Assembly: GCA_041662265.1 (NCBI GenBank)
Contig: JBAZSV010000005.1
Span: 124,010-188,009 of the forward strand
DNA length: 64,000 nucleotides
Direction of reading: 5' to 3'
Source of the DNA: Sulfurimonas sp.
GTDB lineage: Bacteria; Campylobacterota; Campylobacteria; Campylobacterales; Sulfurimonadaceae
Shown: positions 1-64,000 of the stretch, one piece after another
Layout of the letters: each line of letters begins with the position of its first letter
How positions within the stretch are numbered: the stretch's first letter is position 1
The notes under the pieces: generated by a model
The model's database searches: none
Seen by the model: the letters and a program-made list of their open reading frames with translations, nothing else
Told to the model about the DNA's origin: nothing
Made by a program: the position numbers and the translations under genes

Positions 1-93
1 CGTATCATCGAACTTCGTGCAGATGGAACTTATGTGGACTTCAAAGGCTCGTATGAAGAGTTCGCTGAAGCTAAACATAACGGACACATTTAA
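1..93 (+). CDS. 3-prime end of a CDS entering from upstream (possibly an ABC-F type ATPase C-terminus)
   Basis: Frame 1 is open from base 1 to TAA at 91-93 (RIIELRADGTYVDFKGSYEEFAEAKHNGHI*). The tail resembles ABC-F C-termini, but only 30 aa are visible. Confidence 0.3.
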   Translation, partial: RIIELRADGTYVDFKGSYEEFAEAKHNGHI

Positions 94-98
94 AATTC

Positions 99-182
99 TC
101 CAGCATTCATGCTGGAAGCTTTAGGGGATTGCAAAGGACATTCGTGTCCTTGCCACTCAAATGGGCTTTGCTCATTTAAGTG
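99..182 (+). other. Three abutting short hairpins in the 111-nt spacer before ORF 205
   Basis: Hairpins: 99-116 TCCAGCAT-tc-ATGCTGGA; 131-153 GCAAAGGACA-ttcg-TGTCCTTGC (UUCG loop, one bulge); 154-182 CACTCAAATGGGC-ttt-GCTCATTTAAGTG (13 bp, one mismatch, one G-T). Confidence 0.6.
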
Positions 183-204
183 TATTAAATAAAAAGGGAA
201 TACG

Positions 205-1062
205 ATGCCAAAATATGAAAACTTTATAGGGCTTGGGATTGCAGGTAACTTTGCACTTCACTTGGCTCAGGCTGGGGAGTTAGAAGAGTTTAAAGATATT
301 ATTACGGCAGAGGAAGCAGCACCAAAAGGGATGTTTCCTTTTTATCTTCCTAAACCTAATTTCCCAATAGATGGACTTATTTTACACGCAAAAGATATTT
401 TAAGCACCTACCCTCTCTCTTCCTCAAACATCAGGTTACCAAAAGAAGATGTAAATGTTCAAGCAGAACCTGAAGTTGGTCTTATCTGTGATTTACACTA
501 CACAGCAGGGAAACTTTCAAAAATCACTCCTACTTATTTTGGTGCATACAATGACTGCTCAATTCGCGTGGCAGGTGCAAGTAAAATAAGTGACAAAAAA
601 AACTGGGGTGAGGACAGTAAAGGTTTTAGTAATACACTTATCAAAATAGACAAGTTTGAAGAGGGTGGAGTAATGGACGACTACGCGATATGTAGTTTTC
701 TACGCCGTGATGGCGAACTTCATGCCTATGGCGAAGATGTTGCACTGAGTGGATACAGTTACTTTTATGGAAAACTTTTGGATTGGATGCGCAACCAAAT
801 AACTACACAAGAAGATTTTGGTCCACTTGAGGCTGTTGAAGAGTATATCATGGCATGTGGAAGTCCAAAAGAAGCGCTTATAAGTATAGGCGCTACGCGT
901 TATACTGCGTATGGAGAAAAAACATTTTTAAAACTCCACGATGAACTTTTTGTCATACTTTACAACTCTAAAATTTTGAGCGCAGAAGATATTTTAAACA
1001 GCATAAACAACAACTCTTTTGATGAAAAAAATATGAGCGTTTTAGCGCAAAAAGTTCTCTAG
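205..1062 (+). CDS. Conserved hypothetical protein, possibly a fumarylacetoacetate-hydrolase (FAH) fold
   Basis: 285-aa ORF with AAGGGA RBS-like sequence upstream. The segment AEPEVGLICD...FGAYNDCSIRV...KKNWGEDSKGF loosely resembles FAH-family motifs. Confidence 0.45.
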   Translation: MPKYENFIGLGIAGNFALHLAQAGELEEFKDIITAEEAAPKGMFPFYLPKPNFPIDGLILHAKDILSTYPLSSSNIRLPKEDVNVQAEPEVGLICDLHYTAGKLSKITPTYFGAYNDCSIRVAGASKISDKKNWGEDSKGFSNTLIKIDKFEEGGVMDDYAICSFLRRDGELHAYGEDVALSGYSYFYGKLLDWMRNQITTQEDFGPLEAVEEYIMACGSPKEALISIGATRYTAYGEKTFLKLHDELFVILYNSKILSAEDILNSINNNSFDEKNMSVLAQKVL

Positions 1063-1071
1063 GTTCAAAAA

Positions 1072-1416
1072 ATGAGTCGAGGTAAAAAGTTAGATATTTT
1101 CATCGGTGCAGACATTGACACGAGTTGGTATGTCGTACAAGATGAGAGAAAGTCTGCTGTCTCAGATGAAATTTTAGAACCCTCAAAACACTTTTTACTC
1201 TTCAAAAAAGAGAAACGAAAAGGTAAAACTGTGACTCTCGTAGGCGAGTTCCACATGCCAAGTACAGATTGCACTGCAACACTCCAAACACTTAAAAAAA
1301 GACTTGGATGTGGCGGAACTTACAAAGATGGCTGGATGGAATTTCAAGGCGAAATAAAAGAGAAAGTACGCGCACTTTTAGTTGAAGAGGGATTTAGGTT
1401 TAAGCCTAAACACTAA
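1072..1416 (+). CDS. yciH: SUI1/YciH-type translation initiation factor-like protein
   Basis: 114 aa. KGKTVTLVGEF...LKKRLGCGGTYKDGWMEFQGEIKEKV matches the YciH/eIF1 signature (KGK-V..I.G, CGCGG..KDG.IEIQGD). Confidence 0.8.
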   Translation: MSRGKKLDIFIGADIDTSWYVVQDERKSAVSDEILEPSKHFLLFKKEKRKGKTVTLVGEFHMPSTDCTATLQTLKKRLGCGGTYKDGWMEFQGEIKEKVRALLVEEGFRFKPKH

Positions 1417-2674
1417 CCTCTTCAATACTCCACGGCTCTTTTAGTACTGTTGCTTCACTAATACTTGAATCTATAACGAAACGATTTCTTCCTCTTTCTT
1501 TTGCATAGTAAAGCATTTTATCTGCATGAGAAAGTAATAAATTTTCATCAAGTGAATCATCAGCTACGCAACTTACAACGCCTAGAGATATGGTTAAAAA
1601 ATCACTTACTTGTGAATTTTTATGTTTTATCTTTATCTCTTGAACAGCATCACAAAGCATTTGCGCTAGCATTGCACTACTCTCTTCATCCGTTTGGGTT
1701 AGTAAAACACCGAACTCCTCACCGCCTAATCTAAAAACAAAATCACCTGGTCTATGCAAAGTATCTTTTAAAACTTTTGCTACTTCTTTAAGAGCATTAT
1801 CACCTTCAATATGACCATAAGTATCGTTGTATTGTTTAAAAAAATCTATATCTATCATCATAAATGTTACATAAGTAAATAAACGCTTTGCTCTTTTTAT
1901 TTCTCTTTCATAGACGAGATTAAAATATCTTCTATTATGTAAAGAAGTGAGAGAGTCTGTGTAAGAAACTGTTTCAAGCTTTCTGTTTGCATTTCTTAGT
2001 TTTTTAGCTGTAATCTCAAGTTGTGTATGGTCTTTTTGAATACTTCTAAACACTTGGTAAGAGATAAATAACACAGCAATAATTATAAACACCAGAACAA
2101 GACCAACTTCCATAATTGTTGCGTCATAGAGTTTCAAAAACTGCTTTCTATCATACTTGGCAACATCAACTTCATAATTTATAAGTTTTTGGATGACTGA
2201 ACTAATATGTACAATTTTTTTATCAATAGATATCGTAGATAATGTAGTTAATTCCACACCCACCTTTTGAGCTTCCAATATATCTCCAAAAAAGCTATTT
2301 GCAGATTTTATTTCCGATGAAACATACTCAACATATTCAACTTCATCATCTCTTTTAAAATGTTTTTCATAACTTGACCATAACTCGTCAATCTTAGCGA
2401 GTGACACTTCTATCTGCATTAAGGATTCACTTGGACTTAATTCTGAACCTTTTGCCCTATAAAATGTGTTTGCAATACTTCCATGATAGACTTGTAAAAT
2501 CTCATTTAATTCTGTAACGGGTATGAGTGAGCCAAAGTAAAGTGAATCTAATTTTTTTTTCATAGAATTAATATTAACAGTTCCCATAACGCCTACGCTT
2601 ATAAGACCTAAAGTTATAAGTAAAAAAAGAAAAAACAGTTTGCTTCTAAATCTTAAAGCTTCTATAAACTTCAT
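1406..2674 (-). CDS. Membrane sensor diguanylate cyclase (GGDEF domain)
   Basis: 422 aa with an N-terminal TM segment, a helical sensor region and a second TM. The C-terminal GGDEF domain carries RLGGEEFGVLL and DIDFFKQYNDTYGH. Its 3-prime end overlaps yciH convergently by 11 nt. Confidence 0.85.
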   Translation of the reverse strand: MKFIEALRFRSKLFFLFLLITLGLISVGVMGTVNINSMKKKLDSLYFGSLIPVTELNEILQVYHGSIANTFYRAKGSELSPSESLMQIEVSLAKIDELWSSYEKHFKRDDEVEYVEYVSSEIKSANSFFGDILEAQKVGVELTTLSTISIDKKIVHISSVIQKLINYEVDVAKYDRKQFLKLYDATIMEVGLVLVFIIIAVLFISYQVFRSIQKDHTQLEITAKKLRNANRKLETVSYTDSLTSLHNRRYFNLVYEREIKRAKRLFTYVTFMMIDIDFFKQYNDTYGHIEGDNALKEVAKVLKDTLHRPGDFVFRLGGEEFGVLLTQTDEESSAMLAQMLCDAVQEIKIKHKNSQVSDFLTISLGVVSCVADDSLDENLLLSHADKMLYYAKERGRNRFVIDSSISEATVLKEPWSIEEVSV

Positions 2675-2829
2675 ATAACTCCCTCTATATTAACTTTTTA
2701 TAAAGCATCTTTTATGCCATTTTTATTGGTAAACTTATTTTATGCTAAAATAGTATAGTTATTCAAAGATTAGGTAAATTGCAATGTTAATAAACGGGTT
2801 ACAAATCAAAAAAAATTATAAACTATGGC

Positions 2830-3495
2830 ATGTGGATGAATGAAAAAATAAATTTAATACAGAAAGTAAATTTTTTTAAGTCCTTAGATAGTGCAGAGCT
2901 TGAAATTATTCAAGGTATTTCAAATATAACGAAACATCCAAAAAATTCAATATTGCATTATGAAAATGACATCTTTAATAAGATATTTTTTCTTGCTTCT
3001 GGACTTTTAAAAGTGTATAAAATAGATAAGTTTGACAACGAAATATTTTTATACCATATATACGAGGGTTCACTCATCTCCGAACTCACGACTCTCGATA
3101 CTAATGCTATACAATGTTTTTCAAATTCAGAGTTTATAGAAGATAGCATTATTTTAGAAGTTGATTTTATGGAATTAAAAAAAATGCTCTCACGCAACAA
3201 CACGCTCAATACAAGTTTCATTAACGAAGTACTTTTAAAAACGCAGCAACTTCATTGTGTTGTAAATAGAGAATTGGTCTTTGACGCAACAGCAAAAGTT
3301 GCATATATGCTGAGCGATGATTTAAAAATGTTTAATTCTCTACAAAGACAAGAAGTTTCTTTTATGTTGCACATCCAACCTGAAACGCTCTCTCGTGTTT
3401 TAAAAAAACTAAAAAGAAGCAGTATTATAGATATAGAACATAATGCTATTGTTATAATTGACAAAGAATCTCTCAAAAAAATTTACAGAGGCTAA
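2830..3495 (+). CDS. Crp/Fnr-family transcriptional regulator (no N-terminal Cys cluster; FNR-type E--SR recognition helix)
   Basis: 221 aa with a cNMP-binding-like N-terminal domain and a C-terminal HTH (SFMLHIQPETLSRVLKKLKRSSII). The start may be ATG 2836. It lies immediately upstream of the nap genes. Confidence 0.8.
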   Translation: MWMNEKINLIQKVNFFKSLDSAELEIIQGISNITKHPKNSILHYENDIFNKIFFLASGLLKVYKIDKFDNEIFLYHIYEGSLISELTTLDTNAIQCFSNSEFIEDSIILEVDFMELKKMLSRNNTLNTSFINEVLLKTQQLHCVVNRELVFDATAKVAYMLSDDLKMFNSLQRQEVSFMLHIQPETLSRVLKKLKRSSIIDIEHNAIVIIDKESLKKIYRG

Positions 3496-3500
3496 GAATT

Positions 3501-4514
3501 ATGAAAAAAACAACCAAGATAAGTACAAAAATTAAAATACTCGGTGCTTTGCTCATCTTTTTAATGCTAAGTGCTTTAAGTACAACCATATACCTCAATC
3601 AACAAAATGTAAAAGATGCTTTGGTTGTCAATATTGTTGGTAAACAAAGAATGCTAAGCCAAAAAATAGCTAAAAATATTTTTTATATATATTATAGTTC
3701 TAACAAAGATTTTAATGAATTAAATGCAGCAACGGATGAATTTACAAAAGCTCTCAACACTCTGAAATATGGTGATAAAGAAAAAGAGATATCTTCAGCT
3801 CCAACAGATAAAATATATGCACAACTCATCGAAGTCAATTTTCTTTGGGAAAAGTTCTATGAAGACATCCAAAACTTCAAACTTTACAGTAATTCTAATG
3901 ATATAAATAAAGATGCCCAACGCAACATACTAGTAACAACCATCAATAACAATAACACTATTTTGCTAGAAAATGTAGATAAATTAGTGACTCTTTATAC
4001 TGAACATAGCGAAAATAAAACAGAATATATGAAAATTTTTCAATATTCTGTTGCAGTAATCCTTCTTATTTTACTTATATATTCACTTCTACAACTCAGA
4101 TCCATCGAGTCGCATGTAGATGAGTTTATAAACTACTCAAAATTATTAGCAGCTGACAAAAATGGAAAGAAAATAGAACCAATGAAACTAGAAACACAAA
4201 ATGAGCATGAGATAGTTGAAGTGAGTGATACTATAAACTGCTTTATTAACAAAATTAATTCAGCAATTGATTATTCAAATGAAGCCTTACTCCAATCTCA
4301 AAGAGCTTCAGACAAACTAGAAGAACTTACAGATGAATTTGACACCATTTTAAATGAGCTTCAAGACGCTTCTTTAGTTTCTAAACATCTCTACACTAGC
4401 GAAGATATTGTTATAGAATCGGCAGAAGGACTTATTAGCGCAACAAAAAAATTACAAAATCTAAAATTAGAATTAGAAAAACTCACTAAAAGTTGTCACA
4501 GCAGTAGCCTATAA
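3501..4514 (+). CDS. Membrane sensor with PilJ/NarX-like periplasmic domain and HAMP-like segment, no recognisable output domain
   Basis: 337 aa. TM1 is followed by VNIVGKQRMLSQKIAKNIF (PilJ/NarX P-box-like), then TM2 (SVAVILLILLIYSLL). A HAMP-like EPMKL...HEIVEVSDTINCFINKI and a coiled coil follow. Confidence 0.6.
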   Translation: MKKTTKISTKIKILGALLIFLMLSALSTTIYLNQQNVKDALVVNIVGKQRMLSQKIAKNIFYIYYSSNKDFNELNAATDEFTKALNTLKYGDKEKEISSAPTDKIYAQLIEVNFLWEKFYEDIQNFKLYSNSNDINKDAQRNILVTTINNNNTILLENVDKLVTLYTEHSENKTEYMKIFQYSVAVILLILLIYSLLQLRSIESHVDEFINYSKLLAADKNGKKIEPMKLETQNEHEIVEVSDTINCFINKINSAIDYSNEALLQSQRASDKLEELTDEFDTILNELQDASLVSKHLYTSEDIVIESAEGLISATKKLQNLKLELEKLTKSCHSSSL

Positions 4515-4527
4515 TCCAAATAATCTT

Positions 4528-4541
4528 TTGACATAAATCAA
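4528..4541 (+). promoter_or_regulatory. FNR/Crp-type palindromic box TTGAC-ATAA-ATCAA upstream of napA
   Basis: 9 of 10 match to the TTGAT-N4-ATCAA consensus. The box centre lies about 41-42 nt upstream of the TSS predicted from the -10 at 4564-4569. Confidence 0.55.
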
Positions 4542-4560
4542 GGGTTTTCTTTTTTCAAAG

Positions 4561-4569
4561 TGATAATAT
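4561..4569 (+). promoter_or_regulatory. Extended -10 element TGaTAATAT (putative nap promoter)
   Basis: TG-n-TAATAT motif 88 nt upstream of the napA ATG, with correct spacing for a class II FNR-type promoter relative to the 4528-4541 box. Confidence 0.45.
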
Positions 4570-4656
4570 TGAATTGTTAATAAAAACCTTAACAAAGTTA
4601 GAGTTGAATATGTTTAAGAATTGTTTAACTTTAAATATTATCAAACAGGAGAAAAT

Positions 4657-7512
4657 ATGTCACTTTCAAGAAGAGAATTTCTTAAAAGTTCAGCAGCGGC
4701 CTCAGCGGCAGCAGCAATTGGTATGACTGTACCAGCTGAACTTAGAGCAGCGGCGGATGTTGCCGAGGGTAACTGGAGATGGGATAAAGCGGCTTGTCGT
4801 TTTTGTGGTACAGGTTGTGGTATTATGATGGCTACAAAAGATGGCAAGATTGTTGCTGTTAAGGGAGATCCTGCAGCTCCAGTAAATAGAGGTCTTAACT
4901 GTATTAAAGGATACTTTAATGCTAAAATTATGTATGGTGCAGATAGACTTACTCAGCCTCTGCTAAGAGTTGGTGCTGATGGAAAATTTGATAAAAAGGG
5001 CAAATTTGCTCCTGTTTCATGGCAAAGAGCTTTTGATGAAATGGAATTTAACATCAAAAAAGCACTCAAATCTGGTGGTCCTGAAGCAGTAGGGGTGTTT
5101 GCTTCTGGTCAACACACTATTATGGAAGGTTATGCGGCTCAAAAAATGATGAAAGGTGGCTTTCGCTCAAACGCTTTTGACCCAAATGCTCGTCATTGTA
5201 TGGCTTCTGCCGTTGTTGGATTTTACCAAACTTTTGGTATTGATGAACCATCTGGTTGTTATGATGATATTGAGCTTACAGATACGATTGTAGCTTGGGG
5301 TTCAAACATGGCAGAGATGCACCCAATTTTATGGTCACGTGTAACAGACAGAAAACTCTCAGATCCTGAGCGTGTAAAAGTTATTTCAATTCAAACTTAT
5401 AAACACAGAACTTCTGACTTAGCGGATATAGAAATAATTTTCTCACCAAATACTGACCTTGCTCTATGGAACTATATTGCGCATGAAATCGTATATAACA
5501 AACCTGATGCAATTGATTGGGATTTTGTTAAAAAACATATAGTGTTCGCTGCAAGTCCTGTCAATATTGGTTATGGAATGCGTAAAGCTGGTGAAAAATC
5601 ACTCACTCCTGTTAATCCTGATGGAAGCGCTGGAAAGTACAGTGCAAAAGAAATGCAAATTGTAAACAAAGAGATGAGTAAAGTTATCTCTGCAAAAGAA
5701 GCACCTGCTCTTAAACCTTACGGTTATAAAGAAGGCGATGTTATGACAAACAAAGATGCTCCTAATGCAAATCTTGGGCACTGGGAAATCTCGTTTGATG
5801 AGTATAAAAAAGCCTTAGAGCCGTACACACTTGATTATGTTGCGACTATCTCAAAAGGAAATCCTGATGAAGATATCAACGAATTTAAGAAAAAACTTCA
5901 AACACTTGCAGACCTTTACATTGAAAAAGGAAGAAAAGTAGTTTCATTCTGGACAATGGGTATGAACCAACATACGCGTGGTACTTGGGTAAATACACTC
6001 TCTTACAATGTTCACTTTTTACTAAACAAACAAGCACTTCCAGGTTCTGGAGCTTTCAGTTTAACAGGTCAACCTTCGGCATGTGGAACTGCAAGAGAAG
6101 TTGGAACATTTACACACAGATTACCAGCGGATATGATGGTTGCTGTTCCTAAACATAGAGAAATCGTTGAAAACAGATGGAAAATCCCGAACGGAACACT
6201 CAATCCTGTTGGCAATCAAACTATTATGAAAATTCATAGAGATATTGAAGATGGATTCATAAAGTTTGCATGGGTAAATGTTTGTAACCCTTATCAAGAT
6301 TCTGCAAATGCAGAGCATTGGATTAAGGCGGCAAGAGAGATGGATAACTTCATTGTAACTTCAGATGGTTATCCAGGAATAAGTGCAAAAGTTTCGGACC
6401 TTATCTTACCATCGGCTATGATTTATGAAAAGTGGGGTGGATATGGAAATGCAGAACGCAGAACACAGCTCTGGAGACAACAAGTTCTTCCAGTAGGCGA
6501 TGCTATGAGTGATACTTGGCAATGGGTTGAGCTTTCAAAAAGATTTACTGTTAAAGATGTGTGGGGTGAACAACCTCTTCGTGGTAAAAATGAAGATGGA
6601 ACGCCTAAAAAACTTCCAAGCGTAATCGACAAAGCTAAAGCTATGGGTTACACGGAAGATACAACTATGTTTGAAATTCTTTTTGCAAACAAAGAGGCAA
6701 AATCTTATAAAATTGATTTGAACTCTTTCCCTCAACAAGGTTACGATAATACTGATGGCAATGGCGATAGCAGAAATGTCAAAGGTAGTGATGGCAAAGT
6801 CTTTGAAGGGTATGGATTTATGATTCAAGAATATCTTTTTGAAGAGTATGCAAGTTTTGGTAGAGGACATGGGCATGACCTTGCACCATTTACAGTTTAC
6901 CACAAAGTGCGTGGACTCAAATGGCCAGTTGTTGATGGTAAAGAAACACAATGGAGATTCAATTCTCAATACGATCCTTATGCAGCAAAAGAGACTATAG
7001 AGAGTGGAAATTCCCATGCATTCTACGGTACTATAGCAAAAGAGCTTATGCAGGGCGATTTGATGGGCGTTAAAGATAAAACAGCAAGAGCTCTTAAAAA
7101 TAAAGCCAAAATATTTGCTCGTCCGTACATGGATCCACCAGAAATGCCAGATGCAGAGTATCCAACATGGTTATCGACGGGTCGTGTGCTAGAACACTGG
7201 CACTCAGGAACTATGACTATGCGTGTACCTGAACTTTATCGTGCAGTTCCAGAAGCACTCTGTTACATGCATCCAGAAGATGCAAAAAAATTCGATGTTA
7301 AACAAGGTGAGCTTTGCTGGGTAGAGTCTCGTCGTGGTAAAGTAAAAGCAAGGGTTGAGACGCGTGGTAGAAATAAACCATCTCGTGGACTTGTATTTGT
7401 TCCTTGGTTTGATGAAAAAGTTTTTATCAACAAAGTGTGTTTAGATGCAACTTGTCCTCAATCAGGGCAAACTGACTTTAAAAAATGTGCTGTAAAAGTT
7501 TACAAAGCATAA
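4657..7512 (+). CDS. napA: Periplasmic nitrate reductase catalytic subunit NapA
   Basis: ATG at 4657 is preceded by AGGAG. It has a twin-arginine signal ([19 protein letters not shown]) and the N-terminal 4Fe-4S motif CRFCGTGCG, and is a roughly 950-aa molybdopterin oxidoreductase. Confidence 0.95.
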
Positions 7513-7552
7513 ATAAATCTATAAGAAAGATAGTATATTGAGCGAAACTAAA

Positions 7553-8344
7553 ATGAAAAAAGAACCTTTAAGTGATAGAAGAAAATTTATTCTTAATATG
7601 GCTAAAGGTGCAGGTATTGCTACAATTGGTGGATTTGTGTGGAGTGCGCATGTGGATGAAGTGAAAGCTTCACCACTTACACTTCGCCCACCAGGTGCAT
7701 TAAAAGAAGATGATTTTTTAAAAACATGTATCAAATGTGGACTTTGTGTTATAGCATGTCCATACCATACACTCGTTTTAGCAAAACCAGGAGATAACAA
7801 ACCTTTAGGAACACCTTATTTTATTCCTAGAGATATTCCTTGTTATATGTGTATTTCAATTCCCTGTGTACCTGTTTGTCCAAGTGGTGCATTAGATGAA
7901 AAAAGTGTAACTACGGATGGAAAATTAGATATAACTGTAGCCGATATGGGCGTTGCAGTCATTGATGATAATAGTTGTATAGCATTTTGGGGTATTCAAT
8001 GTGACGCGTGTTATAGAGCTTGTCCTCTTTTAGGTAAAGCAATAACTATAGAGTATTCTAAAAATGAGCGAACTGGTAAACATGCGTTTATGAAACCAGT
8101 GGTTCAAAGTGATGTTTGTACGGGGTGTGGACTTTGTGAAAGAGCATGTGTCACTGAAAAAGCAGCGATATTTGTACTTCCTAGAGAAATTGCTCTTGGT
8201 CGTGTTGGAGACCACTATATCAAAGGTTGGGATAAAAATGATGAGAAACGCATAGAAAAAGCTTCATCAAAAACTACAACAACTGAGATAAGTAAAGAGT
8301 CTGCTATTGACTCACTCAATGACGGGTTAAAGGATTTAAACTAA
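7553..8344 (+). CDS. napG: Ferredoxin-type protein NapG
   Basis: Tat-like RRKFIL signal and four Cys clusters (CIKCGLCVIACP, CYMCISIPCVPVCP, CDACYRACP, CTGCGLCERAC). The track ORF starts at TTG 7538, but ATG 7553 is more likely. Confidence 0.9.
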   Translation: MKKEPLSDRRKFILNMAKGAGIATIGGFVWSAHVDEVKASPLTLRPPGALKEDDFLKTCIKCGLCVIACPYHTLVLAKPGDNKPLGTPYFIPRDIPCYMCISIPCVPVCPSGALDEKSVTTDGKLDITVADMGVAVIDDNSCIAFWGIQCDACYRACPLLGKAITIEYSKNERTGKHAFMKPVVQSDVCTGCGLCERACVTEKAAIFVLPREIALGRVGDHYIKGWDKNDEKRIEKASSKTTTTEISKESAIDSLNDGLKDLN

Positions 8345-9159
8345 TGGCTATGCTATGGAATAATTACAGATACCTGATACTTAGAAGAGTTACGCAAGTG
8401 GGTTTGTTGTTGCTCTATTTTGGAGCAAATGCTTGGGGATGGAAGTTTTTAATGGGCAATCTAAGCTCATCAAAAATTTTAGGTTTAATCCCTATGAGCG
8501 ACCCTTATGCAGTTTTACAAATGTTATTTGCAGGTGCGGTTTTATCCATTGATTTACTTATTGGTGTGGGAGTTGCTACTCTCTTTTATATGTTTATTGG
8601 TGGTCGTGCTTTTTGTAGCTGGGTTTGTCCTGTAAATATCATTACAGATAGTGCAAATTACCTAAGAAGAAAACTCTCTATCGACCGTGCGCAAGGCTTT
8701 AAACAACCAGCATCGAGAAATCTTCGCTACTGGATTTTGGCTCTTAGCTTGATCATCTCTATTGTGATGGGAGTAGCTGCTTTTGAGTTTATATCACCTA
8801 TCTCTATGGTTCATAGAGGTCTTGTGTTTGGTTTAGGTTTTGGTTGGGCAGCGATACTTATCATTTTTCTTTTTGACTTATTTGTCTTAAAAGATGGATG
8901 GTGTGGACATGTGTGTCCACTTGGTGGGTTTTATTCACTTTTAGGAAGCTTTAGTCTTATCAGAGTGTTGCACGATCAAGAGAAGTGTACTTTATGTATG
9001 AAATGTAAAACGGTTTGTCCTGAGCATCAAGTTCTACACATGATTGGCAAAGAGAGTTTATCTGTAACTTCAGGTGAATGTACGAATTGTGCAAGGTGTA
9101 TAGAAGTGTGCGATGATGATGCTTTAGGATTTTCTATTAGAAAATTAGCAAAAAAATAA
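8344..9159 (+). CDS. napH: Membrane-bound quinol dehydrogenase subunit NapH
   Basis: 271 aa with four TM segments, CSWVCPVN and CGHVCPLG motifs, and C-terminal ferredoxin motifs CTLCMKCKTVCP and CTNCARCIEVC. TAATG overlap with napG. Confidence 0.9.
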   Translation: MAMLWNNYRYLILRRVTQVGLLLLYFGANAWGWKFLMGNLSSSKILGLIPMSDPYAVLQMLFAGAVLSIDLLIGVGVATLFYMFIGGRAFCSWVCPVNIITDSANYLRRKLSIDRAQGFKQPASRNLRYWILALSLIISIVMGVAAFEFISPISMVHRGLVFGLGFGWAAILIIFLFDLFVLKDGWCGHVCPLGGFYSLLGSFSLIRVLHDQEKCTLCMKCKTVCPEHQVLHMIGKESLSVTSGECTNCARCIEVCDDDALGFSIRKLAKK

Positions 9160-9177
9160 TAAAGATGGGGGAAGAAA

Positions 9178-9807
9178 ATGAGAATAATAAGTAAAATTAC
9201 AATTGGTTTAGCTGCTGCTACATTACTAATTGTTGGGTGTAGTCCAAAGACTGTAAGTGAAGAGTCACTTGGACTTAGAAAAACTGCTCTTTATGCAGAA
9301 AGCAATGCAACACATGGTGATGAAACTAAGTATGGTACTGGTGCAGCAGGAAGTGGATACAAAATACAAAGAGCATTCCAAGATGCTCCGCCGATGATTC
9401 CACATGACATAGAAGGTATGACACCTATTACTATTGATAACAATCAATGTGTAAGTTGCCACATGCCAGAAGTTGCAGTTTCTGTTGGTGCGACATCTGT
9501 ACCACCATCACACTTAACTACTTTTAGACCAGCAGTTGCGCTCACTAAAGATGGAAAGTTGATGAACAATGGAGAAGTTGTTGATCCTGCTGCGAGTAGT
9601 AAAGCAAATGCGATTTCTATTAAATCAAATGGAGATAAACTCTCAGGTACAAGATTTAATTGTACGCAGTGTCACGCTCCACAGTCAGAAGGTCTAGCAG
9701 TAGAAAATAACTTCAAACCTGTCTATACAAGTAAAGACGGTGCAAACAAATCAAGCTGGAATGGTGCTAAAATGACGGAAGGTCTAAACACTGTTGAAGG
9801 TAAATAG
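9178..9807 (+). CDS. napB: Dihaem cytochrome c NapB
   Basis: Lipoprotein-like signal (LLIVGCS) and two CxxCH haem motifs (CVSCH, CTQCH), in the position after napH. Confidence 0.9.
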   Translation: MRIISKITIGLAAATLLIVGCSPKTVSEESLGLRKTALYAESNATHGDETKYGTGAAGSGYKIQRAFQDAPPMIPHDIEGMTPITIDNNQCVSCHMPEVAVSVGATSVPPSHLTTFRPAVALTKDGKLMNNGEVVDPAASSKANAISIKSNGDKLSGTRFNCTQCHAPQSEGLAVENNFKPVYTSKDGANKSSWNGAKMTEGLNTVEGK

Positions 9808-9810
9808 TTA

Positions 9811-10299
9811 ATGCAAAGAAGAGAGCTTTTTGGCTTTCTCTCTTCGCAACTCAAACCAAAAGTAGAGAAAGAGAGCTATTTAAGACCACCTTATTTCAAT
9901 GATATTCATGCGTTTGATACAGAGTGCCAAAAATGCGATGGCAAATGTGCCACTTTGTGCCAAGAGCAAATTATTGTAATAAATAGTGATAAAACTCCAT
10001 CTCTCAATTTTTCAAAAGGCGGATGCACCTACTGTGATGAATGTGCCTTGGCATGTGGATTTGGTGTTTTAAAGGTAGAAGATAAAAAGGTTATAAACGC
10101 AGATGTAAGCGTCAATGAAACTACTTGCCTTAGTTGGTCAGGTGTTATGTGTTTTTCATGCAAAGACCCATGTTTAGAAGATGCAATAAGTTTTAAAGCG
10201 ATGTTTATGCCAAGTATAGATACAAACAAATGTACGGCATGTGGATTTTGCATAAATAGATGTCCAACTTTAGCAATAGATATAAAGGTAGATAGATGA
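9811..10299 (+). CDS. napF: Ferredoxin-type protein NapF
   Basis: 162 aa with several 4Fe-4S motifs (CQKCDGKCATLC, CTYCDECALAC, CTACGFCINRCP). Confidence 0.8.
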   Translation: MQRRELFGFLSSQLKPKVEKESYLRPPYFNDIHAFDTECQKCDGKCATLCQEQIIVINSDKTPSLNFSKGGCTYCDECALACGFGVLKVEDKKVINADVSVNETTCLSWSGVMCFSCKDPCLEDAISFKAMFMPSIDTNKCTACGFCINRCPTLAIDIKVDR

Positions 10300-11246
10300 C
10301 AAAGTTCGTACTCTTCCTCATACTTTTTAGTTCCTTATATAGCGCAGAGGTTCAACTTCCACATGCCATGTTACAAGCAAGTGGTGGAGTTGTTGATTTA
10401 GTACTGAGTAATGATAAACTCTACAGTGCAACCAAAGCGAGTAGTGTTGATATTTTTGATATGAAAACAAAAACTCTTATCGAAAAAATCACTGTAGATA
10501 AAGTAACAGACTTTGTAGGAGATATCATTGACTCAAAAGTTTACTCTGTAGATGTACTCAAAGATAAAGTTTTACTCCTCTCTCAAGCAGAACAAGGTTA
10601 TAGAAGAGTACATATCCACATGCCAAATCAAACAGAACTCATCATTCCTCAGAGTGCAAAACTCTCCATAGCAAAAGCAAAATTTTTAGATGAAAACACA
10701 ATTCTTTTAGCACTTTTAAGTAATGACCTCATATCCTATGATATAAAAAACAAAAAACAAAATTGGAATGTTCAAGTTTCACAGTCTAAATTTTCAGACT
10801 TTTCATTAAATGAAGACAAAACACAAGTAATCGTTGCGGATGAAAGTGGAAATCTAAAACTTTATAAAACATCAGATGGCTCACTTATAAAAACATTTAA
10901 TGACAAAAACTTAGATAATGTCTTTCAAGTGGATTATAAAAATGGGATTATTGCGACTGCAGGACAAGACAGAAAAGTTGTGATTTACAGCGCAACTTCT
11001 GGCTCTGCATATTTTAAAAATGCTTCATTTTTAATTTACACTGTTGCTCTTTCTCCTAGTGCAAAATTAGCCGCATATTTAAATGATGAGAATAATAATG
11101 TTACAATCTTCAACACAAACAGTAAAAATGAGATTGGTACATTTGGTGGCAATAAGATGACACTTTCAAAGATACTTTTTGTAAATGAAACTGAATTTTT
11201 AGTTTCAAGTGATGATACTAAAATCAATCTGTATAAAATTAAATAG
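10296..11246 (+). CDS. napL: Periplasmic beta-propeller-like protein NapL
   Basis: 316 aa with a signal peptide and repetitive beta-strand-rich sequence. Its position between napF and napD is typical of Campylobacterota nap clusters. Confidence 0.7.
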   Translation: MTKFVLFLILFSSLYSAEVQLPHAMLQASGGVVDLVLSNDKLYSATKASSVDIFDMKTKTLIEKITVDKVTDFVGDIIDSKVYSVDVLKDKVLLLSQAEQGYRRVHIHMPNQTELIIPQSAKLSIAKAKFLDENTILLALLSNDLISYDIKNKKQNWNVQVSQSKFSDFSLNEDKTQVIVADESGNLKLYKTSDGSLIKTFNDKNLDNVFQVDYKNGIIATAGQDRKVVIYSATSGSAYFKNASFLIYTVALSPSAKLAAYLNDENNNVTIFNTNSKNEIGTFGGNKMTLSKILFVNETEFLVSSDDTKINLYKIK

Positions 11247-11256
11247 AGGCTAAACT

Positions 11257-11700
11257 ATGCAGTACAACGAATCTGAATTTTTAATCGAAACGATAGTTCC
11301 AGAGCATGAGTTAATCATCTCGCGAACAGATTTAAAAGGAAATATCACTTATGCTAATGAGACATTTTGTGAGATTAGCGGGTATGAGGAGAGTGAACTT
11401 TTAGGTAAATCTCATAGCCTCATCCGACATCCAGACATGCCAAGCTCCGTATTTAAAAATTTATGGCGATTTATTCAAGATGAAAAACAATGGATTGGAG
11501 TAGTCAAAAATCTTCGCAAAGATAGAGGTTTTTACTGGGTAAAAGCAATAGTTTCAGGCGTTTATAAAGATGGTGAATTAGTTGAGTACAAGTCACTCCG
11601 AACTCCTATTAGTTACGATGAAAAACTGAAACATCAAAAACTTTATGATAAAATTAGGAAGGATGACGGAGAAAAGACAAGAAAAATAATTTACGAATAA
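11257..11700 (+). CDS. Stand-alone Aer/CetB-type PAS (FAD-binding type) sensor protein
   Basis: 147 aa. ISRTDLKGNITYANETFCEISGYEESELLGKSHSLIRHPDMP...WIGVVKNLRKDRGFYWV closely matches the Aer N-terminal PAS signature (RHPDMP, VKNRRKNGD.YWV). Confidence 0.8.
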   Translation: MQYNESEFLIETIVPEHELIISRTDLKGNITYANETFCEISGYEESELLGKSHSLIRHPDMPSSVFKNLWRFIQDEKQWIGVVKNLRKDRGFYWVKAIVSGVYKDGELVEYKSLRTPISYDEKLKHQKLYDKIRKDDGEKTRKIIYE

Positions 11701-11731
11701 AACAGATAAAATAAAATTAAGGATTAAAATA

Positions 11732-12121
11732 ATGAATGTATCAAGTATAGTAGTTCAAACCGTACCAAAGTATTTAGAAGAGGTTGTTCAAAGTTTAAAA
11801 GATTGTGAAGTTTGTGATTACCACATGCACGATAAGTTGGGAAGAATAATTATTACCATAGAAGGCGAAGGTGTATCTGAGGAGCTTGAGAAACTAAGAG
11901 TTATCGAAGGAATTCCACATGTCATAGCTGCTGATATGCAAATGGCATATAGCGAAGATGAACTCGATGCACACATGGAAGTTATCAACAATGCGGATGT
12001 TGTTCCAAAAATGCTCAACGATGATTCTATAAATGCGAGAGATATCGTTTACAATGGCGACTTAAGAAAAAAAGATTTAGAAGGCTTTGCTAGAACTTTT
12101 AATAATATAGGCAAAAAATAG
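11732..12121 (+). CDS. napD: NapA chaperone NapD
   Basis: 129 aa. The SSIVVQT start and GRIIITIEGEG...GIPHVIAADMQ pattern are typical of NapD, and it is the last canonical gene of the nap cluster. Confidence 0.75.
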   Translation: MNVSSIVVQTVPKYLEEVVQSLKDCEVCDYHMHDKLGRIIITIEGEGVSEELEKLRVIEGIPHVIAADMQMAYSEDELDAHMEVINNADVVPKMLNDDSINARDIVYNGDLRKKDLEGFARTFNNIGKK

Positions 12122-12397
12122 ATGTCTGTAATCTTTGAATCTTGTATAAAAGTAGATGAAACTGGAGCGTGGTTTATAGAATTGCGTGATACGGTGGCAA
12201 AAAAAGTTGCAACTTGCCAGACCATAGATGAATATTCTCAAAAAGTTGAAGAGTTTGGTGCTGCTTATGGTGGACAAATCGATGAAGTAAAGTGGAGCAA
12301 AGATGACAATGTTCCTCCACACATCATGGATGAAATACGATTAGAAATGTCTTTACAGCAACAAGAGTTAGAAAAACAAAAAGAAGAATCGCAGTAA
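12122..12397 (+). CDS. Small acidic hypothetical protein, translationally abutting napD
   Basis: 91-aa ORF whose ATG directly follows the napD TAG (TAGATG). No recognisable motif. Confidence 0.5.
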   Translation: MSVIFESCIKVDETGAWFIELRDTVAKKVATCQTIDEYSQKVEEFGAAYGGQIDEVKWSKDDNVPPHIMDEIRLEMSLQQQELEKQKEESQ

Positions 12398-12402
12398 GTT
12401 CC

Positions 12403-12471
12403 GTATGTCGAGATAGTACTAGACTCAGGATGGAGGATACGCCGCCCTCCCGTACTGATTTGATGACATAC
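12403..12471 (+). other. GC-rich nested-helix element (candidate structured RNA or REP-like element)
   Basis: GTATGTC...GACATAC (7 bp) encloses AGTAC...GTACT (5 bp), which encloses GGAGG-atacgccgc-CCTCC (5 bp). This is a local G+C island in an AT-rich spacer, 6 nt after the operon's last stop. Confidence 0.35.
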
Positions 12472-12714
12472 TGTTTACTACTCAAAAAAGTCTCTCTTCT
12501 CATCACAAACAACGACACAAAATAATTATTTTCATCGAGTATATGAAAAATCCTTCTTTGTTCACTATCAAAAATAGCAAAAATGAAAGAAGAGTATTGA
12601 TAACCAATATTCTAAAAGTTTTCACTTCCACATGCCATGTCTTTAGCATTTTTTACAAATTAGAGCACTATTTATGCTAATATAAATAAAAATAACACTC
12701 TTTTTGTAAGGATT

Positions 12715-14535
12715 TTGATGCGGTTTTTCATTTTTATATTATTTTTAACTACTTTGGCATTTTCTGCGGATATAAACGAAAAACTTTTTGAGGGAACGGA
12801 TAAAGAAGTTTATTACAAAGAAATTCAAAAGCAGATTGAGAGCACTTTGCATAAACGCGCACCAGAACTCCTTGCAGACGAGCGACTTCAACTCTCAAGA
12901 GTTCGGAGTGCTGCCTCACAAAATATTCAAATTGACAGCTATGATTTAACGAAAATCTCAGGTGATAGCGTCAATCTACAAAACTACTATGATGCTATAA
13001 ATGCTGTTGCATCTTTGCGTTATACTCTCAAAGAGCATCAAAAAATGCTTTCAAATATTCAAGCAAAACTTGCTTTTATCAAAGAAAAAATCGTCAATAT
13101 AATCGAAGTAGATAAAGAAAAACTTCTCTCTCTTCAACTCCAATTTGCCTACAATAAGCTCTTACAAAAAAATATTGAAAGTAAAATAGAACTTTTACAA
13201 AAACATGAGCAGGAGATATTGAAACAGTTACTTGGCGCTCTTGTACTTTTACAATGCGACAAACTTACAAATGCGTCAGCAACCCTACTCTCTTACAATG
13301 AAAAACTACAAGAAATCTCTCAAGAGAAGATTGCCTTACAAATCAGTCTTGAAAATGCCACGATTGCAGAAAGTGATACAAAAGAAAAAATTATTTTAAA
13401 AGCAAAAGCAGCTGAAGATGAGTACCAAAAAACTCTCGCTCAAATCATCAGCTTAAAAACTAAACAGTCCATTTGTCTCATAGAAAATGAAAACAATCAA
13501 GACTATTTTAAACTTCTTATCGAAATAGAAGAGCTTACTTTACAACTCTCACCTGAGATAAGACCAATTTATAATGAGCAAGTTACAACACTTAGAGACC
13601 TCTCAAAAGAGGCATTTGGAGTAACAAAACTTTTTTTTGGGGCGACGCTCCATGAAGTAAAAGAGATTTTTAAAACTATAAAAGAGTATATCACATCACC
13701 GATTTTTGTATTTAATGAACATCCAATATCTTTCCTTAGCCTCATAAAAGCCTTAACCTTCATCATTTTTGGTTTTATTACTGGTATGTTTTACAAAAAA
13801 TGGATAACAAACACCGCAAAAAGATGGCCAAATGCAAGTCAAATGTCTGTTCGACTTGCAACAAACATGGGGTACTATTTCATTGTAATCCTAGCTTTTA
13901 TCATCTCCATCAGCAGTATCGGTATAGATATGTCTTCCATGTCATTGATTGCTGGAGCGCTCTCTATCGGGATAGGTTTTGGTCTTCAAACCGTTGTTTC
14001 AAACTTTATTGCAGGTGTTATTTTAATGTTTGAGAGAACGATTCGTATCGGAGATGTGATAGAACTCAACGCAACTTCGCGTGGAAGAGTAACCGACATG
14101 CGTATCCGCTCGACAACCATAAAAACTTTTGACAACATTGACATCGTTGTTCCCAACTCCTCTTTTATTCAAAACAATGTTATAAATTGGACACTCGAAG
14201 ATATGTCAAGACGCGTACATATACCTTTTAGTGTTGCGTATGGAACAAACATCGAGTTTCTTATAGATGCGATACTGGGTGAATTACAAACAAGTGATTT
14301 AGCCTATATCAAAGATAATAATGAAAAAGAACCTGAAATATGGATGGTTGAGATGGCTCAAAGTACAGTCAATTTTGAGTTGCTTGTTTGGGTAGAAGGA
14401 AACAATAAAGACCGTCCAAACGCAGTAAAATCAGACTTCTTAGTTCTGATATATAACGCTCTTTATAAACATAATATCAGCATTCCTTTTCCACAGATGG
14501 ATGTTCATATCAAAGAAGCACCCTCAAATAACTAG
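12715..14535 (+). CDS. MscS-family mechanosensitive channel with large N-terminal periplasmic coiled-coil domain (MscK-like architecture)
   Basis: 606 aa with a signal peptide, a long helical region and TM helices. It carries the MscS signature IGIGFGLQTVVSNFIAGVILMFERTIRIGDVIEL. ATG 12718 is a likely start. Confidence 0.85.
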   Translation: MMRFFIFILFLTTLAFSADINEKLFEGTDKEVYYKEIQKQIESTLHKRAPELLADERLQLSRVRSAASQNIQIDSYDLTKISGDSVNLQNYYDAINAVASLRYTLKEHQKMLSNIQAKLAFIKEKIVNIIEVDKEKLLSLQLQFAYNKLLQKNIESKIELLQKHEQEILKQLLGALVLLQCDKLTNASATLLSYNEKLQEISQEKIALQISLENATIAESDTKEKIILKAKAAEDEYQKTLAQIISLKTKQSICLIENENNQDYFKLLIEIEELTLQLSPEIRPIYNEQVTTLRDLSKEAFGVTKLFFGATLHEVKEIFKTIKEYITSPIFVFNEHPISFLSLIKALTFIIFGFITGMFYKKWITNTAKRWPNASQMSVRLATNMGYYFIVILAFIISISSIGIDMSSMSLIAGALSIGIGFGLQTVVSNFIAGVILMFERTIRIGDVIELNATSRGRVTDMRIRSTTIKTFDNIDIVVPNSSFIQNNVINWTLEDMSRRVHIPFSVAYGTNIEFLIDAILGELQTSDLAYIKDNNEKEPEIWMVEMAQSTVNFELLVWVEGNNKDRPNAVKSDFLVLIYNALYKHNISIPFPQMDVHIKEAPSNN

Positions 14536-14550
14536 TAAAATGGAGAAAAA

Positions 14551-15945
14551 ATGATAAAAGTAACTTCCTATGGAGCAGCGCAAACCGTCACTGGCTCGTG
14601 CCATCTTGTAAAAATAAAATCAATTAAAATCCTTATAGATTGTGGCATGTTTCAAGGAGATGGCATAGGGCAAATGAACTATGATGTCTTTGGATTTGAG
14701 CCTTCAAAAATCGATTATCTTATTTTAACACATGCCCATCTTGACCATATTGGAAGAGTTCCTAAACTCGTAAAAGAGGGTTTTCGTGGCAAAATTATCG
14801 CTACAAAAGCGACAAAAGATATCGCTAAAATCATGCTTCTTGATAGTGCCGCGATTTTAAAAGAAGAGTATAAAACTCTAAGAAGAAAAGCTAGAAGACG
14901 AGGTGAAGAAGAGAGCATAACCGAACCGCTCTACTCTGAGGCAAATGTGAAGGATGTTTTTTACAAAAAATGGATTACGCTTGATTATTTTGAAGAAAAA
15001 AAATTACCGCAACATATCGTCGTCACTTTAGCAAATGCAGGTCATATCATGGGAAGTGCTTTTGTTATGCTTGACTATAATGAAGAAAACAAACAAAAAC
15101 GCGTTGTTTTTTCAGGCGATATTGGAAGTCCAAAACGACTCATCATTAACGCCCCAGATAAAATCTACAAAGCCCAATCTCTCTTTATAGAATCCACTTA
15201 TGGCGACCGTCAGCATAAGCCTTTAAAAGAGAGTGTAGAAGAGTTTAAAAATGCCGTTATACAAACGATTGAAAATGATGGAAACATCATAATCCCCTCT
15301 TTTGCTCTGGAGCGTACGCAGGAGATTTTGTGGCTATTGCATCAAATGTTTGACGATAAAAAACTACCAAAATGCAAAATTTTTCTTGATAGTCCTCTTG
15401 CCATAAAAACAACAAAACTTTACAACAAGTACCCTATTCATCTTATCGATGAGTTAGAAATAATGTCTAGCATCAAAGACCCATTTTCTTTTGAATGGCT
15501 GCAAACAACACAAACAAGAGACCAATCTATGATGATAAACAAGGTCAAAGAACGCGCGATTATCATCGCTGGAAGCGGCATGTGCAACGGTGGCAGAGTT
15601 ATGCAACATCTCAAACACAGACTATGGAATCCAAAAAATGCAATAATATTTGTAGGATACCAAGTCAAAGGAACACTCGGACGCAACATCATAGACGGTG
15701 CAGAGTTTATAAAAATTTATGGCGAAGAGATTATTTGCAAAGCAAATGTTTTTACCATCAATGGTTTTTCAGCACACGCAGACCAAAAAGAACTCATAGA
15801 GTGGTTACGACCTGTGAAAAATTTAGAGCACCTTTGCCTCATCCATGGCGAAACTGATAAAATGGATATATTTGCACAAGAGATTAAAACTCAGCTAAAC
15901 ATTGATGCACATCAAATGGAATATGGCATTTGCGTAGAATTATGA
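14551..15945 (+). CDS. Metallo-beta-lactamase / beta-CASP family RNA-metabolising hydrolase
   Basis: 464 aa with THAHLDHIGRVP (HxHxDH), a beta-CASP region and a C-terminal SAHADQKEL motif. Confidence 0.8.
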   Translation: MIKVTSYGAAQTVTGSCHLVKIKSIKILIDCGMFQGDGIGQMNYDVFGFEPSKIDYLILTHAHLDHIGRVPKLVKEGFRGKIIATKATKDIAKIMLLDSAAILKEEYKTLRRKARRRGEEESITEPLYSEANVKDVFYKKWITLDYFEEKKLPQHIVVTLANAGHIMGSAFVMLDYNEENKQKRVVFSGDIGSPKRLIINAPDKIYKAQSLFIESTYGDRQHKPLKESVEEFKNAVIQTIENDGNIIIPSFALERTQEILWLLHQMFDDKKLPKCKIFLDSPLAIKTTKLYNKYPIHLIDELEIMSSIKDPFSFEWLQTTQTRDQSMMINKVKERAIIIAGSGMCNGGRVMQHLKHRLWNPKNAIIFVGYQVKGTLGRNIIDGAEFIKIYGEEIICKANVFTINGFSAHADQKELIEWLRPVKNLEHLCLIHGETDKMDIFAQEIKTQLNIDAHQMEYGICVEL

Positions 15946-15955
15946 AAGGAAAAAA

Positions 15956-16384
15956 ATGAACCCACAAGTAATAAAAACAAATAGATATTTAGAGACAAAT
16001 GACATAGAAATACATCTGCAAAATGTTGAATATATCATTATGGCTGCCCCTGCTCCTGAGCATTTTAAGGATACACCAATCCATTTTACAATCTTTTTAA
16101 ACACAGATGAGTCTTTGCCTCAAGAGGTTCAAAAGGCTGTTTTAGAGAAGTTTTTAGAAGAAAATGCTATCAAAAACCAAACTGAGCTTATGAGCCAAAT
16201 CATGGCAGTTGGTTTTGCAGAGAGTTCTCAAGATACGCCGATGCCTATGCTTTTAATCAAACCTCAAGATATAAACTCAATTCCACATGCCGCAATGTTT
16301 GTTATGGACTTTTTAGCTGATTCTGATAACTTTAGCGAAGCAAAACAAATGAGTTTAACGGGCTGGAGTTATAGCTACAACTAG
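15956..16384 (+). CDS. Hypothetical protein
   Basis: 142-aa ORF with GGAAAAAAATG RBS-like context. No recognisable motif. Its stop overlaps the pepP stop convergently (CTAG). Confidence 0.45.
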   Translation: MNPQVIKTNRYLETNDIEIHLQNVEYIIMAAPAPEHFKDTPIHFTIFLNTDESLPQEVQKAVLEKFLEENAIKNQTELMSQIMAVGFAESSQDTPMPMLLIKPQDINSIPHAAMFVMDFLADSDNFSEAKQMSLTGWSYSYN

Positions 16385-17655
16385 CTTTTAGACTCTATCT
16401 CGTTTATATTTTTAACTATACTTTTTGAAAGATTTTCATAACCGTTTGCTGTCACTAAAATATTATCTTCTATGCGAATTCCAATGCCACGATATTTTTC
16501 TGGGATACTTTTATCATTTTTATCACAATAAATCGCTGGTTCTATGGTTAAAACCATACCTTTCATAAATGGTATTTCTTTGTCATTGTGATATTTATAG
16601 GGCGCTTCGTCGTGAACATCTAAACCCATCCAATGCCCTATGCCATGTGGAAAATACTTTTTATGTTTCTTTTTTTTGATAAGCTTTTTAGAGTCACCTT
16701 TGAGAATACCTAGTTTTATCATTCCCAGAGTGAGTAACTTTTCTGCTTTTGCTTGGAGAGTACTTCGCTTGGCATGTGGCTTTATCATCTTAATTATTTT
16801 TTTTTGAACTTCCAGCACCATATTGTAAAGCTCTTTTTGAGGTTTTGTAAATGTACCATTGACTGGAATCGTTCTGGTAATATCACTTGCATAGTACTCA
16901 TATTCACATCCGGCATCTATGAGAATCAGCTCATTATCTCCAAGGATTTTATTATTGCTCACATAATGAAGTGTATTTGCTGCATTTCCACATGCCACGA
17001 TGGATGTATAAGCATCACTGTACGCACCATTTGACTTAAATACATACTCTATTTTTGCTTGAAGTTCATACTCATACTTGTTTCTCTTATCAAACTTCAT
17101 AGCCTCGTGATGCGCTTCTTTTGTGATGCTCATAGCTTTTTTTATCAACTCTATCTCTGCATTTGATTTAATCAGCCTCATTTCACCAATAATGAGTGCA
17201 ATATTTTTATGAGCAAATATCTGTTTAGAATATTTTTTAAGAATTTTAACTTTTGAATAATCCAAGCTAAAATCATAATAAAGAGATTTTTTACTCACAA
17301 AAAACTCTTTTAACTTCTCTTGCAATGTGCTTATTGAGTGGACTTCATCCACTAAAAATTTCTCTTTCGCTTTTTTCTCTCCTAATCTTTTTCCATTCCA
17401 AAGCTCTAATGTTTTATCTTTGCTTTGTAGAAATAAAATAGTTTTGAGACCCTTTTTTGTTTTGATAATCACTAAGGCAGAGTTGTCCTCTTTAAATCCA
17501 CTTAAATAGTAAAAATTACTATTTTGTCTGTAGGGATACTCGGTATCATTTGAACGGGTTTTACTCTCTGCACTAAACAAAACGACTATAGAATTATTGG
17601 ATAACTTTGTTGCTAAAGTCTCTCTCCGTGACTTATATTCTTGTTCTAAAATCAT
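16381..17655 (-). CDS. pepP: Xaa-Pro aminopeptidase (M24B)
   Basis: Metal-ligand motifs LIDAGCEY, YASDITRT, HGIGHWMGLDVHD and GIRIEDN. The start is set at the Met (MILEQEY) just after the upstream gene's stop; the track ORF extends to 17676. Confidence 0.85.
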   Translation of the reverse strand: MILEQEYKSRRETLATKLSNNSIVVLFSAESKTRSNDTEYPYRQNSNFYYLSGFKEDNSALVIIKTKKGLKTILFLQSKDKTLELWNGKRLGEKKAKEKFLVDEVHSISTLQEKLKEFFVSKKSLYYDFSLDYSKVKILKKYSKQIFAHKNIALIIGEMRLIKSNAEIELIKKAMSITKEAHHEAMKFDKRNKYEYELQAKIEYVFKSNGAYSDAYTSIVACGNAANTLHYVSNNKILGDNELILIDAGCEYEYYASDITRTIPVNGTFTKPQKELYNMVLEVQKKIIKMIKPHAKRSTLQAKAEKLLTLGMIKLGILKGDSKKLIKKKKHKKYFPHGIGHWMGLDVHDEAPYKYHNDKEIPFMKGMVLTIEPAIYCDKNDKSIPEKYRGIGIRIEDNILVTANGYENLSKSIVKNINEIESKS

Positions 17656-18257
17656 CTGTTTACCTGAGCAAACCACTCATTTATTTGCGATAAAACCTCA
17701 TAAAGTGCCGCGTCAAGTGCTACAACTCCGCCCTCTACATCTAAACTTTTTGCATTCACTTTAGAGCGAAATGTTTTAGTAGCAATAACGCTGTTTTTGT
17801 TGGAGTCAATAAGCGTTAAAGTCAGTACAACGCTCGAGTACGACTCTTTAAAATCCTCACTAAAATACTGCATAAAATCTTCAATATTTGTTTCTAAAAT
17901 CAAATCATTTTTACTTCTTGACTTAGAGACTTGAATATTTTTAAAAAGATTAGCATCTCTTAAAAGTTCAAGTAACTTCGCTGTTATAGCCTGATTTGGC
18001 GTAGTAGCCCATTTTGCTTGAGAGAAAGCAAACTGTTTATTTTCACCTTGAACATAATTCATATCCAAAGACATTAAAGTGTTAGAACTAAATGCTTCGG
18101 CTACTTTGAGTGATTTATCTTCAAAAACTTTTTGTGTTTTGCTCTTACTCGACGGCATGTGGGAATTCAGTTTATACTCATTCATTGGAGGTTGCACACC
18201 AACACATCCACTCAATAATAAAACAGTAAATATCGTAACTAAAATCTTCATTCTCAC
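17652..18257 (-). CDS. ABC-transport auxiliary lipoprotein (PqiC/DUF330-like) of the Mla/Mce-type operon
   Basis: 201 aa with lipobox LLLSGC. It directly follows an MlaD/Mce gene with a 4-nt overlap. Confidence 0.55.
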   Translation of the reverse strand: MRMKILVTIFTVLLLSGCVGVQPPMNEYKLNSHMPSSKSKTQKVFEDKSLKVAEAFSSNTLMSLDMNYVQGENKQFAFSQAKWATTPNQAITAKLLELLRDANLFKNIQVSKSRSKNDLILETNIEDFMQYFSEDFKESYSSVVLTLTLIDSNKNSVIATKTFRSKVNAKSLDVEGGVVALDAALYEVLSQINEWFAQVNR

Positions 18258-19216
18258 TTCTCCCCTGGACCTTTTTTAACTTCTTCTTGTTTAAATAAAA
18301 TATCCCCTGGACTTCGCTCATACGCATTTAGAATATCTTCAACTTTAATAATCAAGCGTTGTGTGTCTAAAAGTGTATTATTTATCGTTGGCACAACATC
18401 ACTCGAAATCTCTTTGAGATTAAATTCACCACTTGCAATTGCTCGTTTTACCTCATCCATTGTAGCTCGAATGCCTAAATAACTATTCATTATAGAGCCA
18501 AGCGATGAGGAAATTTTATCTTCAAATGAGATGCTATTACTTATAAATTTATCTATATTTGGTGTGATTTTAGTTAAATCTTTACTCACCATATCTATAT
18601 TTTTTGCACTAGAATGTAAATGATTTATTGTTTCATCATCAATAATTTTATCCATTTTATCCATAAATGCAGCGGTTCTTTGAAGTACGAGTGTAATTTG
18701 TTTTTGGTTTTCATCATTTAAAAGTTTTTCTGTTTGCGCTAAAGTTGAGGATAACTTTTTAGAAACAGAGCCAAGAGAAGACTCAATATTTTCAAAAAAT
18801 GAGGGTGCACTTTTTATACATGGGTATTTTTCACCCTCTTGTGCCTTTAACTCAGCAGCACCATGAGAACCCATATCAAGATTTATATAACTAAGACCCG
18901 TAATTCCCTGAGCTGTAAGTTTTGCAATAGTATCTTCTTTTATAGGTGTTGATTTTAAAATAGTAACCGTTACTTCTACCTGCTCTGAGTTTTTGGGGCT
19001 AATTCCTAACGCTGAAACTTTACCGACTGCAATACCTCTATATTTTACAGGGGCATCTATATTTAGCCCTAAAATAGACTCATTAAAATATATTGTATAT
19101 TTTTTTGTCTCTTGCTCATTAGAAGGTTGTAAAAGCCAGTATATAAACCCCAGCATCAACCCAACTCCAAAAAGAACTAAAAAACCGACTAAAGAGTAGT
19201 TTACTTTGTTATTCAT
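18254..19216 (-). CDS. MlaD/Mce-family substrate-binding protein
   Basis: 320 aa with an N-terminal TM anchor, then YTIYFNESILGLNIDAPVKYRGIAVGKVSALGI, which is typical of MCE domains. Confidence 0.8.
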   Translation of the reverse strand: MNNKVNYSLVGFLVLFGVGLMLGFIYWLLQPSNEQETKKYTIYFNESILGLNIDAPVKYRGIAVGKVSALGISPKNSEQVEVTVTILKSTPIKEDTIAKLTAQGITGLSYINLDMGSHGAAELKAQEGEKYPCIKSAPSFFENIESSLGSVSKKLSSTLAQTEKLLNDENQKQITLVLQRTAAFMDKMDKIIDDETINHLHSSAKNIDMVSKDLTKITPNIDKFISNSISFEDKISSSLGSIMNSYLGIRATMDEVKRAIASGEFNLKEISSDVVPTINNTLLDTQRLIIKVEDILNAYERSPGDILFKQEEVKKGPGEK

Positions 19217-19261
19217 ATAAATTTATCTCCATCATTTTCATAAAATACTCTCGTTGCATAT

Positions 19262-20002
19262 CTACTCCGCCCCTCTAAAAAATGTCTCTATAAATTCGCT
19301 TTTGGCAGAGGTAACTTCACTAAGTGTTCCCTCATAGGCTATTTTTTTGTTATCTATGATTGCAACTCTGTCAAGTGTATCGTAAATTGATTTTAAATCA
19401 TGTGAAACCATAACAATCGTAAGACCCAAAAGTGAACGAAGTTCTAAAATCAAAGCATCAAAATCTCTCGCTGAGATAGGGTCTAAACCACTTGTTGGCT
19501 CATCTAAAAAAAGAAGTTTTGGATCCATTGCAAGAGCACGAGCGAGAGCCGCTTTTTTTTTCATTCCTCCGCTTATTTGGGATGGATATAAAAGTGCATC
19601 TCTACTTTGCAAACCAACGAGATTTATCTTAAATGCTACAATTTCCTCTATCATTATTTCTGAAAGGTCGGTATATTCTTGAAGAGGGAGTGCAATATTT
19701 TCTGCAACACTCAGAGATGAAAAAAGTGCTCCTGCTTGGAATAAAACACCCCAATCTTGTCTAAGCTTTTGCGCATCTTCTTGTTTGATATTTGCTAAGT
19801 CATATCCCAAAATTTCTATAGAACCGCCACTAAACTTTTGTAACATAACCATTTCACGCAAAAGTGTCGTTTTACCGCATCCGCTTGGACCAAGAAGACC
19901 ATAAATTTCACCTTTATTAATAGTGAGATTTAGCCCATCATGCACTACTCTGCCATCAAACACTGTTCTAACATTTTGTACTTTTATGATAGTTTTCATC
20001 AA
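19262..20002 (-). CDS. ABC transporter ATP-binding protein (MlaF-like)
   Basis: Walker A GPSGCGKTT, signature ISGGMKKKAALARA and Walker B LLFLDEPTSGLD. Confidence 0.85.
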   Translation of the reverse strand: MMKTIIKVQNVRTVFDGRVVHDGLNLTINKGEIYGLLGPSGCGKTTLLREMVMLQKFSGGSIEILGYDLANIKQEDAQKLRQDWGVLFQAGALFSSLSVAENIALPLQEYTDLSEIMIEEIVAFKINLVGLQSRDALLYPSQISGGMKKKAALARALAMDPKLLFLDEPTSGLDPISARDFDALILELRSLLGLTIVMVSHDLKSIYDTLDRVAIIDNKKIAYEGTLSEVTSAKSEFIETFFRGAE

Positions 20003-21120
20003 ATACCCAAATTTGTAAATGCAATAGAAAAAATTGCGTCACACACAATCACTGCAAATATTGATTCTACAACACTTTTCGTTGTATTAAACCCTATACT
20101 TTGTGTATCATCTTGAACCATTAAACCTCTATATATCCCAATAGAAGCAATTAAAAACGCAAAAAATGGACCTTTGCCTATGCCTATAAAAAAGTGCTTT
20201 GCAGCGACAACATTTCTAAATCTATCTATAAAAAGTTCTGGTGTTATTTGTAAATTTAAATTTGCAACAAGCATTCCACCCAATACGCCCATGATATCTG
20301 AAACAAAGATAAGTATCGGCATGGCAATCATCAAAGCTATTATGCGAGGTAAAACTAAAAAGAGATAAGGGTCAAAACCCATAGTACGCATTGCATCAAG
20401 CTCTTGTGTTATCTTCATAGCACCGATTTGTGCTGTAAATGCAGAACCACTTCGCCCAGCTATAACTATAGCAGTTATAAGAGGCGCTAATTCCCTAAGC
20501 ATTGAGATTCCAAGCATATCTACTATAAATATATTTGCTCCATACATGTTAAGCTGATACGCTGATTGGTAAGCTACAACCAAACCTATCAAGAAACTAG
20601 TTAAACAAACGATGCCCAGAGCCTTAATAGCACTCTCATTCATTTCAAAAGCTATCTCTTTAAATCTAAGATTTTTCAAAGATGTAATGCTACGAGCATG
20701 TGTAAAGAATGTTTCGCCTAAAAATGATAAAAAGGAAAGAAGACCCATATAATTTTTATGAGTTTCCTCACCTATGGTATCTATTAAACTTACTTTCTTG
20801 GCATGTGGAATTGCTTGTAAAACTTTTTTTTGTTTTTTAATCAAATCAAGTGCATCGACTATCTCTTTTTTATGACAGAGTAAAGTAGTTTGTATATTTT
20901 TTGATTGTAAATTCTTCTGAAGATTGTTAATATAAAGCGATGCAGCGGTATCTATAAAGCTTAGTTCATTCAAGTTTATAGATACTTTTTTTATTTTAGA
21001 GAGAGAAATAGTCTCTACCTGATTTTGATATTTTGTTATACAATATAAATTGAACTCTCCTGAAAAATTCAAAGAGAGTGCATCACCTTGTGTTTCAATG
21101 TTTAAAAAAGATACATCCAT
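19999..21120 (-). CDS. MlaE-family ABC permease with N-terminal STAS-like domain
   Basis: 373 aa. The C-terminal 260 aa is multi-TM with RELAPLITAIVIAGRSGSAFTAQIGAMKITQELDAM (MlaE signature). The first roughly 100 aa look STAS/anti-sigma-antagonist-like. Confidence 0.75.
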   Translation of the reverse strand: MDVSFLNIETQGDALSLNFSGEFNLYCITKYQNQVETISLSKIKKVSINLNELSFIDTAASLYINNLQKNLQSKNIQTTLLCHKKEIVDALDLIKKQKKVLQAIPHAKKVSLIDTIGEETHKNYMGLLSFLSFLGETFFTHARSITSLKNLRFKEIAFEMNESAIKALGIVCLTSFLIGLVVAYQSAYQLNMYGANIFIVDMLGISMLRELAPLITAIVIAGRSGSAFTAQIGAMKITQELDAMRTMGFDPYLFLVLPRIIALMIAMPILIFVSDIMGVLGGMLVANLNLQITPELFIDRFRNVVAAKHFFIGIGKGPFFAFLIASIGIYRGLMVQDDTQSIGFNTTKSVVESIFAVIVCDAIFSIAFTNLGI

Positions 21121-21131
21121 TTTACTAGTAA

Positions 21132-21626
21132 CTAAAAATCTCTTGCTAGTAATTTATCTACTTTGAGTATGGTTAAAATTCTACCCGCTTGTTTACCAAC
21201 ACCCGCAATCATACTATCGTCTGCTGCAATAGTATCAGGTGCTGCACCAATATCCGTTTTCTTAATTCTAATAGCCATAGTCAATCTGTCAATTACAAAT
21301 CCAGCTACTTCATCCCCTTGTTTTAAAACAAAAAAGCGAGTTTCATCACTGTGCTTTAAAGGACGAAGTCCAAACTTAGTACGAAGATCTAAAAGAGGTA
21401 TAACTGAACCTCGAAGATTAAAAACACCCAAAACATATGCAGGAGTTTGAGGAACTCTTGTCCATCTAATAGGTTTAATAATCTCTTGAATTGTTAAAAT
21501 AGGCACAGCATATTCTTCTTCACCTATTATAAATCCAACTAACTGGATAATGTCATCAGCATGATCCGTAGGGCTAATTTGCTGTTCGCTTTGTTTGTTA
21601 ATAATCTGTTTTAATTTATCACTCAT
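21132..21626 (-). CDS. cheW: Chemotaxis coupling protein CheW
   Basis: 164 aa CheW-like domain (EEYAVPILTIQEIIKP...VFNLRGSVIPLLDLR). Confidence 0.9.
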   Translation of the reverse strand: MSDKLKQIINKQSEQQISPTDHADDIIQLVGFIIGEEEYAVPILTIQEIIKPIRWTRVPQTPAYVLGVFNLRGSVIPLLDLRTKFGLRPLKHSDETRFFVLKQGDEVAGFVIDRLTMAIRIKKTDIGAAPDTIAADDSMIAGVGKQAGRILTILKVDKLLARDF

Positions 21627-24019
21627 TATAAAAACTCCGATTTGAAATTCACATTTCTCTGAACTACACTCGCTAAATAATCGGCAGAGTAAGGTTTCGT
21701 TATATACTCAATCATTCCAGATTCCACACCTCTCATACGGTCTGACTTACCTGTACGAGATGTTACAGCGATTAGAGGGAGATTTTTATATTTATTATAT
21801 TTTTTAATCTCTCCAGCTAGTGTATAACCATCCATTCTAGGCATTTCTATGTCAATAAGCATCGCATCAAAATTATGATCACCTTGTTTTAAAGTATTGA
21901 GAGCTTCTTGTCCATCTCCAGCTTCAACTATTGTAACGCCAAGTGGCTCTAACGCTTTTCTCATAATCATTCTATCTGTTTTAGAATCATCCACTATCAT
22001 AACTTTATAATCACTTGCTCTTGTTTTTTCTTTTTTACTGCTAGAACTTGTCTCTTCTACCATAGCTTTTGCTTTCACGCCTCTTGCCATCTGCATAAGT
22101 GCTGCAACATCCACAATAAGTGTTACTCCACCATCTCCACGAATAGTAGCTCCAGCAATTCCTTCGATACCTTTTAAGTAATCGCCCATTGATTTGATAA
22201 CTATCTCTTCTTGCCCGACAAGTGTATCCACAATAAGTCCAAGTTTACTAGAACCAAGTCCTAAAACAACAACATACGCATGTTCACTTGAGTCAAGAAT
22301 TCGCTCCACTTCAAAAATATCGCCAATATGTACTAAAGAGAGAACATCATCACGAAGTCTCATAACTGAGCGATTTTCAACCGTATAAATCTCATCTTTT
22401 GATATACGAACAGTTTCTAAAACAGACGCTAAAGGAATTGCATAATGCTCCTCTTGAACGCCTACTAAAAGAGCCTGAATAATAGCGAGAGTTAAAGGAA
22501 TCTTTAACTTCATAGATGTTCCAACACCTATTTCACTTTCGATATCAATAATACCATTGAGTTTTTCTATGTTTGTTTTTACAACATCCATACCAACACC
22601 GCGACCACTCACACTTGTTACAGCAGCAGCAGTTGAAAAACCTGGTTTAAAAATAAGAGCATAGGCTTCTTTACTACTCATAAGATCAGCTTCTGCATCT
22701 GTTATGATGCCTTTTTCAACTGATTTGTTTTTTAACATGTCAGGGTCAAGACCTTTTCCATCGTCATCTATTTGGATAACAATAGCATTCCCTTCATTGT
22801 ATGCTTTTAAAGTAATTGTTCCTGTCTCAGTTTTTCCAGCTGCTACACGAATGGAAGGAATTTCTACACCATGGTCACATGAATTTCTAATAATGTGAAC
22901 TAAAGGGTCGCCTATTTCTTCAACAATCGACTTATCAAGTTCTGTCTCTTCACCAGAAATTTCAAGTTCTATTTTCTTATTTAACTCACGACTTAAATCA
23001 CGAATCATTCTTGGAAACTTGTTAAATACCTTTCCAATTGGCAACATTCTAGTCTTCATAACAGCAATTTGCAAATCAGTCGTAACAAGAGAAACGATAG
23101 AAACTACCTGGTTTAACTCTTCCAAGAACGCTTCACCCTCATATCTCTCTTCAACATCGACATTGATTTTCATCAAACGATTTTTAGCGAGAACAAGCTC
23201 CCCTATAAGATTCATTAAGTGGTCAAGTCTTTTTACATCTACACGAATCGTCTGTTCAACTACTGCAGGAGCTCTTGTTGCTGGAGCTGCCGCTTTTGCA
23301 TCATCATTTCCAATAGCTCTTGATGGAGTTGCTCTTGGAGCAACTGGAACTGGAACAGGGGCAGGTGTTGCTTTTGGTGCAGGTTTTGCTTCTTCTTCAT
23401 CCATTGGTTCTGGTGGAGCAACTGGAACACTTTCCCCTGCTGCTATTTTTGCTGCTCTTTTTGCTTTATCTTGATTTTGTCTCTCTTGTAAAAGTCTTTC
23501 TATTTCAGCTTCGACTTCATCTGCGTCCATATTGTCATAATCTGGTTCATCTGCAGAAGGTGCTACTTCTTCAACAACTTTTTCAACGACTTTAGCTGCT
23601 GGAGCAACTGCAACAGGAGTCTGAACATCGCCTTTTCCACCACTGATGATATCAAGTCTTACAACACAATCACCCACTTCTATCCCAGCATCCGAACTTG
23701 TGTCACGGATAATAACTAGAAGTGATTTCATAAGATCAATAGATTCTAAAACAACATCCATTACCTCTGCTGTAATCGCGAGGTCTCCATGTCTTGCTTT
23801 ATTTAACACATCTTCCATGTGATGCGTAAGATGTGTTAATACATCAAAATTTAAAAATGACGATGCACCTTTAATAGTATGTGCAACACGGAAAATTCCG
23901 TTTAAAAGTTCCAAATCATCTGGTCGTGATTCTAACTCAACTAAATCCTGATCTAATTGCTCTATCAACTCAAATGATTCAACTAAAAAATCTTGTAATA
24001 TTTCTTGAAATTCATCCAT
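21626..24019 (-). CDS. cheA: Chemotaxis histidine kinase CheA with C-terminal receiver (CheAY)
   Basis: HPt FRVAHTIKGAS, a dimerisation region, the ATPase boxes DDGKGLD and GRGVGMDVV, a CheW-like domain, and a C-terminal REC (MIVDDS...IDIEMPRMDG). The Ala/Pro-rich linker is locally GC-rich. Confidence 0.95.
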   Translation of the reverse strand: MDEFQEILQDFLVESFELIEQLDQDLVELESRPDDLELLNGIFRVAHTIKGASSFLNFDVLTHLTHHMEDVLNKARHGDLAITAEVMDVVLESIDLMKSLLVIIRDTSSDAGIEVGDCVVRLDIISGGKGDVQTPVAVAPAAKVVEKVVEEVAPSADEPDYDNMDADEVEAEIERLLQERQNQDKAKRAAKIAAGESVPVAPPEPMDEEEAKPAPKATPAPVPVPVAPRATPSRAIGNDDAKAAAPATRAPAVVEQTIRVDVKRLDHLMNLIGELVLAKNRLMKINVDVEERYEGEAFLEELNQVVSIVSLVTTDLQIAVMKTRMLPIGKVFNKFPRMIRDLSRELNKKIELEISGEETELDKSIVEEIGDPLVHIIRNSCDHGVEIPSIRVAAGKTETGTITLKAYNEGNAIVIQIDDDGKGLDPDMLKNKSVEKGIITDAEADLMSSKEAYALIFKPGFSTAAAVTSVSGRGVGMDVVKTNIEKLNGIIDIESEIGVGTSMKLKIPLTLAIIQALLVGVQEEHYAIPLASVLETVRISKDEIYTVENRSVMRLRDDVLSLVHIGDIFEVERILDSSEHAYVVVLGLGSSKLGLIVDTLVGQEEIVIKSMGDYLKGIEGIAGATIRGDGGVTLIVDVAALMQMARGVKAKAMVEETSSSSKKEKTRASDYKVMIVDDSKTDRMIMRKALEPLGVTIVEAGDGQEALNTLKQGDHNFDAMLIDIEMPRMDGYTLAGEIKKYNKYKNLPLIAVTSRTGKSDRMRGVESGMIEYITKPYSADYLASVVQRNVNFKSEFL

Positions 24020-24029
24020 ACTTAAACTC

Positions 24030-24968
24030 CTACTTCATATGTGCACGAACAACTCGCGCCACTTCATCATAAAATGAACTTGCTTCAAACTTAACTAAAT
24101 AAGCCTCTCCACCAGCTTTTTTCCCTCTACCTTCACTAAAACTATCGCTAATAGATGAGTTAAATATAATCGGTATATTATTAAACCTTCCATCTTCTTT
24201 TACATTCGCTGCAAAGTGAAAACCATCCATTTTAGGCATTTCAACATCAGAAATTATGAGTTTTAAATGATTTGCAATATCATCCCCATATGCTTCATAC
24301 AAGCCCTCTAATTTTTCTAGTCCATCCTGTCCATCCGTAGCTTCAACGACATGAAAACCCATTTTTAGAAGTGCTTCTTTTACAATCTTTCTAGCAGTAG
24401 AACTATCATCTAAAATTAATGCTGTACCTTCGAAAGAATCAAGTTCAGCAGGAGTGTAATCTGTATCAGGCTCATATAGACCTAAATCTTGTACAACACT
24501 CTCTAAATCTAAAATCAGCAAAACATTATCATCTTCAATCATGGTAACGCCAGTGATTTTGCTTCCGTCTAAAGAGCCTGAACCACCTCCAAAATTTGAT
24601 GGTTCTATATCACTCCAGTTTATTCGTCGTATTCTTTTTGCTTCATGAACAACAAAACCAATAAGTACATTATTAAACTCAGTGATTATCACTCTTGATT
24701 TTTCTTCTATACCTTCTGGTGCAGTTATACCCATCCATTTTGCTAAATTTACGACAGGTATTACAACGCTTCTTAAATCAAAAATCCCTTCAATAAAATC
24801 AGGCGTCCCCGGCAACTCTGTTAACTTAGGAATACGAATAATTTCACGAACTTTTGAGACATTAATTCCGTAAATACCCTCATATATTTCGCCATTTTCT
24901 TCTTTTAGAATGCGAAAATCAACAAGCTCCATTTCATTGGAACCAACTTTTAGTGAATTGTCATCCAT
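24030..24968 (-). CDS. cheV: CheV (CheW-like domain fused to receiver)
   Basis: 312 aa with an N-terminal CheW-like domain and a C-terminal REC (LILDDSSTARK...ISDVEMPKMDG). The order cheV-cheA-cheW matches Campylobacter/Helicobacter. Confidence 0.9.
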   Translation of the reverse strand: MDDNSLKVGSNEMELVDFRILKEENGEIYEGIYGINVSKVREIIRIPKLTELPGTPDFIEGIFDLRSVVIPVVNLAKWMGITAPEGIEEKSRVIITEFNNVLIGFVVHEAKRIRRINWSDIEPSNFGGGSGSLDGSKITGVTMIEDDNVLLILDLESVVQDLGLYEPDTDYTPAELDSFEGTALILDDSSTARKIVKEALLKMGFHVVEATDGQDGLEKLEGLYEAYGDDIANHLKLIISDVEMPKMDGFHFAANVKEDGRFNNIPIIFNSSISDSFSEGRGKKAGGEAYLVKFEASSFYDEVARVVRAHMK

Positions 24969-24970
24969 AT

Positions 24971-25714
24971 TTATTTATCCTTAAAGAAAATATTTTCTTC
25001 TAGTAGCTCTACTTCTTTGGATGATTTTACAATAAAATATCTTTGATTGCAAGCAAAAGCACCTAAATTTATATAACTGAAATTTTCAAATACAAGAGTT
25101 TTATTTTGATGAAAATGTCCTTCTATGAAGTAGTTACACGGATAATTATCACTTATTCTTTTTGCTATAAACTCCCTAAATCCGATGAACTCTTTGCAAT
25201 CATTTTTTTTACTTAAATACACATCTAATTTTTTTAAAATCATATTATTGCTTATAAAATTCACAACTCTTAAAAAGAACAACACAAAAGGGTTTCGTAT
25301 AAGAGAAGTGTATATTTTGTATCCTCTGTCACTTCCAAAGTCACCGTGGGCTAATAGGATTTTTTTTTCACCAAATCCACATGCCAAAGGTTGTTGTGAG
25401 ATTGGAACTATCTTGGCATGTGGAAATATATTTTTTAAATTAAAATCATGATTTCCTTCCAGATAAATCAACTCAATTTCAAGAGATATTTCGTTTAAAA
25501 GCCTAATTGGCTCTTCATTGATTATTTGCGTATAAGGAATGCCACCGAAGAGTGTATCAAACATATCGCCCATAAAAATAAGTTGCGTTGGTTGTAAAGT
25601 TTTGGAGTGTATGGCTTTTATAAAATCTAAAAGTTGTGGACGAAGGTGCGAGTAGTGTGCATCTGAAACTACAAATGCACCCTCTTTTAAAGTAAGGTTA
25701 TGGGACATAAGCAA
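24971..25714 (-). CDS. Calcineurin-like metallophosphoesterase, LpxH-like (UDP-2,3-diacylglucosamine hydrolase candidate)
   Basis: Motifs VVSDAHYS, IFMGDMFD, LEGNHDF and LAHGD. Confidence 0.6.
   Translation of the reverse strand: MLMSHNLTLKEGAFVVSDAHYSHLRPQLLDFIKAIHSKTLQPTQLIFMGDMFDTLFGGIPYTQIINEEPIRLLNEISLEIELIYLEGNHDFNLKNIFPHAKIVPISQQPLACGFGEKKILLAHGDFGSDRGYKIYTSLIRNPFVLFFLRVVNFISNNMILKKLDVYLSKKNDCKEFIGFREFIAKRISDNYPCNYFIEGHFHQNKTLVFENFSYINLGAFACNQRYFIVKSSKEVELLEENIFFKDK
25376..25425. repeat. Inverted pair of the abundant motif inside the LpxH-like CDS
   Basis: TCCACATGCCA (25376-25386) and TGGCATGTGGA(A) (25414-25425) form an 11-bp potential stem with a 27-nt loop. They encode ACGF and FPHAK on the minus strand. 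Confidence 0.9.
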
Positions 25715-26708
25715 TACTTGGAATGCCCGTACTCTCTTCTAGCCCCATCATTAAGTTTGCATTTACAACCGCTTGTGAAGAAGCCCCACGCATCAGGTTA
25801 TCAATCGCACTTGAAATAAAAAGCATGTTCTCTTTTTGTTTTACAAATATATCACAAAAGTTTGTTCCTGCCACATTTTTCATATCCACAGGGTTTTTGC
25901 TTATTCGCACAAAAGGTTCATCTTTGTAGTACTCTTTAAGAACTTCAACTGCATCAAAATTGCCATGGACTTGCAGATAAATCGATGAAATCATTCCTCT
26001 TGTTAATGGAACTAAATGTGGCACAAAATTGACCTCATCCAAAGGTATGTCAAGCTTTTGAGCAATTTCTGGCGAATGTCTGTGTGAAAGCGGATTGTAC
26101 GCAAAAAGATTGTCGTTCACATTTACAAAATGGGTCACATCGCTCAGTTTCTTCCCAGCTCCACTCACTCCAGTTTTAGAATCAACAATCACGGGAGTAT
26201 GCGCATTTCTAAACTTCATAAATGGCAACATTCCTAAAATCGCAGAAGTCGGAAAACACCCAGGATTTGCAACTAAAGAGGCAGTTTTTAGCTCATCTCG
26301 AAACATCTCTGGCAAACCATAAACAGCACTCTCTAAGTTTTCAACATCCGTATGCGGACAATAAAACTCTTCATAAATATCTTGAGGCAATCTATAATCA
26401 GCGGAGAGGTCAACAACCTTAACTCCACATGCCATAAGTGGTTTCACAAAAGCCATCGCAGTTTGATGAGGAACTGCTAAAAACACAAGCGCGCATCTCT
26501 TTGCAACTTCGTCTATATCGGCTTTTTCTACAGCACACTCATATACTTTTGCTAACGATGGATGAAGCTCACTTAAAGTTATTCCACCCTCAGAATTCGC
26601 AACATAATTTAGATAAAACTTTGGATGATTTATAAGAATTTTTACAAGTTCTAAGCCAGTGTATCCACTCGCTCCGATAATCCCGACATTAATTGCACTC
26701 AAATACAA
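25698..26708 (-). CDS. argC: N-acetyl-gamma-glutamyl-phosphate reductase
   Basis: GASGYTGLEL NAD-binding motif and the active-site NPGCFPT. Confidence 0.9.
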   Translation of the reverse strand: MYLSAINVGIIGASGYTGLELVKILINHPKFYLNYVANSEGGITLSELHPSLAKVYECAVEKADIDEVAKRCALVFLAVPHQTAMAFVKPLMACGVKVVDLSADYRLPQDIYEEFYCPHTDVENLESAVYGLPEMFRDELKTASLVANPGCFPTSAILGMLPFMKFRNAHTPVIVDSKTGVSGAGKKLSDVTHFVNVNDNLFAYNPLSHRHSPEIAQKLDIPLDEVNFVPHLVPLTRGMISSIYLQVHGNFDAVEVLKEYYKDEPFVRISKNPVDMKNVAGTNFCDIFVKQKENMLFISSAIDNLMRGASSQAVVNANLMMGLEESTGIPSIAYVP

Positions 26709-27186
26709 TCTCCTGATATTTCACTTCCAAAATTTCATACTCTTTTTCACCATTTGGAAGTTTTGCTTTAAAATCATCGCCCTCTTCTCGCCCTAAAAGC
26801 TGTTTTGCCAAAGGAGAACTAAACGAGATCAGCCCAATGTCAGGGTTACTTTCACAGCCACCCACAATCACATAAGTTATCTCTTCATCAGTAGCTAAAT
26901 CGCATAAAACAACAGTCGAACCAAAACTTATACGCGCATGTTCAAGCTCGGATGGGTCAACTATCTGAGCAGAACCAATAATCTCTGCTAGCTCAATAAG
27001 TCGCCCATCTATGAGTCTTTGTTGCTCTTTTGCAGCATGGTACTCAGCATTTTCTTTCAAATCCCCATGCTCAAGCGCATCTTCAATATCTCTCACAGTT
27101 TGCGGTCTTTTAACCTGTTTTAAATCTTTCATCTCAGCTTGAAGTTTCGCATAACCAAAAACTGTCATCGGTTCAATTCTATCCAT
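26689..27186 (-). CDS. greA: Transcription elongation factor GreA
   Basis: 165 aa with the GDLKENAEYHAAKEQQ coiled-coil signature and a C-terminal FKBP-like domain. Confidence 0.9.
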   Translation of the reverse strand: MDRIEPMTVFGYAKLQAEMKDLKQVKRPQTVRDIEDALEHGDLKENAEYHAAKEQQRLIDGRLIELAEIIGSAQIVDPSELEHARISFGSTVVLCDLATDEEITYVIVGGCESNPDIGLISFSSPLAKQLLGREEGDDFKAKLPNGEKEYEILEVKYQEIVFECN

Positions 27187-27219
27187 AATGGTTCTCTTTT
27201 TTTAAATTTATTTTGATGA

Positions 27220-27489
27220 TTATATCGAAACTTTTTTTATACTTGGTTTCATAGCCGACAAATCAAATTCTATCTTTTCATCTTCACACTCGATAAAAAT
27301 TTTACATCCACTTTTTCTTATAGACTTTGGCATGTGGATATCTTCTAAAAGCAAAATATTTTCACCTGTCATAGGGTCATTTGCGTAGAGGGTTTCGTCT
27401 TTTATGAAAAAAATCCTTCCGCCACCACAGCCATCGCCGATGATTCCTTCACAAACGAGTGGTGCGTTTAAATCAAAACCATGAAGCAT
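27220..27489 (-). CDS. Hypothetical protein
   Basis: 89-aa ORF overlapping the next gene by 17 nt. No recognisable motif. Confidence 0.4.
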   Translation of the reverse strand: MLHGFDLNAPLVCEGIIGDGCGGGRIFFIKDETLYANDPMTGENILLLEDIHMPKSIRKSGCKIFIECEDEKIEFDLSAMKPSIKKVSI

Positions 27490-27853
27490 CTAAACAATCC
27501 TCTTTTGCCTCTTTGATAAACGCAACAAAATCACTACTATTTTTATCTAAACTCTGATAACTCTCAAAACTGTACTCCTTGAAAATTCTCTCATCCACGC
27601 ATTTACAAAGCGTCTGGTTTGTATCTTCTTGACATGTGGAAATAATTTTCAGTTTTTGTCCATCATCCCATGCAACATAACTATTGTAGTATGGGTACAA
27701 AGTCCACACAGCGAAGCCCAAAGTCAGAACTATATTTGTTATATATTCTCTCTTTTTTGTCTCTATATATTTTTTTATATCGTAACTTATCAGTATCAAA
27801 AAAACTATTTCCAGCGTTATATTAAACCAATCACTATCTAAAAAATCAAACAA
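27473..27853 (-). CDS. Hypothetical membrane protein
   Basis: 126 aa with two predicted TM helices, then a Cys-containing soluble part. Confidence 0.4.
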   Translation of the reverse strand: MFDFLDSDWFNITLEIVFLILISYDIKKYIETKKREYITNIVLTLGFAVWTLYPYYNSYVAWDDGQKLKIISTCQEDTNQTLCKCVDERIFKEYSFESYQSLDKNSSDFVAFIKEAKEDCLDASWF

Positions 27854-27871
27854 ATTTCTCTCCCATCTCTA

Positions 27872-28510
27872 CTAAAATTTTCTTATTTTTTTAATTGTCT
27901 CTGCACACATAGTAAGTCCAAAAGTAGCCGTGACACCCATGAAACTGCCCTTTTCTTTTGTAACTACTTCTTCACTTGAAAAGATGGCTGTGTATTTTTT
28001 GTTGAAGCCTCGTTTTTTGAGTTCGTAGCGAATTTTTGAGCCAAATTTATCTCCGTGCGTTTTCCAGATATCGGCTACTTCTACTTTTGTAGGGTCAAGT
28101 CTTTTAGCCGAACCAAAAGAAGAGATAAGTTTTTTATAACACTTTTGCGCTAAAGCTAGTTTCGCATTTCTGTCATCTATGGCATCTAAAACTAAATCAT
28201 ACGCGTCAAAATCAAAATCCCAAACCCACTGCTCATCGACTCTGACATTGATTATCTTGGCATGTGGATAGTGTTTTTGCAGAGCTTCAACTTTGAACTC
28301 GCCCTCGTGAAGTTCCGACCACATTTGGCGGTTTTGATTGGTTGCATCGTAGGTGTCAAAATCTACTATCGTAATGTCACTAATTCCACTTCGTATGAGA
28401 CAATCAAGGCAAAAACTTCCAACTCCGCCAACGCCCAAAAGGATGATTTTCGCATTTTGAAGTTTTGCAAAATCATCGTTTAAAAGAAGTTTTATACGGT
28501 CATATTTCAT
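27872..28510 (-). CDS. ThiF/MoeB-family protein, TcdA(CsdL)-like tRNA t6A dehydratase candidate
   Basis: LLGVGGVGSFCLDCLIRSGISDITIVDFDTYDATNQNRQ Rossmann/ThiF motif. 212 aa. Confidence 0.7.
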   Translation of the reverse strand: MKYDRIKLLLNDDFAKLQNAKIILLGVGGVGSFCLDCLIRSGISDITIVDFDTYDATNQNRQMWSELHEGEFKVEALQKHYPHAKIINVRVDEQWVWDFDFDAYDLVLDAIDDRNAKLALAQKCYKKLISSFGSAKRLDPTKVEVADIWKTHGDKFGSKIRYELKKRGFNKKYTAIFSSEEVVTKEKGSFMGVTATFGLTMCAETIKKIRKF

Positions 28511-28514
28511 CTAT

Positions 28515-29294
28515 TTATTTCATCCACTCTTCAAGCGCATTTATGCTTTTATACGCACTCATATCGAGATGAATCGGAGTCAAAGAAATAAAACCCGCTT
28601 CAATTGCTTCATAATCACTCATGTCATGCGCAACATCTCGAGAACGAAACTCTAATGGATGCAACCCTAACCAATAATGTTCCTCGCCACGCGGGTTTCT
28701 ATGAAGATGTGCGTCATTTGCATAACATCTGTACCCTGCATAAGTCACCCTCATCGGAGCAACGCTGAGTTCTGCGGGAATATTTACATTTAAAAATTCT
28801 CTATGTGCGAGTGGAAATGAACCCTCTTTTATCTTTATAACCAACTCTTTTATAGTCGCACAAGCAAGAGAAAAATTTCCATCAGGATTTGTAAAGTCCA
28901 TTACTTGACTTATGGCAATCGCAGGAACATCATGTAAAACCGCTTCCATCGCTCCAGCGCAAGTTCCTGAGTAAGTAATATCTTCACCCATATTTGAGCC
29001 ACGATTTATTCCGCTCACAAGTAAATCAGGTTTTTGCCCTTCAAACATCGAGTGAAGAGCAAGGTAAACACAGTCACTCGGCGTTCCATCATCAAGTTTG
29101 TAAAAATCATCTTCTACACTTACAAAACGAAGCGGACGAACCAAAGTCAGAGAATGTCCACATGCCGACTTTTCATTTGCTGGAGCGACAACTGTAACTT
29201 CCACACCCTCTATTTCTCTTAGCGTGGCAACTAAATCTAAAAGCCCTTTCGCCTGATATCCATCATCATTTGTTACTAAAATTTTATATCCCAA
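28515..29294 (-). CDS. surE: 5'/3'-nucleotidase SurE
   Basis: N-terminal ILVTNDDGYQAKGL and GINRGSNMGEDITYSGT motifs. Confidence 0.9.
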   Translation of the reverse strand: MGYKILVTNDDGYQAKGLLDLVATLREIEGVEVTVVAPANEKSACGHSLTLVRPLRFVSVEDDFYKLDDGTPSDCVYLALHSMFEGQKPDLLVSGINRGSNMGEDITYSGTCAGAMEAVLHDVPAIAISQVMDFTNPDGNFSLACATIKELVIKIKEGSFPLAHREFLNVNIPAELSVAPMRVTYAGYRCYANDAHLHRNPRGEEHYWLGLHPLEFRSRDVAHDMSDYEAIEAGFISLTPIHLDMSAYKSINALEEWMK

Positions 29295-29310
29295 AAGAGT
29301 TCCTTAATTT

Positions 29311-30555
29311 TTAATATTCATCATATATTTTTTTAAATTTCAGACCATAATATATTGCTGCGCCCATAAGAGCCCCAAAGAAAAGAAAAAGTATATAATC
29401 CATAATAGAAAAGCTATCATCTCTCTCTCTTACTACTTCCTCAGGAGCTAAACTTGTCTCTTTTTTAGCAAGATTTTGAACTGCTTCATCTTGTTGTTCT
29501 GAATGAAATAATTTGAAAATAGCATCTAAAAATGTTGTTTTTTCGCTATTTACCTCTTCTTGTACTTTTTCTAGTTCAACTGTTGGCAATACAAGGGCTT
29601 GGTTGTTATCTTCGACAAGTGTTTGCACTGGTTGTGTTGCATTTGTTTCTTTTGTTATGTTTGTTTCTTTCATAGTAGGTTCAATCACTATTTCTGATAA
29701 AGTTATCTCTTTTTTAGGAGCTGAAATATTTGTATCCACTTTTTGTGGTTGTTTTGCTATCGCTGTTTTATTTGTATCTACTTTTTTTGGTTCTTCTTTT
29801 TTAGGAGGTTCGGCAACTAACTGTGTTTTATTTGTATCAACTTTTTTTACTTCTTCTTTTTTTTCAACAATTTCATTTGTTTGCATATAAGCTGCATCTG
29901 CGCCCGACCCATACGCTTCTTTAAATTTTGACCGTACTAATTTCATAGCATTTTCAAAAGATGATTGCTCTATGAAAGGCTCTGCACTTAGAATGTTATG
30001 TGTTCCAAGAGGACGCACATGAATCACAAATCCCTTCTCTTTTGACAAAGCAAAAAGTTCTTCGTATAAGGCATCTTTTTTAAATTCTTGAAATACTTTA
30101 TCAGCTCCTATTTTAGTTGAAAAAGTTCCCATCATAATTTTTTTAGGATAGCCTTGAGGAAAAACTTGCGTTGATACTACACCTTTTGTAAGTGGTTCAG
30201 ATTTTACAACTGGCTCAGTTTTTATGGTTTCAACAACTGTTTTTTCTATATTTATGGCAGTTGCTTTACTAAATATCGGTTGCACTAATTTTAGAGTTTC
30301 ATCTTCTATAAACTTATTTTTTATAGGCTCTGCAACGAGTTTCGTACTATTTCCAGAGGAAAGAGTATGAATCGTAAAACCATTTTCTTTTGCAATTAAA
30401 CTAAGCTTTTCGTAGATTGCATCACTTTTTAATTTTTGTAGTGCTGACTCTGCACTCTCTTTATCTTTAAAATTTTCCAAAACAATCTGCTTCATATATG
30501 CTTCTAAAGAGCTACTAATCCACAAAATCATCAAAGCCATAAATAAAATTTTCAT
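29311..30555 (-). CDS. Secreted/membrane-anchored protein with two SPOR-like internal repeats and a Lys/Glu/Pro-rich repeat region
   Basis: 414 aa with a signal peptide and two roughly 90-aa repeats (..ESALQKLKSDAIYEKLSLIAKENGFTIH.. / ..DKVFQEFKKDALYEELFALSKEKGFVIH..). It also has three KVDTN repeats and a C-terminal TM helix. Confidence 0.45.
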   Translation of the reverse strand: MKILFMALMILWISSSLEAYMKQIVLENFKDKESAESALQKLKSDAIYEKLSLIAKENGFTIHTLSSGNSTKLVAEPIKNKFIEDETLKLVQPIFSKATAINIEKTVVETIKTEPVVKSEPLTKGVVSTQVFPQGYPKKIMMGTFSTKIGADKVFQEFKKDALYEELFALSKEKGFVIHVRPLGTHNILSAEPFIEQSSFENAMKLVRSKFKEAYGSGADAAYMQTNEIVEKKEEVKKVDTNKTQLVAEPPKKEEPKKVDTNKTAIAKQPQKVDTNISAPKKEITLSEIVIEPTMKETNITKETNATQPVQTLVEDNNQALVLPTVELEKVQEEVNSEKTTFLDAIFKLFHSEQQDEAVQNLAKKETSLAPEEVVRERDDSFSIMDYILFLFFGALMGAAIYYGLKFKKIYDEY

Positions 30556-30668
30556 TTTAATTTTCCTTTAAAAATAAACTATTGAGGCAATTATACATTG
30601 AAAAACTAAAACAATTGATATCTTGTCCGATATGTATTCATACCTCTTAAAAATAAAAGGAGCAAATT

Positions 30669-31193
30669 ATGAACACTTCCTATGGCTTAAATGCTTATAC
30701 ATCTCATGACTTAAACATAAGTATGAAAACATCGAGTGGCGATGTAATAAAAATGGACTTTGCAAACAAACAAGAGCTTTCCATGAGTAGTGAAAAAAAT
30801 AAAAATGGTACAAAAGAGTCTCTTTCTTTCTCTTCCATGCAATCATTTCAATTTTCTATGACAGGCAATGGGATAGACGAACAAGACCAAAAAGAGATAG
30901 ACGCTTTTATGAAAACGGCAAAACCATTCATTGACTCATTTTTAAAAGAATTAGAGCAAGATGCACCAAAAACTCCAGTCACAAAACTGGCAAACAAGAT
31001 TGCAGATATTTTTGCACCAATGAAAGAAAAAGATGAAAACACTAAAAATCATGCGAAATCAAGCATTGTTAAGATGTTTGACAAGTCCATGAAACAGAGT
31101 GATTCAATGGAAAAAATATTTGAAGATGCAAAAAAACTACTAGAAAAAACACTTCAATCTTTTGATGCATTTAACAAAAACCTTTATGCCTAG
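30669..31193 (+). CDS. Hypothetical Ser/Asn/Lys-rich protein
   Basis: 174-aa ORF with an AAAGGAG RBS. No signal peptide and no recognisable domain. Confidence 0.5.
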   Translation: MNTSYGLNAYTSHDLNISMKTSSGDVIKMDFANKQELSMSSEKNKNGTKESLSFSSMQSFQFSMTGNGIDEQDQKEIDAFMKTAKPFIDSFLKELEQDAPKTPVTKLANKIADIFAPMKEKDENTKNHAKSSIVKMFDKSMKQSDSMEKIFEDAKKLLEKTLQSFDAFNKNLYA

Positions 31194-31243
31194 TTGTAGC
31201 TCAAGCTGATTTTTTTGGAATAGTACTTGCTTTGTAGAATGTT

Positions 31244-32392
31244 ATGAAATCAATTATATTTTTAATTTTATTTAGTATCACCGCTTTTGCTTCGCCTTTG
31301 TCAGATGTTCAAGGAAATTATGAACAACTTAACAAAGGTATAGACGCTATATCTTCAGATTTGTCTGCGGAGGAAAAAGTATCGCTTTACCTCCTAGTTT
31401 TAGCTACGCATGACAAAATTACAACTGCTTATGCACATAATGAAAAAAAGATTATTGGATTAACGGAAATAGAACAAGAAACTCTCAAAGTTTTTTCAAC
31501 TATTATTGAGCACAACAAAAAGTTACACAAAGTGGAAATTGAAAGTTTGCAAAGTCTTTACTCCCAAATGAATAAAAGTGCCTTAGAACTTCTGAAAAAT
31601 GATGTCAATTCCTCAAGTGATTCAACTCTACTATTCATAATTTTAGGAACTGTTGCTATCGTTTTAGCATTGGGTTCAATTGTATATTATTTTTTCCTAA
31701 AAACTCCAAACTCTACACTCATCCAATATACTCATAATGATGAGACTATAAATGATGAAATAAAATATAATGACATTTTCAGTGATGCGAATGAAGAAAA
31801 TACAAAACATGATGATACACATCATTATAATGAAAGCCATTATGATGATAACAATGAGGAAGAAGATAATAAAAATCTTTTAGCAAATTTACAAAAAATG
31901 CATGACAATGTTTTAAAAGAGGTAAAATCTTTAGAGCGTCAAAAAGAGTCTTGGCATGTGGAAGTTGAAAACACAAACGCTGAACTTAAAAATGAAAAAA
32001 TTACGCTCCTTCAAGAAGTTGAAGAACTTCAGGTAAAAATTTCAGAACTAAAAACTTCACAAGAAGTTCTTATGGATGAATTTCAGGGAAATTTAAAAGG
32101 TTTAAATCAACCAAATGATAGTGTTGCATTTAAAGAAAAATTAAACTTATTGCAACATCAAAGTCAAAGTGTATTTCACATTTTGGATACTATTTCAGAT
32201 ATTGCCGACCAAACAAATCTTTTAGCGCTTAACGCATCCATAGAAGCAGCACGAGCTGGAGAACACGGAAGAGGATTTGCAGTAGTAGCCGATGAAGTGA
32301 GAAATCTCGCAGAGAGAACGCAAAAAACACTTGACGAAGCGAAAGTAAATATATCGGGCATGGCGGATGCAATTTCGAGTTTAAAAAGCTAA
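31244..32392 (+). CDS. Methyl-accepting chemotaxis-like protein with short (truncated) signalling domain
   Basis: 382 aa with a signal/TM segment, a small periplasmic domain, a TM helix, a His/Asp/Asn-rich tract and a coiled coil. The MCP tip is [41 protein letters not shown], and only about 25 aa follow it. Confidence 0.7.
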
Positions 32393-32406
32393 GAATACTT
32401 AGAAAC

Positions 32407-32436
32407 TTGACATTGCATCTTCAATTAGTGTAAAAT
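32407..32436 (+). promoter_or_regulatory. Sigma70-type promoter candidate for rho
   Basis: TTGACA (32407-32412), an 18-nt spacer ending in TG, then TAAAAT (32431-32436), about 90 nt upstream of the rho ATG. Confidence 0.5.
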
Positions 32437-32526
32437 TGCGACATCAAAATAGATATTTACATATCTCAATATCCTCTCGTTTATGCATGATGCAAAAAAA
32501 TCCAAAAGAACTAAGGTGATTACTTA

Positions 32527-33894
32527 ATGAGTGAAAACAATTCACAAACAGAAACTCCAACACAAACAGTACCAACTCAACCGCGTAAGACTACAAAGCC
32601 AAACAACAAAACTCGTTCTCACACTCCTGTCAAAGGTGTAACAGTTGATGACCTTCGTACAAAAACAATCGAAGAGTTAGTAACTTTAGCAAATGAGCTC
32701 AATGTTGAACATCCAAATGAGTTAAAAAGACAAGATATTATCTTTGAAATTTTAAAGGCGCAAACGGAACAAGGCGGTTTTATTCTCTTTAGTGGAATTC
32801 TTGAAATCATGCAAGATGGGTATGGATTTATCCGTTCTATTGATAAAAGTTTTAACGAAAGTATCAATGATGCGTATGTTTCAAACACGCAGATTAAGAG
32901 ATTTGCACTAAGAAATGGGGATGTTGTAACAGGTCAAGTTCGCCCTCCAAAAGACCAAGAGAGATATTACGCACTTATTAAAATAGAAGCGGTCAATGGC
33001 TTACCACCTGAGGAGAGTAAAAAAAGACCTCTTTTTGAAAACCTTACTCCACTCTATCCACAAGAACAAATCAAACTAGAGTACAGAGAAAAAGGGCTTA
33101 TCGGTCGTATGATGGACTTATTTGCTCCTATTGGAAAAGGTCAGCGTGGACTTATTGTAGCCCCTCCAAGAAGTGGTAAAACTGAGCTTTTAAAAGAGAT
33201 TGCTCATGGAATTACCGCAAATCATCCTGACATAGATTTGATGGTTTTACTCGTAGATGAGCGACCTGAAGAGGTAACTGACATGGAAAGAAGCGTTAAA
33301 GGGGATGTGTATAGTTCCACTTTTGATATGCCTGCAAAAAACCATGTTAAAGTTGCTGAAATGGTTATAGAAAAAGCAAAAAGACGCGTTGAATTAGGTA
33401 AAGATGTAGTAATTCTTCTTGACTCTATCACCCGTCTAGCAAGGGCTTACAACACCGTAACACCTTCAAGTGGTAAAGTTCTCTCTGGTGGTGTGGATGC
33501 AAATGCACTTCACAAACCAAAACGCTTTTTTGGGGCAGCGAGAAATATTGAAAATGGCGGAAGTTTGACGATTATTGCAACTGCACTTGTGGATACTGGA
33601 AGTAAAATGGATGAAGTTATCTTTGAAGAGTTCAAAGGAACTGGCAACTCGGAAGTTGTTCTTGACCGCAAAATCGCTGAGAGACGCATTTTCCCTGCTA
33701 TCGACATCCTTAAATCTGGTACAAGAAAAGATGATTTACTTATCGGTCCTGATGTTTTACAAAAAGTATTTATTCTTCGTCAGATGATTCATAAACAAGA
33801 CAATGAAATCGAAGCACTCAAATTTGTTTACACAACTATGGGCAAAAAAGCGACGAATGCAGAGTTCTTAGAAAGTATGAATACGAACCAATAA
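32527..33894 (+). CDS. rho: Transcription termination factor Rho
   Basis: 455 aa with an N-terminal extension, a CSD-like RNA-binding domain, Walker [16 protein letters not shown], and [13 protein letters not shown]. Confidence 0.95.
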
Positions 33895-33897
33895 ACT

Positions 33898-34641
33898 ATG
33901 AAACTAGGTGTATTTGATAGCGGAATTGGCGGACTTACAGTTGTAAAATCACTTCTTGAGCATGAGCTTTTTGAAGAGATTATCTACTTTGGAGACACCG
34001 CGCGTGTTCCTTATGGTATCAAAGACAAAAACACAATCATTCGTTATGCCATAGAAGCCGTCGAGTTTTTCAAGAACTTTGAACTTGACCTCATCATAGT
34101 CGCTTGTAACACCGTCAGTGCGTATGCCCTCGATGAAATGCGTGAGAGTTCCACATGCCCTGTTATTGGAGTGGTGGAGTCTGGTGTACTTGCAACTTCC
34201 AATGCACTCAAAGACAAAAACTCAAATATTCTTATTTTAGGTACAAAAGCAACCGTAAACTCAAAAGCGTATGAAACAAGTCTTCATAAACAAGGGTTTG
34301 TAAACTTACAAGCAAAAGCAACAGGTTTGTTTGTTCCGATGGTTGAAGAGGGAATTTATGAGGGCGAAATTTTGGATGCTACACTTAAACACTATTTCAA
34401 AGATTTAGAAGTTCCACATGCCGTGATTTTAGGCTGTACCCATTTTCCTCTCATCTCAGATGCTCTACAAAATTATTTTGGCAAAGAGACTCTTTTGATT
34501 CATTCAGGCGACGCAATTGTTGAACACTTAGAAAGAGAGTTTTCATTTGAAACAAAATATAAAAATCCAAAACTCAAATTTTTCGCTTCAGAAAATCCAG
34601 AAGCCCTAAGAAGTGTTGCAAAGATGTGGCTCAATCTCTAA
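33898..34641 (+). CDS. murI: Glutamate racemase
   Basis: GVFDSGIGGLTV, ACNTVSA and GCTHFP catalytic Cys motifs. Confidence 0.9.
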   Translation: MKLGVFDSGIGGLTVVKSLLEHELFEEIIYFGDTARVPYGIKDKNTIIRYAIEAVEFFKNFELDLIIVACNTVSAYALDEMRESSTCPVIGVVESGVLATSNALKDKNSNILILGTKATVNSKAYETSLHKQGFVNLQAKATGLFVPMVEEGIYEGEILDATLKHYFKDLEVPHAVILGCTHFPLISDALQNYFGKETLLIHSGDAIVEHLEREFSFETKYKNPKLKFFASENPEALRSVAKMWLNL

Positions 34642-34701
34642 AATAATCTCTAAAATAATTTCTGTAATCATTTTGCAATTGTTTCATTATAAAATTTCTG
34701 T

Positions 34702-36459
34702 ATGCAAAACACATTACCCAAAATATGGTTAGACAATTTAAAAGTTTTAGATATAGCCTTTCAACCAATTATAAATATCCATACTGGCAGGATTTACGCC
34801 GTTGAAGCACTCCTGAGAAATTATAAAAAAGTAGGTTTTGACTCTATTTTCGCACTCTTTGACCAAGTCTATAAAGAACATCTGCTCTACTCTTTTGATA
34901 TAGCTTTGCGAGAAAAAGCTATACAAAAATTTACAAAAATAGACAATTTTAGAAATATTAAACTCTTTTATAACCTCGATAATCGCTTATTTGAAATGCC
35001 TGACTTTTCCAACGGCAACACAAATCAACTGCTAAAAAAATATGATATAAAAAAAGATAACATCTGCTTTGAAATTTCAGAAAGACATGAAATATCGAGT
35101 GATTGCAATATGGAACAAGTTCTTATGCACTACAAAGATGAAAATTTTTGTATTGCCATTGATGATTTTGGAGTTGGCTATTCTGGATATAAGCTTCTCT
35201 ACGACAGCACACCTGATGTTATAAAAATAGACAGATTCTTTTTGACTGACATAGAAAAAGATGCAAAGAAAAAACTTATGGTTCGAAGTATCACGCATCT
35301 CGCTATTCAACTTGGCATAAAGGTCATTGCAGAGGGCGTTGAAACAAAAGAAGAACTCCTTGTATGTAAAGATATTGGTTGCCATTTGGTGCAAGGCTAT
35401 TTAGTTCAAAAACCAACATTAAACACAAACGAAATAGTTAAAAAATATCAAAATATTACAGATTTGATTACACATGACAAAAGAGAAGAAAACAAGTACA
35501 AAATAGACACTTATCTCGATAAAATAAAACCTATATTTATAGAATCAAAAATGAATGAAGTGATAGACTACTTTAAAAAACACCCAGATATCTCCACAAT
35601 GCCTGTAATAAATTCAAATAATGAGCCTATAGGAATCGTTCAAGAAAACATTATAAAAGAGTTTTTATACTCACATTATGGCAAGTCACTTTTACTCAAT
35701 GATGGCACAAAAAAATCAAAACTTAAAAACTTAATCACGCCTTGTGGCATAGCAGATATCAACAGTGATATTGCAACTCTTATAGAACTCTTTTCAAATA
35801 ATCCTGAGTCTGTAGGAATAATTCTTACAAATAACTCTAAATATTACGGCTATCTCTCTGCAAGAGCCATCATTACGCTTATGAATGAAGAAAATTTACT
35901 TTTTGCAAGAGAGCAAAACCCTCTCACAAAACTTCCTGGAAATACAATGATAGAAAAATATATTTCAAATATAGCAACAAATCAAGACTCTTACTTGTTA
36001 TGTTATTTTGATTTAGACAACTTTAAAGCATTCAACGATGTGTATGGTTTTAGAAATGGAGACAGAGTTATTCTCCTTTTTGCAGATATTTTGAGAAAAC
36101 ATTTACCGCAAGAGTTTTTTAAAGCACACATCGGCGGTGATGACTTTTTTGTGGCAGTACAGAACAAAGGTGAAGATGAATATTTGTATATTAAAAAAAT
36201 ACTCAAAGTAATAACAAAATTTACGCAAGATGCCAAAGATTTCTACTCTCAAGAAGACAAAAAAAGAGGTTTTATCGTAGCCAAAGATAGAGATGAAAAC
36301 ATAAAAGAGTTTCCTATGCTTACCGTAAGTGCGTCCATCGTTCTCATCCTAGAAAAAACAAAAAATAGATTCTCAAAAAATATAAATGAAGTTTTATCTT
36401 CACAAAAAAAAGTTGCGAAACATGAATACAACCACCTCTCTATAAGCACTCTCTTGTAA
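34702..36459 (+). CDS. EAL phosphodiesterase - CBS pair - GGDEF-like (GGDDF) multidomain c-di-GMP protein
   Basis: EAL motifs (AVEALLR, EISER, IAIDDFGVGYSG, KIDRFF, IAEGVET, VQGY), a central CBS-like region, and a C-terminal DLDNFKAFNDVYGFRNGD...HIGGDDFFV. Confidence 0.8.
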   Translation: MQNTLPKIWLDNLKVLDIAFQPIINIHTGRIYAVEALLRNYKKVGFDSIFALFDQVYKEHLLYSFDIALREKAIQKFTKIDNFRNIKLFYNLDNRLFEMPDFSNGNTNQLLKKYDIKKDNICFEISERHEISSDCNMEQVLMHYKDENFCIAIDDFGVGYSGYKLLYDSTPDVIKIDRFFLTDIEKDAKKKLMVRSITHLAIQLGIKVIAEGVETKEELLVCKDIGCHLVQGYLVQKPTLNTNEIVKKYQNITDLITHDKREENKYKIDTYLDKIKPIFIESKMNEVIDYFKKHPDISTMPVINSNNEPIGIVQENIIKEFLYSHYGKSLLLNDGTKKSKLKNLITPCGIADINSDIATLIELFSNNPESVGIILTNNSKYYGYLSARAIITLMNEENLLFAREQNPLTKLPGNTMIEKYISNIATNQDSYLLCYFDLDNFKAFNDVYGFRNGDRVILLFADILRKHLPQEFFKAHIGGDDFFVAVQNKGEDEYLYIKKILKVITKFTQDAKDFYSQEDKKRGFIVAKDRDENIKEFPMLTVSASIVLILEKTKNRFSKNINEVLSSQKKVAKHEYNHLSISTLL

Positions 36460-36506
36460 TTTGATGATACTTTAACTCTTTACATGTTAAAATCTTCTAC
36501 CTAAAA

Positions 36507-38339
36507 ATGGAGCGTGATGAAGTGAGAGAGAGTTCAGAGGTATTAGCTAGAAAATATAGACCGTCCAACTTTGATGAACTTATAGGGCAAGAGACTATCG
36601 CGCAAACTCTCTCCCTCGCACTCGACTCCAACCGACTTTCTCATGCCTATCTTTTTTCAGGTCTTCGTGGAAGCGGTAAAACTTCCACCGCACGAATCTT
36701 CGCAAAAGCTCTTATTTGTGAGAAAGGTGTGGCGCATAAGCCATGTGGAACTTGTGCGAACTGCGTTCAAGCTCTTGATGGTCGTCACATGGATATTGTA
36801 GAGATGGATGCTGCTTCAAATCGTGGGATTGACGATATCCGTGACCTTGTTGAGCAGACAAAATACAAACCATCCACGGCAAGATTTAAAATCTTCATCA
36901 TCGATGAAGTCCATATGCTCACACCTCAAGCATTTAATGCACTTCTAAAAACGCTTGAAGAACCGCCCTCTTATGTAAAGTTTATACTTGCAACGACTGA
37001 CCCGCTCAAACTTCCAGCAACTATTTTAAGCCGTACGCAACACTTTAGATTTAAAAGTATTGCTACAAATAAAATCGCAGACCATTTAGCGCACATCCTT
37101 AACTTAGAAAAAATTGCGTATGAAAGTGATGCACTTGAAATACTCGCACGAAGTGGAAGTGGAAGTTTAAGAGACACTCTGACCATGCTTGACCAAGCTA
37201 TAATCTACTCAAAAAATCATGTCGATGTTAAAACCGTAACCGATATGCTAGGACTTGTTGACCCTAAATTTATAGCGGATTTATTTAGTGCTGTTTTTGC
37301 AAAAGATTATGGACAGTTGGTTGAATATACAAAAATTTTAGAAGATTATGAGCCTGAAATGGTTGTGGATGAGCTTATCGCCTACCTCAAAGAACGCATG
37401 TACAATCACGACTCACTCTTTTCGACTCTTGTTTTAGACAGATTTTTTAGAATTTTAAGTGACTCAAAATATCTTTTTAGTGTGAATGCAAATGGCTCTT
37501 TTGTTCTCTCGCTCATATTTTTCAAAATGATAGAAGCGCTTCGCATCAAAGAGATTGACCAGATGATAGAATCACTGCAAAAAGAGATTCAAAGACCTGC
37601 CATAGAAACACTTCACGCCATAGTGCAACACCATAAAAGTGCTTCATTACCGACACAAACCGACGATACAAAACCAGAAGAAGAAAAACAAGTACAGACA
37701 GTTCCACATGCCGAAATAAATCCACATGCCAAAGAAGAAGAGATACAAATTCCAATCGAAGATATAAAAGAAGAAACAGTTCCACATGCCATAATAAATC
37801 CACATGCCAAGACTTTTGAAATTTTAGTGCATAAAATCCAAGATAGAAACTATGAACTTGCCGAATGTTTTACTCAAAGCGTAACATTTATATCTTATGA
37901 AAACGGTGTTTTGTCGTGGGAAAGTTGTGCAGATGAAAAATGTAAACAAGCACTCAAACATGGCTATACAGTTATAAGACAGTTTGTAAGAGAGGTGTTC
38001 GGCTTTGAAACAACCATCAAAGGTTTACCTTGTTCCAAAGTGATAGAAGAAAAAAAAAATGATGTAATTCCAGAAATAGCCTCATACACTCCCTCGCAAT
38101 CTGCATCACAAGAGACAACTCTTAAGCAGACGGAGCAGTTCCACATGCCAACTCCACAAAGCAGTTCCATGATAGAAGATGCAGAAATAGGCGCAAATGC
38201 GAGTTGTGTCAGCAACTGCTCAGAGGGTGACGAAGCAACTAAAGAAATAAACGGCACAGATATAATAGAAGAGCCAATGGTTCAAAAAGCAATAGAACTT
38301 TTTGAAGCAAAAAAAGTGACAATCCAATCTAAGATTTAG
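36507..38339 (+). CDS. dnaX: DNA polymerase III subunit tau/gamma
   Basis: Walker A GLRGSGKTS, zinc module CGTCANC and IIDEVHML. A variable linker follows, then a C-terminal domain. 610 aa. Confidence 0.9.
   Translation: MERDEVRESSEVLARKYRPSNFDELIGQETIAQTLSLALDSNRLSHAYLFSGLRGSGKTSTARIFAKALICEKGVAHKPCGTCANCVQALDGRHMDIVEMDAASNRGIDDIRDLVEQTKYKPSTARFKIFIIDEVHMLTPQAFNALLKTLEEPPSYVKFILATTDPLKLPATILSRTQHFRFKSIATNKIADHLAHILNLEKIAYESDALEILARSGSGSLRDTLTMLDQAIIYSKNHVDVKTVTDMLGLVDPKFIADLFSAVFAKDYGQLVEYTKILEDYEPEMVVDELIAYLKERMYNHDSLFSTLVLDRFFRILSDSKYLFSVNANGSFVLSLIFFKMIEALRIKEIDQMIESLQKEIQRPAIETLHAIVQHHKSASLPTQTDDTKPEEEKQVQTVPHAEINPHAKEEEIQIPIEDIKEETVPHAIINPHAKTFEILVHKIQDRNYELAECFTQSVTFISYENGVLSWESCADEKCKQALKHGYTVIRQFVREVFGFETTIKGLPCSKVIEEKKNDVIPEIASYTPSQSASQETTLKQTEQFHMPTPQSSSMIEDAEIGANASCVSNCSEGDEATKEINGTDIIEEPMVQKAIELFEAKKVTIQSKI
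37701..37809 (+). repeat. Duplicated 31-nt module in the dnaX linker, each copy carrying two abundant-motif copies
   Basis: 37701-37731 gTTCCACATGCCgaaataaaTCCACATGCCAaa and 37779-37809 gTTCCACATGCCataataaaTCCACATGCCAag match at 28 of 31 positions, with a 78-nt period. They encode VPHAEINPHAK and VPHAIINPHAK. Confidence 0.9.
38050..38059 (+). other. A10 homopolymer (slippery run) inside dnaX
   Basis: GAA GAA AAA AAA AAT GAT GTA A. The -1 frame hits TGA (38060-38062) after one extra Lys. The +1 frame reads ATG ATG TAA (stop at 38065-38067). Confidence 0.8.
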
Positions 38340-38360
38340 CAGATTTTTTTATAAATCTGC
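38339..38360 (+). terminator. Hairpin at the dnaX stop (GCAGATTT-ttttat-AAATCTGC), a weak terminator candidate between convergent genes
   Basis: 8-bp perfect stem starting in the dnaX TAG. No downstream T-run, and the right arm lies in the 3-prime end of the convergent HTH gene. Confidence 0.3.
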
Positions 38361-38567
38361 AAAAAATATCTCACCAGCGCAAAGTTTCTCTTTCTGACAA
38401 AAAACCAATATATTTGCATACGGCATAGAATTTCTACGCTTCAGCGTTGCAAAATTTGCTTGAGAAATCTCTAAAGCATCTGCAATATCTTTATCTAATA
38501 TTTTTATCTTTTTATCCGCAGATAAATATTTTTTCAACTCTTTTATAACATCACAAAAATCTCTCAT
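38349..38567 (-). CDS. Small phage-CI-repressor-like HTH protein
   Basis: 72 aa. ILDKDIADALEISQANFATLKRRNSMPYANILVFCQKE resembles the Phage_CI_repr HTH pattern. Confidence 0.5.
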   Translation of the reverse strand: MRDFCDVIKELKKYLSADKKIKILDKDIADALEISQANFATLKRRNSMPYANILVFCQKEKLCAGEIFFADL

Positions 38568-38620
38568 AAGAACTCTCTTTTATCAATTTAAACGCAATAT
38601 ATCAAAAGAAATTCAACTCA

Positions 38621-38651
38621 AGCAAAAGTATTGCAGTTTGCTATTTTTTTT
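38621..38651 (+). terminator. Orphan terminator-like hairpin plus T8 run in the HTH/HDOD intergenic region
   Basis: AGCAAA-agtattgcag-TTTGCT followed by A and TTTTTTTT (38644-38651). No annotated plus-strand gene ends here. Confidence 0.3.
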
Positions 38652-38795
38652 AAAATCATCACGCTAAAAAGTTCTAAAAGTTCACTTTTCACACATTTTT
38701 GTAACATTTTTTACAAATCACAAAAAAAAATAATGATTTTTACTAACAATACTCTATAATCCTCTAAGATAGTTTAGATTATTTTGGAGAAATGA

Positions 38796-39608
38796 ATGAA
38801 AGCTGAATTAATGGAACAAATCGAGCATGTACCTATGCTCCCAGAAACCGTACAAAAAGTGGAAATGGTGTATAACAACCCGAGTAGTGGCGTAATGGAT
38901 ATGGCGAATGCAGTCAAAGAAGATCCGATTATTACGGCATATATTCTCAAAACAGCCAACTCTCCTTTGTATGGACTAAGCCGCACTGTTACAGATGTAG
39001 CACAAGCTATTTCACTTTTAGGCAAAGATGCCGTACGCACATTTACAATTGCCTCAGCAGCAAACACTTGCATGGACATTGACCTCTCGCCTTATGGAAT
39101 GACGCAAATCAATTATTTGGCGCGCGCACAGTTGCAAAATGCCTTAGTAAGTCGATGGGTGAACAAAGTAGATCGCTCTTTTTTGGTGCATCTTTCACTC
39201 GCTTCATTTTTGCTTGAACTAGGTAAAATCGTTATTAGCCGCTACCTCATAGAATCAGGGCAAGGTGCATTGTTAAGTGAAGCATTGAAAAATGGAAAAA
39301 CGACTGAACAAGCAGAAATATTGGCATGTGGAAGTAAATCCGAAGATGTTACAGCAACTCTCTTTTATCGATGGAATTTTGATCCTGATTTGGTGCACCT
39401 CATTCGATATTCTAATGAGCCAGAAGATGCTGGTGATATTGAAACACAAGAGATGGCAAAGTTTCTAAAAGTTGCAAAAGAAGCTATTGCACTTGATGGA
39501 ACAATGACAGATGAAACTTTAAAAAATGCTCGTGAACTTATTGAAGAATACGGCATGGAACAAAACTTTTTTGATGAGACCGTTAAAAAAATTCAAGCTG
39601 CCGCGTAA
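38796..39608 (+). CDS. HDOD-domain signalling protein
   Basis: 270 aa. LPMLPETVQKV...VKEDPIITAYILKTANSPLYGLSRTVTDVAQAISLLGKDAV is a typical HDOD N-terminus. Confidence 0.8.
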   Translation: MKAELMEQIEHVPMLPETVQKVEMVYNNPSSGVMDMANAVKEDPIITAYILKTANSPLYGLSRTVTDVAQAISLLGKDAVRTFTIASAANTCMDIDLSPYGMTQINYLARAQLQNALVSRWVNKVDRSFLVHLSLASFLLELGKIVISRYLIESGQGALLSEALKNGKTTEQAEILACGSKSEDVTATLFYRWNFDPDLVHLIRYSNEPEDAGDIETQEMAKFLKVAKEAIALDGTMTDETLKNARELIEEYGMEQNFFDETVKKIQAAA

Positions 39609-39612
39609 CATA

Positions 39613-39632
39613 ACAGCCAGTTCGCTGGCTGT
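39613..39632. terminator. GC-rich UUCG-loop hairpin between convergent HDOD and histidine-kinase genes
   Basis: ACAGCCAG-ttcg-CTGGCTGT, an 8-bp perfect stem, lies 5 nt after the HDOD stop and 4 nt from the HK stop. TACTTTTT follows on the plus strand. Confidence 0.6.
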
Positions 39633-39635
39633 CTT

Positions 39636-41030
39636 CTACTTTTTCAACATATTTTTCAAACTAAACCCAAAAGTTGAACCTTCTGAGTATATTGATTTTA
39701 TATAAAGCGCAGTTTTATGCGCCTTTAAAATATAACTTACCATGGCAAGTCCTATACCCATAGAGTTATCCCAGCTATTTTTATGAACTCTGTAAAATTT
39801 TGAAGTCACCTTGTCTAAATATTTCTCTTTTATACCAATGCCTTTATCCTTTACCAAAAGCATATCCTCTTCGAGTACAACTTCTACCTCATCATCTGAG
39901 TATTTGAGTGCGTTATCGACAAGATTTATAAGTGCCAACTCTAGCATAGTTTTATCAGCATGAATGATGCAATCCCGAGCACTCAGAACTATTTTTCTAC
40001 TTTTATATTTTAAAGAGAGATTTGCTACTACCTCTTCACACAAAAGCTTGAGATTAAAAGAAGTCTCTTTAATCTCTATGTCACTGTTCTCAAGTTTCAC
40101 AGTGAGTGCCAATCGGTCGAGCATTTTTGTTATTTTGTCACCATTGGAGCTAATCTTTTCTAAAAATTTTTCTCGTATTTTTATATCAAGATGAGAGTCT
40201 TGTTGTAGTGTTTGCGCATATCCCATTATGGAAGCGATAGGGTTTTTAAACTCATGCGAAATAGCGGATAAAATATCATTTCTTTGTTTGTTCATTAACC
40301 TGAGTTTTGCTATATATTTTTGTTTTTGCTTATCTCGATTGTGAAGTTTTTTTACAAGGTTTTTCAAAAGAAGTGAGATTTGTAAAAATTCATAAAAATA
40401 TTTTGTTTTTATGGTTGCCTTATAATTTTTGTTAGATATTTCATCAAGATACTTTGTAATCTGCATAATGTCATAAACTATTTTTTGGCTCATCTTTTTT
40501 GAAGCGAATAAAGCAATGAACAAAATAAGTGAAAAAACAAAGAAAAGTTTAATCCACAATAAGTAAAAATCATCCATAACTTGGGCTAAACTCATCGCCA
40601 ACCTAACATAAACAATTTTTCCTTTATAAGATAATTTTTTTGCTACATACAAAAAATCCACATTGAGTGTCTCAGAGTACCTTATGATATGTGAAAATTC
40701 TTCACTGTCTGCTTGCATGATTTCATATCTTGAGGAGTGATTCTCCATGATAGTTTTATCAGAATTTGATTCAGCGATCACATCACCTGTGCCACTGATT
40801 ATAGTTACTCGCATTTTTGTTTTTTCACTAATTTTAGAGGCATATTCATCTAAATTATCAATTCTTGAGAGCTCAATAGAGAGAAGATGAATATTGTTTT
40901 GAAGATTAGATGTATTATTCGTAATTATGATAGATTTCAGTGCGCTATAACTTATAATAGAGGAGATAAGTAAAGCACTAATAAAAAGCAGTAAAAACTT
41001 CACAATAAATATCTGATGTATTTTTAACAT
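39636..41030 (-). CDS. Sensor histidine kinase (PhoR/EnvZ-like)
   Basis: 464 aa with two TM segments flanking a periplasmic domain, H-box LSAISHEFKNPIASIMGYAQ, and the ATPase boxes NLVDNALKYS and DKGIGI. Confidence 0.85.
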   Translation of the reverse strand: MLKIHQIFIVKFLLLFISALLISSIISYSALKSIIITNNTSNLQNNIHLLSIELSRIDNLDEYASKISEKTKMRVTIISGTGDVIAESNSDKTIMENHSSRYEIMQADSEEFSHIIRYSETLNVDFLYVAKKLSYKGKIVYVRLAMSLAQVMDDFYLLWIKLFFVFSLILFIALFASKKMSQKIVYDIMQITKYLDEISNKNYKATIKTKYFYEFLQISLLLKNLVKKLHNRDKQKQKYIAKLRLMNKQRNDILSAISHEFKNPIASIMGYAQTLQQDSHLDIKIREKFLEKISSNGDKITKMLDRLALTVKLENSDIEIKETSFNLKLLCEEVVANLSLKYKSRKIVLSARDCIIHADKTMLELALINLVDNALKYSDDEVEVVLEEDMLLVKDKGIGIKEKYLDKVTSKFYRVHKNSWDNSMGIGLAMVSYILKAHKTALYIKSIYSEGSTFGFSLKNMLKK

Positions 41031-41082
41031 AACTTATTTTCCCCTTTTGCGATAACATTTCGAGCGTTCATAAACTTACCTT

Positions 41083-41778
41083 TTAAATTTCTATCTTATA
41101 CCCTTCGCCAAATACATTTTTAATTGTATTTTCGGGTACTTTTTTTCTTATATTTTTTATAATTGTTTTGAGAGCAGCTACTTTATCTTCATCAAGATCA
41201 TACCAAACATCTATTATTATATCATCGTATGTAAAAGTTCTGTTGATATCTGAGAAAAGAATAGTGAGTATTTTTCTCTCTTTATTTGTAAGAAGTACTA
41301 AATAGTTATCATCATAAAGTTCATTGGAGTCATAATCCCAACTAAAGTTATCTTTAAGAATTAGCTTTTTTTTCTCTGTTATCGTAAATTTTGAAAGCTC
41401 TTCTTCTACTAAATTGAGCGCATTTTTTAAATCTTCTCTACTTATAGGCTTTACCAAATATTTTGTGAGTTGAAGACTTGCCGCATCAAGTAAATAACCC
41501 GTATCTGTGTGCGATGTAAGCATCAATACTTTAGTAGAATGGTCTTTTTCTCTTATCTTTTTAAGTAAATCAATACCATTAAGCTTTGGTAAATTTATAT
41601 CAATAATCATAATATGTGGTTTTTTAGCCTTATAAATTTCATACGCTCTCTCGCCATCCTCTGCTTCATACACATTTTTAAAATATCTTTGTAAGTATTT
41701 AACATAATTCGTTCTTATAGCTTTTTCATCTTCAACAAACAGTATGTCATACTCTTTTACATCACTATGCATTTTCAT
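41083..41778 (-). CDS. OmpR-type response regulator
   Basis: REC domain (ILFVEDE...IIDINLPKLNG...LTSH) plus a winged-helix C-terminus. The start is set at MKMH (41778), which overlaps the upstream HK stop by 14 nt. Confidence 0.85.
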   Translation of the reverse strand: MKMHSDVKEYDILFVEDEKAIRTNYVKYLQRYFKNVYEAEDGERAYEIYKAKKPHIMIIDINLPKLNGIDLLKKIREKDHSTKVLMLTSHTDTGYLLDAASLQLTKYLVKPISREDLKNALNLVEEELSKFTITEKKKLILKDNFSWDYDSNELYDDNYLVLLTNKERKILTILFSDINRTFTYDDIIIDVWYDLDEDKVAALKTIIKNIRKKVPENTIKNVFGEGYKIEI

Positions 41779-44287
41779 CCTTAAAAATAATTGTAAAACA
41801 TGCTCCAATTTTTGTATTATTGACAATCAACTCAGCATTCATTCTCTCTTTAATAATCATTTGAGAAATATACAATCCCAAACCTGTTCCTTGTGATTTA
41901 TATTTTGTTGTAAAGTAAGGGTCAAATATTTTATGAATAATTGACTCATCGATTCCACCGCCATTATCTTCGATTCTTATATGATAATCGTGTTCAATCT
42001 TTTCAACTTCTACTCTAATCATTGGATACTGAATACTTCTGCTCACCAATACATCTTTAGCATTATTTAAAATTACAAGAATAACCTGTTCAAGTTCATT
42101 AGGAAACCCATAGTGCATACACTTTTTATCTGCCATAACTTCTACTTTTATATTGAAAGAAAGAAGGCTTCCTCTAATGATATAAACAGACTTATCTATC
42201 AAATCTTTAAGAGAGTATTTCTCCATTTTACTTTGACCATCAAAAAAGTTTTTAAAATCATTTATAGTTTTTGACATGTATTGAGTGAGGGATTCAATCT
42301 CAAGCAATTTTTCTTCAATAACATCATCTTTAAAGTTTTTTTCATACATTCTATCATCAATAACTAAAACAGATGAGTTTATTTGAGAGAGAGGCTGTCT
42401 CCATTGGTGCGCAATATTTTCAAGGACTTCATCCATAGCTGCAAGTTTTTTTTGATTAAAAATAAGTTGATCCTTATCTCTTGAATTGATTCTCTCTTCT
42501 TCAAAAGATTTTTGAAGTTTATTGTTTAATTTTTTTAATTCATACTGTCTATAAATAAAGAAAAGAGAAAAAAATGCAAAAAATGCAATCATCTTCAAAA
42601 AAAGACTATAATCAAAACCTACCTCTTGCTTTATAGAAAACCATTTTTTCATAATAGACTGTTTTTGTTCCTCAGAAATACTTAACACCACTTTTTGCAA
42701 TACAGCATAAAGGAGTGCGTCATCACTTCGTATTCCAAAGCCCAAGGATACTTTTTCATCAAAACTCGCACTTATTTTTAGATTCGTAAAAAAACCATTT
42801 TGAATGTAATAGCCAATAGCTATGGATGTATCAGCAAAACCAAATACTTTACCCTCGCTTACCATCTCTAGTCCATCTTGAACATTTTTTACTTCAACTA
42901 TTTTTATATTCTTATACTTTTGTTTAATCATATCGATTATGGAGTAGTTTTTTACACAAGCGATTGTTTTATCTTCTAAAATAGAGATATCTATAATTGT
43001 TGGTTTGTCCATTTGTGTAACAATCACTTGAGGCACTTTTAAATGCGGGTCTGTAAAATTTAAATATGTTTTTCTTTCATTTGTTGGCGAGACAAGAGAT
43101 AAAATATCACATTTATTTGTTTTAACATATTCGATAGAATCAGACCAAGTTTTCGTTGGAATGAGCTTAAATTCTACACCTAATTTCTCTTGAGCGATTT
43201 GTATAAACTCTTTATTTAGACCTACAACCTCACCATTTTCTATAGCTTCAAATGGCATCCAATCTGGGTCTGCACACATTGTAATCTCTTTTTTTTTCTC
43301 TAAATACTCTCTCTCTTGTAAAGTAAAGTTTATTGAATTATTTTTAGATTTATAATCATAAATGAATAATTCTAAATTCTTGTTTTTACTATTTTCAATA
43401 AAACCAGATTGAACAAAATTATCCGCAATTATTTTAACCCTATCAAGGTCTATACTTCCGATTTCATAGACATTTGGAAGCATGATTTTTTCTATCTGCA
43501 TAGCTTCAAACTTGAGTGCTTCTTTTGATTTATTTTGAGTATTATACTTTTTTAGGATAAGGTCTATAACTTCATCTTTGTGTTCTAGTGCATACTTCCA
43601 GCCTTTTATGGAAGCTTCTTTGAACATTTGAACTCGTAATGGATGGTTTTGCACTTCATTTTTAGATGTAAAAAGATTAACATCATAATATTTTGCTCCA
43701 TAAAGTACTGGGTCAAATATAGTGTATTCTATGCCACTTTTTTCTAAGTAATAGAGTTCATTCGTTGTAAAGATACTCATAGCATCTACTTTTTTATTGA
43801 TGAAGTCATCTATGTTGAAACTCGTTGGAATATTTATAATGTCTTTAACAGAGACATTAAACTTATCGAGCATTGTGAGTAAAGTACTATTGTCAATGCT
43901 CTCAGAAATACCCATAACTTTCTTGCCTTTTAAATCATTAGGCGTATGAATATTTTTTTGTGCTACTAAAACTAAAGGGGATTGTTTAAAAAAATTTGCC
44001 ACCAAAACGATTGGTTTTGCACTCATATATTCTGCGATAATGGACGAATATGTAAGTCCATATTGGGCATGTCCATTTAAAACTTCTTCTGTTATATTTG
44101 TTGTTTCATTAAACTCTACAAATTTTACATCCAATCCAACATCTTTATAAAATCCTTTCTCTTGTGCCGCATAAAATCCAGCAAATTCAAATTGATGCTT
44201 CCATTGTAATTGCAGAGTGATGTTATCCAAAGCAGAAGCAGATAAGTGAGTTATAAATAAAATGAATAGTATGTTAAAAAATTTCAT
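41765..44287 (-). CDS. Sensor histidine kinase with two periplasmic solute-binding-protein-like domains
   Basis: 840 aa with a signal peptide, an NMT1/SsuA-like domain and an SBP_bac_3-like domain, and a TM segment. H-box is IAHQWRQPLSQI; ATPase boxes are EDNGGGI and GTGLGLYIS. Confidence 0.8.
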   Translation of the reverse strand: MKFFNILFILFITHLSASALDNITLQLQWKHQFEFAGFYAAQEKGFYKDVGLDVKFVEFNETTNITEEVLNGHAQYGLTYSSIIAEYMSAKPIVLVANFFKQSPLVLVAQKNIHTPNDLKGKKVMGISESIDNSTLLTMLDKFNVSVKDIINIPTSFNIDDFINKKVDAMSIFTTNELYYLEKSGIEYTIFDPVLYGAKYYDVNLFTSKNEVQNHPLRVQMFKEASIKGWKYALEHKDEVIDLILKKYNTQNKSKEALKFEAMQIEKIMLPNVYEIGSIDLDRVKIIADNFVQSGFIENSKNKNLELFIYDYKSKNNSINFTLQEREYLEKKKEITMCADPDWMPFEAIENGEVVGLNKEFIQIAQEKLGVEFKLIPTKTWSDSIEYVKTNKCDILSLVSPTNERKTYLNFTDPHLKVPQVIVTQMDKPTIIDISILEDKTIACVKNYSIIDMIKQKYKNIKIVEVKNVQDGLEMVSEGKVFGFADTSIAIGYYIQNGFFTNLKISASFDEKVSLGFGIRSDDALLYAVLQKVVLSISEEQKQSIMKKWFSIKQEVGFDYSLFLKMIAFFAFFSLFFIYRQYELKKLNNKLQKSFEEERINSRDKDQLIFNQKKLAAMDEVLENIAHQWRQPLSQINSSVLVIDDRMYEKNFKDDVIEEKLLEIESLTQYMSKTINDFKNFFDGQSKMEKYSLKDLIDKSVYIIRGSLLSFNIKVEVMADKKCMHYGFPNELEQVILVILNNAKDVLVSRSIQYPMIRVEVEKIEHDYHIRIEDNGGGIDESIIHKIFDPYFTTKYKSQGTGLGLYISQMIIKERMNAELIVNNTKIGACFTIIFKDENA

Positions 44288-44370
44288 AAAGACATTTTAG
44301 CAAAATAACTTTATATAAAAGAAAGCTTATATGTTTTATAATGTAGAAAATAGATAGAAAAGGAAGTATC

Positions 44371-44862
44371 ATGTTTGTATCATCATATAGCACTTACATT
44401 CAGACAAATGCTTCTGATAGACCCGCAAAAACTAAAGAACACACGAGTAGTAATAACACTTCTTTTAGTTCTAAACTTCTTGCACAGTCTGATTTTGACC
44501 TTAATTCAACTTCAGATTTGCCTATTGATTATATTTACAGGGCTAAATCTTTCAACACTAAGTTAGAACTTCAAAGACAAGAAGAGGCTTTGAAAAACCC
44601 AGAAAATGAGTTCATATCCAAATCTAAAGAGTTAACAAAAGAGTTTATGGGCAATAAAACTCTCCAAAATGCAAAAAGTTCGTATGAAGATAATTCAAAA
44701 ATATTTTCACTTATTAGAACACCACGCCATCCGCTTGACCAAACACCACAAACAGATACAAGACTTCCAGAAAATGTTCAAAAATTACAAGAACAAAATA
44801 TGCGTCATATCATGATAAACACTTATGCACAAAATGATAAGTACTACAAAATCACAGCTTAA
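44371..44862 (+). CDS. Hypothetical Ser/Thr/Asn-rich protein
   Basis: 163-aa ORF with an AAGGAAG RBS. No signal peptide or domain. It is divergent from the SBP-HK gene. Confidence 0.5.
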   Translation: MFVSSYSTYIQTNASDRPAKTKEHTSSNNTSFSSKLLAQSDFDLNSTSDLPIDYIYRAKSFNTKLELQRQEEALKNPENEFISKSKELTKEFMGNKTLQNAKSSYEDNSKIFSLIRTPRHPLDQTPQTDTRLPENVQKLQEQNMRHIMINTYAQNDKYYKITA

Positions 44863-45668
44863 TTTTCTATCCACGCCTCAGTTTTAATCACTCTTGCATC
44901 ATCAAAATATTTTAATTTTACAGCATTCGAACACGCACCATCACTAAAATCCATGAGTGCTACTTGAAGTATTTTTTTACATGATTTTGGAACATCAAAA
45001 TGCCCTTTTATGCCAGTTAAAAACTGCTTTAATGGCACTTTCTCATCCATTCCTATGACATTGTCTCTGCATCCCGTGAGTCCGATATCACTCAAATATG
45101 CAGTACCTTTTACGATTTGAAAATCATCTGTTGAAACATGCGTATGCGTCCCAATAATCCCACTCACTTTTCCTTGCAAAAGCATCATCATAGCTCTTTT
45201 TTCACTTGTAGCTTCTGCATGAAAATCTATAAAAATGTTTTTAATTCCCTGTGCGTGAAGAGCCTCAACCGTAGCTAATGCACAGCGAAAAGCATTGTCA
45301 GCGTAAGGCATAGAGTAGTGTCCCATCAGATTAAGAACAGCTAACTTTTCACCCGCCACTTCATAAATTTTGCACCCAGTTCCAGGAACTCCATCGGGAT
45401 AATTATGTGGTCGGAGTATCTCATGTGTATCAAAAAGTGCTACAACATCTTTTTTATCCCAAGAGTGATTGCCACCACTCATACAATCAATTCCACATGC
45501 CAAGAGTTCATTCGCATTTTGAAGTGTTACACCAAAACCATGCGAAGCATTTTCATAGTTTGCAATAACAAAATCAACCTCATACTCTTTTTTAATATTT
45601 TTAAGATGCGCCTTAACCATCTCACGCCCTGGACGACCAACTATATCGCCTATAAACATCACTCTCAT
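44859..45668 (-). CDS. YmdB-like metallophosphoesterase (TIGR00282 family)
   Basis: MRVMFIGDIVGRPGR, GGNHSWD and GTHTHV motifs. Confidence 0.8.
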   Translation of the reverse strand: MRVMFIGDIVGRPGREMVKAHLKNIKKEYEVDFVIANYENASHGFGVTLQNANELLACGIDCMSGGNHSWDKKDVVALFDTHEILRPHNYPDGVPGTGCKIYEVAGEKLAVLNLMGHYSMPYADNAFRCALATVEALHAQGIKNIFIDFHAEATSEKRAMMMLLQGKVSGIIGTHTHVSTDDFQIVKGTAYLSDIGLTGCRDNVIGMDEKVPLKQFLTGIKGHFDVPKSCKKILQVALMDFSDGACSNAVKLKYFDDARVIKTEAWIEN

Positions 45669-45672
45669 ATTT

Positions 45673-48663
45673 TTATAACACCTTTGACTTGTTGTTTCTC
45701 AGATAAATCAGCGTCGCTTTTATAATGTCGTCATCATCTTTAGAATTTGATTTTATGCTCTCTTTTGCCTCATTCATGAAAGTGAATGTGATGTTTTGCC
45801 CATAATTTGAGATAGATTTTATTCTATTTTCAAGACTTAAAAGTTTAATCACCATAAGCTCAAAAAACTGTTTCGTTGGAGTATCTAAAACTCCAAATCT
45901 GTCGATAACTTCTTCTTCTATCTCATACACTTCCACTACTTCTTCGCATTGTGAGAGTCTTCTGTAAATGTCCAGTCGTAATCTGTCCTCTTTGACAACC
46001 TCATCGGAGATAAAAGCTGAGATAGTGAGTTTGATATCCACTTTGAGTTTCACGCTCTCAACTGTGTTGCTGAGCACTTTTATAGCATCTTCGAGCATTC
46101 TAAGGTAAAGCGAATAGCCGATATTTTTGATGTGTCCGCTCTGTGCATCCCCGACAAGATTTCCACCGCCTCTTATCTCTAAATCATGGTATGCCAAAAC
46201 AGAACCGCTTCCCAAAAAGGAGTTTGACTCTAATGCCAAAAGTCGTTTTTTTGCTTCATCTGTCAAATTCTCTTTATTTTCAACTATAAAATAAGCAAAA
46301 CCCTCCGCATGCGCACGACCTACACGACCGCGTAATTGATGCAAATCTGCCATCCCAAATCTGTCCGCACCATCAACGATAATGGTGTTTACATTTGGCA
46401 TATGGATTCCTGATTCGATGATGGAAGTTGCTAACATCAAATCATATTTACCCTCTTCAAACTTTAAAAGTTCTTCTTCCGTTTTTGTTGCGGAGATTTG
46501 AGAATGCAACATCACGATACGAAGTTCTGGCAAAATCGCTTTGAGTTCTCCAAGCTTTATCGGCATGTGGTCTATGGAATTGTGTACATAAAAAACCTGT
46601 CCACCACGGCGAAGTTCACGAAGGATGACCTCTTTTATGAGTTTCTCTTCATACTCTTTTACAAAGGTTCGTACAGGCTGTCTGTCGCTTGGCGGAGTGA
46701 GAAGTTGGCTCATCGTTTTTATGGAACTCATCGCTTGATTGAGTGAGCGAGGGATGGGCGTGGCACTCATGGAAAGAAGATGCACATTATGATAAAGCTC
46801 TTTGATTTTCTCTTTTTGCTTCACTCCGAACTTATGCTCTTCATCAATGATAACAACACCTAAGTTTTTAAACTCCAAACCAAAAAGAGAGTGTGTCCCG
46901 ACTACGGCGTCCAAATCTCCACATGCCAGAGCTTTGATAATATTAGTTTTATCTTTTGCACTTACAAATCTATCGAGCTTTGATATTTTTATGCCAAGTT
47001 TATCAAATCTCTCTCGAAGTGAGCGATAATGTTGCGCCGATAAAAGCGTTGTTGGAACGATGAGAGCAGACTGAAAACCTGATTTGTAAGCTGAAAAAAT
47101 CGTGTTCATCGCAACTTCTGTTTTTCCAAACCCGACATCTCCGCTTAAAAGTCTATCCATAATATGCCCAGACTCCATCTGAGAAACTATCTCTTCGACT
47201 GCTACGGTTTGGTCTTGTGTATAATCAAATCCTGAGAGTTTTTGAAACTCTTTTAACTCTCTTTTATCGACACTCATTTGAGGTGCTTTGATGAGCGCAC
47301 GAGCCGCCGCTGTGTTTACAATCGCTCCTGCAATCTCAAAGAGTCGTTTTTTGACACTCTCTTTGAGTTTGGCAAAACTTCCTTTTCCAAGTCTGTCTAA
47401 AACGGGAGTTGAACCGCCAGAAGCGATGTAGCGGTCGATGAAATCCAAGTTTTCAACAGGAAGTAAAATTTTATCATCGCCGACATATTTAATGACGATA
47501 AAATCTTTGATACCGCCGAGAATTTCAGTCTGCTCAATCCCCTCAAAAATCCCCACACCATAATCTTCATGCACAACATAATCGCCGACTTTAAGGTCAT
47601 CAAGCAGTATTGCACTTTTTCTTCTTCGTCTCTTTTTCTCTGGTTTGTTGAGCGAAATTACAAGTTCATCTTTGGAGATAATATTTAAAATATAGGGTGC
47701 ATAGATTTTGTTGATATTTTCAAACTCATAAATTCCAACCTGCTTCATAGAGGCTTCATTGGCTGCAATGATGGTTATTTTTTTATCTTTATGAACTTTT
47801 AAGAGTACACTCACATCTACAACTGCTAACTCTTTAAAAGCATCCGAATCTGGAAGTATCTCTAAGTTAAAAGACTCTCTTGAGAGTATGGGATTGTTTA
47901 TACCATACGCTTCTTTGAGGAGATTGTCTAAGTTTTTACTTAGCTTTGCATTTTTGCCCTCTAAAAAATTTGAACCATTTTCATCCAGATACCAAAATCC
48001 AAGAGAGGCAACATCTTTGACCAAAGAGTCAAACTGAGAATTTTGCACTCTCTCATTTAAAGCGTTAAAACCATTTTCATCAAGTGAGTAAAAAGCGCTC
48101 GTTATCTCAATGCTCTCAAGTTCCTCTTTTTGCGTTCTTTGCGATTCAAGTTCAAAATACTTTATCTGCTCTATTTCATTATCAAAAAGTGAAATACGCA
48201 CAGGATTTTTAGCCGAGGGAGTAAAAATATCTATAATATCCCCACGAAAAGAGATTTCGCCCTCTACTTGAACCATATCCACAAAATTATAACCCCAAAA
48301 AAGCATCCACTCTTTAAAGGCGCTTAACTCGATTGTTTGTCCAAACTCTAGTGAAGTGGATTTGAGTAACTTCTCATTTGGCATGTGGAAAAGTAAAGTT
48401 TTGAGCGGTGCAATAACAAGCGGTTTTTTCTTTGCACGATAATAAATTCTAAGTTGAGAGAAAAGCTGATGCAACTCCTCTTTATAAGAGCGTAAATCAT
48501 CGCCAAAAGTAGGACGAAAATCTGGAAAAACAAGCACATCTTTTTTAAAAAAATGCGCTACAGTTGCAAGTTCTTCTGCCTCATTTTTATCTTCACAAAC
48601 CAAAACTTCCATATTTGGAGTTTTGTTTGTTTTAAAATATTCAAATAAAGAACTTTGTGACAT
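45673..48663 (-). CDS. mfd: Transcription-repair coupling factor Mfd
   Basis: 996 aa with a CarD-like VGDYVVHEDYGVGIF, helicase motif I SGDVGFGKTEVA, motif II IIDEEHKFGV, and QLRGRVGR. Confidence 0.95.
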   Translation of the reverse strand: MSQSSLFEYFKTNKTPNMEVLVCEDKNEAEELATVAHFFKKDVLVFPDFRPTFGDDLRSYKEELHQLFSQLRIYYRAKKKPLVIAPLKTLLFHMPNEKLLKSTSLEFGQTIELSAFKEWMLFWGYNFVDMVQVEGEISFRGDIIDIFTPSAKNPVRISLFDNEIEQIKYFELESQRTQKEELESIEITSAFYSLDENGFNALNERVQNSQFDSLVKDVASLGFWYLDENGSNFLEGKNAKLSKNLDNLLKEAYGINNPILSRESFNLEILPDSDAFKELAVVDVSVLLKVHKDKKITIIAANEASMKQVGIYEFENINKIYAPYILNIISKDELVISLNKPEKKRRRRKSAILLDDLKVGDYVVHEDYGVGIFEGIEQTEILGGIKDFIVIKYVGDDKILLPVENLDFIDRYIASGGSTPVLDRLGKGSFAKLKESVKKRLFEIAGAIVNTAAARALIKAPQMSVDKRELKEFQKLSGFDYTQDQTVAVEEIVSQMESGHIMDRLLSGDVGFGKTEVAMNTIFSAYKSGFQSALIVPTTLLSAQHYRSLRERFDKLGIKISKLDRFVSAKDKTNIIKALACGDLDAVVGTHSLFGLEFKNLGVVIIDEEHKFGVKQKEKIKELYHNVHLLSMSATPIPRSLNQAMSSIKTMSQLLTPPSDRQPVRTFVKEYEEKLIKEVILRELRRGGQVFYVHNSIDHMPIKLGELKAILPELRIVMLHSQISATKTEEELLKFEEGKYDLMLATSIIESGIHMPNVNTIIVDGADRFGMADLHQLRGRVGRAHAEGFAYFIVENKENLTDEAKKRLLALESNSFLGSGSVLAYHDLEIRGGGNLVGDAQSGHIKNIGYSLYLRMLEDAIKVLSNTVESVKLKVDIKLTISAFISDEVVKEDRLRLDIYRRLSQCEEVVEVYEIEEEVIDRFGVLDTPTKQFFELMVIKLLSLENRIKSISNYGQNITFTFMNEAKESIKSNSKDDDDIIKATLIYLRNNKSKVL

Positions 48664-48677
48664 ACTTTTCCTACGGT

Positions 48678-49109
48678 TTATATTTTTAAAGGCTCTGGTT
48701 CTGGCACTTGGATTGTTTCAAGAGGTTTTTTTTGTTTTGAGAGTTGCGCAGTTTTTAAAACGCTCATTCCCTCAAAAATACCTTTTGATTCGATTATAAG
48801 TTCAGAAGATTCTATCGTGCCTTTGACGCGCCCATCCGCTTTTATTTCAACTTTATCAGCGTTTATTGTACCTTCGATAAAACCTTGAACCACAAGACGA
48901 TTTGTAAATATCTCGCCTTTGATATGTCCATGTTTACCGATGTTTACCTCATTTTTAGAGTTAATAACACCTTCAAATTCGCCATCAACATATAAATTGC
49001 AAGAGAGATTCATCTCCCCCTTTATTGATGAACCGATTGTGATAATGGTTGTGCTTGAGTCGGGCTTGGTACTTTGATGTGTGCTGTCGCTTTTATTAAA
49101 GATTGCCAT
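48678..49109 (-). CDS. Bactofilin (CcmA-like polymer-forming cytoskeletal protein)
   Basis: 143 aa with repetitive beta-helix pattern (IKGEMNLSCNLYVDGEFEGVINSKNEVNIGKHGHIKGEI...). An AAGGAG RBS lies upstream of ATG 49109, inside the 3-prime end of the M23 gene. Confidence 0.8.
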   Translation of the reverse strand: MAIFNKSDSTHQSTKPDSSTTIITIGSSIKGEMNLSCNLYVDGEFEGVINSKNEVNIGKHGHIKGEIFTNRLVVQGFIEGTINADKVEIKADGRVKGTIESSELIIESKGIFEGMSVLKTAQLSKQKKPLETIQVPEPEPLKI

Positions 49110-49966
49110 GGAATTTCATTCTCCTTTTCAAAAATTTCTTTATAATTGAGTGCGTCCCACTTTATAAACCAAATTGGATTCACTATTCTTGCCATAAATT
49201 TCACTTCGTAATGAAGATGCGGACCGCTTGTGAGTCCTGTGTTGCCAGAATAAGCGATTAAATCGCCTTTTTTAATAAATTGACCTGATTTTATCACAAT
49301 TTTATTTAAATGCGCAAAATATGTTTTAAATCCATAGTTGTGCTGAAGAATTATAAGATTGCCATATCCGCTCTTACCATCAGGTCCTGCAAACTCTACA
49401 ATGCCGTCTGCTGTAGCATTCACAGGCGTGTTCATGTCCGCCCTCATGTCCGTTCCTGCATGGTACTCTATTTTATTTGTTATTGGATGTATTCGTCTTC
49501 CAAAATCACCGCCAATACCAGCGAAGCGAACAGGTGAACCGCTTGGAATAAACTGTAAGAGTGTTACCATATCTTCTGAACTTAACTTTGCAATATCCAC
49601 TCTTTCTTGAAGTGTCATCTCTTCCACAGGTGCAAGTCCTATGAGTGTTTCTATGTCGGAGAGTGATTGAGAAACTCTGTCTAGTTCCTCTTTTTTGCTA
49701 AGAAGTGCCTCTGCAGTAGCATTCATATTATCATTTAATTCTTTGTTTTTCAGCTCTATCTCTTTATAACTTTTTTGCATTGCCATGCGTTTGACATCTA
49801 TTGCTTCCACTTCATGATTAAGATAAAAAATAGTCATGACCGAAACAAAAGCAATAAAACCTAAAAACATTGCCACATAAAGAATTGCTTTTTTTACAAA
49901 ATGGTGTAAATTATATTGCTGTACACCATTGTCATCATGAATGGTAATTGTAAAGTGATTATCCAT
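49022..49966 (-). CDS. M23-family (LytM-type) peptidoglycan endopeptidase
   Basis: 314 aa with an N-terminal TM segment and a coiled coil. M23 motifs are HAGTDMRA and GNTGLTSGPHLHYEV. Confidence 0.85.
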   Translation of the reverse strand: MDNHFTITIHDDNGVQQYNLHHFVKKAILYVAMFLGFIAFVSVMTIFYLNHEVEAIDVKRMAMQKSYKEIELKNKELNDNMNATAEALLSKKEELDRVSQSLSDIETLIGLAPVEEMTLQERVDIAKLSSEDMVTLLQFIPSGSPVRFAGIGGDFGRRIHPITNKIEYHAGTDMRADMNTPVNATADGIVEFAGPDGKSGYGNLIILQHNYGFKTYFAHLNKIVIKSGQFIKKGDLIAYSGNTGLTSGPHLHYEVKFMARIVNPIWFIKWDALNYKEIFEKENEIPWQSLIKATAHIKVPSPTQAQPLSQSVHQ

Positions 49967-51110
49967 TGTTTTTCCAGTTCAAAAATGCTTCTACAACACT
50001 AAAAGAACCAAATACAAGGTAGTTACTGTGTTGATTTATCTCTTTAAAAGAAGTGTATTCTATCTTTAAATCTGTTAAACTCTTTTGAAGTAACGCATTC
50101 TCCTCTACTCTTTCACCCAACACTTCTATAATTTCCACATGCCCTATTATGGGTTTTAAAATTTCTAATATCTCTTTATAGTTTTTATCTTTATAGGTGT
50201 TATAGATTAAAATATATTTTTGCGGATATAAAGAACTTACAAGAGAAGTCGCAGCTAAGGGGTTATGTCCGACATCTATTGTAATATTTTCACTTATTTT
50301 TGTTACTCTGCCAAAAAGCCTAGAGTTATTAAAATCATCCACACAATAACTCAACCCTAGAAAATTTAAAGCACAAATACTTAGTTTTAAATTCTCTTGT
50401 AAATAAAAAGCAAGGGAAAGATTTTTTGAAATAATTTCTATTTTATTTGTATCTTCATCAGACAAAAGTGCATCTATATTGTAAACTTTCACACCTTTTT
50501 GAAGTGCAATTTCTTTTGCAATTTCTTCAACTTCTTGATGTTTTTGATTTGCTAAAATCACACTCTTCTGCATAGCATTTAACTTTGTTGTTGCTATCTC
50601 TTGTATGCTGTTTCCTAAAAAAGCTTCATGGTCACAATCTATAGGTGTTACGAGCGTTAGCACATTAGAAAACACAGCAGTAGCATCATATTCACCGCCA
50701 AGCCCAGCTTCAAGAACTACAAAATCACATCCTTCATAAACTATCATGCACAAAAGAGTTGTATATTCAAAATAACTAAGTGCATCCGAATCAGAAGTTG
50801 TTAAAATTGTTTGAAGTTTTTCATGGGCTAAGTTTAAAACTGCATCCGATACATTTTTCCCATCTAGCCAAATTCGCTCATTAAATTCTAAAATATGTGG
50901 AGATGTGTAATGCCCAACTTTAAACCCAAGAGAAACTAAAGCAGTCGCTAAAAAACGCCCTGTTGTTCCCTTGCCGTTTGTTCCAATAATATGAATGATT
51001 TTTGGAGCATCAAAATAAGATTTTATTGTCTCATACACCCTTGGCATTCGAGTGTAATCAATCTCATTATAATAAAGTGGCTTCTGAGCCAAAAACTCTT
51101 GGAGTGCCAA
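49959..51110 (-). CDS. folC: Folylpolyglutamate synthase / dihydrofolate synthase
   Basis: Mur-ligase P-loop IIGTNGKGTTGRFLA. 383 aa. Confidence 0.85.
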   Translation of the reverse strand: MALQEFLAQKPLYYNEIDYTRMPRVYETIKSYFDAPKIIHIIGTNGKGTTGRFLATALVSLGFKVGHYTSPHILEFNERIWLDGKNVSDAVLNLAHEKLQTILTTSDSDALSYFEYTTLLCMIVYEGCDFVVLEAGLGGEYDATAVFSNVLTLVTPIDCDHEAFLGNSIQEIATTKLNAMQKSVILANQKHQEVEEIAKEIALQKGVKVYNIDALLSDEDTNKIEIISKNLSLAFYLQENLKLSICALNFLGLSYCVDDFNNSRLFGRVTKISENITIDVGHNPLAATSLVSSLYPQKYILIYNTYKDKNYKEILEILKPIIGHVEIIEVLGERVEENALLQKSLTDLKIEYTSFKEINQHSNYLVFGSFSVVEAFLNWKNNG

Positions 51111-51112
51111 TA

Positions 51113-52657
51113 TTACTTCTTATATGCGACTTGATTCCGCCCATCTTTTTTTGCTTTATAAAGATATTCATCTGCTGAATTAATTGCAGCACGAAAAGAA
51201 GAATGCACTTTTCTCTCTGAAACACCGACACTTACAGTTACCGCTATTCTTTGACCTTTATACATAAATTTTGCTTGTTCCACATGCAGTCTCACTTTCT
51301 CTGCAAAAATAGCGCCACCAGCAGTATCGGTTTCACTTAAAATAGCCAAAAACTCCTCGCCACCAAATCTACCAACAATATCCACTGTTCTTGCTTCATT
51401 TTTAAGTATCTTTGCAAAAGCAGAGAGTACTGCATCCCCAGCATCATGCCCGAATGTATCATTTACAGCTTTAAAATGGTCTATATCAAACATAACTACA
51501 GAAAAGTTATGTCCATATCTCTCAAACTCTGCCTCTTTTATAGTTAAAAATTCTTCTAAGGCTCTTTTATTATAAAGTTTCGTTAAAAAGTCCTCTTTAG
51601 ACTCTTGTTTTGCTGCTTCTAAATCACCCTCAAGCTGATGAATTCTTTGACCGAGGATTTTTACTTCTTCATTATGCCCTCTTAAATCCTTGCTTAAAAG
51701 CTCAGTATTTTCTTCCAAAGCTAAAGCTATTGTAAAAAGTTTTTTGTGTGAGAGAGTGAAATTTTTGTCAGGTTCTCCATTATATGCTTCTAACTCACTT
51801 TTGATTTTTTTAATCTCAATTGTAGAATTATCAGATTTTTCAATCATGTCAATAAGTCTTAAAGAGAGTTTATCAAGTACACCATCAATAGATTCTACCA
51901 TCTCTTTAACACTATCTTTATCGAGCGCTATTCTAAGTGAAATTGCAGCTTTTATCTCATTTTCAATACTTGTCGTGTCTAAAAGAGCTGGATTACTTTT
52001 AATTCTTTGACTTAAATCTGCAATTTTTTCATTCACACTTGATGCTATCGAAGGGACAAGTGATGAAACTAAAAGTGAAGATATTTTTGCTAAATCTGTA
52101 TTACTGAGTGTATCATTTATAGGTATTGTTTTAAATTTTTTTATAGTTTCTCTTAAATTTTTAGAATCTACCGTGCCAAAAGAGCTCAAGTTTTGTAAAA
52201 ATGAGTCATCATAAGTTGTAATAAAATTAATCCATAATTGTCTATGCTGTTCTAGTTGAGCAGTGGATGGAGTTTGCGCTAAAAGTTCTATAGTTTTTTT
52301 TGCTAAATCACTCGCCTCTTTGTTATGCAACACTTCTATAACTTGTAAGACTCTTTTAAAAAGCAGAGTTTGAGAATCAAGAATTTCGGAACATTGTGAT
52401 TTATTTGTTCTATTTAATTTAGAAATCAAAAAACGAGTAAGTTCATTCATCGTTGTAATTCTATAATTTGTTAACTCTTTTTGAAAATCTTTCCCTAGCG
52501 TTTGTGTAAATTTATCTAGTTGATTACAATCTTCCGAATTCATTCCAGCTTTTTGAGCCTCTTTACAAAACGCTTCTGCATAAAAATCAGGAGTTAAAAG
52601 TTTACCCTCTAACTCTAATCTTTTCATTGCATTTTTAATTATTGCTTGTATTGTCAT
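51113..52657 (-). CDS. Diguanylate cyclase (GGDEF) with long helical N-terminal region
   Basis: C-terminal MFDIDHFKAVNDTFGHDAGD...RFGGEEFLAIL. The start is set at MTIQ; the track ORF extends to 52711. Confidence 0.8.
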   Translation of the reverse strand: MTIQAIIKNAMKRLELEGKLLTPDFYAEAFCKEAQKAGMNSEDCNQLDKFTQTLGKDFQKELTNYRITTMNELTRFLISKLNRTNKSQCSEILDSQTLLFKRVLQVIEVLHNKEASDLAKKTIELLAQTPSTAQLEQHRQLWINFITTYDDSFLQNLSSFGTVDSKNLRETIKKFKTIPINDTLSNTDLAKISSLLVSSLVPSIASSVNEKIADLSQRIKSNPALLDTTSIENEIKAAISLRIALDKDSVKEMVESIDGVLDKLSLRLIDMIEKSDNSTIEIKKIKSELEAYNGEPDKNFTLSHKKLFTIALALEENTELLSKDLRGHNEEVKILGQRIHQLEGDLEAAKQESKEDFLTKLYNKRALEEFLTIKEAEFERYGHNFSVVMFDIDHFKAVNDTFGHDAGDAVLSAFAKILKNEARTVDIVGRFGGEEFLAILSETDTAGGAIFAEKVRLHVEQAKFMYKGQRIAVTVSVGVSERKVHSSFRAAINSADEYLYKAKKDGRNQVAYKK

Positions 52658-53195
52658 CTCTTCTCTCCTTTGTAGTTTTATCTCGCGCACCCTCAGCAGA
52701 AACCTGTGCAATAAATGATTTAATAGCTTTTTCTGAGCTATACTTTATCGCATCAAATCTCTCTTGATCTGTTAATACCGCATTTGGACTCACACTAAAA
52801 TCATAAGTTCCATTGACTGCATAATTTTTACTCAAACCATTTTTAAGCCTAGCTATATTGAGCGTAACTGTAGTTCTGTATCCTACAACAAACCCGTTGC
52901 TATCGTATTGAGTTGGAGCATATACTGGATTTTGGATTTTTAAAGTAAGATGAGTCTCGGAGGAGTCACGCGTTGTAAGCGAAGCATGAAAAACTTCTAT
53001 AATCGCGCTATCAACCGCATCTTTAATAACAACTGTATTTTCAGGATCTTGTGATGAAATAATAACACTTGTACTTATATTTTCACCTACTGCTTCACGA
53101 GCAAATTTAGAACTCTGCTTATATCCACATGCCGAAAAAAGTGTAGCTACTAAAACTAAAAATATAATGTTGTTGGCATGTGGAAATTTTTTCAT
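52635..53195 (-). CDS. lptE: LPS-assembly lipoprotein LptE-like
   Basis: 186 aa with lipobox TLFSACG. The position immediately downstream of leuS is the conserved proteobacterial leuS-lptE arrangement. Confidence 0.6.
   Translation of the reverse strand: MKKFPHANNIIFLVLVATLFSACGYKQSSKFAREAVGENISTSVIISSQDPENTVVIKDAVDSAIIEVFHASLTTRDSSETHLTLKIQNPVYAPTQYDSNGFVVGYRTTVTLNIARLKNGLSKNYAVNGTYDFSVSPNAVLTDQERFDAIKYSSEKAIKSFIAQVSAEGARDKTTKERRDDNTSNN
53124..53185. repeat. Inverted pair of the abundant motif bracketing the LptE signal peptide
   Basis: TCCACATGCC (53124-53133) and TGGCATGTGGAA (53174-53185). On the minus strand they encode SACGY (lipobox Cys) and KFPHAN. Confidence 0.9.
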
Positions 53196-53197
53196 AC

Positions 53198-55648
53198 TTA
53201 CCCTTTAACTACAAAATTCACAAGTTTTTTAGGAACAACTATCTCTTTAAGTAGAGTTTGCCCCTCTAACCATTTTGCAGCACTCTCTTTTGCAATTTTT
53301 AAGATATTTTCATCACTCTCATCGGTTGCCACTTCTATCTCTGTTCTTCTTTTTCCATTGATTGAAACACCAAGTGTAATAGTGTCTTCAACAAAAACTT
53401 CATCCAAAACTTTTATGCTGGAGAAGTTTTTCAAAGAGAATTTTTCACTGCTGATATCCCAACAAGTGTGAGGAATCACAGGCTCCATGATGGAGCTAAG
53501 AATCCAATACCCCTCACTCCAAACAGCAGAGTTATTTTGAAGATTTAGAGCATTCATAGCCTCCATCACACCTGCAATCATTGTATTAAAAGTATATTTT
53601 TCCGTGTAAACATCGTTTGCTCTCACCAACGCTTCATACACTTTTTTTCTTGCAAACTTCTCTTCTTTACTAAGCGTGGCATGTGCAATTGTAGGAATTT
53701 TATCTGTTTTTGTAATATGGCTTGAACGCTCAAAAAATCTTTTGATAAATCTATACGCACCCTCAACCGCACTATCATTCCACTCTAACTCTTGTGTTGG
53801 AGGAGCGGCGAAGAGTATAAAAAGTCTCGCTGTATCTGCACCATACTTTTCAATAATCGCATCAGGGTCAACCGTGTTGCCTTTTGACTTACTCATCTTT
53901 GCACCATCTTTGAGAACCATTCCTTGTGTGAGAAGTTTATCAAACGGCTCATCAAATTCAATGTATCCTAAATCACGAAAAACTTTAGTAAAAAATCTTG
54001 CGTACAAAAGATGTAAAATCGCGTGTTCAATCCCGCCAATGTAGTGGTCAACACCCATCCAGTATTTTATCTGCTCTGACGAGAAAGCTTCACTTTCCCA
54101 ATTTTTAGGCGATGCACAAAAGCGTAAAAAGTACCATGAAGATTCAACAAAAGTATCCATAGTATCTGTCTCACGAATTGCGTCATTTCCACATGCCGGA
54201 CATTTGCAGTGTTTCCAAGTTGGGTGATTATCGAGCGGATTACCCTCACCCGTTATCTCAATATCTTCAGGAAGTGCGATTGGAAGATTCTCTTTTTTCT
54301 CCATCACCAAACCACAAGCATCACAATGAACAAAAGGAATCGGTGCTCCCCAGTAACGCTGACGACTTACACCCCAATCTTTGAGTTTATAGTTCGTTGT
54401 TTTTTTACCGATTTTTTTCGCTTCAAAATGTTCTATGATTTTTGATTGTGCCTCTTTGGAGTTCATGCCATCAAATTCTTGAGAGTTAAAAAGCACTCCA
54501 ACTTCGGTAAAAGCAGACTCAGAACTTAGTTCACCCTCATACGGTTTGATAACCGAATGAATAGCCAAATCATACTTTTTAGCAAAATCAAAATCTCTGT
54601 CATCATGGGCAGGAACAGCCATAACCGCACCGCTTCCATAATCCATAAGAACGAAGTTTGCAATCCAAACAGGAACTTTTTTGCCAGTTAAAGGATGAAG
54701 AACATCAAGCCCAAGCGAAACACCACTTTTCTCTTTTTGTCTATCAATAGAAGAGGTAGTTTTCATCGCCTTGATTTGAGAAATAACATCTTCTGACAAA
54801 AGAGCATTTTCTATCATGTAAGAGACTATCTCGTGTTCAGGAGCGAGAGCTGTGTAACTCACGCCATAAATTGTATCGGGTCGCGTTGTAAAAACATCAA
54901 AACCTTTGAAGCTATGATTTAATTTTGTAAGAGAAACATCATCAAAAAACAAATCAAACGCCAAACCATTCGATTTTCCTATCCAGTTCTCCTGCATAGT
55001 GAGAACTTGTTTCGGCCATCCGCCTTCAAGTTTTTTCAAATCATTCAAAAGTTCATCACCGTACTGCGTGATTTTGAAGTAGTATTGGTTCATATCTTTT
55101 TTGACAATAGGCGTATCACATCTCCAGCAACACCCCTCAACCACTTGCTCATTTGCAAGAACTGTTTGGTCATGCGGACACCAATTGAGCATCCCTTTTT
55201 TGCGGTACAAAAGACCTTTTTCATACATGTCGATGATAAAAGATTGCTCAAATTTTGTGTAAAGCTCATCCGAAGTTGCGAGTTCTCGCTCTCGTGAGAA
55301 TGAAAAACCAAGAGAATAAAACTCATTTTTCATATAATCAATGTTGTCATAAGTCCATTTTTTTGGATGTGAACCGTTTTTGATAGCTGCATTTTCAGCA
55401 GGCATACCAAAACTGTCAAAGCCGATTGGGTGAAGAACATTGAAGTTTTGTTGGCGGTAGTATCGTGCGAAAGCATCGCTGAGTGTGTAGTTACGAACAT
55501 GTCCCATGTGAAGTCTTCCACTTGGAAAAGGGAACATGCTTAAAATATATTTTTTAGGTTTTGTGAAATCTTCACTCGGCTCAAAACTTTTGTTTTCTTT
55601 CCAAAAATTTTGCCACTTTTTTTCTATTGATTTTGAATTGTATTCCAA
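53198..55648 (-). CDS. leuS: Leucyl-tRNA synthetase
   Basis: 816 aa with the HIGH motif ([11 protein letters not shown]) and KMSKS (AKMSKSKGN). It uses a TTG start preceded by AGGAG. Confidence 0.95.
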
Positions 55649-55704
55649 CTATTTCTCCTGATATTACAATAATTATGAGTTTAAATGCGTATATTTTATG
55701 TGAA

Positions 55705-55739
55705 GATTATACAAAAAGTATCTTAATAAGTGACTGAAT
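55705..55739 (-). promoter_or_regulatory. Putative leuS promoter (TGTATAAT) plus conserved upstream element shared with yajC
   Basis: Minus strand reads ATTCAGTCACTTATTAAGATACTTTTTGTATAATC, identical at 29 of 35 positions to 58676-58710. Confidence 0.5.
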
Positions 55740-55795
55740 GGAAGCTAGGTAAAGTAAGTAAAGTTTTATATAAAAGAAAAAAACTAATAGTTTAA

Positions 55796-55830
55796 TTCCA
55801 CATGCCAGAGTTTATCCTTGGCATGTGGAA
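55796..55830. terminator. Perfect hairpin built from two inverted abundant-motif copies (secF/leuS intergenic)
   Basis: TTCCACATGCCA-gagtttatcct-TGGCATGTGGAA has a 12-bp stem and an 11-nt loop. It ends 8 nt from the secF stop. T-rich tracts lie a few nt beyond on both strands. Confidence 0.65.
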
Positions 55831-55837
55831 ATGATTT

Positions 55838-56809
55838 TTACATCACTCCTGATTCAAACTGTGAGCGCATTCTCTCTTTTTCAGCTCGATTTTTTACTTT
55901 TTCTGCCATGTTTTGGCGGTAAGCAGATACGCTAAATCCTGTCCAAACAACAAGTTGTGCTGCAACAAAGATGGAGCTGTATGTTCCGACAATAACTCCG
56001 ATAAGCATAGGAAAACTAAAGCCTAACATGATGTCGCCACCAAAAACAAAAAGTGTCAATACAACAAAAAATACTGTTAATGAAGTAAGTGTTGTTCTCG
56101 ACTGTGTACGCGACACCGCTTCGTTGATAATCATAACAAAATCTGTCTCTTTAGACTCTTCTATATGCTCTCTCACACGGTCATAAACGATAATGGTATC
56201 GTGAATTGAGTAGCCTAGAATCATAAGAAGTGCTGCAATACTTTCGATATTAAAATCCACTTCAAAATAAGCAACAAATCCAAAAGTAATAACTATATCG
56301 TGGATAATCGCGATAATTGCCGCAAGTGCAAAACGCCACTCATAACGAAATGTTACCGTTGCCATAATCGCTAAAAGTGTGAGTAAAAATGCACTCAAAC
56401 CTTTCACACGCAACTCATCTCCAACTTTTGGACCAACCATATCCACACGGCGAATCTCAAATTCACCCGTGCCTTTTAAAATCTCTTTGGTTGTATCGCC
56501 GATGTCATTGCTCAAACCAACCGTTGAGGATGGAGTTTTTATAACAACCTCTTGAGATGAACCAAATTCACTTACCATTGCATGTTCAAAAAGCGGACTT
56601 TTTTTAAGACTTTCTCTTATTTTATCAATAGGCGCATCCCCAGTATATTTTACCTGAACAACCGTTCCACCTGTAAAATCTATACCAAAAGAGAACCCTT
56701 TTATTGCCACAACGCCAATAGCCATAAAAAATAAAACGAATGAAGCAACAAAAAAGATTTTCCCTTTTCCTAAAAAGTTATAAACTTTATCTTCTTTAAA
56801 AAGTTCCAT
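55838..56809 (-). CDS. secF: Protein translocase subunit SecF
   Basis: Six TM segments. The start is set at MELFKEDK, directly after the secD stop; the track ORF extends to 56842. Confidence 0.9.
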   Translation of the reverse strand: MELFKEDKVYNFLGKGKIFFVASFVLFFMAIGVVAIKGFSFGIDFTGGTVVQVKYTGDAPIDKIRESLKKSPLFEHAMVSEFGSSQEVVIKTPSSTVGLSNDIGDTTKEILKGTGEFEIRRVDMVGPKVGDELRVKGLSAFLLTLLAIMATVTFRYEWRFALAAIIAIIHDIVITFGFVAYFEVDFNIESIAALLMILGYSIHDTIIVYDRVREHIEESKETDFVMIINEAVSRTQSRTTLTSLTVFFVVLTLFVFGGDIMLGFSFPMLIGVIVGTYSSIFVAAQLVVWTGFSVSAYRQNMAEKVKNRAEKERMRSQFESGVM

Positions 56810-56811
56810 GA

Positions 56812-58392
56812 TTATGCTCCTTTTCTTGTCATACCAAACCACAGAGTGTAGTTTTTATCTTTTTCAATACGACTCATATAAAACTGATAGATGCCATAAG
56901 TTCCAACAATCGCTGTAAGCATTGAAGCTAAAATTCCCATACTGAGTGTTACTGCGAAGCCTTTGATAGCTCCCGTTCCATACGCATATAAAATTGTACA
57001 TGCCAAAATCTGCGTGATATTGGAATCCAAAATCGCACGCATCGCTTTTTGATACCCTTCAGAAATCGCTCTGCTTGTTGGAATTCCCGCACGAAGTCCC
57101 TCACGAATCCTCTCATTAATAATGATATTTGCATCCACCGCAAGTCCGATGTGAAGGACTATACCAGCCATACCAGGAAGTGTGAGCGTTGCACCAAGAA
57201 GTGAAATTACCGCCAAAATGATAAAAAGGTTTACCACAACTGCAAAAGTAGCAATTACACCTGCAAGTCCATAGTAAAAAATCATAAAAAGAATGACCAG
57301 TACAAACCCACTCACAAGTGCCAAAAGTGATGCACGAATACTATCCGCTCCCAAACTAGGACCAACAGAACGCTTTTCCATTACATAAATCGGTACAGAA
57401 AGTGAGCCAGAACGAAGTGCGATTGCCAAATCTTTTGCTTCTACCACTGTATAACTACCAGATATCTGACCGCTACCGCCACCGATACGCTCATTAATAT
57501 TTGGAGCTGAATAGACTTTTCCATCAAGAACAACAGCGAGGCGTTTTCCAACACTTCTGCCTGTAAAATCTCCAAAGATTTCAGCACCCTCAGCGTTGAG
57601 AGTAAAGTTAATAAGAGGACGATTATTTTTATCAAATCCCATCGAAGCATCGGTGAGCATTCCACCATCTAAAATGGGTATAGCATGCACTAAATATTTT
57701 TGTGCAGGATTATTTGCATCTTCTAAAATCACATCCCCATACGATTGTGCATCTGCATCGCTCATGCTATTAACACGCGCTGCTCTATCTTCATCCACCG
57801 CCATAAGTTCGAGTTTTGCCGCACGAGAAATCAACTCTCTTGCTCTTTGCTCCTCTTCTGCAGTTTTGATACCAGCTAACTCAACAAGTATTGCTTCATT
57901 TCCTTGACGGGCTACCGTAGGCTCTGACAAGCCAAATTGATCAAGTCTGTTTCTAATCGTCTCAATCGCTTGGTCTATCGCTTTATTTTGTGTTTTAACT
58001 TTCTCTTCTTCCGTTAAGTTAAGAGAAAAATTTTCACCGTTTTGGGATATTTTTACACCCTCAACTTTACTCAAAAACTCTTTAATATGCTTCACATCAT
58101 CCGCATCTAAGAGCGTAAATGAAACACCAGCCTCATCAAAATCTAGGTTATTGATTAAAATATCTTTTTTTTCACTATAATTTTTAATACTTGCAGCTAA
58201 AGACTTAATGCGTGATGCGGCAGCTTCCTCGGTTTTTACACCAAGAAGCATGTGCAAACCACCTTGTAAATCTAATCCTAATGTAACTTTTTTACCCTCT
58301 TGCGTTTGCAATAAAGAAGGAGCAGAGAAAAACACTCCAAATATTGTTGCGATTGCAAGGATAACTATGCGGTAATTAAGCTTCATTCTCAT
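56812..58392 (-). CDS. secD: Protein translocase subunit SecD
   Basis: 526 aa with a large periplasmic loop and a C-terminal six-TM domain (GLAGVIATFAVVVNLFIILA...). Confidence 0.9.
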   Translation of the reverse strand: MRMKLNYRIVILAIATIFGVFFSAPSLLQTQEGKKVTLGLDLQGGLHMLLGVKTEEAAASRIKSLAASIKNYSEKKDILINNLDFDEAGVSFTLLDADDVKHIKEFLSKVEGVKISQNGENFSLNLTEEEKVKTQNKAIDQAIETIRNRLDQFGLSEPTVARQGNEAILVELAGIKTAEEEQRARELISRAAKLELMAVDEDRAARVNSMSDADAQSYGDVILEDANNPAQKYLVHAIPILDGGMLTDASMGFDKNNRPLINFTLNAEGAEIFGDFTGRSVGKRLAVVLDGKVYSAPNINERIGGGSGQISGSYTVVEAKDLAIALRSGSLSVPIYVMEKRSVGPSLGADSIRASLLALVSGFVLVILFMIFYYGLAGVIATFAVVVNLFIILAVISLLGATLTLPGMAGIVLHIGLAVDANIIINERIREGLRAGIPTSRAISEGYQKAMRAILDSNITQILACTILYAYGTGAIKGFAVTLSMGILASMLTAIVGTYGIYQFYMSRIEKDKNYTLWFGMTRKGA

Positions 58393-58642
58393 ATTTTCTT
58401 GCGATAGAATCTTTTGTAATTTTTACGATTACATCATCATTCATTTTTACACTCAAATGGTGCTCTTCAACTTTATAAACAACTACTATAAAACCACCGT
58501 TTGTGACAACTTTATCGCCTTTTTTAAGAGCTTCAATCATCTCTTTTCTTGCTTTAGCCTCTTTTTGTTGTGGGCGAATAATCACAAAATACATAATTGC
58601 GATTAAAAATACGAATGGTAAAAGTTGACTTATAATTTCCAT
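58376..58642 (-). CDS. yajC: Preprotein translocase subunit YajC
   Basis: 88 aa with a single TM segment, then RPQQKEAKARKEMIEALKKGDKVVTNGG, typical of YajC. Confidence 0.85.
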   Translation of the reverse strand: MEIISQLLPFVFLIAIMYFVIIRPQQKEAKARKEMIEALKKGDKVVTNGGFIVVVYKVEEHHLSVKMNDDVIVKITKDSIARKYENEA

Positions 58643-58675
58643 ACTGAATGTTCCTTTTTATACTAAAATTGTGGC

Positions 58676-58710
58676 GATTATACAAGAAATAGATTAATAG
58701 ATGACTGAAT
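58676..58710 (-). promoter_or_regulatory. Putative yajC-secDF promoter (TGTATAAT) plus conserved upstream element shared with leuS
   Basis: Minus strand reads ATTCAGTCATCTATTAATCTATTTCTTGTATAATC, identical at 29 of 35 positions to 55705-55739. Confidence 0.5.
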
Positions 58711-58716
58711 TTGAAG

Positions 58717-59703
58717 TTAAACTAAAAGTAGTTTGATATATGCTTTATTAAATTTATTCTTCATAGACGGGTCTTTAAGCATTATTGTCAATGCTTCAAA
58801 TGTTGTATGACGCTTTCTATTTGGTTTATAAACTGTGAGAGCATCAAAAACATCACAAACGGCCAAAATAGATGCAAAATCAGTGATTTCATTTTGAAGT
58901 AAATTATGAGGATAACCGCTTCCATCATATCTTTCATGGTGTTGCATAACTGCTTTAAGAATAACGATTTCTTTTATACTGTTTTCCTTGAGAATATCTA
59001 CACTATACTGTGAATGTTCCTTTGTTAGTTCTAGCTCTTCTAAACTAAGTTCACCACTTTTATCAATAATCTCAAAAATTTTCTTTTTACCAACATCATG
59101 CAATAATGCAGCCTTACCTAAGTCAAAAAGTTTTGTATCGCTGAAATTTAAACGACACCCAATATGAATTGCATAAAGCAAAACATTAAATGAATGTGCT
59201 GCAATCTTATAATCATTTTGCAAAATAGGCATGACTTCTTTTAAATAATTTTCATCTTTTTGAATTAAAAAAATAATTGAATGTATGATAGATTCAACAC
59301 AAATCAAATCAATTTTATTGTTTTTATCCTGTAAGAAGTTGTCAAAAATATAACTATTTGCTTCATAAAGTAATTTTAAAATCTTTTTAAAATCATTTTT
59401 TTCATGCTTAATAGTAGTTAATAATACATTACAATCAATGCCATGTTTTTCTTCATCACATTCTTCACTCTCTATTCCATCTATAATGTGTAATTCATCT
59501 AATGTATATAAACTCTCCTGCTTTTGTAGTAAATGATACAATTTTTCGCTAAGCATAGTTCCAGCTTCTATGATGATAATATAACTAGAAGACTGTTTTA
59601 TATAAATATCTAAAGGGACTACATCCCCAATCTCTAATGAGTCAGCGTCAAACAATGTATATGATTTTTTTACATTTAAATTTGTCATTCTTATTATTTT
59701 CAT
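58717..59703 (-). CDS. HD-GYP domain c-di-GMP phosphodiesterase
   Basis: LHDVGK and HHERYDGSGYP motifs. 328 aa. Confidence 0.85.
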   Translation of the reverse strand: MKIIRMTNLNVKKSYTLFDADSLEIGDVVPLDIYIKQSSSYIIIIEAGTMLSEKLYHLLQKQESLYTLDELHIIDGIESEECDEEKHGIDCNVLLTTIKHEKNDFKKILKLLYEANSYIFDNFLQDKNNKIDLICVESIIHSIIFLIQKDENYLKEVMPILQNDYKIAAHSFNVLLYAIHIGCRLNFSDTKLFDLGKAALLHDVGKKKIFEIIDKSGELSLEELELTKEHSQYSVDILKENSIKEIVILKAVMQHHERYDGSGYPHNLLQNEITDFASILAVCDVFDALTVYKPNRKRHTTFEALTIMLKDPSMKNKFNKAYIKLLLV

Positions 59704-59859
59704 GTAGTTATTATAACAAAATTATAAAATTTCCAAACAAGAGAACTGCTTTTTGCAAAGCAAAAATGTTCTTTTACATATGCAGTTTATTTTTGTTTTT
59801 AGACAACTAAAACTTGTTTATGCATTAGGAACAAGAAATGCTAAATACATACAAACAAA

Positions 59860-60738
59860 ATGAAAGAGCAAAAAATGAATATGTCAATAAAAGCTGATAT
59901 CGCTTATTCTAATCATACACTCTACAATAAATATGAAAATACGACCAACGCACCAAACACGGAGTTCACTGATAGTTCAGTGGCGTTGAACGGTGATAGA
60001 ATTGAAATCTCCCAAGAAGCAAAGATACTAATCTCTAAAAGTATAGTTATGCCAAGTCAGTATGCTCAATATTTTCCAACCAGAAATGGCGAACCAGCAA
60101 ATGCATTGGCGGATGCTGTCACAAATCCATCATTGGAAACTTTTTCTAAAGATAAAAGTTTTGGACAAGTTGCTAAAGATGCCAGAACTGAACTGAATGC
60201 ACAATATGCCGCTATGAAAAAATCTGGCAAACCATTTGATACAAATAGTTATGAAGGACAAGACTGGCACTCGGCATTTCAAAACTTCGATAGACGCGCT
60301 TTGTATGGCGTAAGCAGCAACGAAGGTGGTAATTTTACCAAAGAAGAACAAGACATGGCATCATCACTTATGTCACAACAGCAAGGTCTCGCAATGGGAC
60401 TATACAGCGGACCTACCAGACTTGAAGGCAGTTTCACTGACCAATTCTCAGGCGACATTACAGCCCAAATGAAAGAAGCTGTTGCATTTTTGAATAATGT
60501 CAGCGCAGAGGAAAAAAGCTCTGGCACATGGATGTCAAGTATAATTACAGCACAAAACAGTTACGAATACCTTGCAAACCATAAAGATGAAAAAAGAACC
60601 GATGATGATGAAAATATACTTTTGAAATCGTTGATGAAAGCCGACAAAGAAATGGCAAAAAGAATGCTAAGAACTCACAATAAGCCACCTGAAGCATCAG
60701 AAATCACCCTTTACTCGTCCCAAAGCTCCAAAGACTGA
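59860..60738 (+). CDS. Hypothetical Ser/Asn/Gln-rich protein
   Basis: 292-aa ORF, divergent from the HD-GYP gene. No signal peptide or recognisable domain. Confidence 0.5.
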   Translation: MKEQKMNMSIKADIAYSNHTLYNKYENTTNAPNTEFTDSSVALNGDRIEISQEAKILISKSIVMPSQYAQYFPTRNGEPANALADAVTNPSLETFSKDKSFGQVAKDARTELNAQYAAMKKSGKPFDTNSYEGQDWHSAFQNFDRRALYGVSSNEGGNFTKEEQDMASSLMSQQQGLAMGLYSGPTRLEGSFTDQFSGDITAQMKEAVAFLNNVSAEEKSSGTWMSSIITAQNSYEYLANHKDEKRTDDDENILLKSLMKADKEMAKRMLRTHNKPPEASEITLYSSQSSKD

Positions 60739-60768
60739 GAACAAAAAAAGTTAGTTAACAAGTAAAAA

Positions 60769-61188
60769 TTATAATTTCTGACTCATTTTTGAGTCCAATA
60801 AGTTGAACTGCTCACAACCTCTTTCATCTCCAATATAACAAGCCCTACTGAATGCCATTTCTGCTCTTTTTTTGTTTTGTTTTACGCCATCAGCACCTTG
60901 CTTATACATAACTCCTAAGTTATAACAACCTTTTGAATATCTAGCTTTACAAGCTTCAACAAAAAAACCTTTTGCTTTTCTTGTGTCTTGTTTTACCCCA
61001 TCGCCACTAGCATACTGAATGCCTAGTTCGATACAAGCATGCATATTTCCGTCATTACAAGCTTTAGTGTGGAGTTCCATCGCTTCTTTTTTATTGCCAT
61101 TTGCATATTGAGCCAATCCATCATCAAATAAACTAGCAAATAAGTTTACACTCAGCAATAATCCTATACTTATAATAATTTTTATCAT
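60769..61188 (-). CDS. Sel1-repeat, Helicobacter-cysteine-rich-protein (Hcp)-like secreted protein
   Basis: 139 aa with a signal peptide and repeated C-x7-C Sel1 modules (ACNDGNMHACIELGIQYASGDGVKQD, ACKARYSKGCYNLGVMYKQGADGVKQN). Confidence 0.85.
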   Translation of the reverse strand: MIKIIISIGLLLSVNLFASLFDDGLAQYANGNKKEAMELHTKACNDGNMHACIELGIQYASGDGVKQDTRKAKGFFVEACKARYSKGCYNLGVMYKQGADGVKQNKKRAEMAFSRACYIGDERGCEQFNLLDSKMSQKL

Positions 61189-61275
61189 TTTTTAGCTCCT
61201 TTAAAGAATTGTAATTCTAGCTAAATAAGTTTTGTTATTTACTTATAAATCGCCTCTTGAAGTATGCCGGTTTAT

Positions 61276-61345
61276 TTTCACATGCCAGTTAATTTTTTTT
61301 TAGCTTGTTAAACAAAAGCGTAAATTATAAACTTGGCATGTGGAA
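61276..61345. repeat. Decayed inverted pair of the abundant motif in the Sel1/marR divergent intergenic region
   Basis: TTTCACATGCCA (61276-61287, one mismatch) and TGGCATGTGGAA (61334-61345), separated by 46 AT-rich nt. Confidence 0.75.
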
Positions 61346-61399
61346 TGGAACTTTTTTTACTGGTAAATTTGGAATAAAGTATCGCTAAAGGAATAGCAA

Positions 61400-61540
61400 A
61401 TGCAAGTTTCCTCTCTATTTACCGCCAAATTATCAACTAACAAAGAAGATAAAAGTGTTGGCAATGAGTATCTCAAAGTAATAAACAAATCATTTCCAGC
61501 CGTTGTTTGTGCATCCAACACAAAAAAAAATATACTTTAA
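61400..61540 (+). CDS. Possible unannotated 46-aa small ORF
   Basis: ATG preceded by AAAGGAA at good spacing. It encodes MQVSSLFTAKLSTNKEDKSVGNEYLKVINKSFPAVVCASNTKKNIL. It falls below the ORF-track length cutoff and has no supporting homology. Confidence 0.2.
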   Translation: MQVSSLFTAKLSTNKEDKSVGNEYLKVINKSFPAVVCASNTKKNIL

Positions 61541-61568
61541 AAGTAGAATCAACTTGACTAAAAAACAG

Positions 61569-61597
61569 TTGACATTATTACTAACTAGTAGTATTAT
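61569..61597 (+). promoter_or_regulatory. marR promoter candidate with operator-like half-palindrome in the spacer
   Basis: TTGACA (61569-61574), a 17-nt spacer ttATTACTAACTAGTAg, then TATTAT (61592-61597). The spacer resembles the perfect palindrome at 62257-62272. Confidence 0.5.
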
Positions 61598-61608
61598 TGT
61601 GCTGAGGA

Positions 61609-62070
61609 ATGAATGAGATGAAAATAAAAAAACTTGACAGTTATGGACGAAGCGCTGACAAAGCCATGACAACTTGGATACAGCTTTTTAGGTCATATAA
61701 CAAAATAAGAGCCAAAGAGTCACTTTATATTCAATCATTTGATTTGACTATGAACCAATTTCAGATTTTAGAAGTTTTATATCACAGAGGTGATTTAAGT
61801 ATTGGTGCTATCACTAAACTTACGATGGGAACACCAGGGAATGTCACTGTTGTTGTACGAAACTTAAAAAGAGACGGTTTTATCAGCGTTATTCCACATT
61901 CAAAAGATAAAAGAACTTCGATACTCTCTATTACGCCAAAGGGCGAGGATGTTATTGAAAAGTTGTTTCCAGACCATGCGAAAAATCTTGAGAGCTATTT
62001 TGAGGTTTTAAAGTATGATGAAATGGAAACTTTATTTAATCTATTAAGAAAACTGCAAAAGTCACAGTAG
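61609..62070 (+). CDS. MarR-family transcriptional regulator
   Basis: 153 aa with a winged HTH (LTMNQFQILEVLYHRGDLSIGAITKL...VVRNLKRDGFI). ATG 61618 is an alternative start. Confidence 0.8.
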   Translation: MNEMKIKKLDSYGRSADKAMTTWIQLFRSYNKIRAKESLYIQSFDLTMNQFQILEVLYHRGDLSIGAITKLTMGTPGNVTVVVRNLKRDGFISVIPHSKDKRTSILSITPKGEDVIEKLFPDHAKNLESYFEVLKYDEMETLFNLLRKLQKSQ

Positions 62071-62080
62071 CTTTAACTTA

Positions 62081-62245
62081 GAGTTCTTACAGAACTCAAT
62101 ATACACGCAAAATGAGCAAAGCCCATTTTGCTACGCTAGCCGATGTGGCACTTCTGTGCTAAAGCACGATGAAAAAAATCACTAAATGATTTTTTGTGAA
62201 AGTTTGCCTCTTTGAGGCAGACAACTTCTTGCAATTATGCAAGAA
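62081..62245 (+). other. Array of six consecutive short hairpins in the marR-yceI spacer
   Basis: Hairpins at 62081-62097 (7 bp), 62107-62131 (11 bp, one mismatch), 62146-62167 (two mutually exclusive GCAC/GTGC/GCAC stems), 62173-62195 (9 bp), 62205-62219 (6 bp) and 62226-62245 (8 bp). Confidence 0.6.
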
Positions 62246-62256
62246 CTTAACTAATT

Positions 62257-62272
62257 ATTACTAATTAGTAAT
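62257..62272. promoter_or_regulatory. Perfect 16-bp palindrome ATTACTAATTAGTAAT, candidate MarR operator upstream of yceI
   Basis: Perfect dyad 15 nt upstream of the yceI ATG. A related half-site (ATTACTAA) lies in the marR promoter spacer. Confidence 0.5.
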
Positions 62273-62286
62273 TTAAAGGATAAAAG

Positions 62287-62856
62287 ATGAAAATAAGAAC
62301 ACTAGTATTAGCTTCTTTGCTAAGTGCGGGAACTCTGTTTGCAGGAAATTATAATGTAGATTTGGCGCATTCAAATGTTGCTTTTCAAGTGAAACACTTG
62401 ATGATATCAAATGTAAAAGGTCAATTTGACAAATTCAGCGGTACATTTGAGTATGATGAAAAAACAAAATCTTTAGTAGCACTTCATGGCGATGTGGATG
62501 TAAATTCTATCAATACACAAATTGAAAAAAGAGATACACACCTTAAAAGTGCAGATTTTTTCGATGTTGTAAAATACCCATCTATGAGCCTAACTCTTGA
62601 AAAAGTAGAGGGAAATACAGCCTATACAAAACTCACAATGCACGGTATTACAAAAGAGGTAAAAATAGAGCTTGAAACAAGTGGTGTCGTAGTCAAAGAC
62701 CCATGGGGAAGTACAAGAACTGGATTATCTCTCTCAGGTAAAATAAACAGAAAAGATTTTGGATTGAATTGGAATCAAGCGCTTGAAACAGGCGGTGTCG
62801 TGGTTGCAGACGAAGTAAAAATCACTCTTGAACTCGAAGGTATTTTAGCAAAGTAA
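62287..62856 (+). CDS. YceI-family periplasmic polyisoprenoid-binding protein
   Basis: 189 aa with a signal peptide and HSNVAFQVKHLMISNVKGQF...DTHLKSADFFDV, typical of YceI. Confidence 0.85.
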   Translation: MKIRTLVLASLLSAGTLFAGNYNVDLAHSNVAFQVKHLMISNVKGQFDKFSGTFEYDEKTKSLVALHGDVDVNSINTQIEKRDTHLKSADFFDVVKYPSMSLTLEKVEGNTAYTKLTMHGITKEVKIELETSGVVVKDPWGSTRTGLSLSGKINRKDFGLNWNQALETGGVVVADEVKITLELEGILAK

Positions 62857-62900
62857 CAGACAAGTTACCCATAACTAGCTACTAACATAAGGAGTTTAAA

Positions 62901-63605
62901 ATGTTAAAAAAAATACCAAAAGATGCAATGCACCTCTCAAATCAGGGCTGGCTTGAGAGCAGATTTCATTTTTCTTTTGCCGAGTATCACAACCCAGAGA
63001 ATATGCACTTTGGAGTGCTGAGAGTTTTAAATGATGACATTGTCCATCCTGAGAGCGGCTTTGGAATGCATCCGCATCGAGATATGGAGATAATTTCTTA
63101 TGTAGTCGATGGTGAGATAACACACAAAGACTCTATGGGCAATGAAAGAACCCTAAAACGCGGTGAAGTCCAGTACATGAGTGCTGGTAGCGGTGTTTTG
63201 CACTCCGAATATAACCATAACAAAAAAGAGAATTTAAGGCTTCTTCAAATCTGGATTTTGCCTCCACAAAAAGGGCTAGAACCAATGTACGGAGAGGAGT
63301 TATATACCCAAAATGAGCGACAAAACAAACTTTTAAATATTGTTTCAGGCAAGGACGGCAGTGCTAAAGTCAAAATACACCAAGATGTGAACATCTATAT
63401 TTGTGAGCTTGATGTGGGTAAAAGTGTAGAGTATTCACTCCAAGAACAGAGACAAATATACTTTGTTCAAATAGAAGGTACATCAGATATAAACGGCACT
63501 TTAGTAAATGATTCGGATGCTATGGAAATTACAGATGAAAACGCTCTATCTATGAGAGCTTTGAAAAAGTCGCATTTTCTTTTTATCGAAATGAAGAAAA
63601 TGTAA
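62901..63605 (+). CDS. Pirin-family protein
   Basis: Cupin metal motif GFGMHPHRDMEIISYVVDGEITHKDSMGN. 234 aa. Confidence 0.85.
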   Translation: MLKKIPKDAMHLSNQGWLESRFHFSFAEYHNPENMHFGVLRVLNDDIVHPESGFGMHPHRDMEIISYVVDGEITHKDSMGNERTLKRGEVQYMSAGSGVLHSEYNHNKKENLRLLQIWILPPQKGLEPMYGEELYTQNERQNKLLNIVSGKDGSAKVKIHQDVNIYICELDVGKSVEYSLQEQRQIYFVQIEGTSDINGTLVNDSDAMEITDENALSMRALKKSHFLFIEMKKM

Positions 63606-63754
63606 CTATGCTGTATTACACGCCATGTTCAAGTTTAAACAAAATTTGAACTATGGTACACATTCTGTTTTTAATATTCACATAAGAATTATACCCTATG
63701 ATTTTATCGTAAAGTTTAACTTAACATTTTTTATACATACTCAAAGGAATGGAA

Positions 63755-64000
63755 ATGGCACATATAAAACTACCCGAATTCGAGGACATGAGTCCGGCAA
63801 TTCAAGCAAAAGCAAAACCTATTTTAGAAAAAACAGGAAAACTTGGTGATATATTTAAACTTCTCGCCATAGATGAAAAAATCTATTTTGCTACGGATGG
63901 AATGATTCAAAAATACCTTCTCGATGAAACTACTCTCTCTTACCACATCAAAGAAGCTATCGCACTTTTAATCTCAAAAGAAAACGGGTGTAAGATGTGC
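63755..64000 (+). CDS. Carboxymuconolactone decarboxylase / AhpD-like protein (5-prime partial, runs off the window)
   Basis: ATG at 63755 follows AAAGGAATGGAA. MAHIKLPEFEDMSPAIQAKAKPILEKTGKLG...IKEAIALLISKENGCKMC ends in the AhpD-type CxxC motif. Confidence 0.65.
   Translation, partial: MAHIKLPEFEDMSPAIQAKAKPILEKTGKLGDIFKLLAIDEKIYFATDGMIQKYLLDETTLSYHIKEAIALLISKENGCKMC

Follow-up and report, generated by a model that had tools for sequence, protein, structure and literature searches.

The window, the whole stretch of 64,000 nucleotides analysed here, belongs to the ordinary core chromosome of an uncultured member of Sulfurimonas, with a G+C content of 34.7% (roughly one third by eye in the sequence-only reading that preceded this work). 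Spread across its unrelated genes on both strands, as in some relatives, is ATTTCCACATGCCAA, a DNA word of 9-15 bases. Its core, CCACATGCC, occurs 41 times in the 64 kb, at exactly the coordinates and strands first listed. Markov models of orders 0-4 predict 0.12-0.57 copies in the window, and 100 dinucleotide shuffles of it gave a mean of 0.16 and a maximum of 2. With 41 copies observed against 0.1-0.6 expected, the excess is about 70- to 340-fold, or some 200-300 times chance in round terms; the sequence-only reading had put it at several-hundred-fold, from about 0.1 expected copies. A maximal-order Markov model gives 38.8, a figure that tells nothing here, since the sub-words it counts are themselves pieces of the motif.

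The longer forms TTCCACATGCC (24 copies) and ATCCACATGCC (10 copies) are as numerous as previously counted, and the next base after the core is indeed usually A (29 of 41). Position -4 is A in 35 of 41 copies, and the extended consensus, A-n-T-T-CCACATGCC-A-A-r, is longer than the one first given. The flanks of the core are graded and AT-rich; no longer repeat unit was found around the word. Neither strand (23 plus, 18 minus; p=0.53) nor gene orientation (sense:antisense 20:15 for copies within ORFs; p=0.50) is favoured, as first noted.

Copies within and between genes

Thirty-five copies lie wholly within 23 ORFs, one more (2827-2835, -) supplies through its internal ATG (2830) the first start codon of a Crp-family ORF (2830-3495), and the other five are intergenic, a recount that amends the earlier 36 copies in 25 coding sequences. 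Five of the six frames are used, as had been claimed: PHA 12 times, xHMP 7, antisense ACG 13, HVE 2 and STC 1. Sense P-H-A copies are found in a nap-cluster ORF (10359-10367, +; ORF 10296-11246), an ORF without a family match (16283-16291, +; 15956-16384), an M24 aminopeptidase ORF (16771-16779, -; 16381-17676, -; kept in L319), a MlaE-like ORF (20800-20808, -; 19999-21120, -), a ThiF-family ORF (28259-28267, -; 27872-28510, -; kept in L227) and murI (34414-34422, +; 33898-34641). Four more (starting at 37704, 37722, 37782 and 37800, +) lie in a 78-bp tandem duplication (37680-37810, +) within the variable C-terminal region of dnaX. The H-M-P frame is read in a SUI1/YciH-like ORF (1251-1259, +; 1072-1416; F-H-M-P), two nap-cluster ORFs (9459-9467, +, in 9178-9807; 10616-10624, +, in 10296-11246), ORF 17652-18257 (-) (18154-18162, -), dnaX (38141-38149, +) and, twice, mfd (45673-48663, -), at 46562-46570 (-; D-H-M-P) and 48380-48388 (-; F-H-M-P), all sense.

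Antisense A-C-G copies occupy a DUF5718 ORF (852-860, -; 205-1062), napA (6078-6086, -; 4621-7512), a nap-cluster ORF (10050-10058 and 10236-10244, both -; 9811-10299), the M24 aminopeptidase ORF again (16988-16996, +; kept in L319), asd (26425-26433, +; 25698-26708, -), surE (29158-29166, +; 28515-29294, -; kept in L227, L305 with one mismatch), an HDOD ORF (39323-39331, -; 38796-39608), a YmdB-like ORF (45493-45501, +; 44859-45668, -) and mfd (46919-46927, +), and a further antisense copy lies in leuS (54189-54197, +; 53198-55648, -). The H-V-E frame is met antisense in an MCP ORF (31953-31961, -; 31244-32392) and in ORF 49959-51110 (-) (50135-50143, +), and S-T-C once, sense, in murI (34151-34159, +). 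Single intergenic copies stand between the napD ORF (11732-12121) and a MscK-like ORF (12715-14535) at 12628-12636 (+), upstream of greA (26689-27186, -) at 27329-27337 (-), and between ORFs 60769-61188 and 61609-62070 at 61335-61343 (-).

The word spells all 12 Pro-His-Ala tripeptides of the window, 13 of its 14 Ala-Cys-Gly and 7 of its 8 His-Met-Pro, despite GCC making up merely 9% of the Ala codons. At 3 of 31 word codons the residue is found in no relative, compared with 1% elsewhere (p=0.004); the word thus imposes amino acids absent from all relatives. From the five frames, the word-spelled tripeptides and these costly residues it follows that the constraint acts on DNA rather than on a peptide, as the sequence-only reading had held. 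The word arises in place, through point substitutions within genes, even where that brings in unusual amino acids. In mfd, the core at 46562 was created by a synonymous CAT>CAC in a conserved peptide, while the copy at 46919 entails Ser>Cys, and that at 48380 Pro>His and Leu>Met, against the consensus of relatives; in leuS the widespread P-K-C-G has become P-A-C-G.

One-mismatch cores number 14 in the window, with about 5.6 expected. Almost all differ from the core at position 1, 8 or 9; variants at positions 2-7 are nearly absent, totalling two, both at position 4. All eight derivatives first listed are real: TTCCACATGaC (9398-9408, +), TTCCACATGtC (11913-11923, +, and 27631-27641, -, the latter a perfect copy at the orthologous site of L305), TTCCACATGgC (16642-16652 and 36740-36750, both -), TTCCACATGCa (51278-51288, +), TTgCACATGCCA (53677-53688, -) and TTtCACATGCCA (61276-61287, +). 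Another, ATCCAtATGCCAA, lies in mfd (46397-46405, -).

Inverted pairs

Three inverted pairs occur in the window, one of them intergenic, as first described. The pair at 25377-25423 (cores 25377-25385, +, and 25415-25423, -) lies in a metallophosphoesterase ORF (24971-25714), and both its arms are kept in L227 and L319 at an overall identity of 74-75%. A second, at 53125-53183 (cores 53125-53133, +, and 53175-53183, -), lies in a LptE-like ORF (52635-53195, -). The intergenic pair (55798-55828; cores starting at 55798 and 55820) sits directly 3' of secF (55838-56842, -) and upstream of leuS; its 12-bp stem, TTCCACATGCCA/TGGCATGTGGAA, folds at -27.6 kcal/mol (z=-4.9) into a terminator-like hairpin, yet the U-run begins about 12 nt beyond the stem. 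Of 43 distinct inverted pairs, 25 fall outside long ORFs; for 18 of these 25 a stop codon stands no more than 150 bp upstream of the pair, which bears out the proposed enrichment downstream of genes. On one word-bearing contig (L219), prepilin-type proteins are encoded beside a word hairpin.

Distribution and conservation

The word recurs along the chromosomes of several species rather than at one locus. It was traced in 32 low-GC contigs from metagenomes (together 280 kb, several species, mostly other loci, with only 5 overlapping the region of the window), which hold 174 cores with the same flanks as the window copies; 108 of these lie beyond the probe seeds, giving a density of about 1 per 2.6 kb. 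Confinement to one region and a strong strand skew, which the sequence-only reading had named as contrary outcomes, were both looked for: the copies extend to these other loci, and orientation within contigs is balanced (summed majority orientation 69 against 76.6 expected). A polar signal of the Chi/KOPS type was set aside, there being no strand polarity in the window or within contigs.

Judged from aligned orthologs, sites are retained only in lineages that carry the word. In L227, L319 and L305, 8 of 16 sites are perfect (50%, where the baseline over all 9-mers is 9%), and in L006, L048 and L009, 4 of 13 (31%, against the same 9%). Other Campylobacterota keep 2 of 233 (baseline 7%), and L001, the closest relative found, 1 of 9 (baseline 18%). 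Equal enrichment in close relatives had been predicted, and this fails for L001, which holds relics only; the site at 45493, for example, is a one-mismatch relic there and has 4-6 mismatches in other relatives. Conservation in the flanks of the sites did not exceed that of the remaining alignment. On a tree built from LeuS alone, bearers of the word fall into separate clades, and the closest relative is not among them.

At least eight other words of comparable enrichment were found in Sulfurimonadaceae and Helicobacter loci, likewise in many ORFs, several frames and both strands; control loci of other phyla gave nothing similar. Two Helicobacter species and other Sulfurimonadaceae have different hyper-abundant words ("dialects"), and one clade has the single-step variants AAACGCAG, AAATGCAG and AAACGCGA.

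A candidate uptake tag

In its sequence properties, the word has the hallmarks of a DNA uptake sequence, the kind of tag that lets Neisseria and Haemophilus each recognise their own DNA. The DUS of Neisseriaceae and the USS of Pasteurellaceae show all the properties seen here, among them abundance, orientation independence, 3' hairpins and dialects (PMC3630211, PMC2817400, bioRxiv 10.1101/2025.10.24.684340). Each sequence hallmark first invoked for an uptake-like signature holds, and further ones came to light; together they comprise orientation independence, in-gene creation, 3' inverted pairs, dialects and lineage-limited conservation. The prediction on close relatives falls short in the closest one found. 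In the literature searched we found no report of an uptake sequence in Campylobacterota and no documentation of natural competence or transformation in Sulfurimonas; the 64-kb window holds no competence, pilus, receptor or methyltransferase genes.

Several observations count against uptake. No tracts of recent recombination between species came to light. Motif-poor stretches of word-bearing contigs carry core genes of the ordinary kind instead of foreign DNA, and so gave no sign of the depletion expected in acquired DNA. Helicobacter pylori takes up DNA via the ComB type IV secretion system; if Helicobacter does so generally, a pilin receptor cannot be the reader common to all dialects. Any other drive or selection at the DNA level would likewise fill lax positions, build terminator stems and conserve sites. 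The patchy spread over the LeuS tree fits mobile determinants, for example methyltransferases, better than it fits DUS, which tracks phylogeny. A methylation-linked word stands as an alternative. Such a word may share its mechanism with an uptake tag. Campylobacter jejuni imports DNA only with methylated RAATTY (PMC10046745), and methylated HIP1 raises transformation of cyanobacteria more than 100-fold (bioRxiv 10.1101/2024.09.10.611283).

Weighing these points, we take as the best reading, though an even call, that A-n-T-T-CCACATGCC-A-A-r is a genome-wide, DUS/USS-like self tag of a clade within Sulfurimonas for natural transformation. As an uptake tag, it would be favoured by a component of the transformation machinery, a candidate reader being a surface or periplasmic DNA receptor, which might sense the methylated word as with RAATTY or HIP1. 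Conspecific fragments richer in the word would enter cells and recombine more frequently, and this uptake bias, a molecular drive whether or not selection is involved, would steadily bring near-matches to the full word and restore copies that had decayed. A change in the specificity of the reader would let a new dialect build up, and its loss, as in the L001 lineage, would leave the copies to decay at the neutral rate.

Abundance and placement of the word

The sequence-only reading had singled out a 9-bp core, CCACATGCC, as a candidate tag of the uptake-sequence type. Searching both strands of the window returned exactly the 41 positions it had listed, 23 on the plus and 18 on the minus strand, and its counts of the extended forms (TTCCACATGCC, n = 24; ATCCACATGCC, n = 10) were likewise correct. 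At 34.7% G+C, the core is the top-ranking 9-mer of the window, above all A/T runs. Markov models of order 0-4 predict 0.12-0.57 copies in the 64 kb, and 100 dinucleotide-preserving shuffles of the window gave a mean of 0.16 and a maximum of 2. The maximal-order Markov expectation (38.8) was discarded as meaningless because every sub-word is itself dominated by the motif. Alignment of the 41 copies yielded the consensus A(35/41)-n-W-T(37/41)-CCACATGCC-R(A 29, G 10)-A/T-R. The reverse complement, GGCATGTGG, is not identical to the core; the inner CATG alone is palindromic, and CATG overall is unremarkable in the window (454 versus 411-579 expected). Cores with one mismatch number 14 against about 5.6 expected, including all eight derivatives named earlier, and their mismatches fall nearly all at core positions 1, 8 and 9. 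The similarity between copies ends after about 15 bp, and no longer repeat unit surrounds them.

The window covers ordinary core chromosome and encodes many signaling proteins besides the nap nitrate reductase cluster, cheAWV, the mla genes for transport, asd, greA, surE, rho, murI, dnaX, mfd, leuS and secDF. Genes for competence, pili, methyltransferases or mobile elements were found nowhere in its 64 kb. Thirty-five copies (85%) lie wholly within 23 ORFs, and five are intergenic. The one remaining copy (2827-2835, minus strand, written GGCATGTGG) supplies the ATG that is the first possible start of a Crp/Fnr-family ORF (2830-3495); another in-frame ATG follows 6 nt downstream. As had been claimed, the word is read in several frames (five of the six are occupied) and is free of orientation bias, with sense and antisense copies at 20:15 alongside the strand ratio of 23:18. 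Three frames dominate: sense Pro-His-Ala (12 copies), sense x-His-Met-Pro (7) and antisense Ala-Cys-Gly (13). All 12 Pro-His-Ala tripeptides of the window are spelled with CCACATGCC, where codon usage predicts about 3%; the word also spells 13 of the 14 Ala-Cys-Gly and 7 of the 8 His-Met-Pro tripeptides. It is plain from this spelling that the constraint acts on the DNA.

Copies are spaced in a Poisson-like manner (CV 1.03), with a largest gap of typical size. Close pairs are nonetheless in excess, with six within 60 bp (p=0.003), and these comprise the three inverted pairs together with a tandem duplication of 78 bp (37680-37810) in the C-terminal region of dnaX, which is variable. The units of this duplication are 85% identical and each carries two copies 18 bp apart, four in total. 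Elsewhere in the window, a unit of 42-60 bp is present in three imperfect tandem copies (29715-29862) inside an ORF that matches no Pfam family (29311-30555). GC skew was considered as a marker of replication direction and set aside; in the window it follows gene orientation and therefore gives no such direction.

Occurrence beyond the window

A LeuS-based scan with one genome per species assigned the window to Sulfurimonas; the best match was a groundwater MAG, Sulfurimonas sp. SO_2017_GW1_182 (L001), with LeuS 94% identical as protein and about 80% as DNA. The window itself is represented in other assemblies. Positions 25034-27499 are 100% identical to a 2.5-kb Logan contig of run SRR18595301 (L322), and for the exact GreA and CheW products records exist in metagenome assemblies only, on short contigs of the window's region; the organism it comes from is therefore uncultured. 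The CheW product is also found on a 27-kb ENA contig, ERZ1426829. Run SRR18595301 and the run behind ERZ1426829 may hold the remainder of the organism's genome; exact-protein matches for two ORFs at the window's edges are not on record.

A plain 14-mer probe of the viral collection produced, among the matches listed, single chance matches only. Since it was swamped by these, a two-copy inverted pair, TCCACATGCC-N10-40-GGCATGTGGA, was used for a single metagenome scan. This returned 120 loci, including 32 low-GC contigs (29-41% G+C, 280 kb) with 174 cores, of which 108 lie outside the probe seeds, or one per 2.6 kb. The flanks of the copies in these contigs are as in the window (A 71%, T 60%, T 70%, T 91%, core, A 87%, A 74%). 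Only 5 of the 32 contigs overlap the window region, at 70-75% identity, and therefore the word is spread through further parts of the chromosome, in more than one species, and is not restricted to the region in which it was noticed. The strong strand skew that would have favored a polar signal was also not seen. The summed majority orientation within the 32 contigs is 69 against 76.6 expected, which is more balanced than chance and removes signals of the Chi or KOPS type. Among 2.9 million viral contigs the hairpin probe had one match, apparently by chance, against at least 65 low-GC metagenome matches, both being raw counts without base rates. About 53 high-GC matches of the probe, on soil-type contigs, proved unrelated: in them the two 10-mers are part of one coding motif that is conserved (approximately ..LHMP.H.F....GMW.E..), as opposed to dispersed repeats.

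Local density can be very uneven. On one contig of 29% G+C (L271), nine copies stand in 1.5 kb over two ORFs (8162-9661), and the preceding 8 kb have none. The idea that motif-free stretches of word-bearing contigs are foreign DNA was rejected, as they carry core genes instead (cbb3 oxidase, purA, flagellar rod, sensor kinases); recognizable mobile DNA was found neither in the window nor in the word-bearing contigs.

Of the three inverted pairs in the window, two are inside ORFs. The third lies between secF and leuS and forms a hairpin with a 12-bp stem (-27.6 kcal/mol, z=-4.9), whose U-run is not adjacent but about 12 nt beyond the stem. Among the metagenome contigs, 25 of 43 distinct inverted pairs fall outside long ORFs, against an expectation of about 10%, and 18 of these 25 lie within 150 bp after a stop codon, with mostly short loops; this is a count of positions. 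On a 240-kb metagenome contig (Ga0210040_10000063, L219), a word hairpin (2987-3018) is located between hpf and recG, and three or four pilin-like ORFs are clustered 1 kb away (455-2390). Two of the latter score above the cut-offs for the prepilin N-terminal methylation motif (PF07963, TIGR02532), and relatives of solved structure were found for none of them past the N-terminal helix. Speculatively, since the minor pilin ComP of Neisseria offers an analogy, this cluster might point towards a receptor.

Origin and persistence of copies

At the orthologous positions, relatives that lack the word differ from it by 3-5 mismatches. The copies swap orthologous bases one for one and were therefore made in place by substitution. 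Some came cheaply, as in mfd, where Asp-His-Met-Pro needed only the synonymous change CAT>CAC. Others altered conserved residues: Pro-Lys-Cys-Gly became Pro-Ala-Cys-Gly in LeuS, and mfd underwent Ser>Cys and Pro>His. A window residue absent from all relatives is found at 3 of 31 word codons versus 1% elsewhere (p=0.004).

To gauge persistence, the perfect conservation of all 9-mers in the same alignments was taken as the baseline. In three word-bearing metagenome relatives (L227, L319 and L305), 8 of 16 window sites are perfect against a baseline of 9% (p=3e-5, with comparisons that are not fully independent), and in the word-bearing loci L006, L048 and L009 from the LeuS scan it is 4 of 13, again against 9%. 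The closest relative retains 1 of 9 (baseline 18%) and all other Campylobacterota 2 of 233 (baseline 7%). Only word-bearing lineages thus conserve the sites above baseline. The sequence flanking them is no better conserved than the remainder of the alignment, and no high-identity recombination tracts between species were found.

The closest relative has no enriched word in 22 kb. It does contain two perfect and six one-mismatch forms of CCACATGCC, where 0.1 and 2.8 would be expected, and several of these relics stand exactly at the window's sites, at which outgroups strongly differ. The pattern is consistent with an ancestral word whose maintenance has ceased in this lineage, and suggests that whatever maintains the word has been lost there.

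Dialects in relatives

A k-mer screen of the other LeuS loci, covering 5-22 kb per genome, showed that other Sulfurimonadaceae have hyper-abundant 8-12-mers of their own, at one per 1-2 kb in 16 loci. One group of these dialects comprises CCACATGCC itself, nCACATGCC (L006, L048) and CCACATGCT; L009 has TTCCACATGCT. A second group comprises AAACGCAG, found as (T)AAACGCAG(C) in L005, L040, L037 and L046, together with AAATGCAG (L024), AAACGCGA (L051) and AAACGCCA (L050). Additional words are CTCACGCA (L018, L020), CTACATCC (L004, L070) and the palindrome TTACATGTAA (L029, L021). Like that of the window, the dialect words are spread over many ORFs, use several frames and are present on both strands. 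Two Helicobacter species also have such words: AGATTCTA in Helicobacter labetoulli (L052) and GTGGATTCTAG in H. zhangjianzhongii (L054), each with 32 copies in 22 kb where about one would be expected. Both contain GATTC, and both are found on either strand and inside genes. No comparable words were seen in the loci of other phyla covered by the same scan. On a neighbor-joining tree of LeuS, some dialect groups form clades with single-base steps between their members, and an identical word also appears in separate clades. The tree was built on one gene, so this patchiness is only suggestive.

Comparison with known uptake systems

The word has a sharp asymmetric core with graded flanks, occurs about once per 1.6 kb without polarity, was created in place against protein-level preference, forms hairpin pairs behind genes, is maintained in a lineage-specific manner and has dialects. 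Together these traits make up the signature published for DUS and USS, the uptake sequences of Neisseriaceae and Pasteurellaceae (PMC3630211; PMC2817400; PMC1939737; bioRxiv 10.1101/2025.10.24.684340). In both families it is accepted to result from a bias towards word-bearing DNA at uptake, with recombination as the subsequent step.

DUS share the core GCCGTCTGAA and are asymmetric 10-12-mers found about once per kb on both strands, in family-wide dialects that are one to a few bases apart; within genes they occupy the cheaper frames, and inverted pairs are found in terminators (PMC3630211; bioRxiv 10.1101/2025.10.24.684340). The window word resembles them in its density, its use of both strands, its three favored frames, its pairs downstream of genes and its dialects. 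However, about half of DUS are in predicted terminators (bioRxiv 10.1101/2025.10.24.684340), compared to the roughly 15% of window copies that are intergenic, and the dialects of the window's relatives include very different words, in a distribution that looks patchier than phylogeny.

USS, with the cores AAGTGCGGT (Hin type) and ACAAGCGGT (Apl type), have a sharp 9-bp core and weaker AT-rich flanks, lie chiefly in coding regions and shape the proteome through forced tripeptides (PMC2817400). They accumulate by point mutation in tolerant sites, that is, by molecular drive (PMC1939737). The likeness is apparent in the window, where the word spells all Pro-His-Ala and nearly all Ala-Cys-Gly and His-Met-Pro tripeptides. 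USS are reported to be more evenly spaced than random, whereas the window copies are Poisson-like. CCACATGCC belongs to neither the GCCGTCTGAA nor the AAGTGCGGT family, and its bearers belong to another phylum than Neisseria and to another taxon than the Pasteurellaceae. The Neisseria receptor is the minor pilin ComP.

Two further systems provide precedents. HIP1 (GCGATCGC) of cyanobacteria, to our knowledge the sole hyper-abundant non-polar word besides DUS and USS, is 15- to 300-fold over-represented and conserved between genomes beyond expectation, without a peptide or RNA role (PMC5861425). It has exceptional lineages of low abundance (PMC4390886). Its methylated form is reported to raise transformation >100-fold (bioRxiv 10.1101/2024.09.10.611283), and it has recently been proposed as an uptake sequence. 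The window word is similar in that its sites exceed the conservation baseline, in word-bearing lineages only. In contrast to HIP1, an 8-bp palindrome conserved phylum-wide and recognized by two orphan methyltransferases, it is asymmetric, clade-specific and replaced in sister clades, and no methyltransferase is known for it; among the dialects, TTACATGTAA resembles HIP1 in being palindromic. Within the same phylum, Campylobacter jejuni is described as importing only DNA with CtsM-methylated RAATTY (PMC10046745, citing Beauchamp 2017), and on this account Campylobacterota can discriminate self DNA at uptake through a short mark. RAATTY, a short palindrome rich in A+T, is read only in its N6-methylated state and is not reported as hyper-abundant in that account. 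The window word is 9-15 bp long, G+C-rich for its genome and enriched about 200-fold.

Possible functions of the word

Given the DUS/USS signature and the precedents of C. jejuni and HIP1, we rate a self-tag for transformation as the most likely function of the word, a judgment that we consider evenly poised. The word would be read either directly or through methylation. From the evolutionary behavior observed here, we infer a bias in uptake, a reader and competence of these organisms. Regular-expression signatures of the competence ATPase, DprA, ComEA and secretin, with patterns that were probably too strict, had no match in 1.4 Mb of Campylobacterota DNA. More broadly, we tentatively propose that sequence-specific recognition of self DNA for transformation arose independently in Campylobacterota, with at least eight fast-diversifying dialects in Sulfurimonadaceae and enterohepatic Helicobacter, including CCACATGCC, acting via a candidate receptor for which, as in C. 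jejuni, methylation may be the readable mark. Most of these patterns would also follow from any drive or selection at the DNA level, and therefore a HIP1-like mark, a protein-binding site and biased repair have to be weighed as well.

An unlikely but still substantial alternative is a HIP1-like chromosome mark with no part in uptake. A lineage-specific (orphan) methyltransferase or another DNA-binding protein would recognize the word, and selection would act on a post-uptake or uptake-independent role, such as stimulation of recombination, strand discrimination in repair, or nucleoid or domain organization. The CATG within the word and the short palindromes in other dialects (TTACATGTAA, GATTC; one dialect is a 10-bp palindrome) suit such a mark, and identical words scattered patchily over the LeuS tree would be in keeping with mobile determinants of specificity. 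On the other hand, the word is asymmetric with nine fully specified bases and flanks graded over about 15 bp, unlike typical methyltransferase sites, its spacing in the window shows no regularity, and CATG as such is not in excess. Above-baseline conservation of sites is the very evidence used for selection on HIP1 (PMC5861425), whose abundance follows the two orphan methyltransferases (PMC4390886). However, a role in transformation is now reported for HIP1 as well, and this explanation may therefore merge into that of a transformation self-tag.

It is improbable that the word is the site of an abundant chromosomal protein (nucleoid-associated, segregation or condensation) or a "self" mark for a defense or nuclease system, with selection on chromosome biology. 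The many orientation-independent copies, the conservation of sites in word-bearing lineages and the sharp core with graded flanks are all as expected of such a site. Known sites of this type, namely parS, matS and those of SlmA and Noc, number tens per genome, yet the word occurs about once per 1.6 kb and inside genes. A housekeeping role is hard to square with a word that sister lineages have exchanged wholesale for another and that the closest relative has lost completely, and the amino-acid cost points to a strong force.

Slimmer still is the prospect of a functionless word left as a neutral by-product of sequence-specific biased repair or gene conversion, for example of a very-short-patch-like, modification-coupled kind. 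Copies do arise by point substitution at pre-adapted sites, the few one-mismatch variants are at core edges, and a persistent bias would also preserve existing copies. Known very-short-patch systems act on 4-6 bp sites with modest over-representation, in contrast to an excess of more than 100-fold over 9-15 bp. The C>T neighbors, expected 0.2-0.5 times each, are too few for a check of depletion. For HIP1, the analysis of conservation was taken as contrary to replenishment by biased repair (PMC5861425).

A polar signal for recombination or translocation, oriented with replication and read by AddAB/RecBCD (Chi) or FtsK (KOPS/AIMS), is very improbable. Such signals are also short, over-represented, species-specific chromosomal words, and the word varies between lineages as Chi does. 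Chi and KOPS/AIMS are strongly co-oriented with replication and modestly enriched, whereas the word is without polarity in the window and in the 32 contigs, commonly forms inverted pairs and is enriched far above known Chi sites. A comparison to Chi has been made for HIP1 (bioRxiv 10.1101/2024.09.10.611283). Finally, we reject, on the data for frame, orientation and extent, the hardly credible readings of the word as a peptide or RNA motif, which the dominance of three frames might suggest but which five frames, intergenic copies and sense and antisense use alike contradict; as the end of a miniature mobile element, since REP and MITE units are tens to hundreds of bp long, mainly intergenic and spread by insertion, while the likeness between copies here is confined to about 15 bp, 85% are in ORFs and each replaces orthologous bases; or as an assembly artifact, given the identical sequence in a separately computed public assembly of SRR18595301 (possibly sharing reads with the window's source) and the presence of the word in other organisms.

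Significance

Literature searches on Sulfurimonas, Campylobacterota and Epsilonproteobacteria retrieved neither this word nor any uptake-type sequence, and a 2025 survey describes uptake sequences as confined to two proteobacterial families, Neisseriaceae and Pasteurellaceae (bioRxiv 10.1101/2025.10.24.684340). By its letters the word is outside the DUS, USS and HIP1 families; by its behavior it is a putative system of this kind in a new phylum, with unusually diverse dialects. If the word is indeed a transformation self-tag, this would be a third or fourth independent case, and hyper-abundant self-tags would be a recurrent solution and not a curiosity. The dialects would offer a natural comparative system in which to search for the reader protein by phylogenetic profiling, and placing the word on transforming DNA, methylated if needed, could make Sulfurimonas and related chemolithoautotrophs genetically tractable. 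The two Helicobacter species with words of their own are named isolates, so the idea may be directly testable and they may offer an experimental route. The words would also serve as sequence markers for gene-flow boundaries and metagenome binning. On the broader proposal of an independent origin in Campylobacterota, they would hinder recombination and so shape the species of sulfidic sediments, groundwater and hydrothermal vents.
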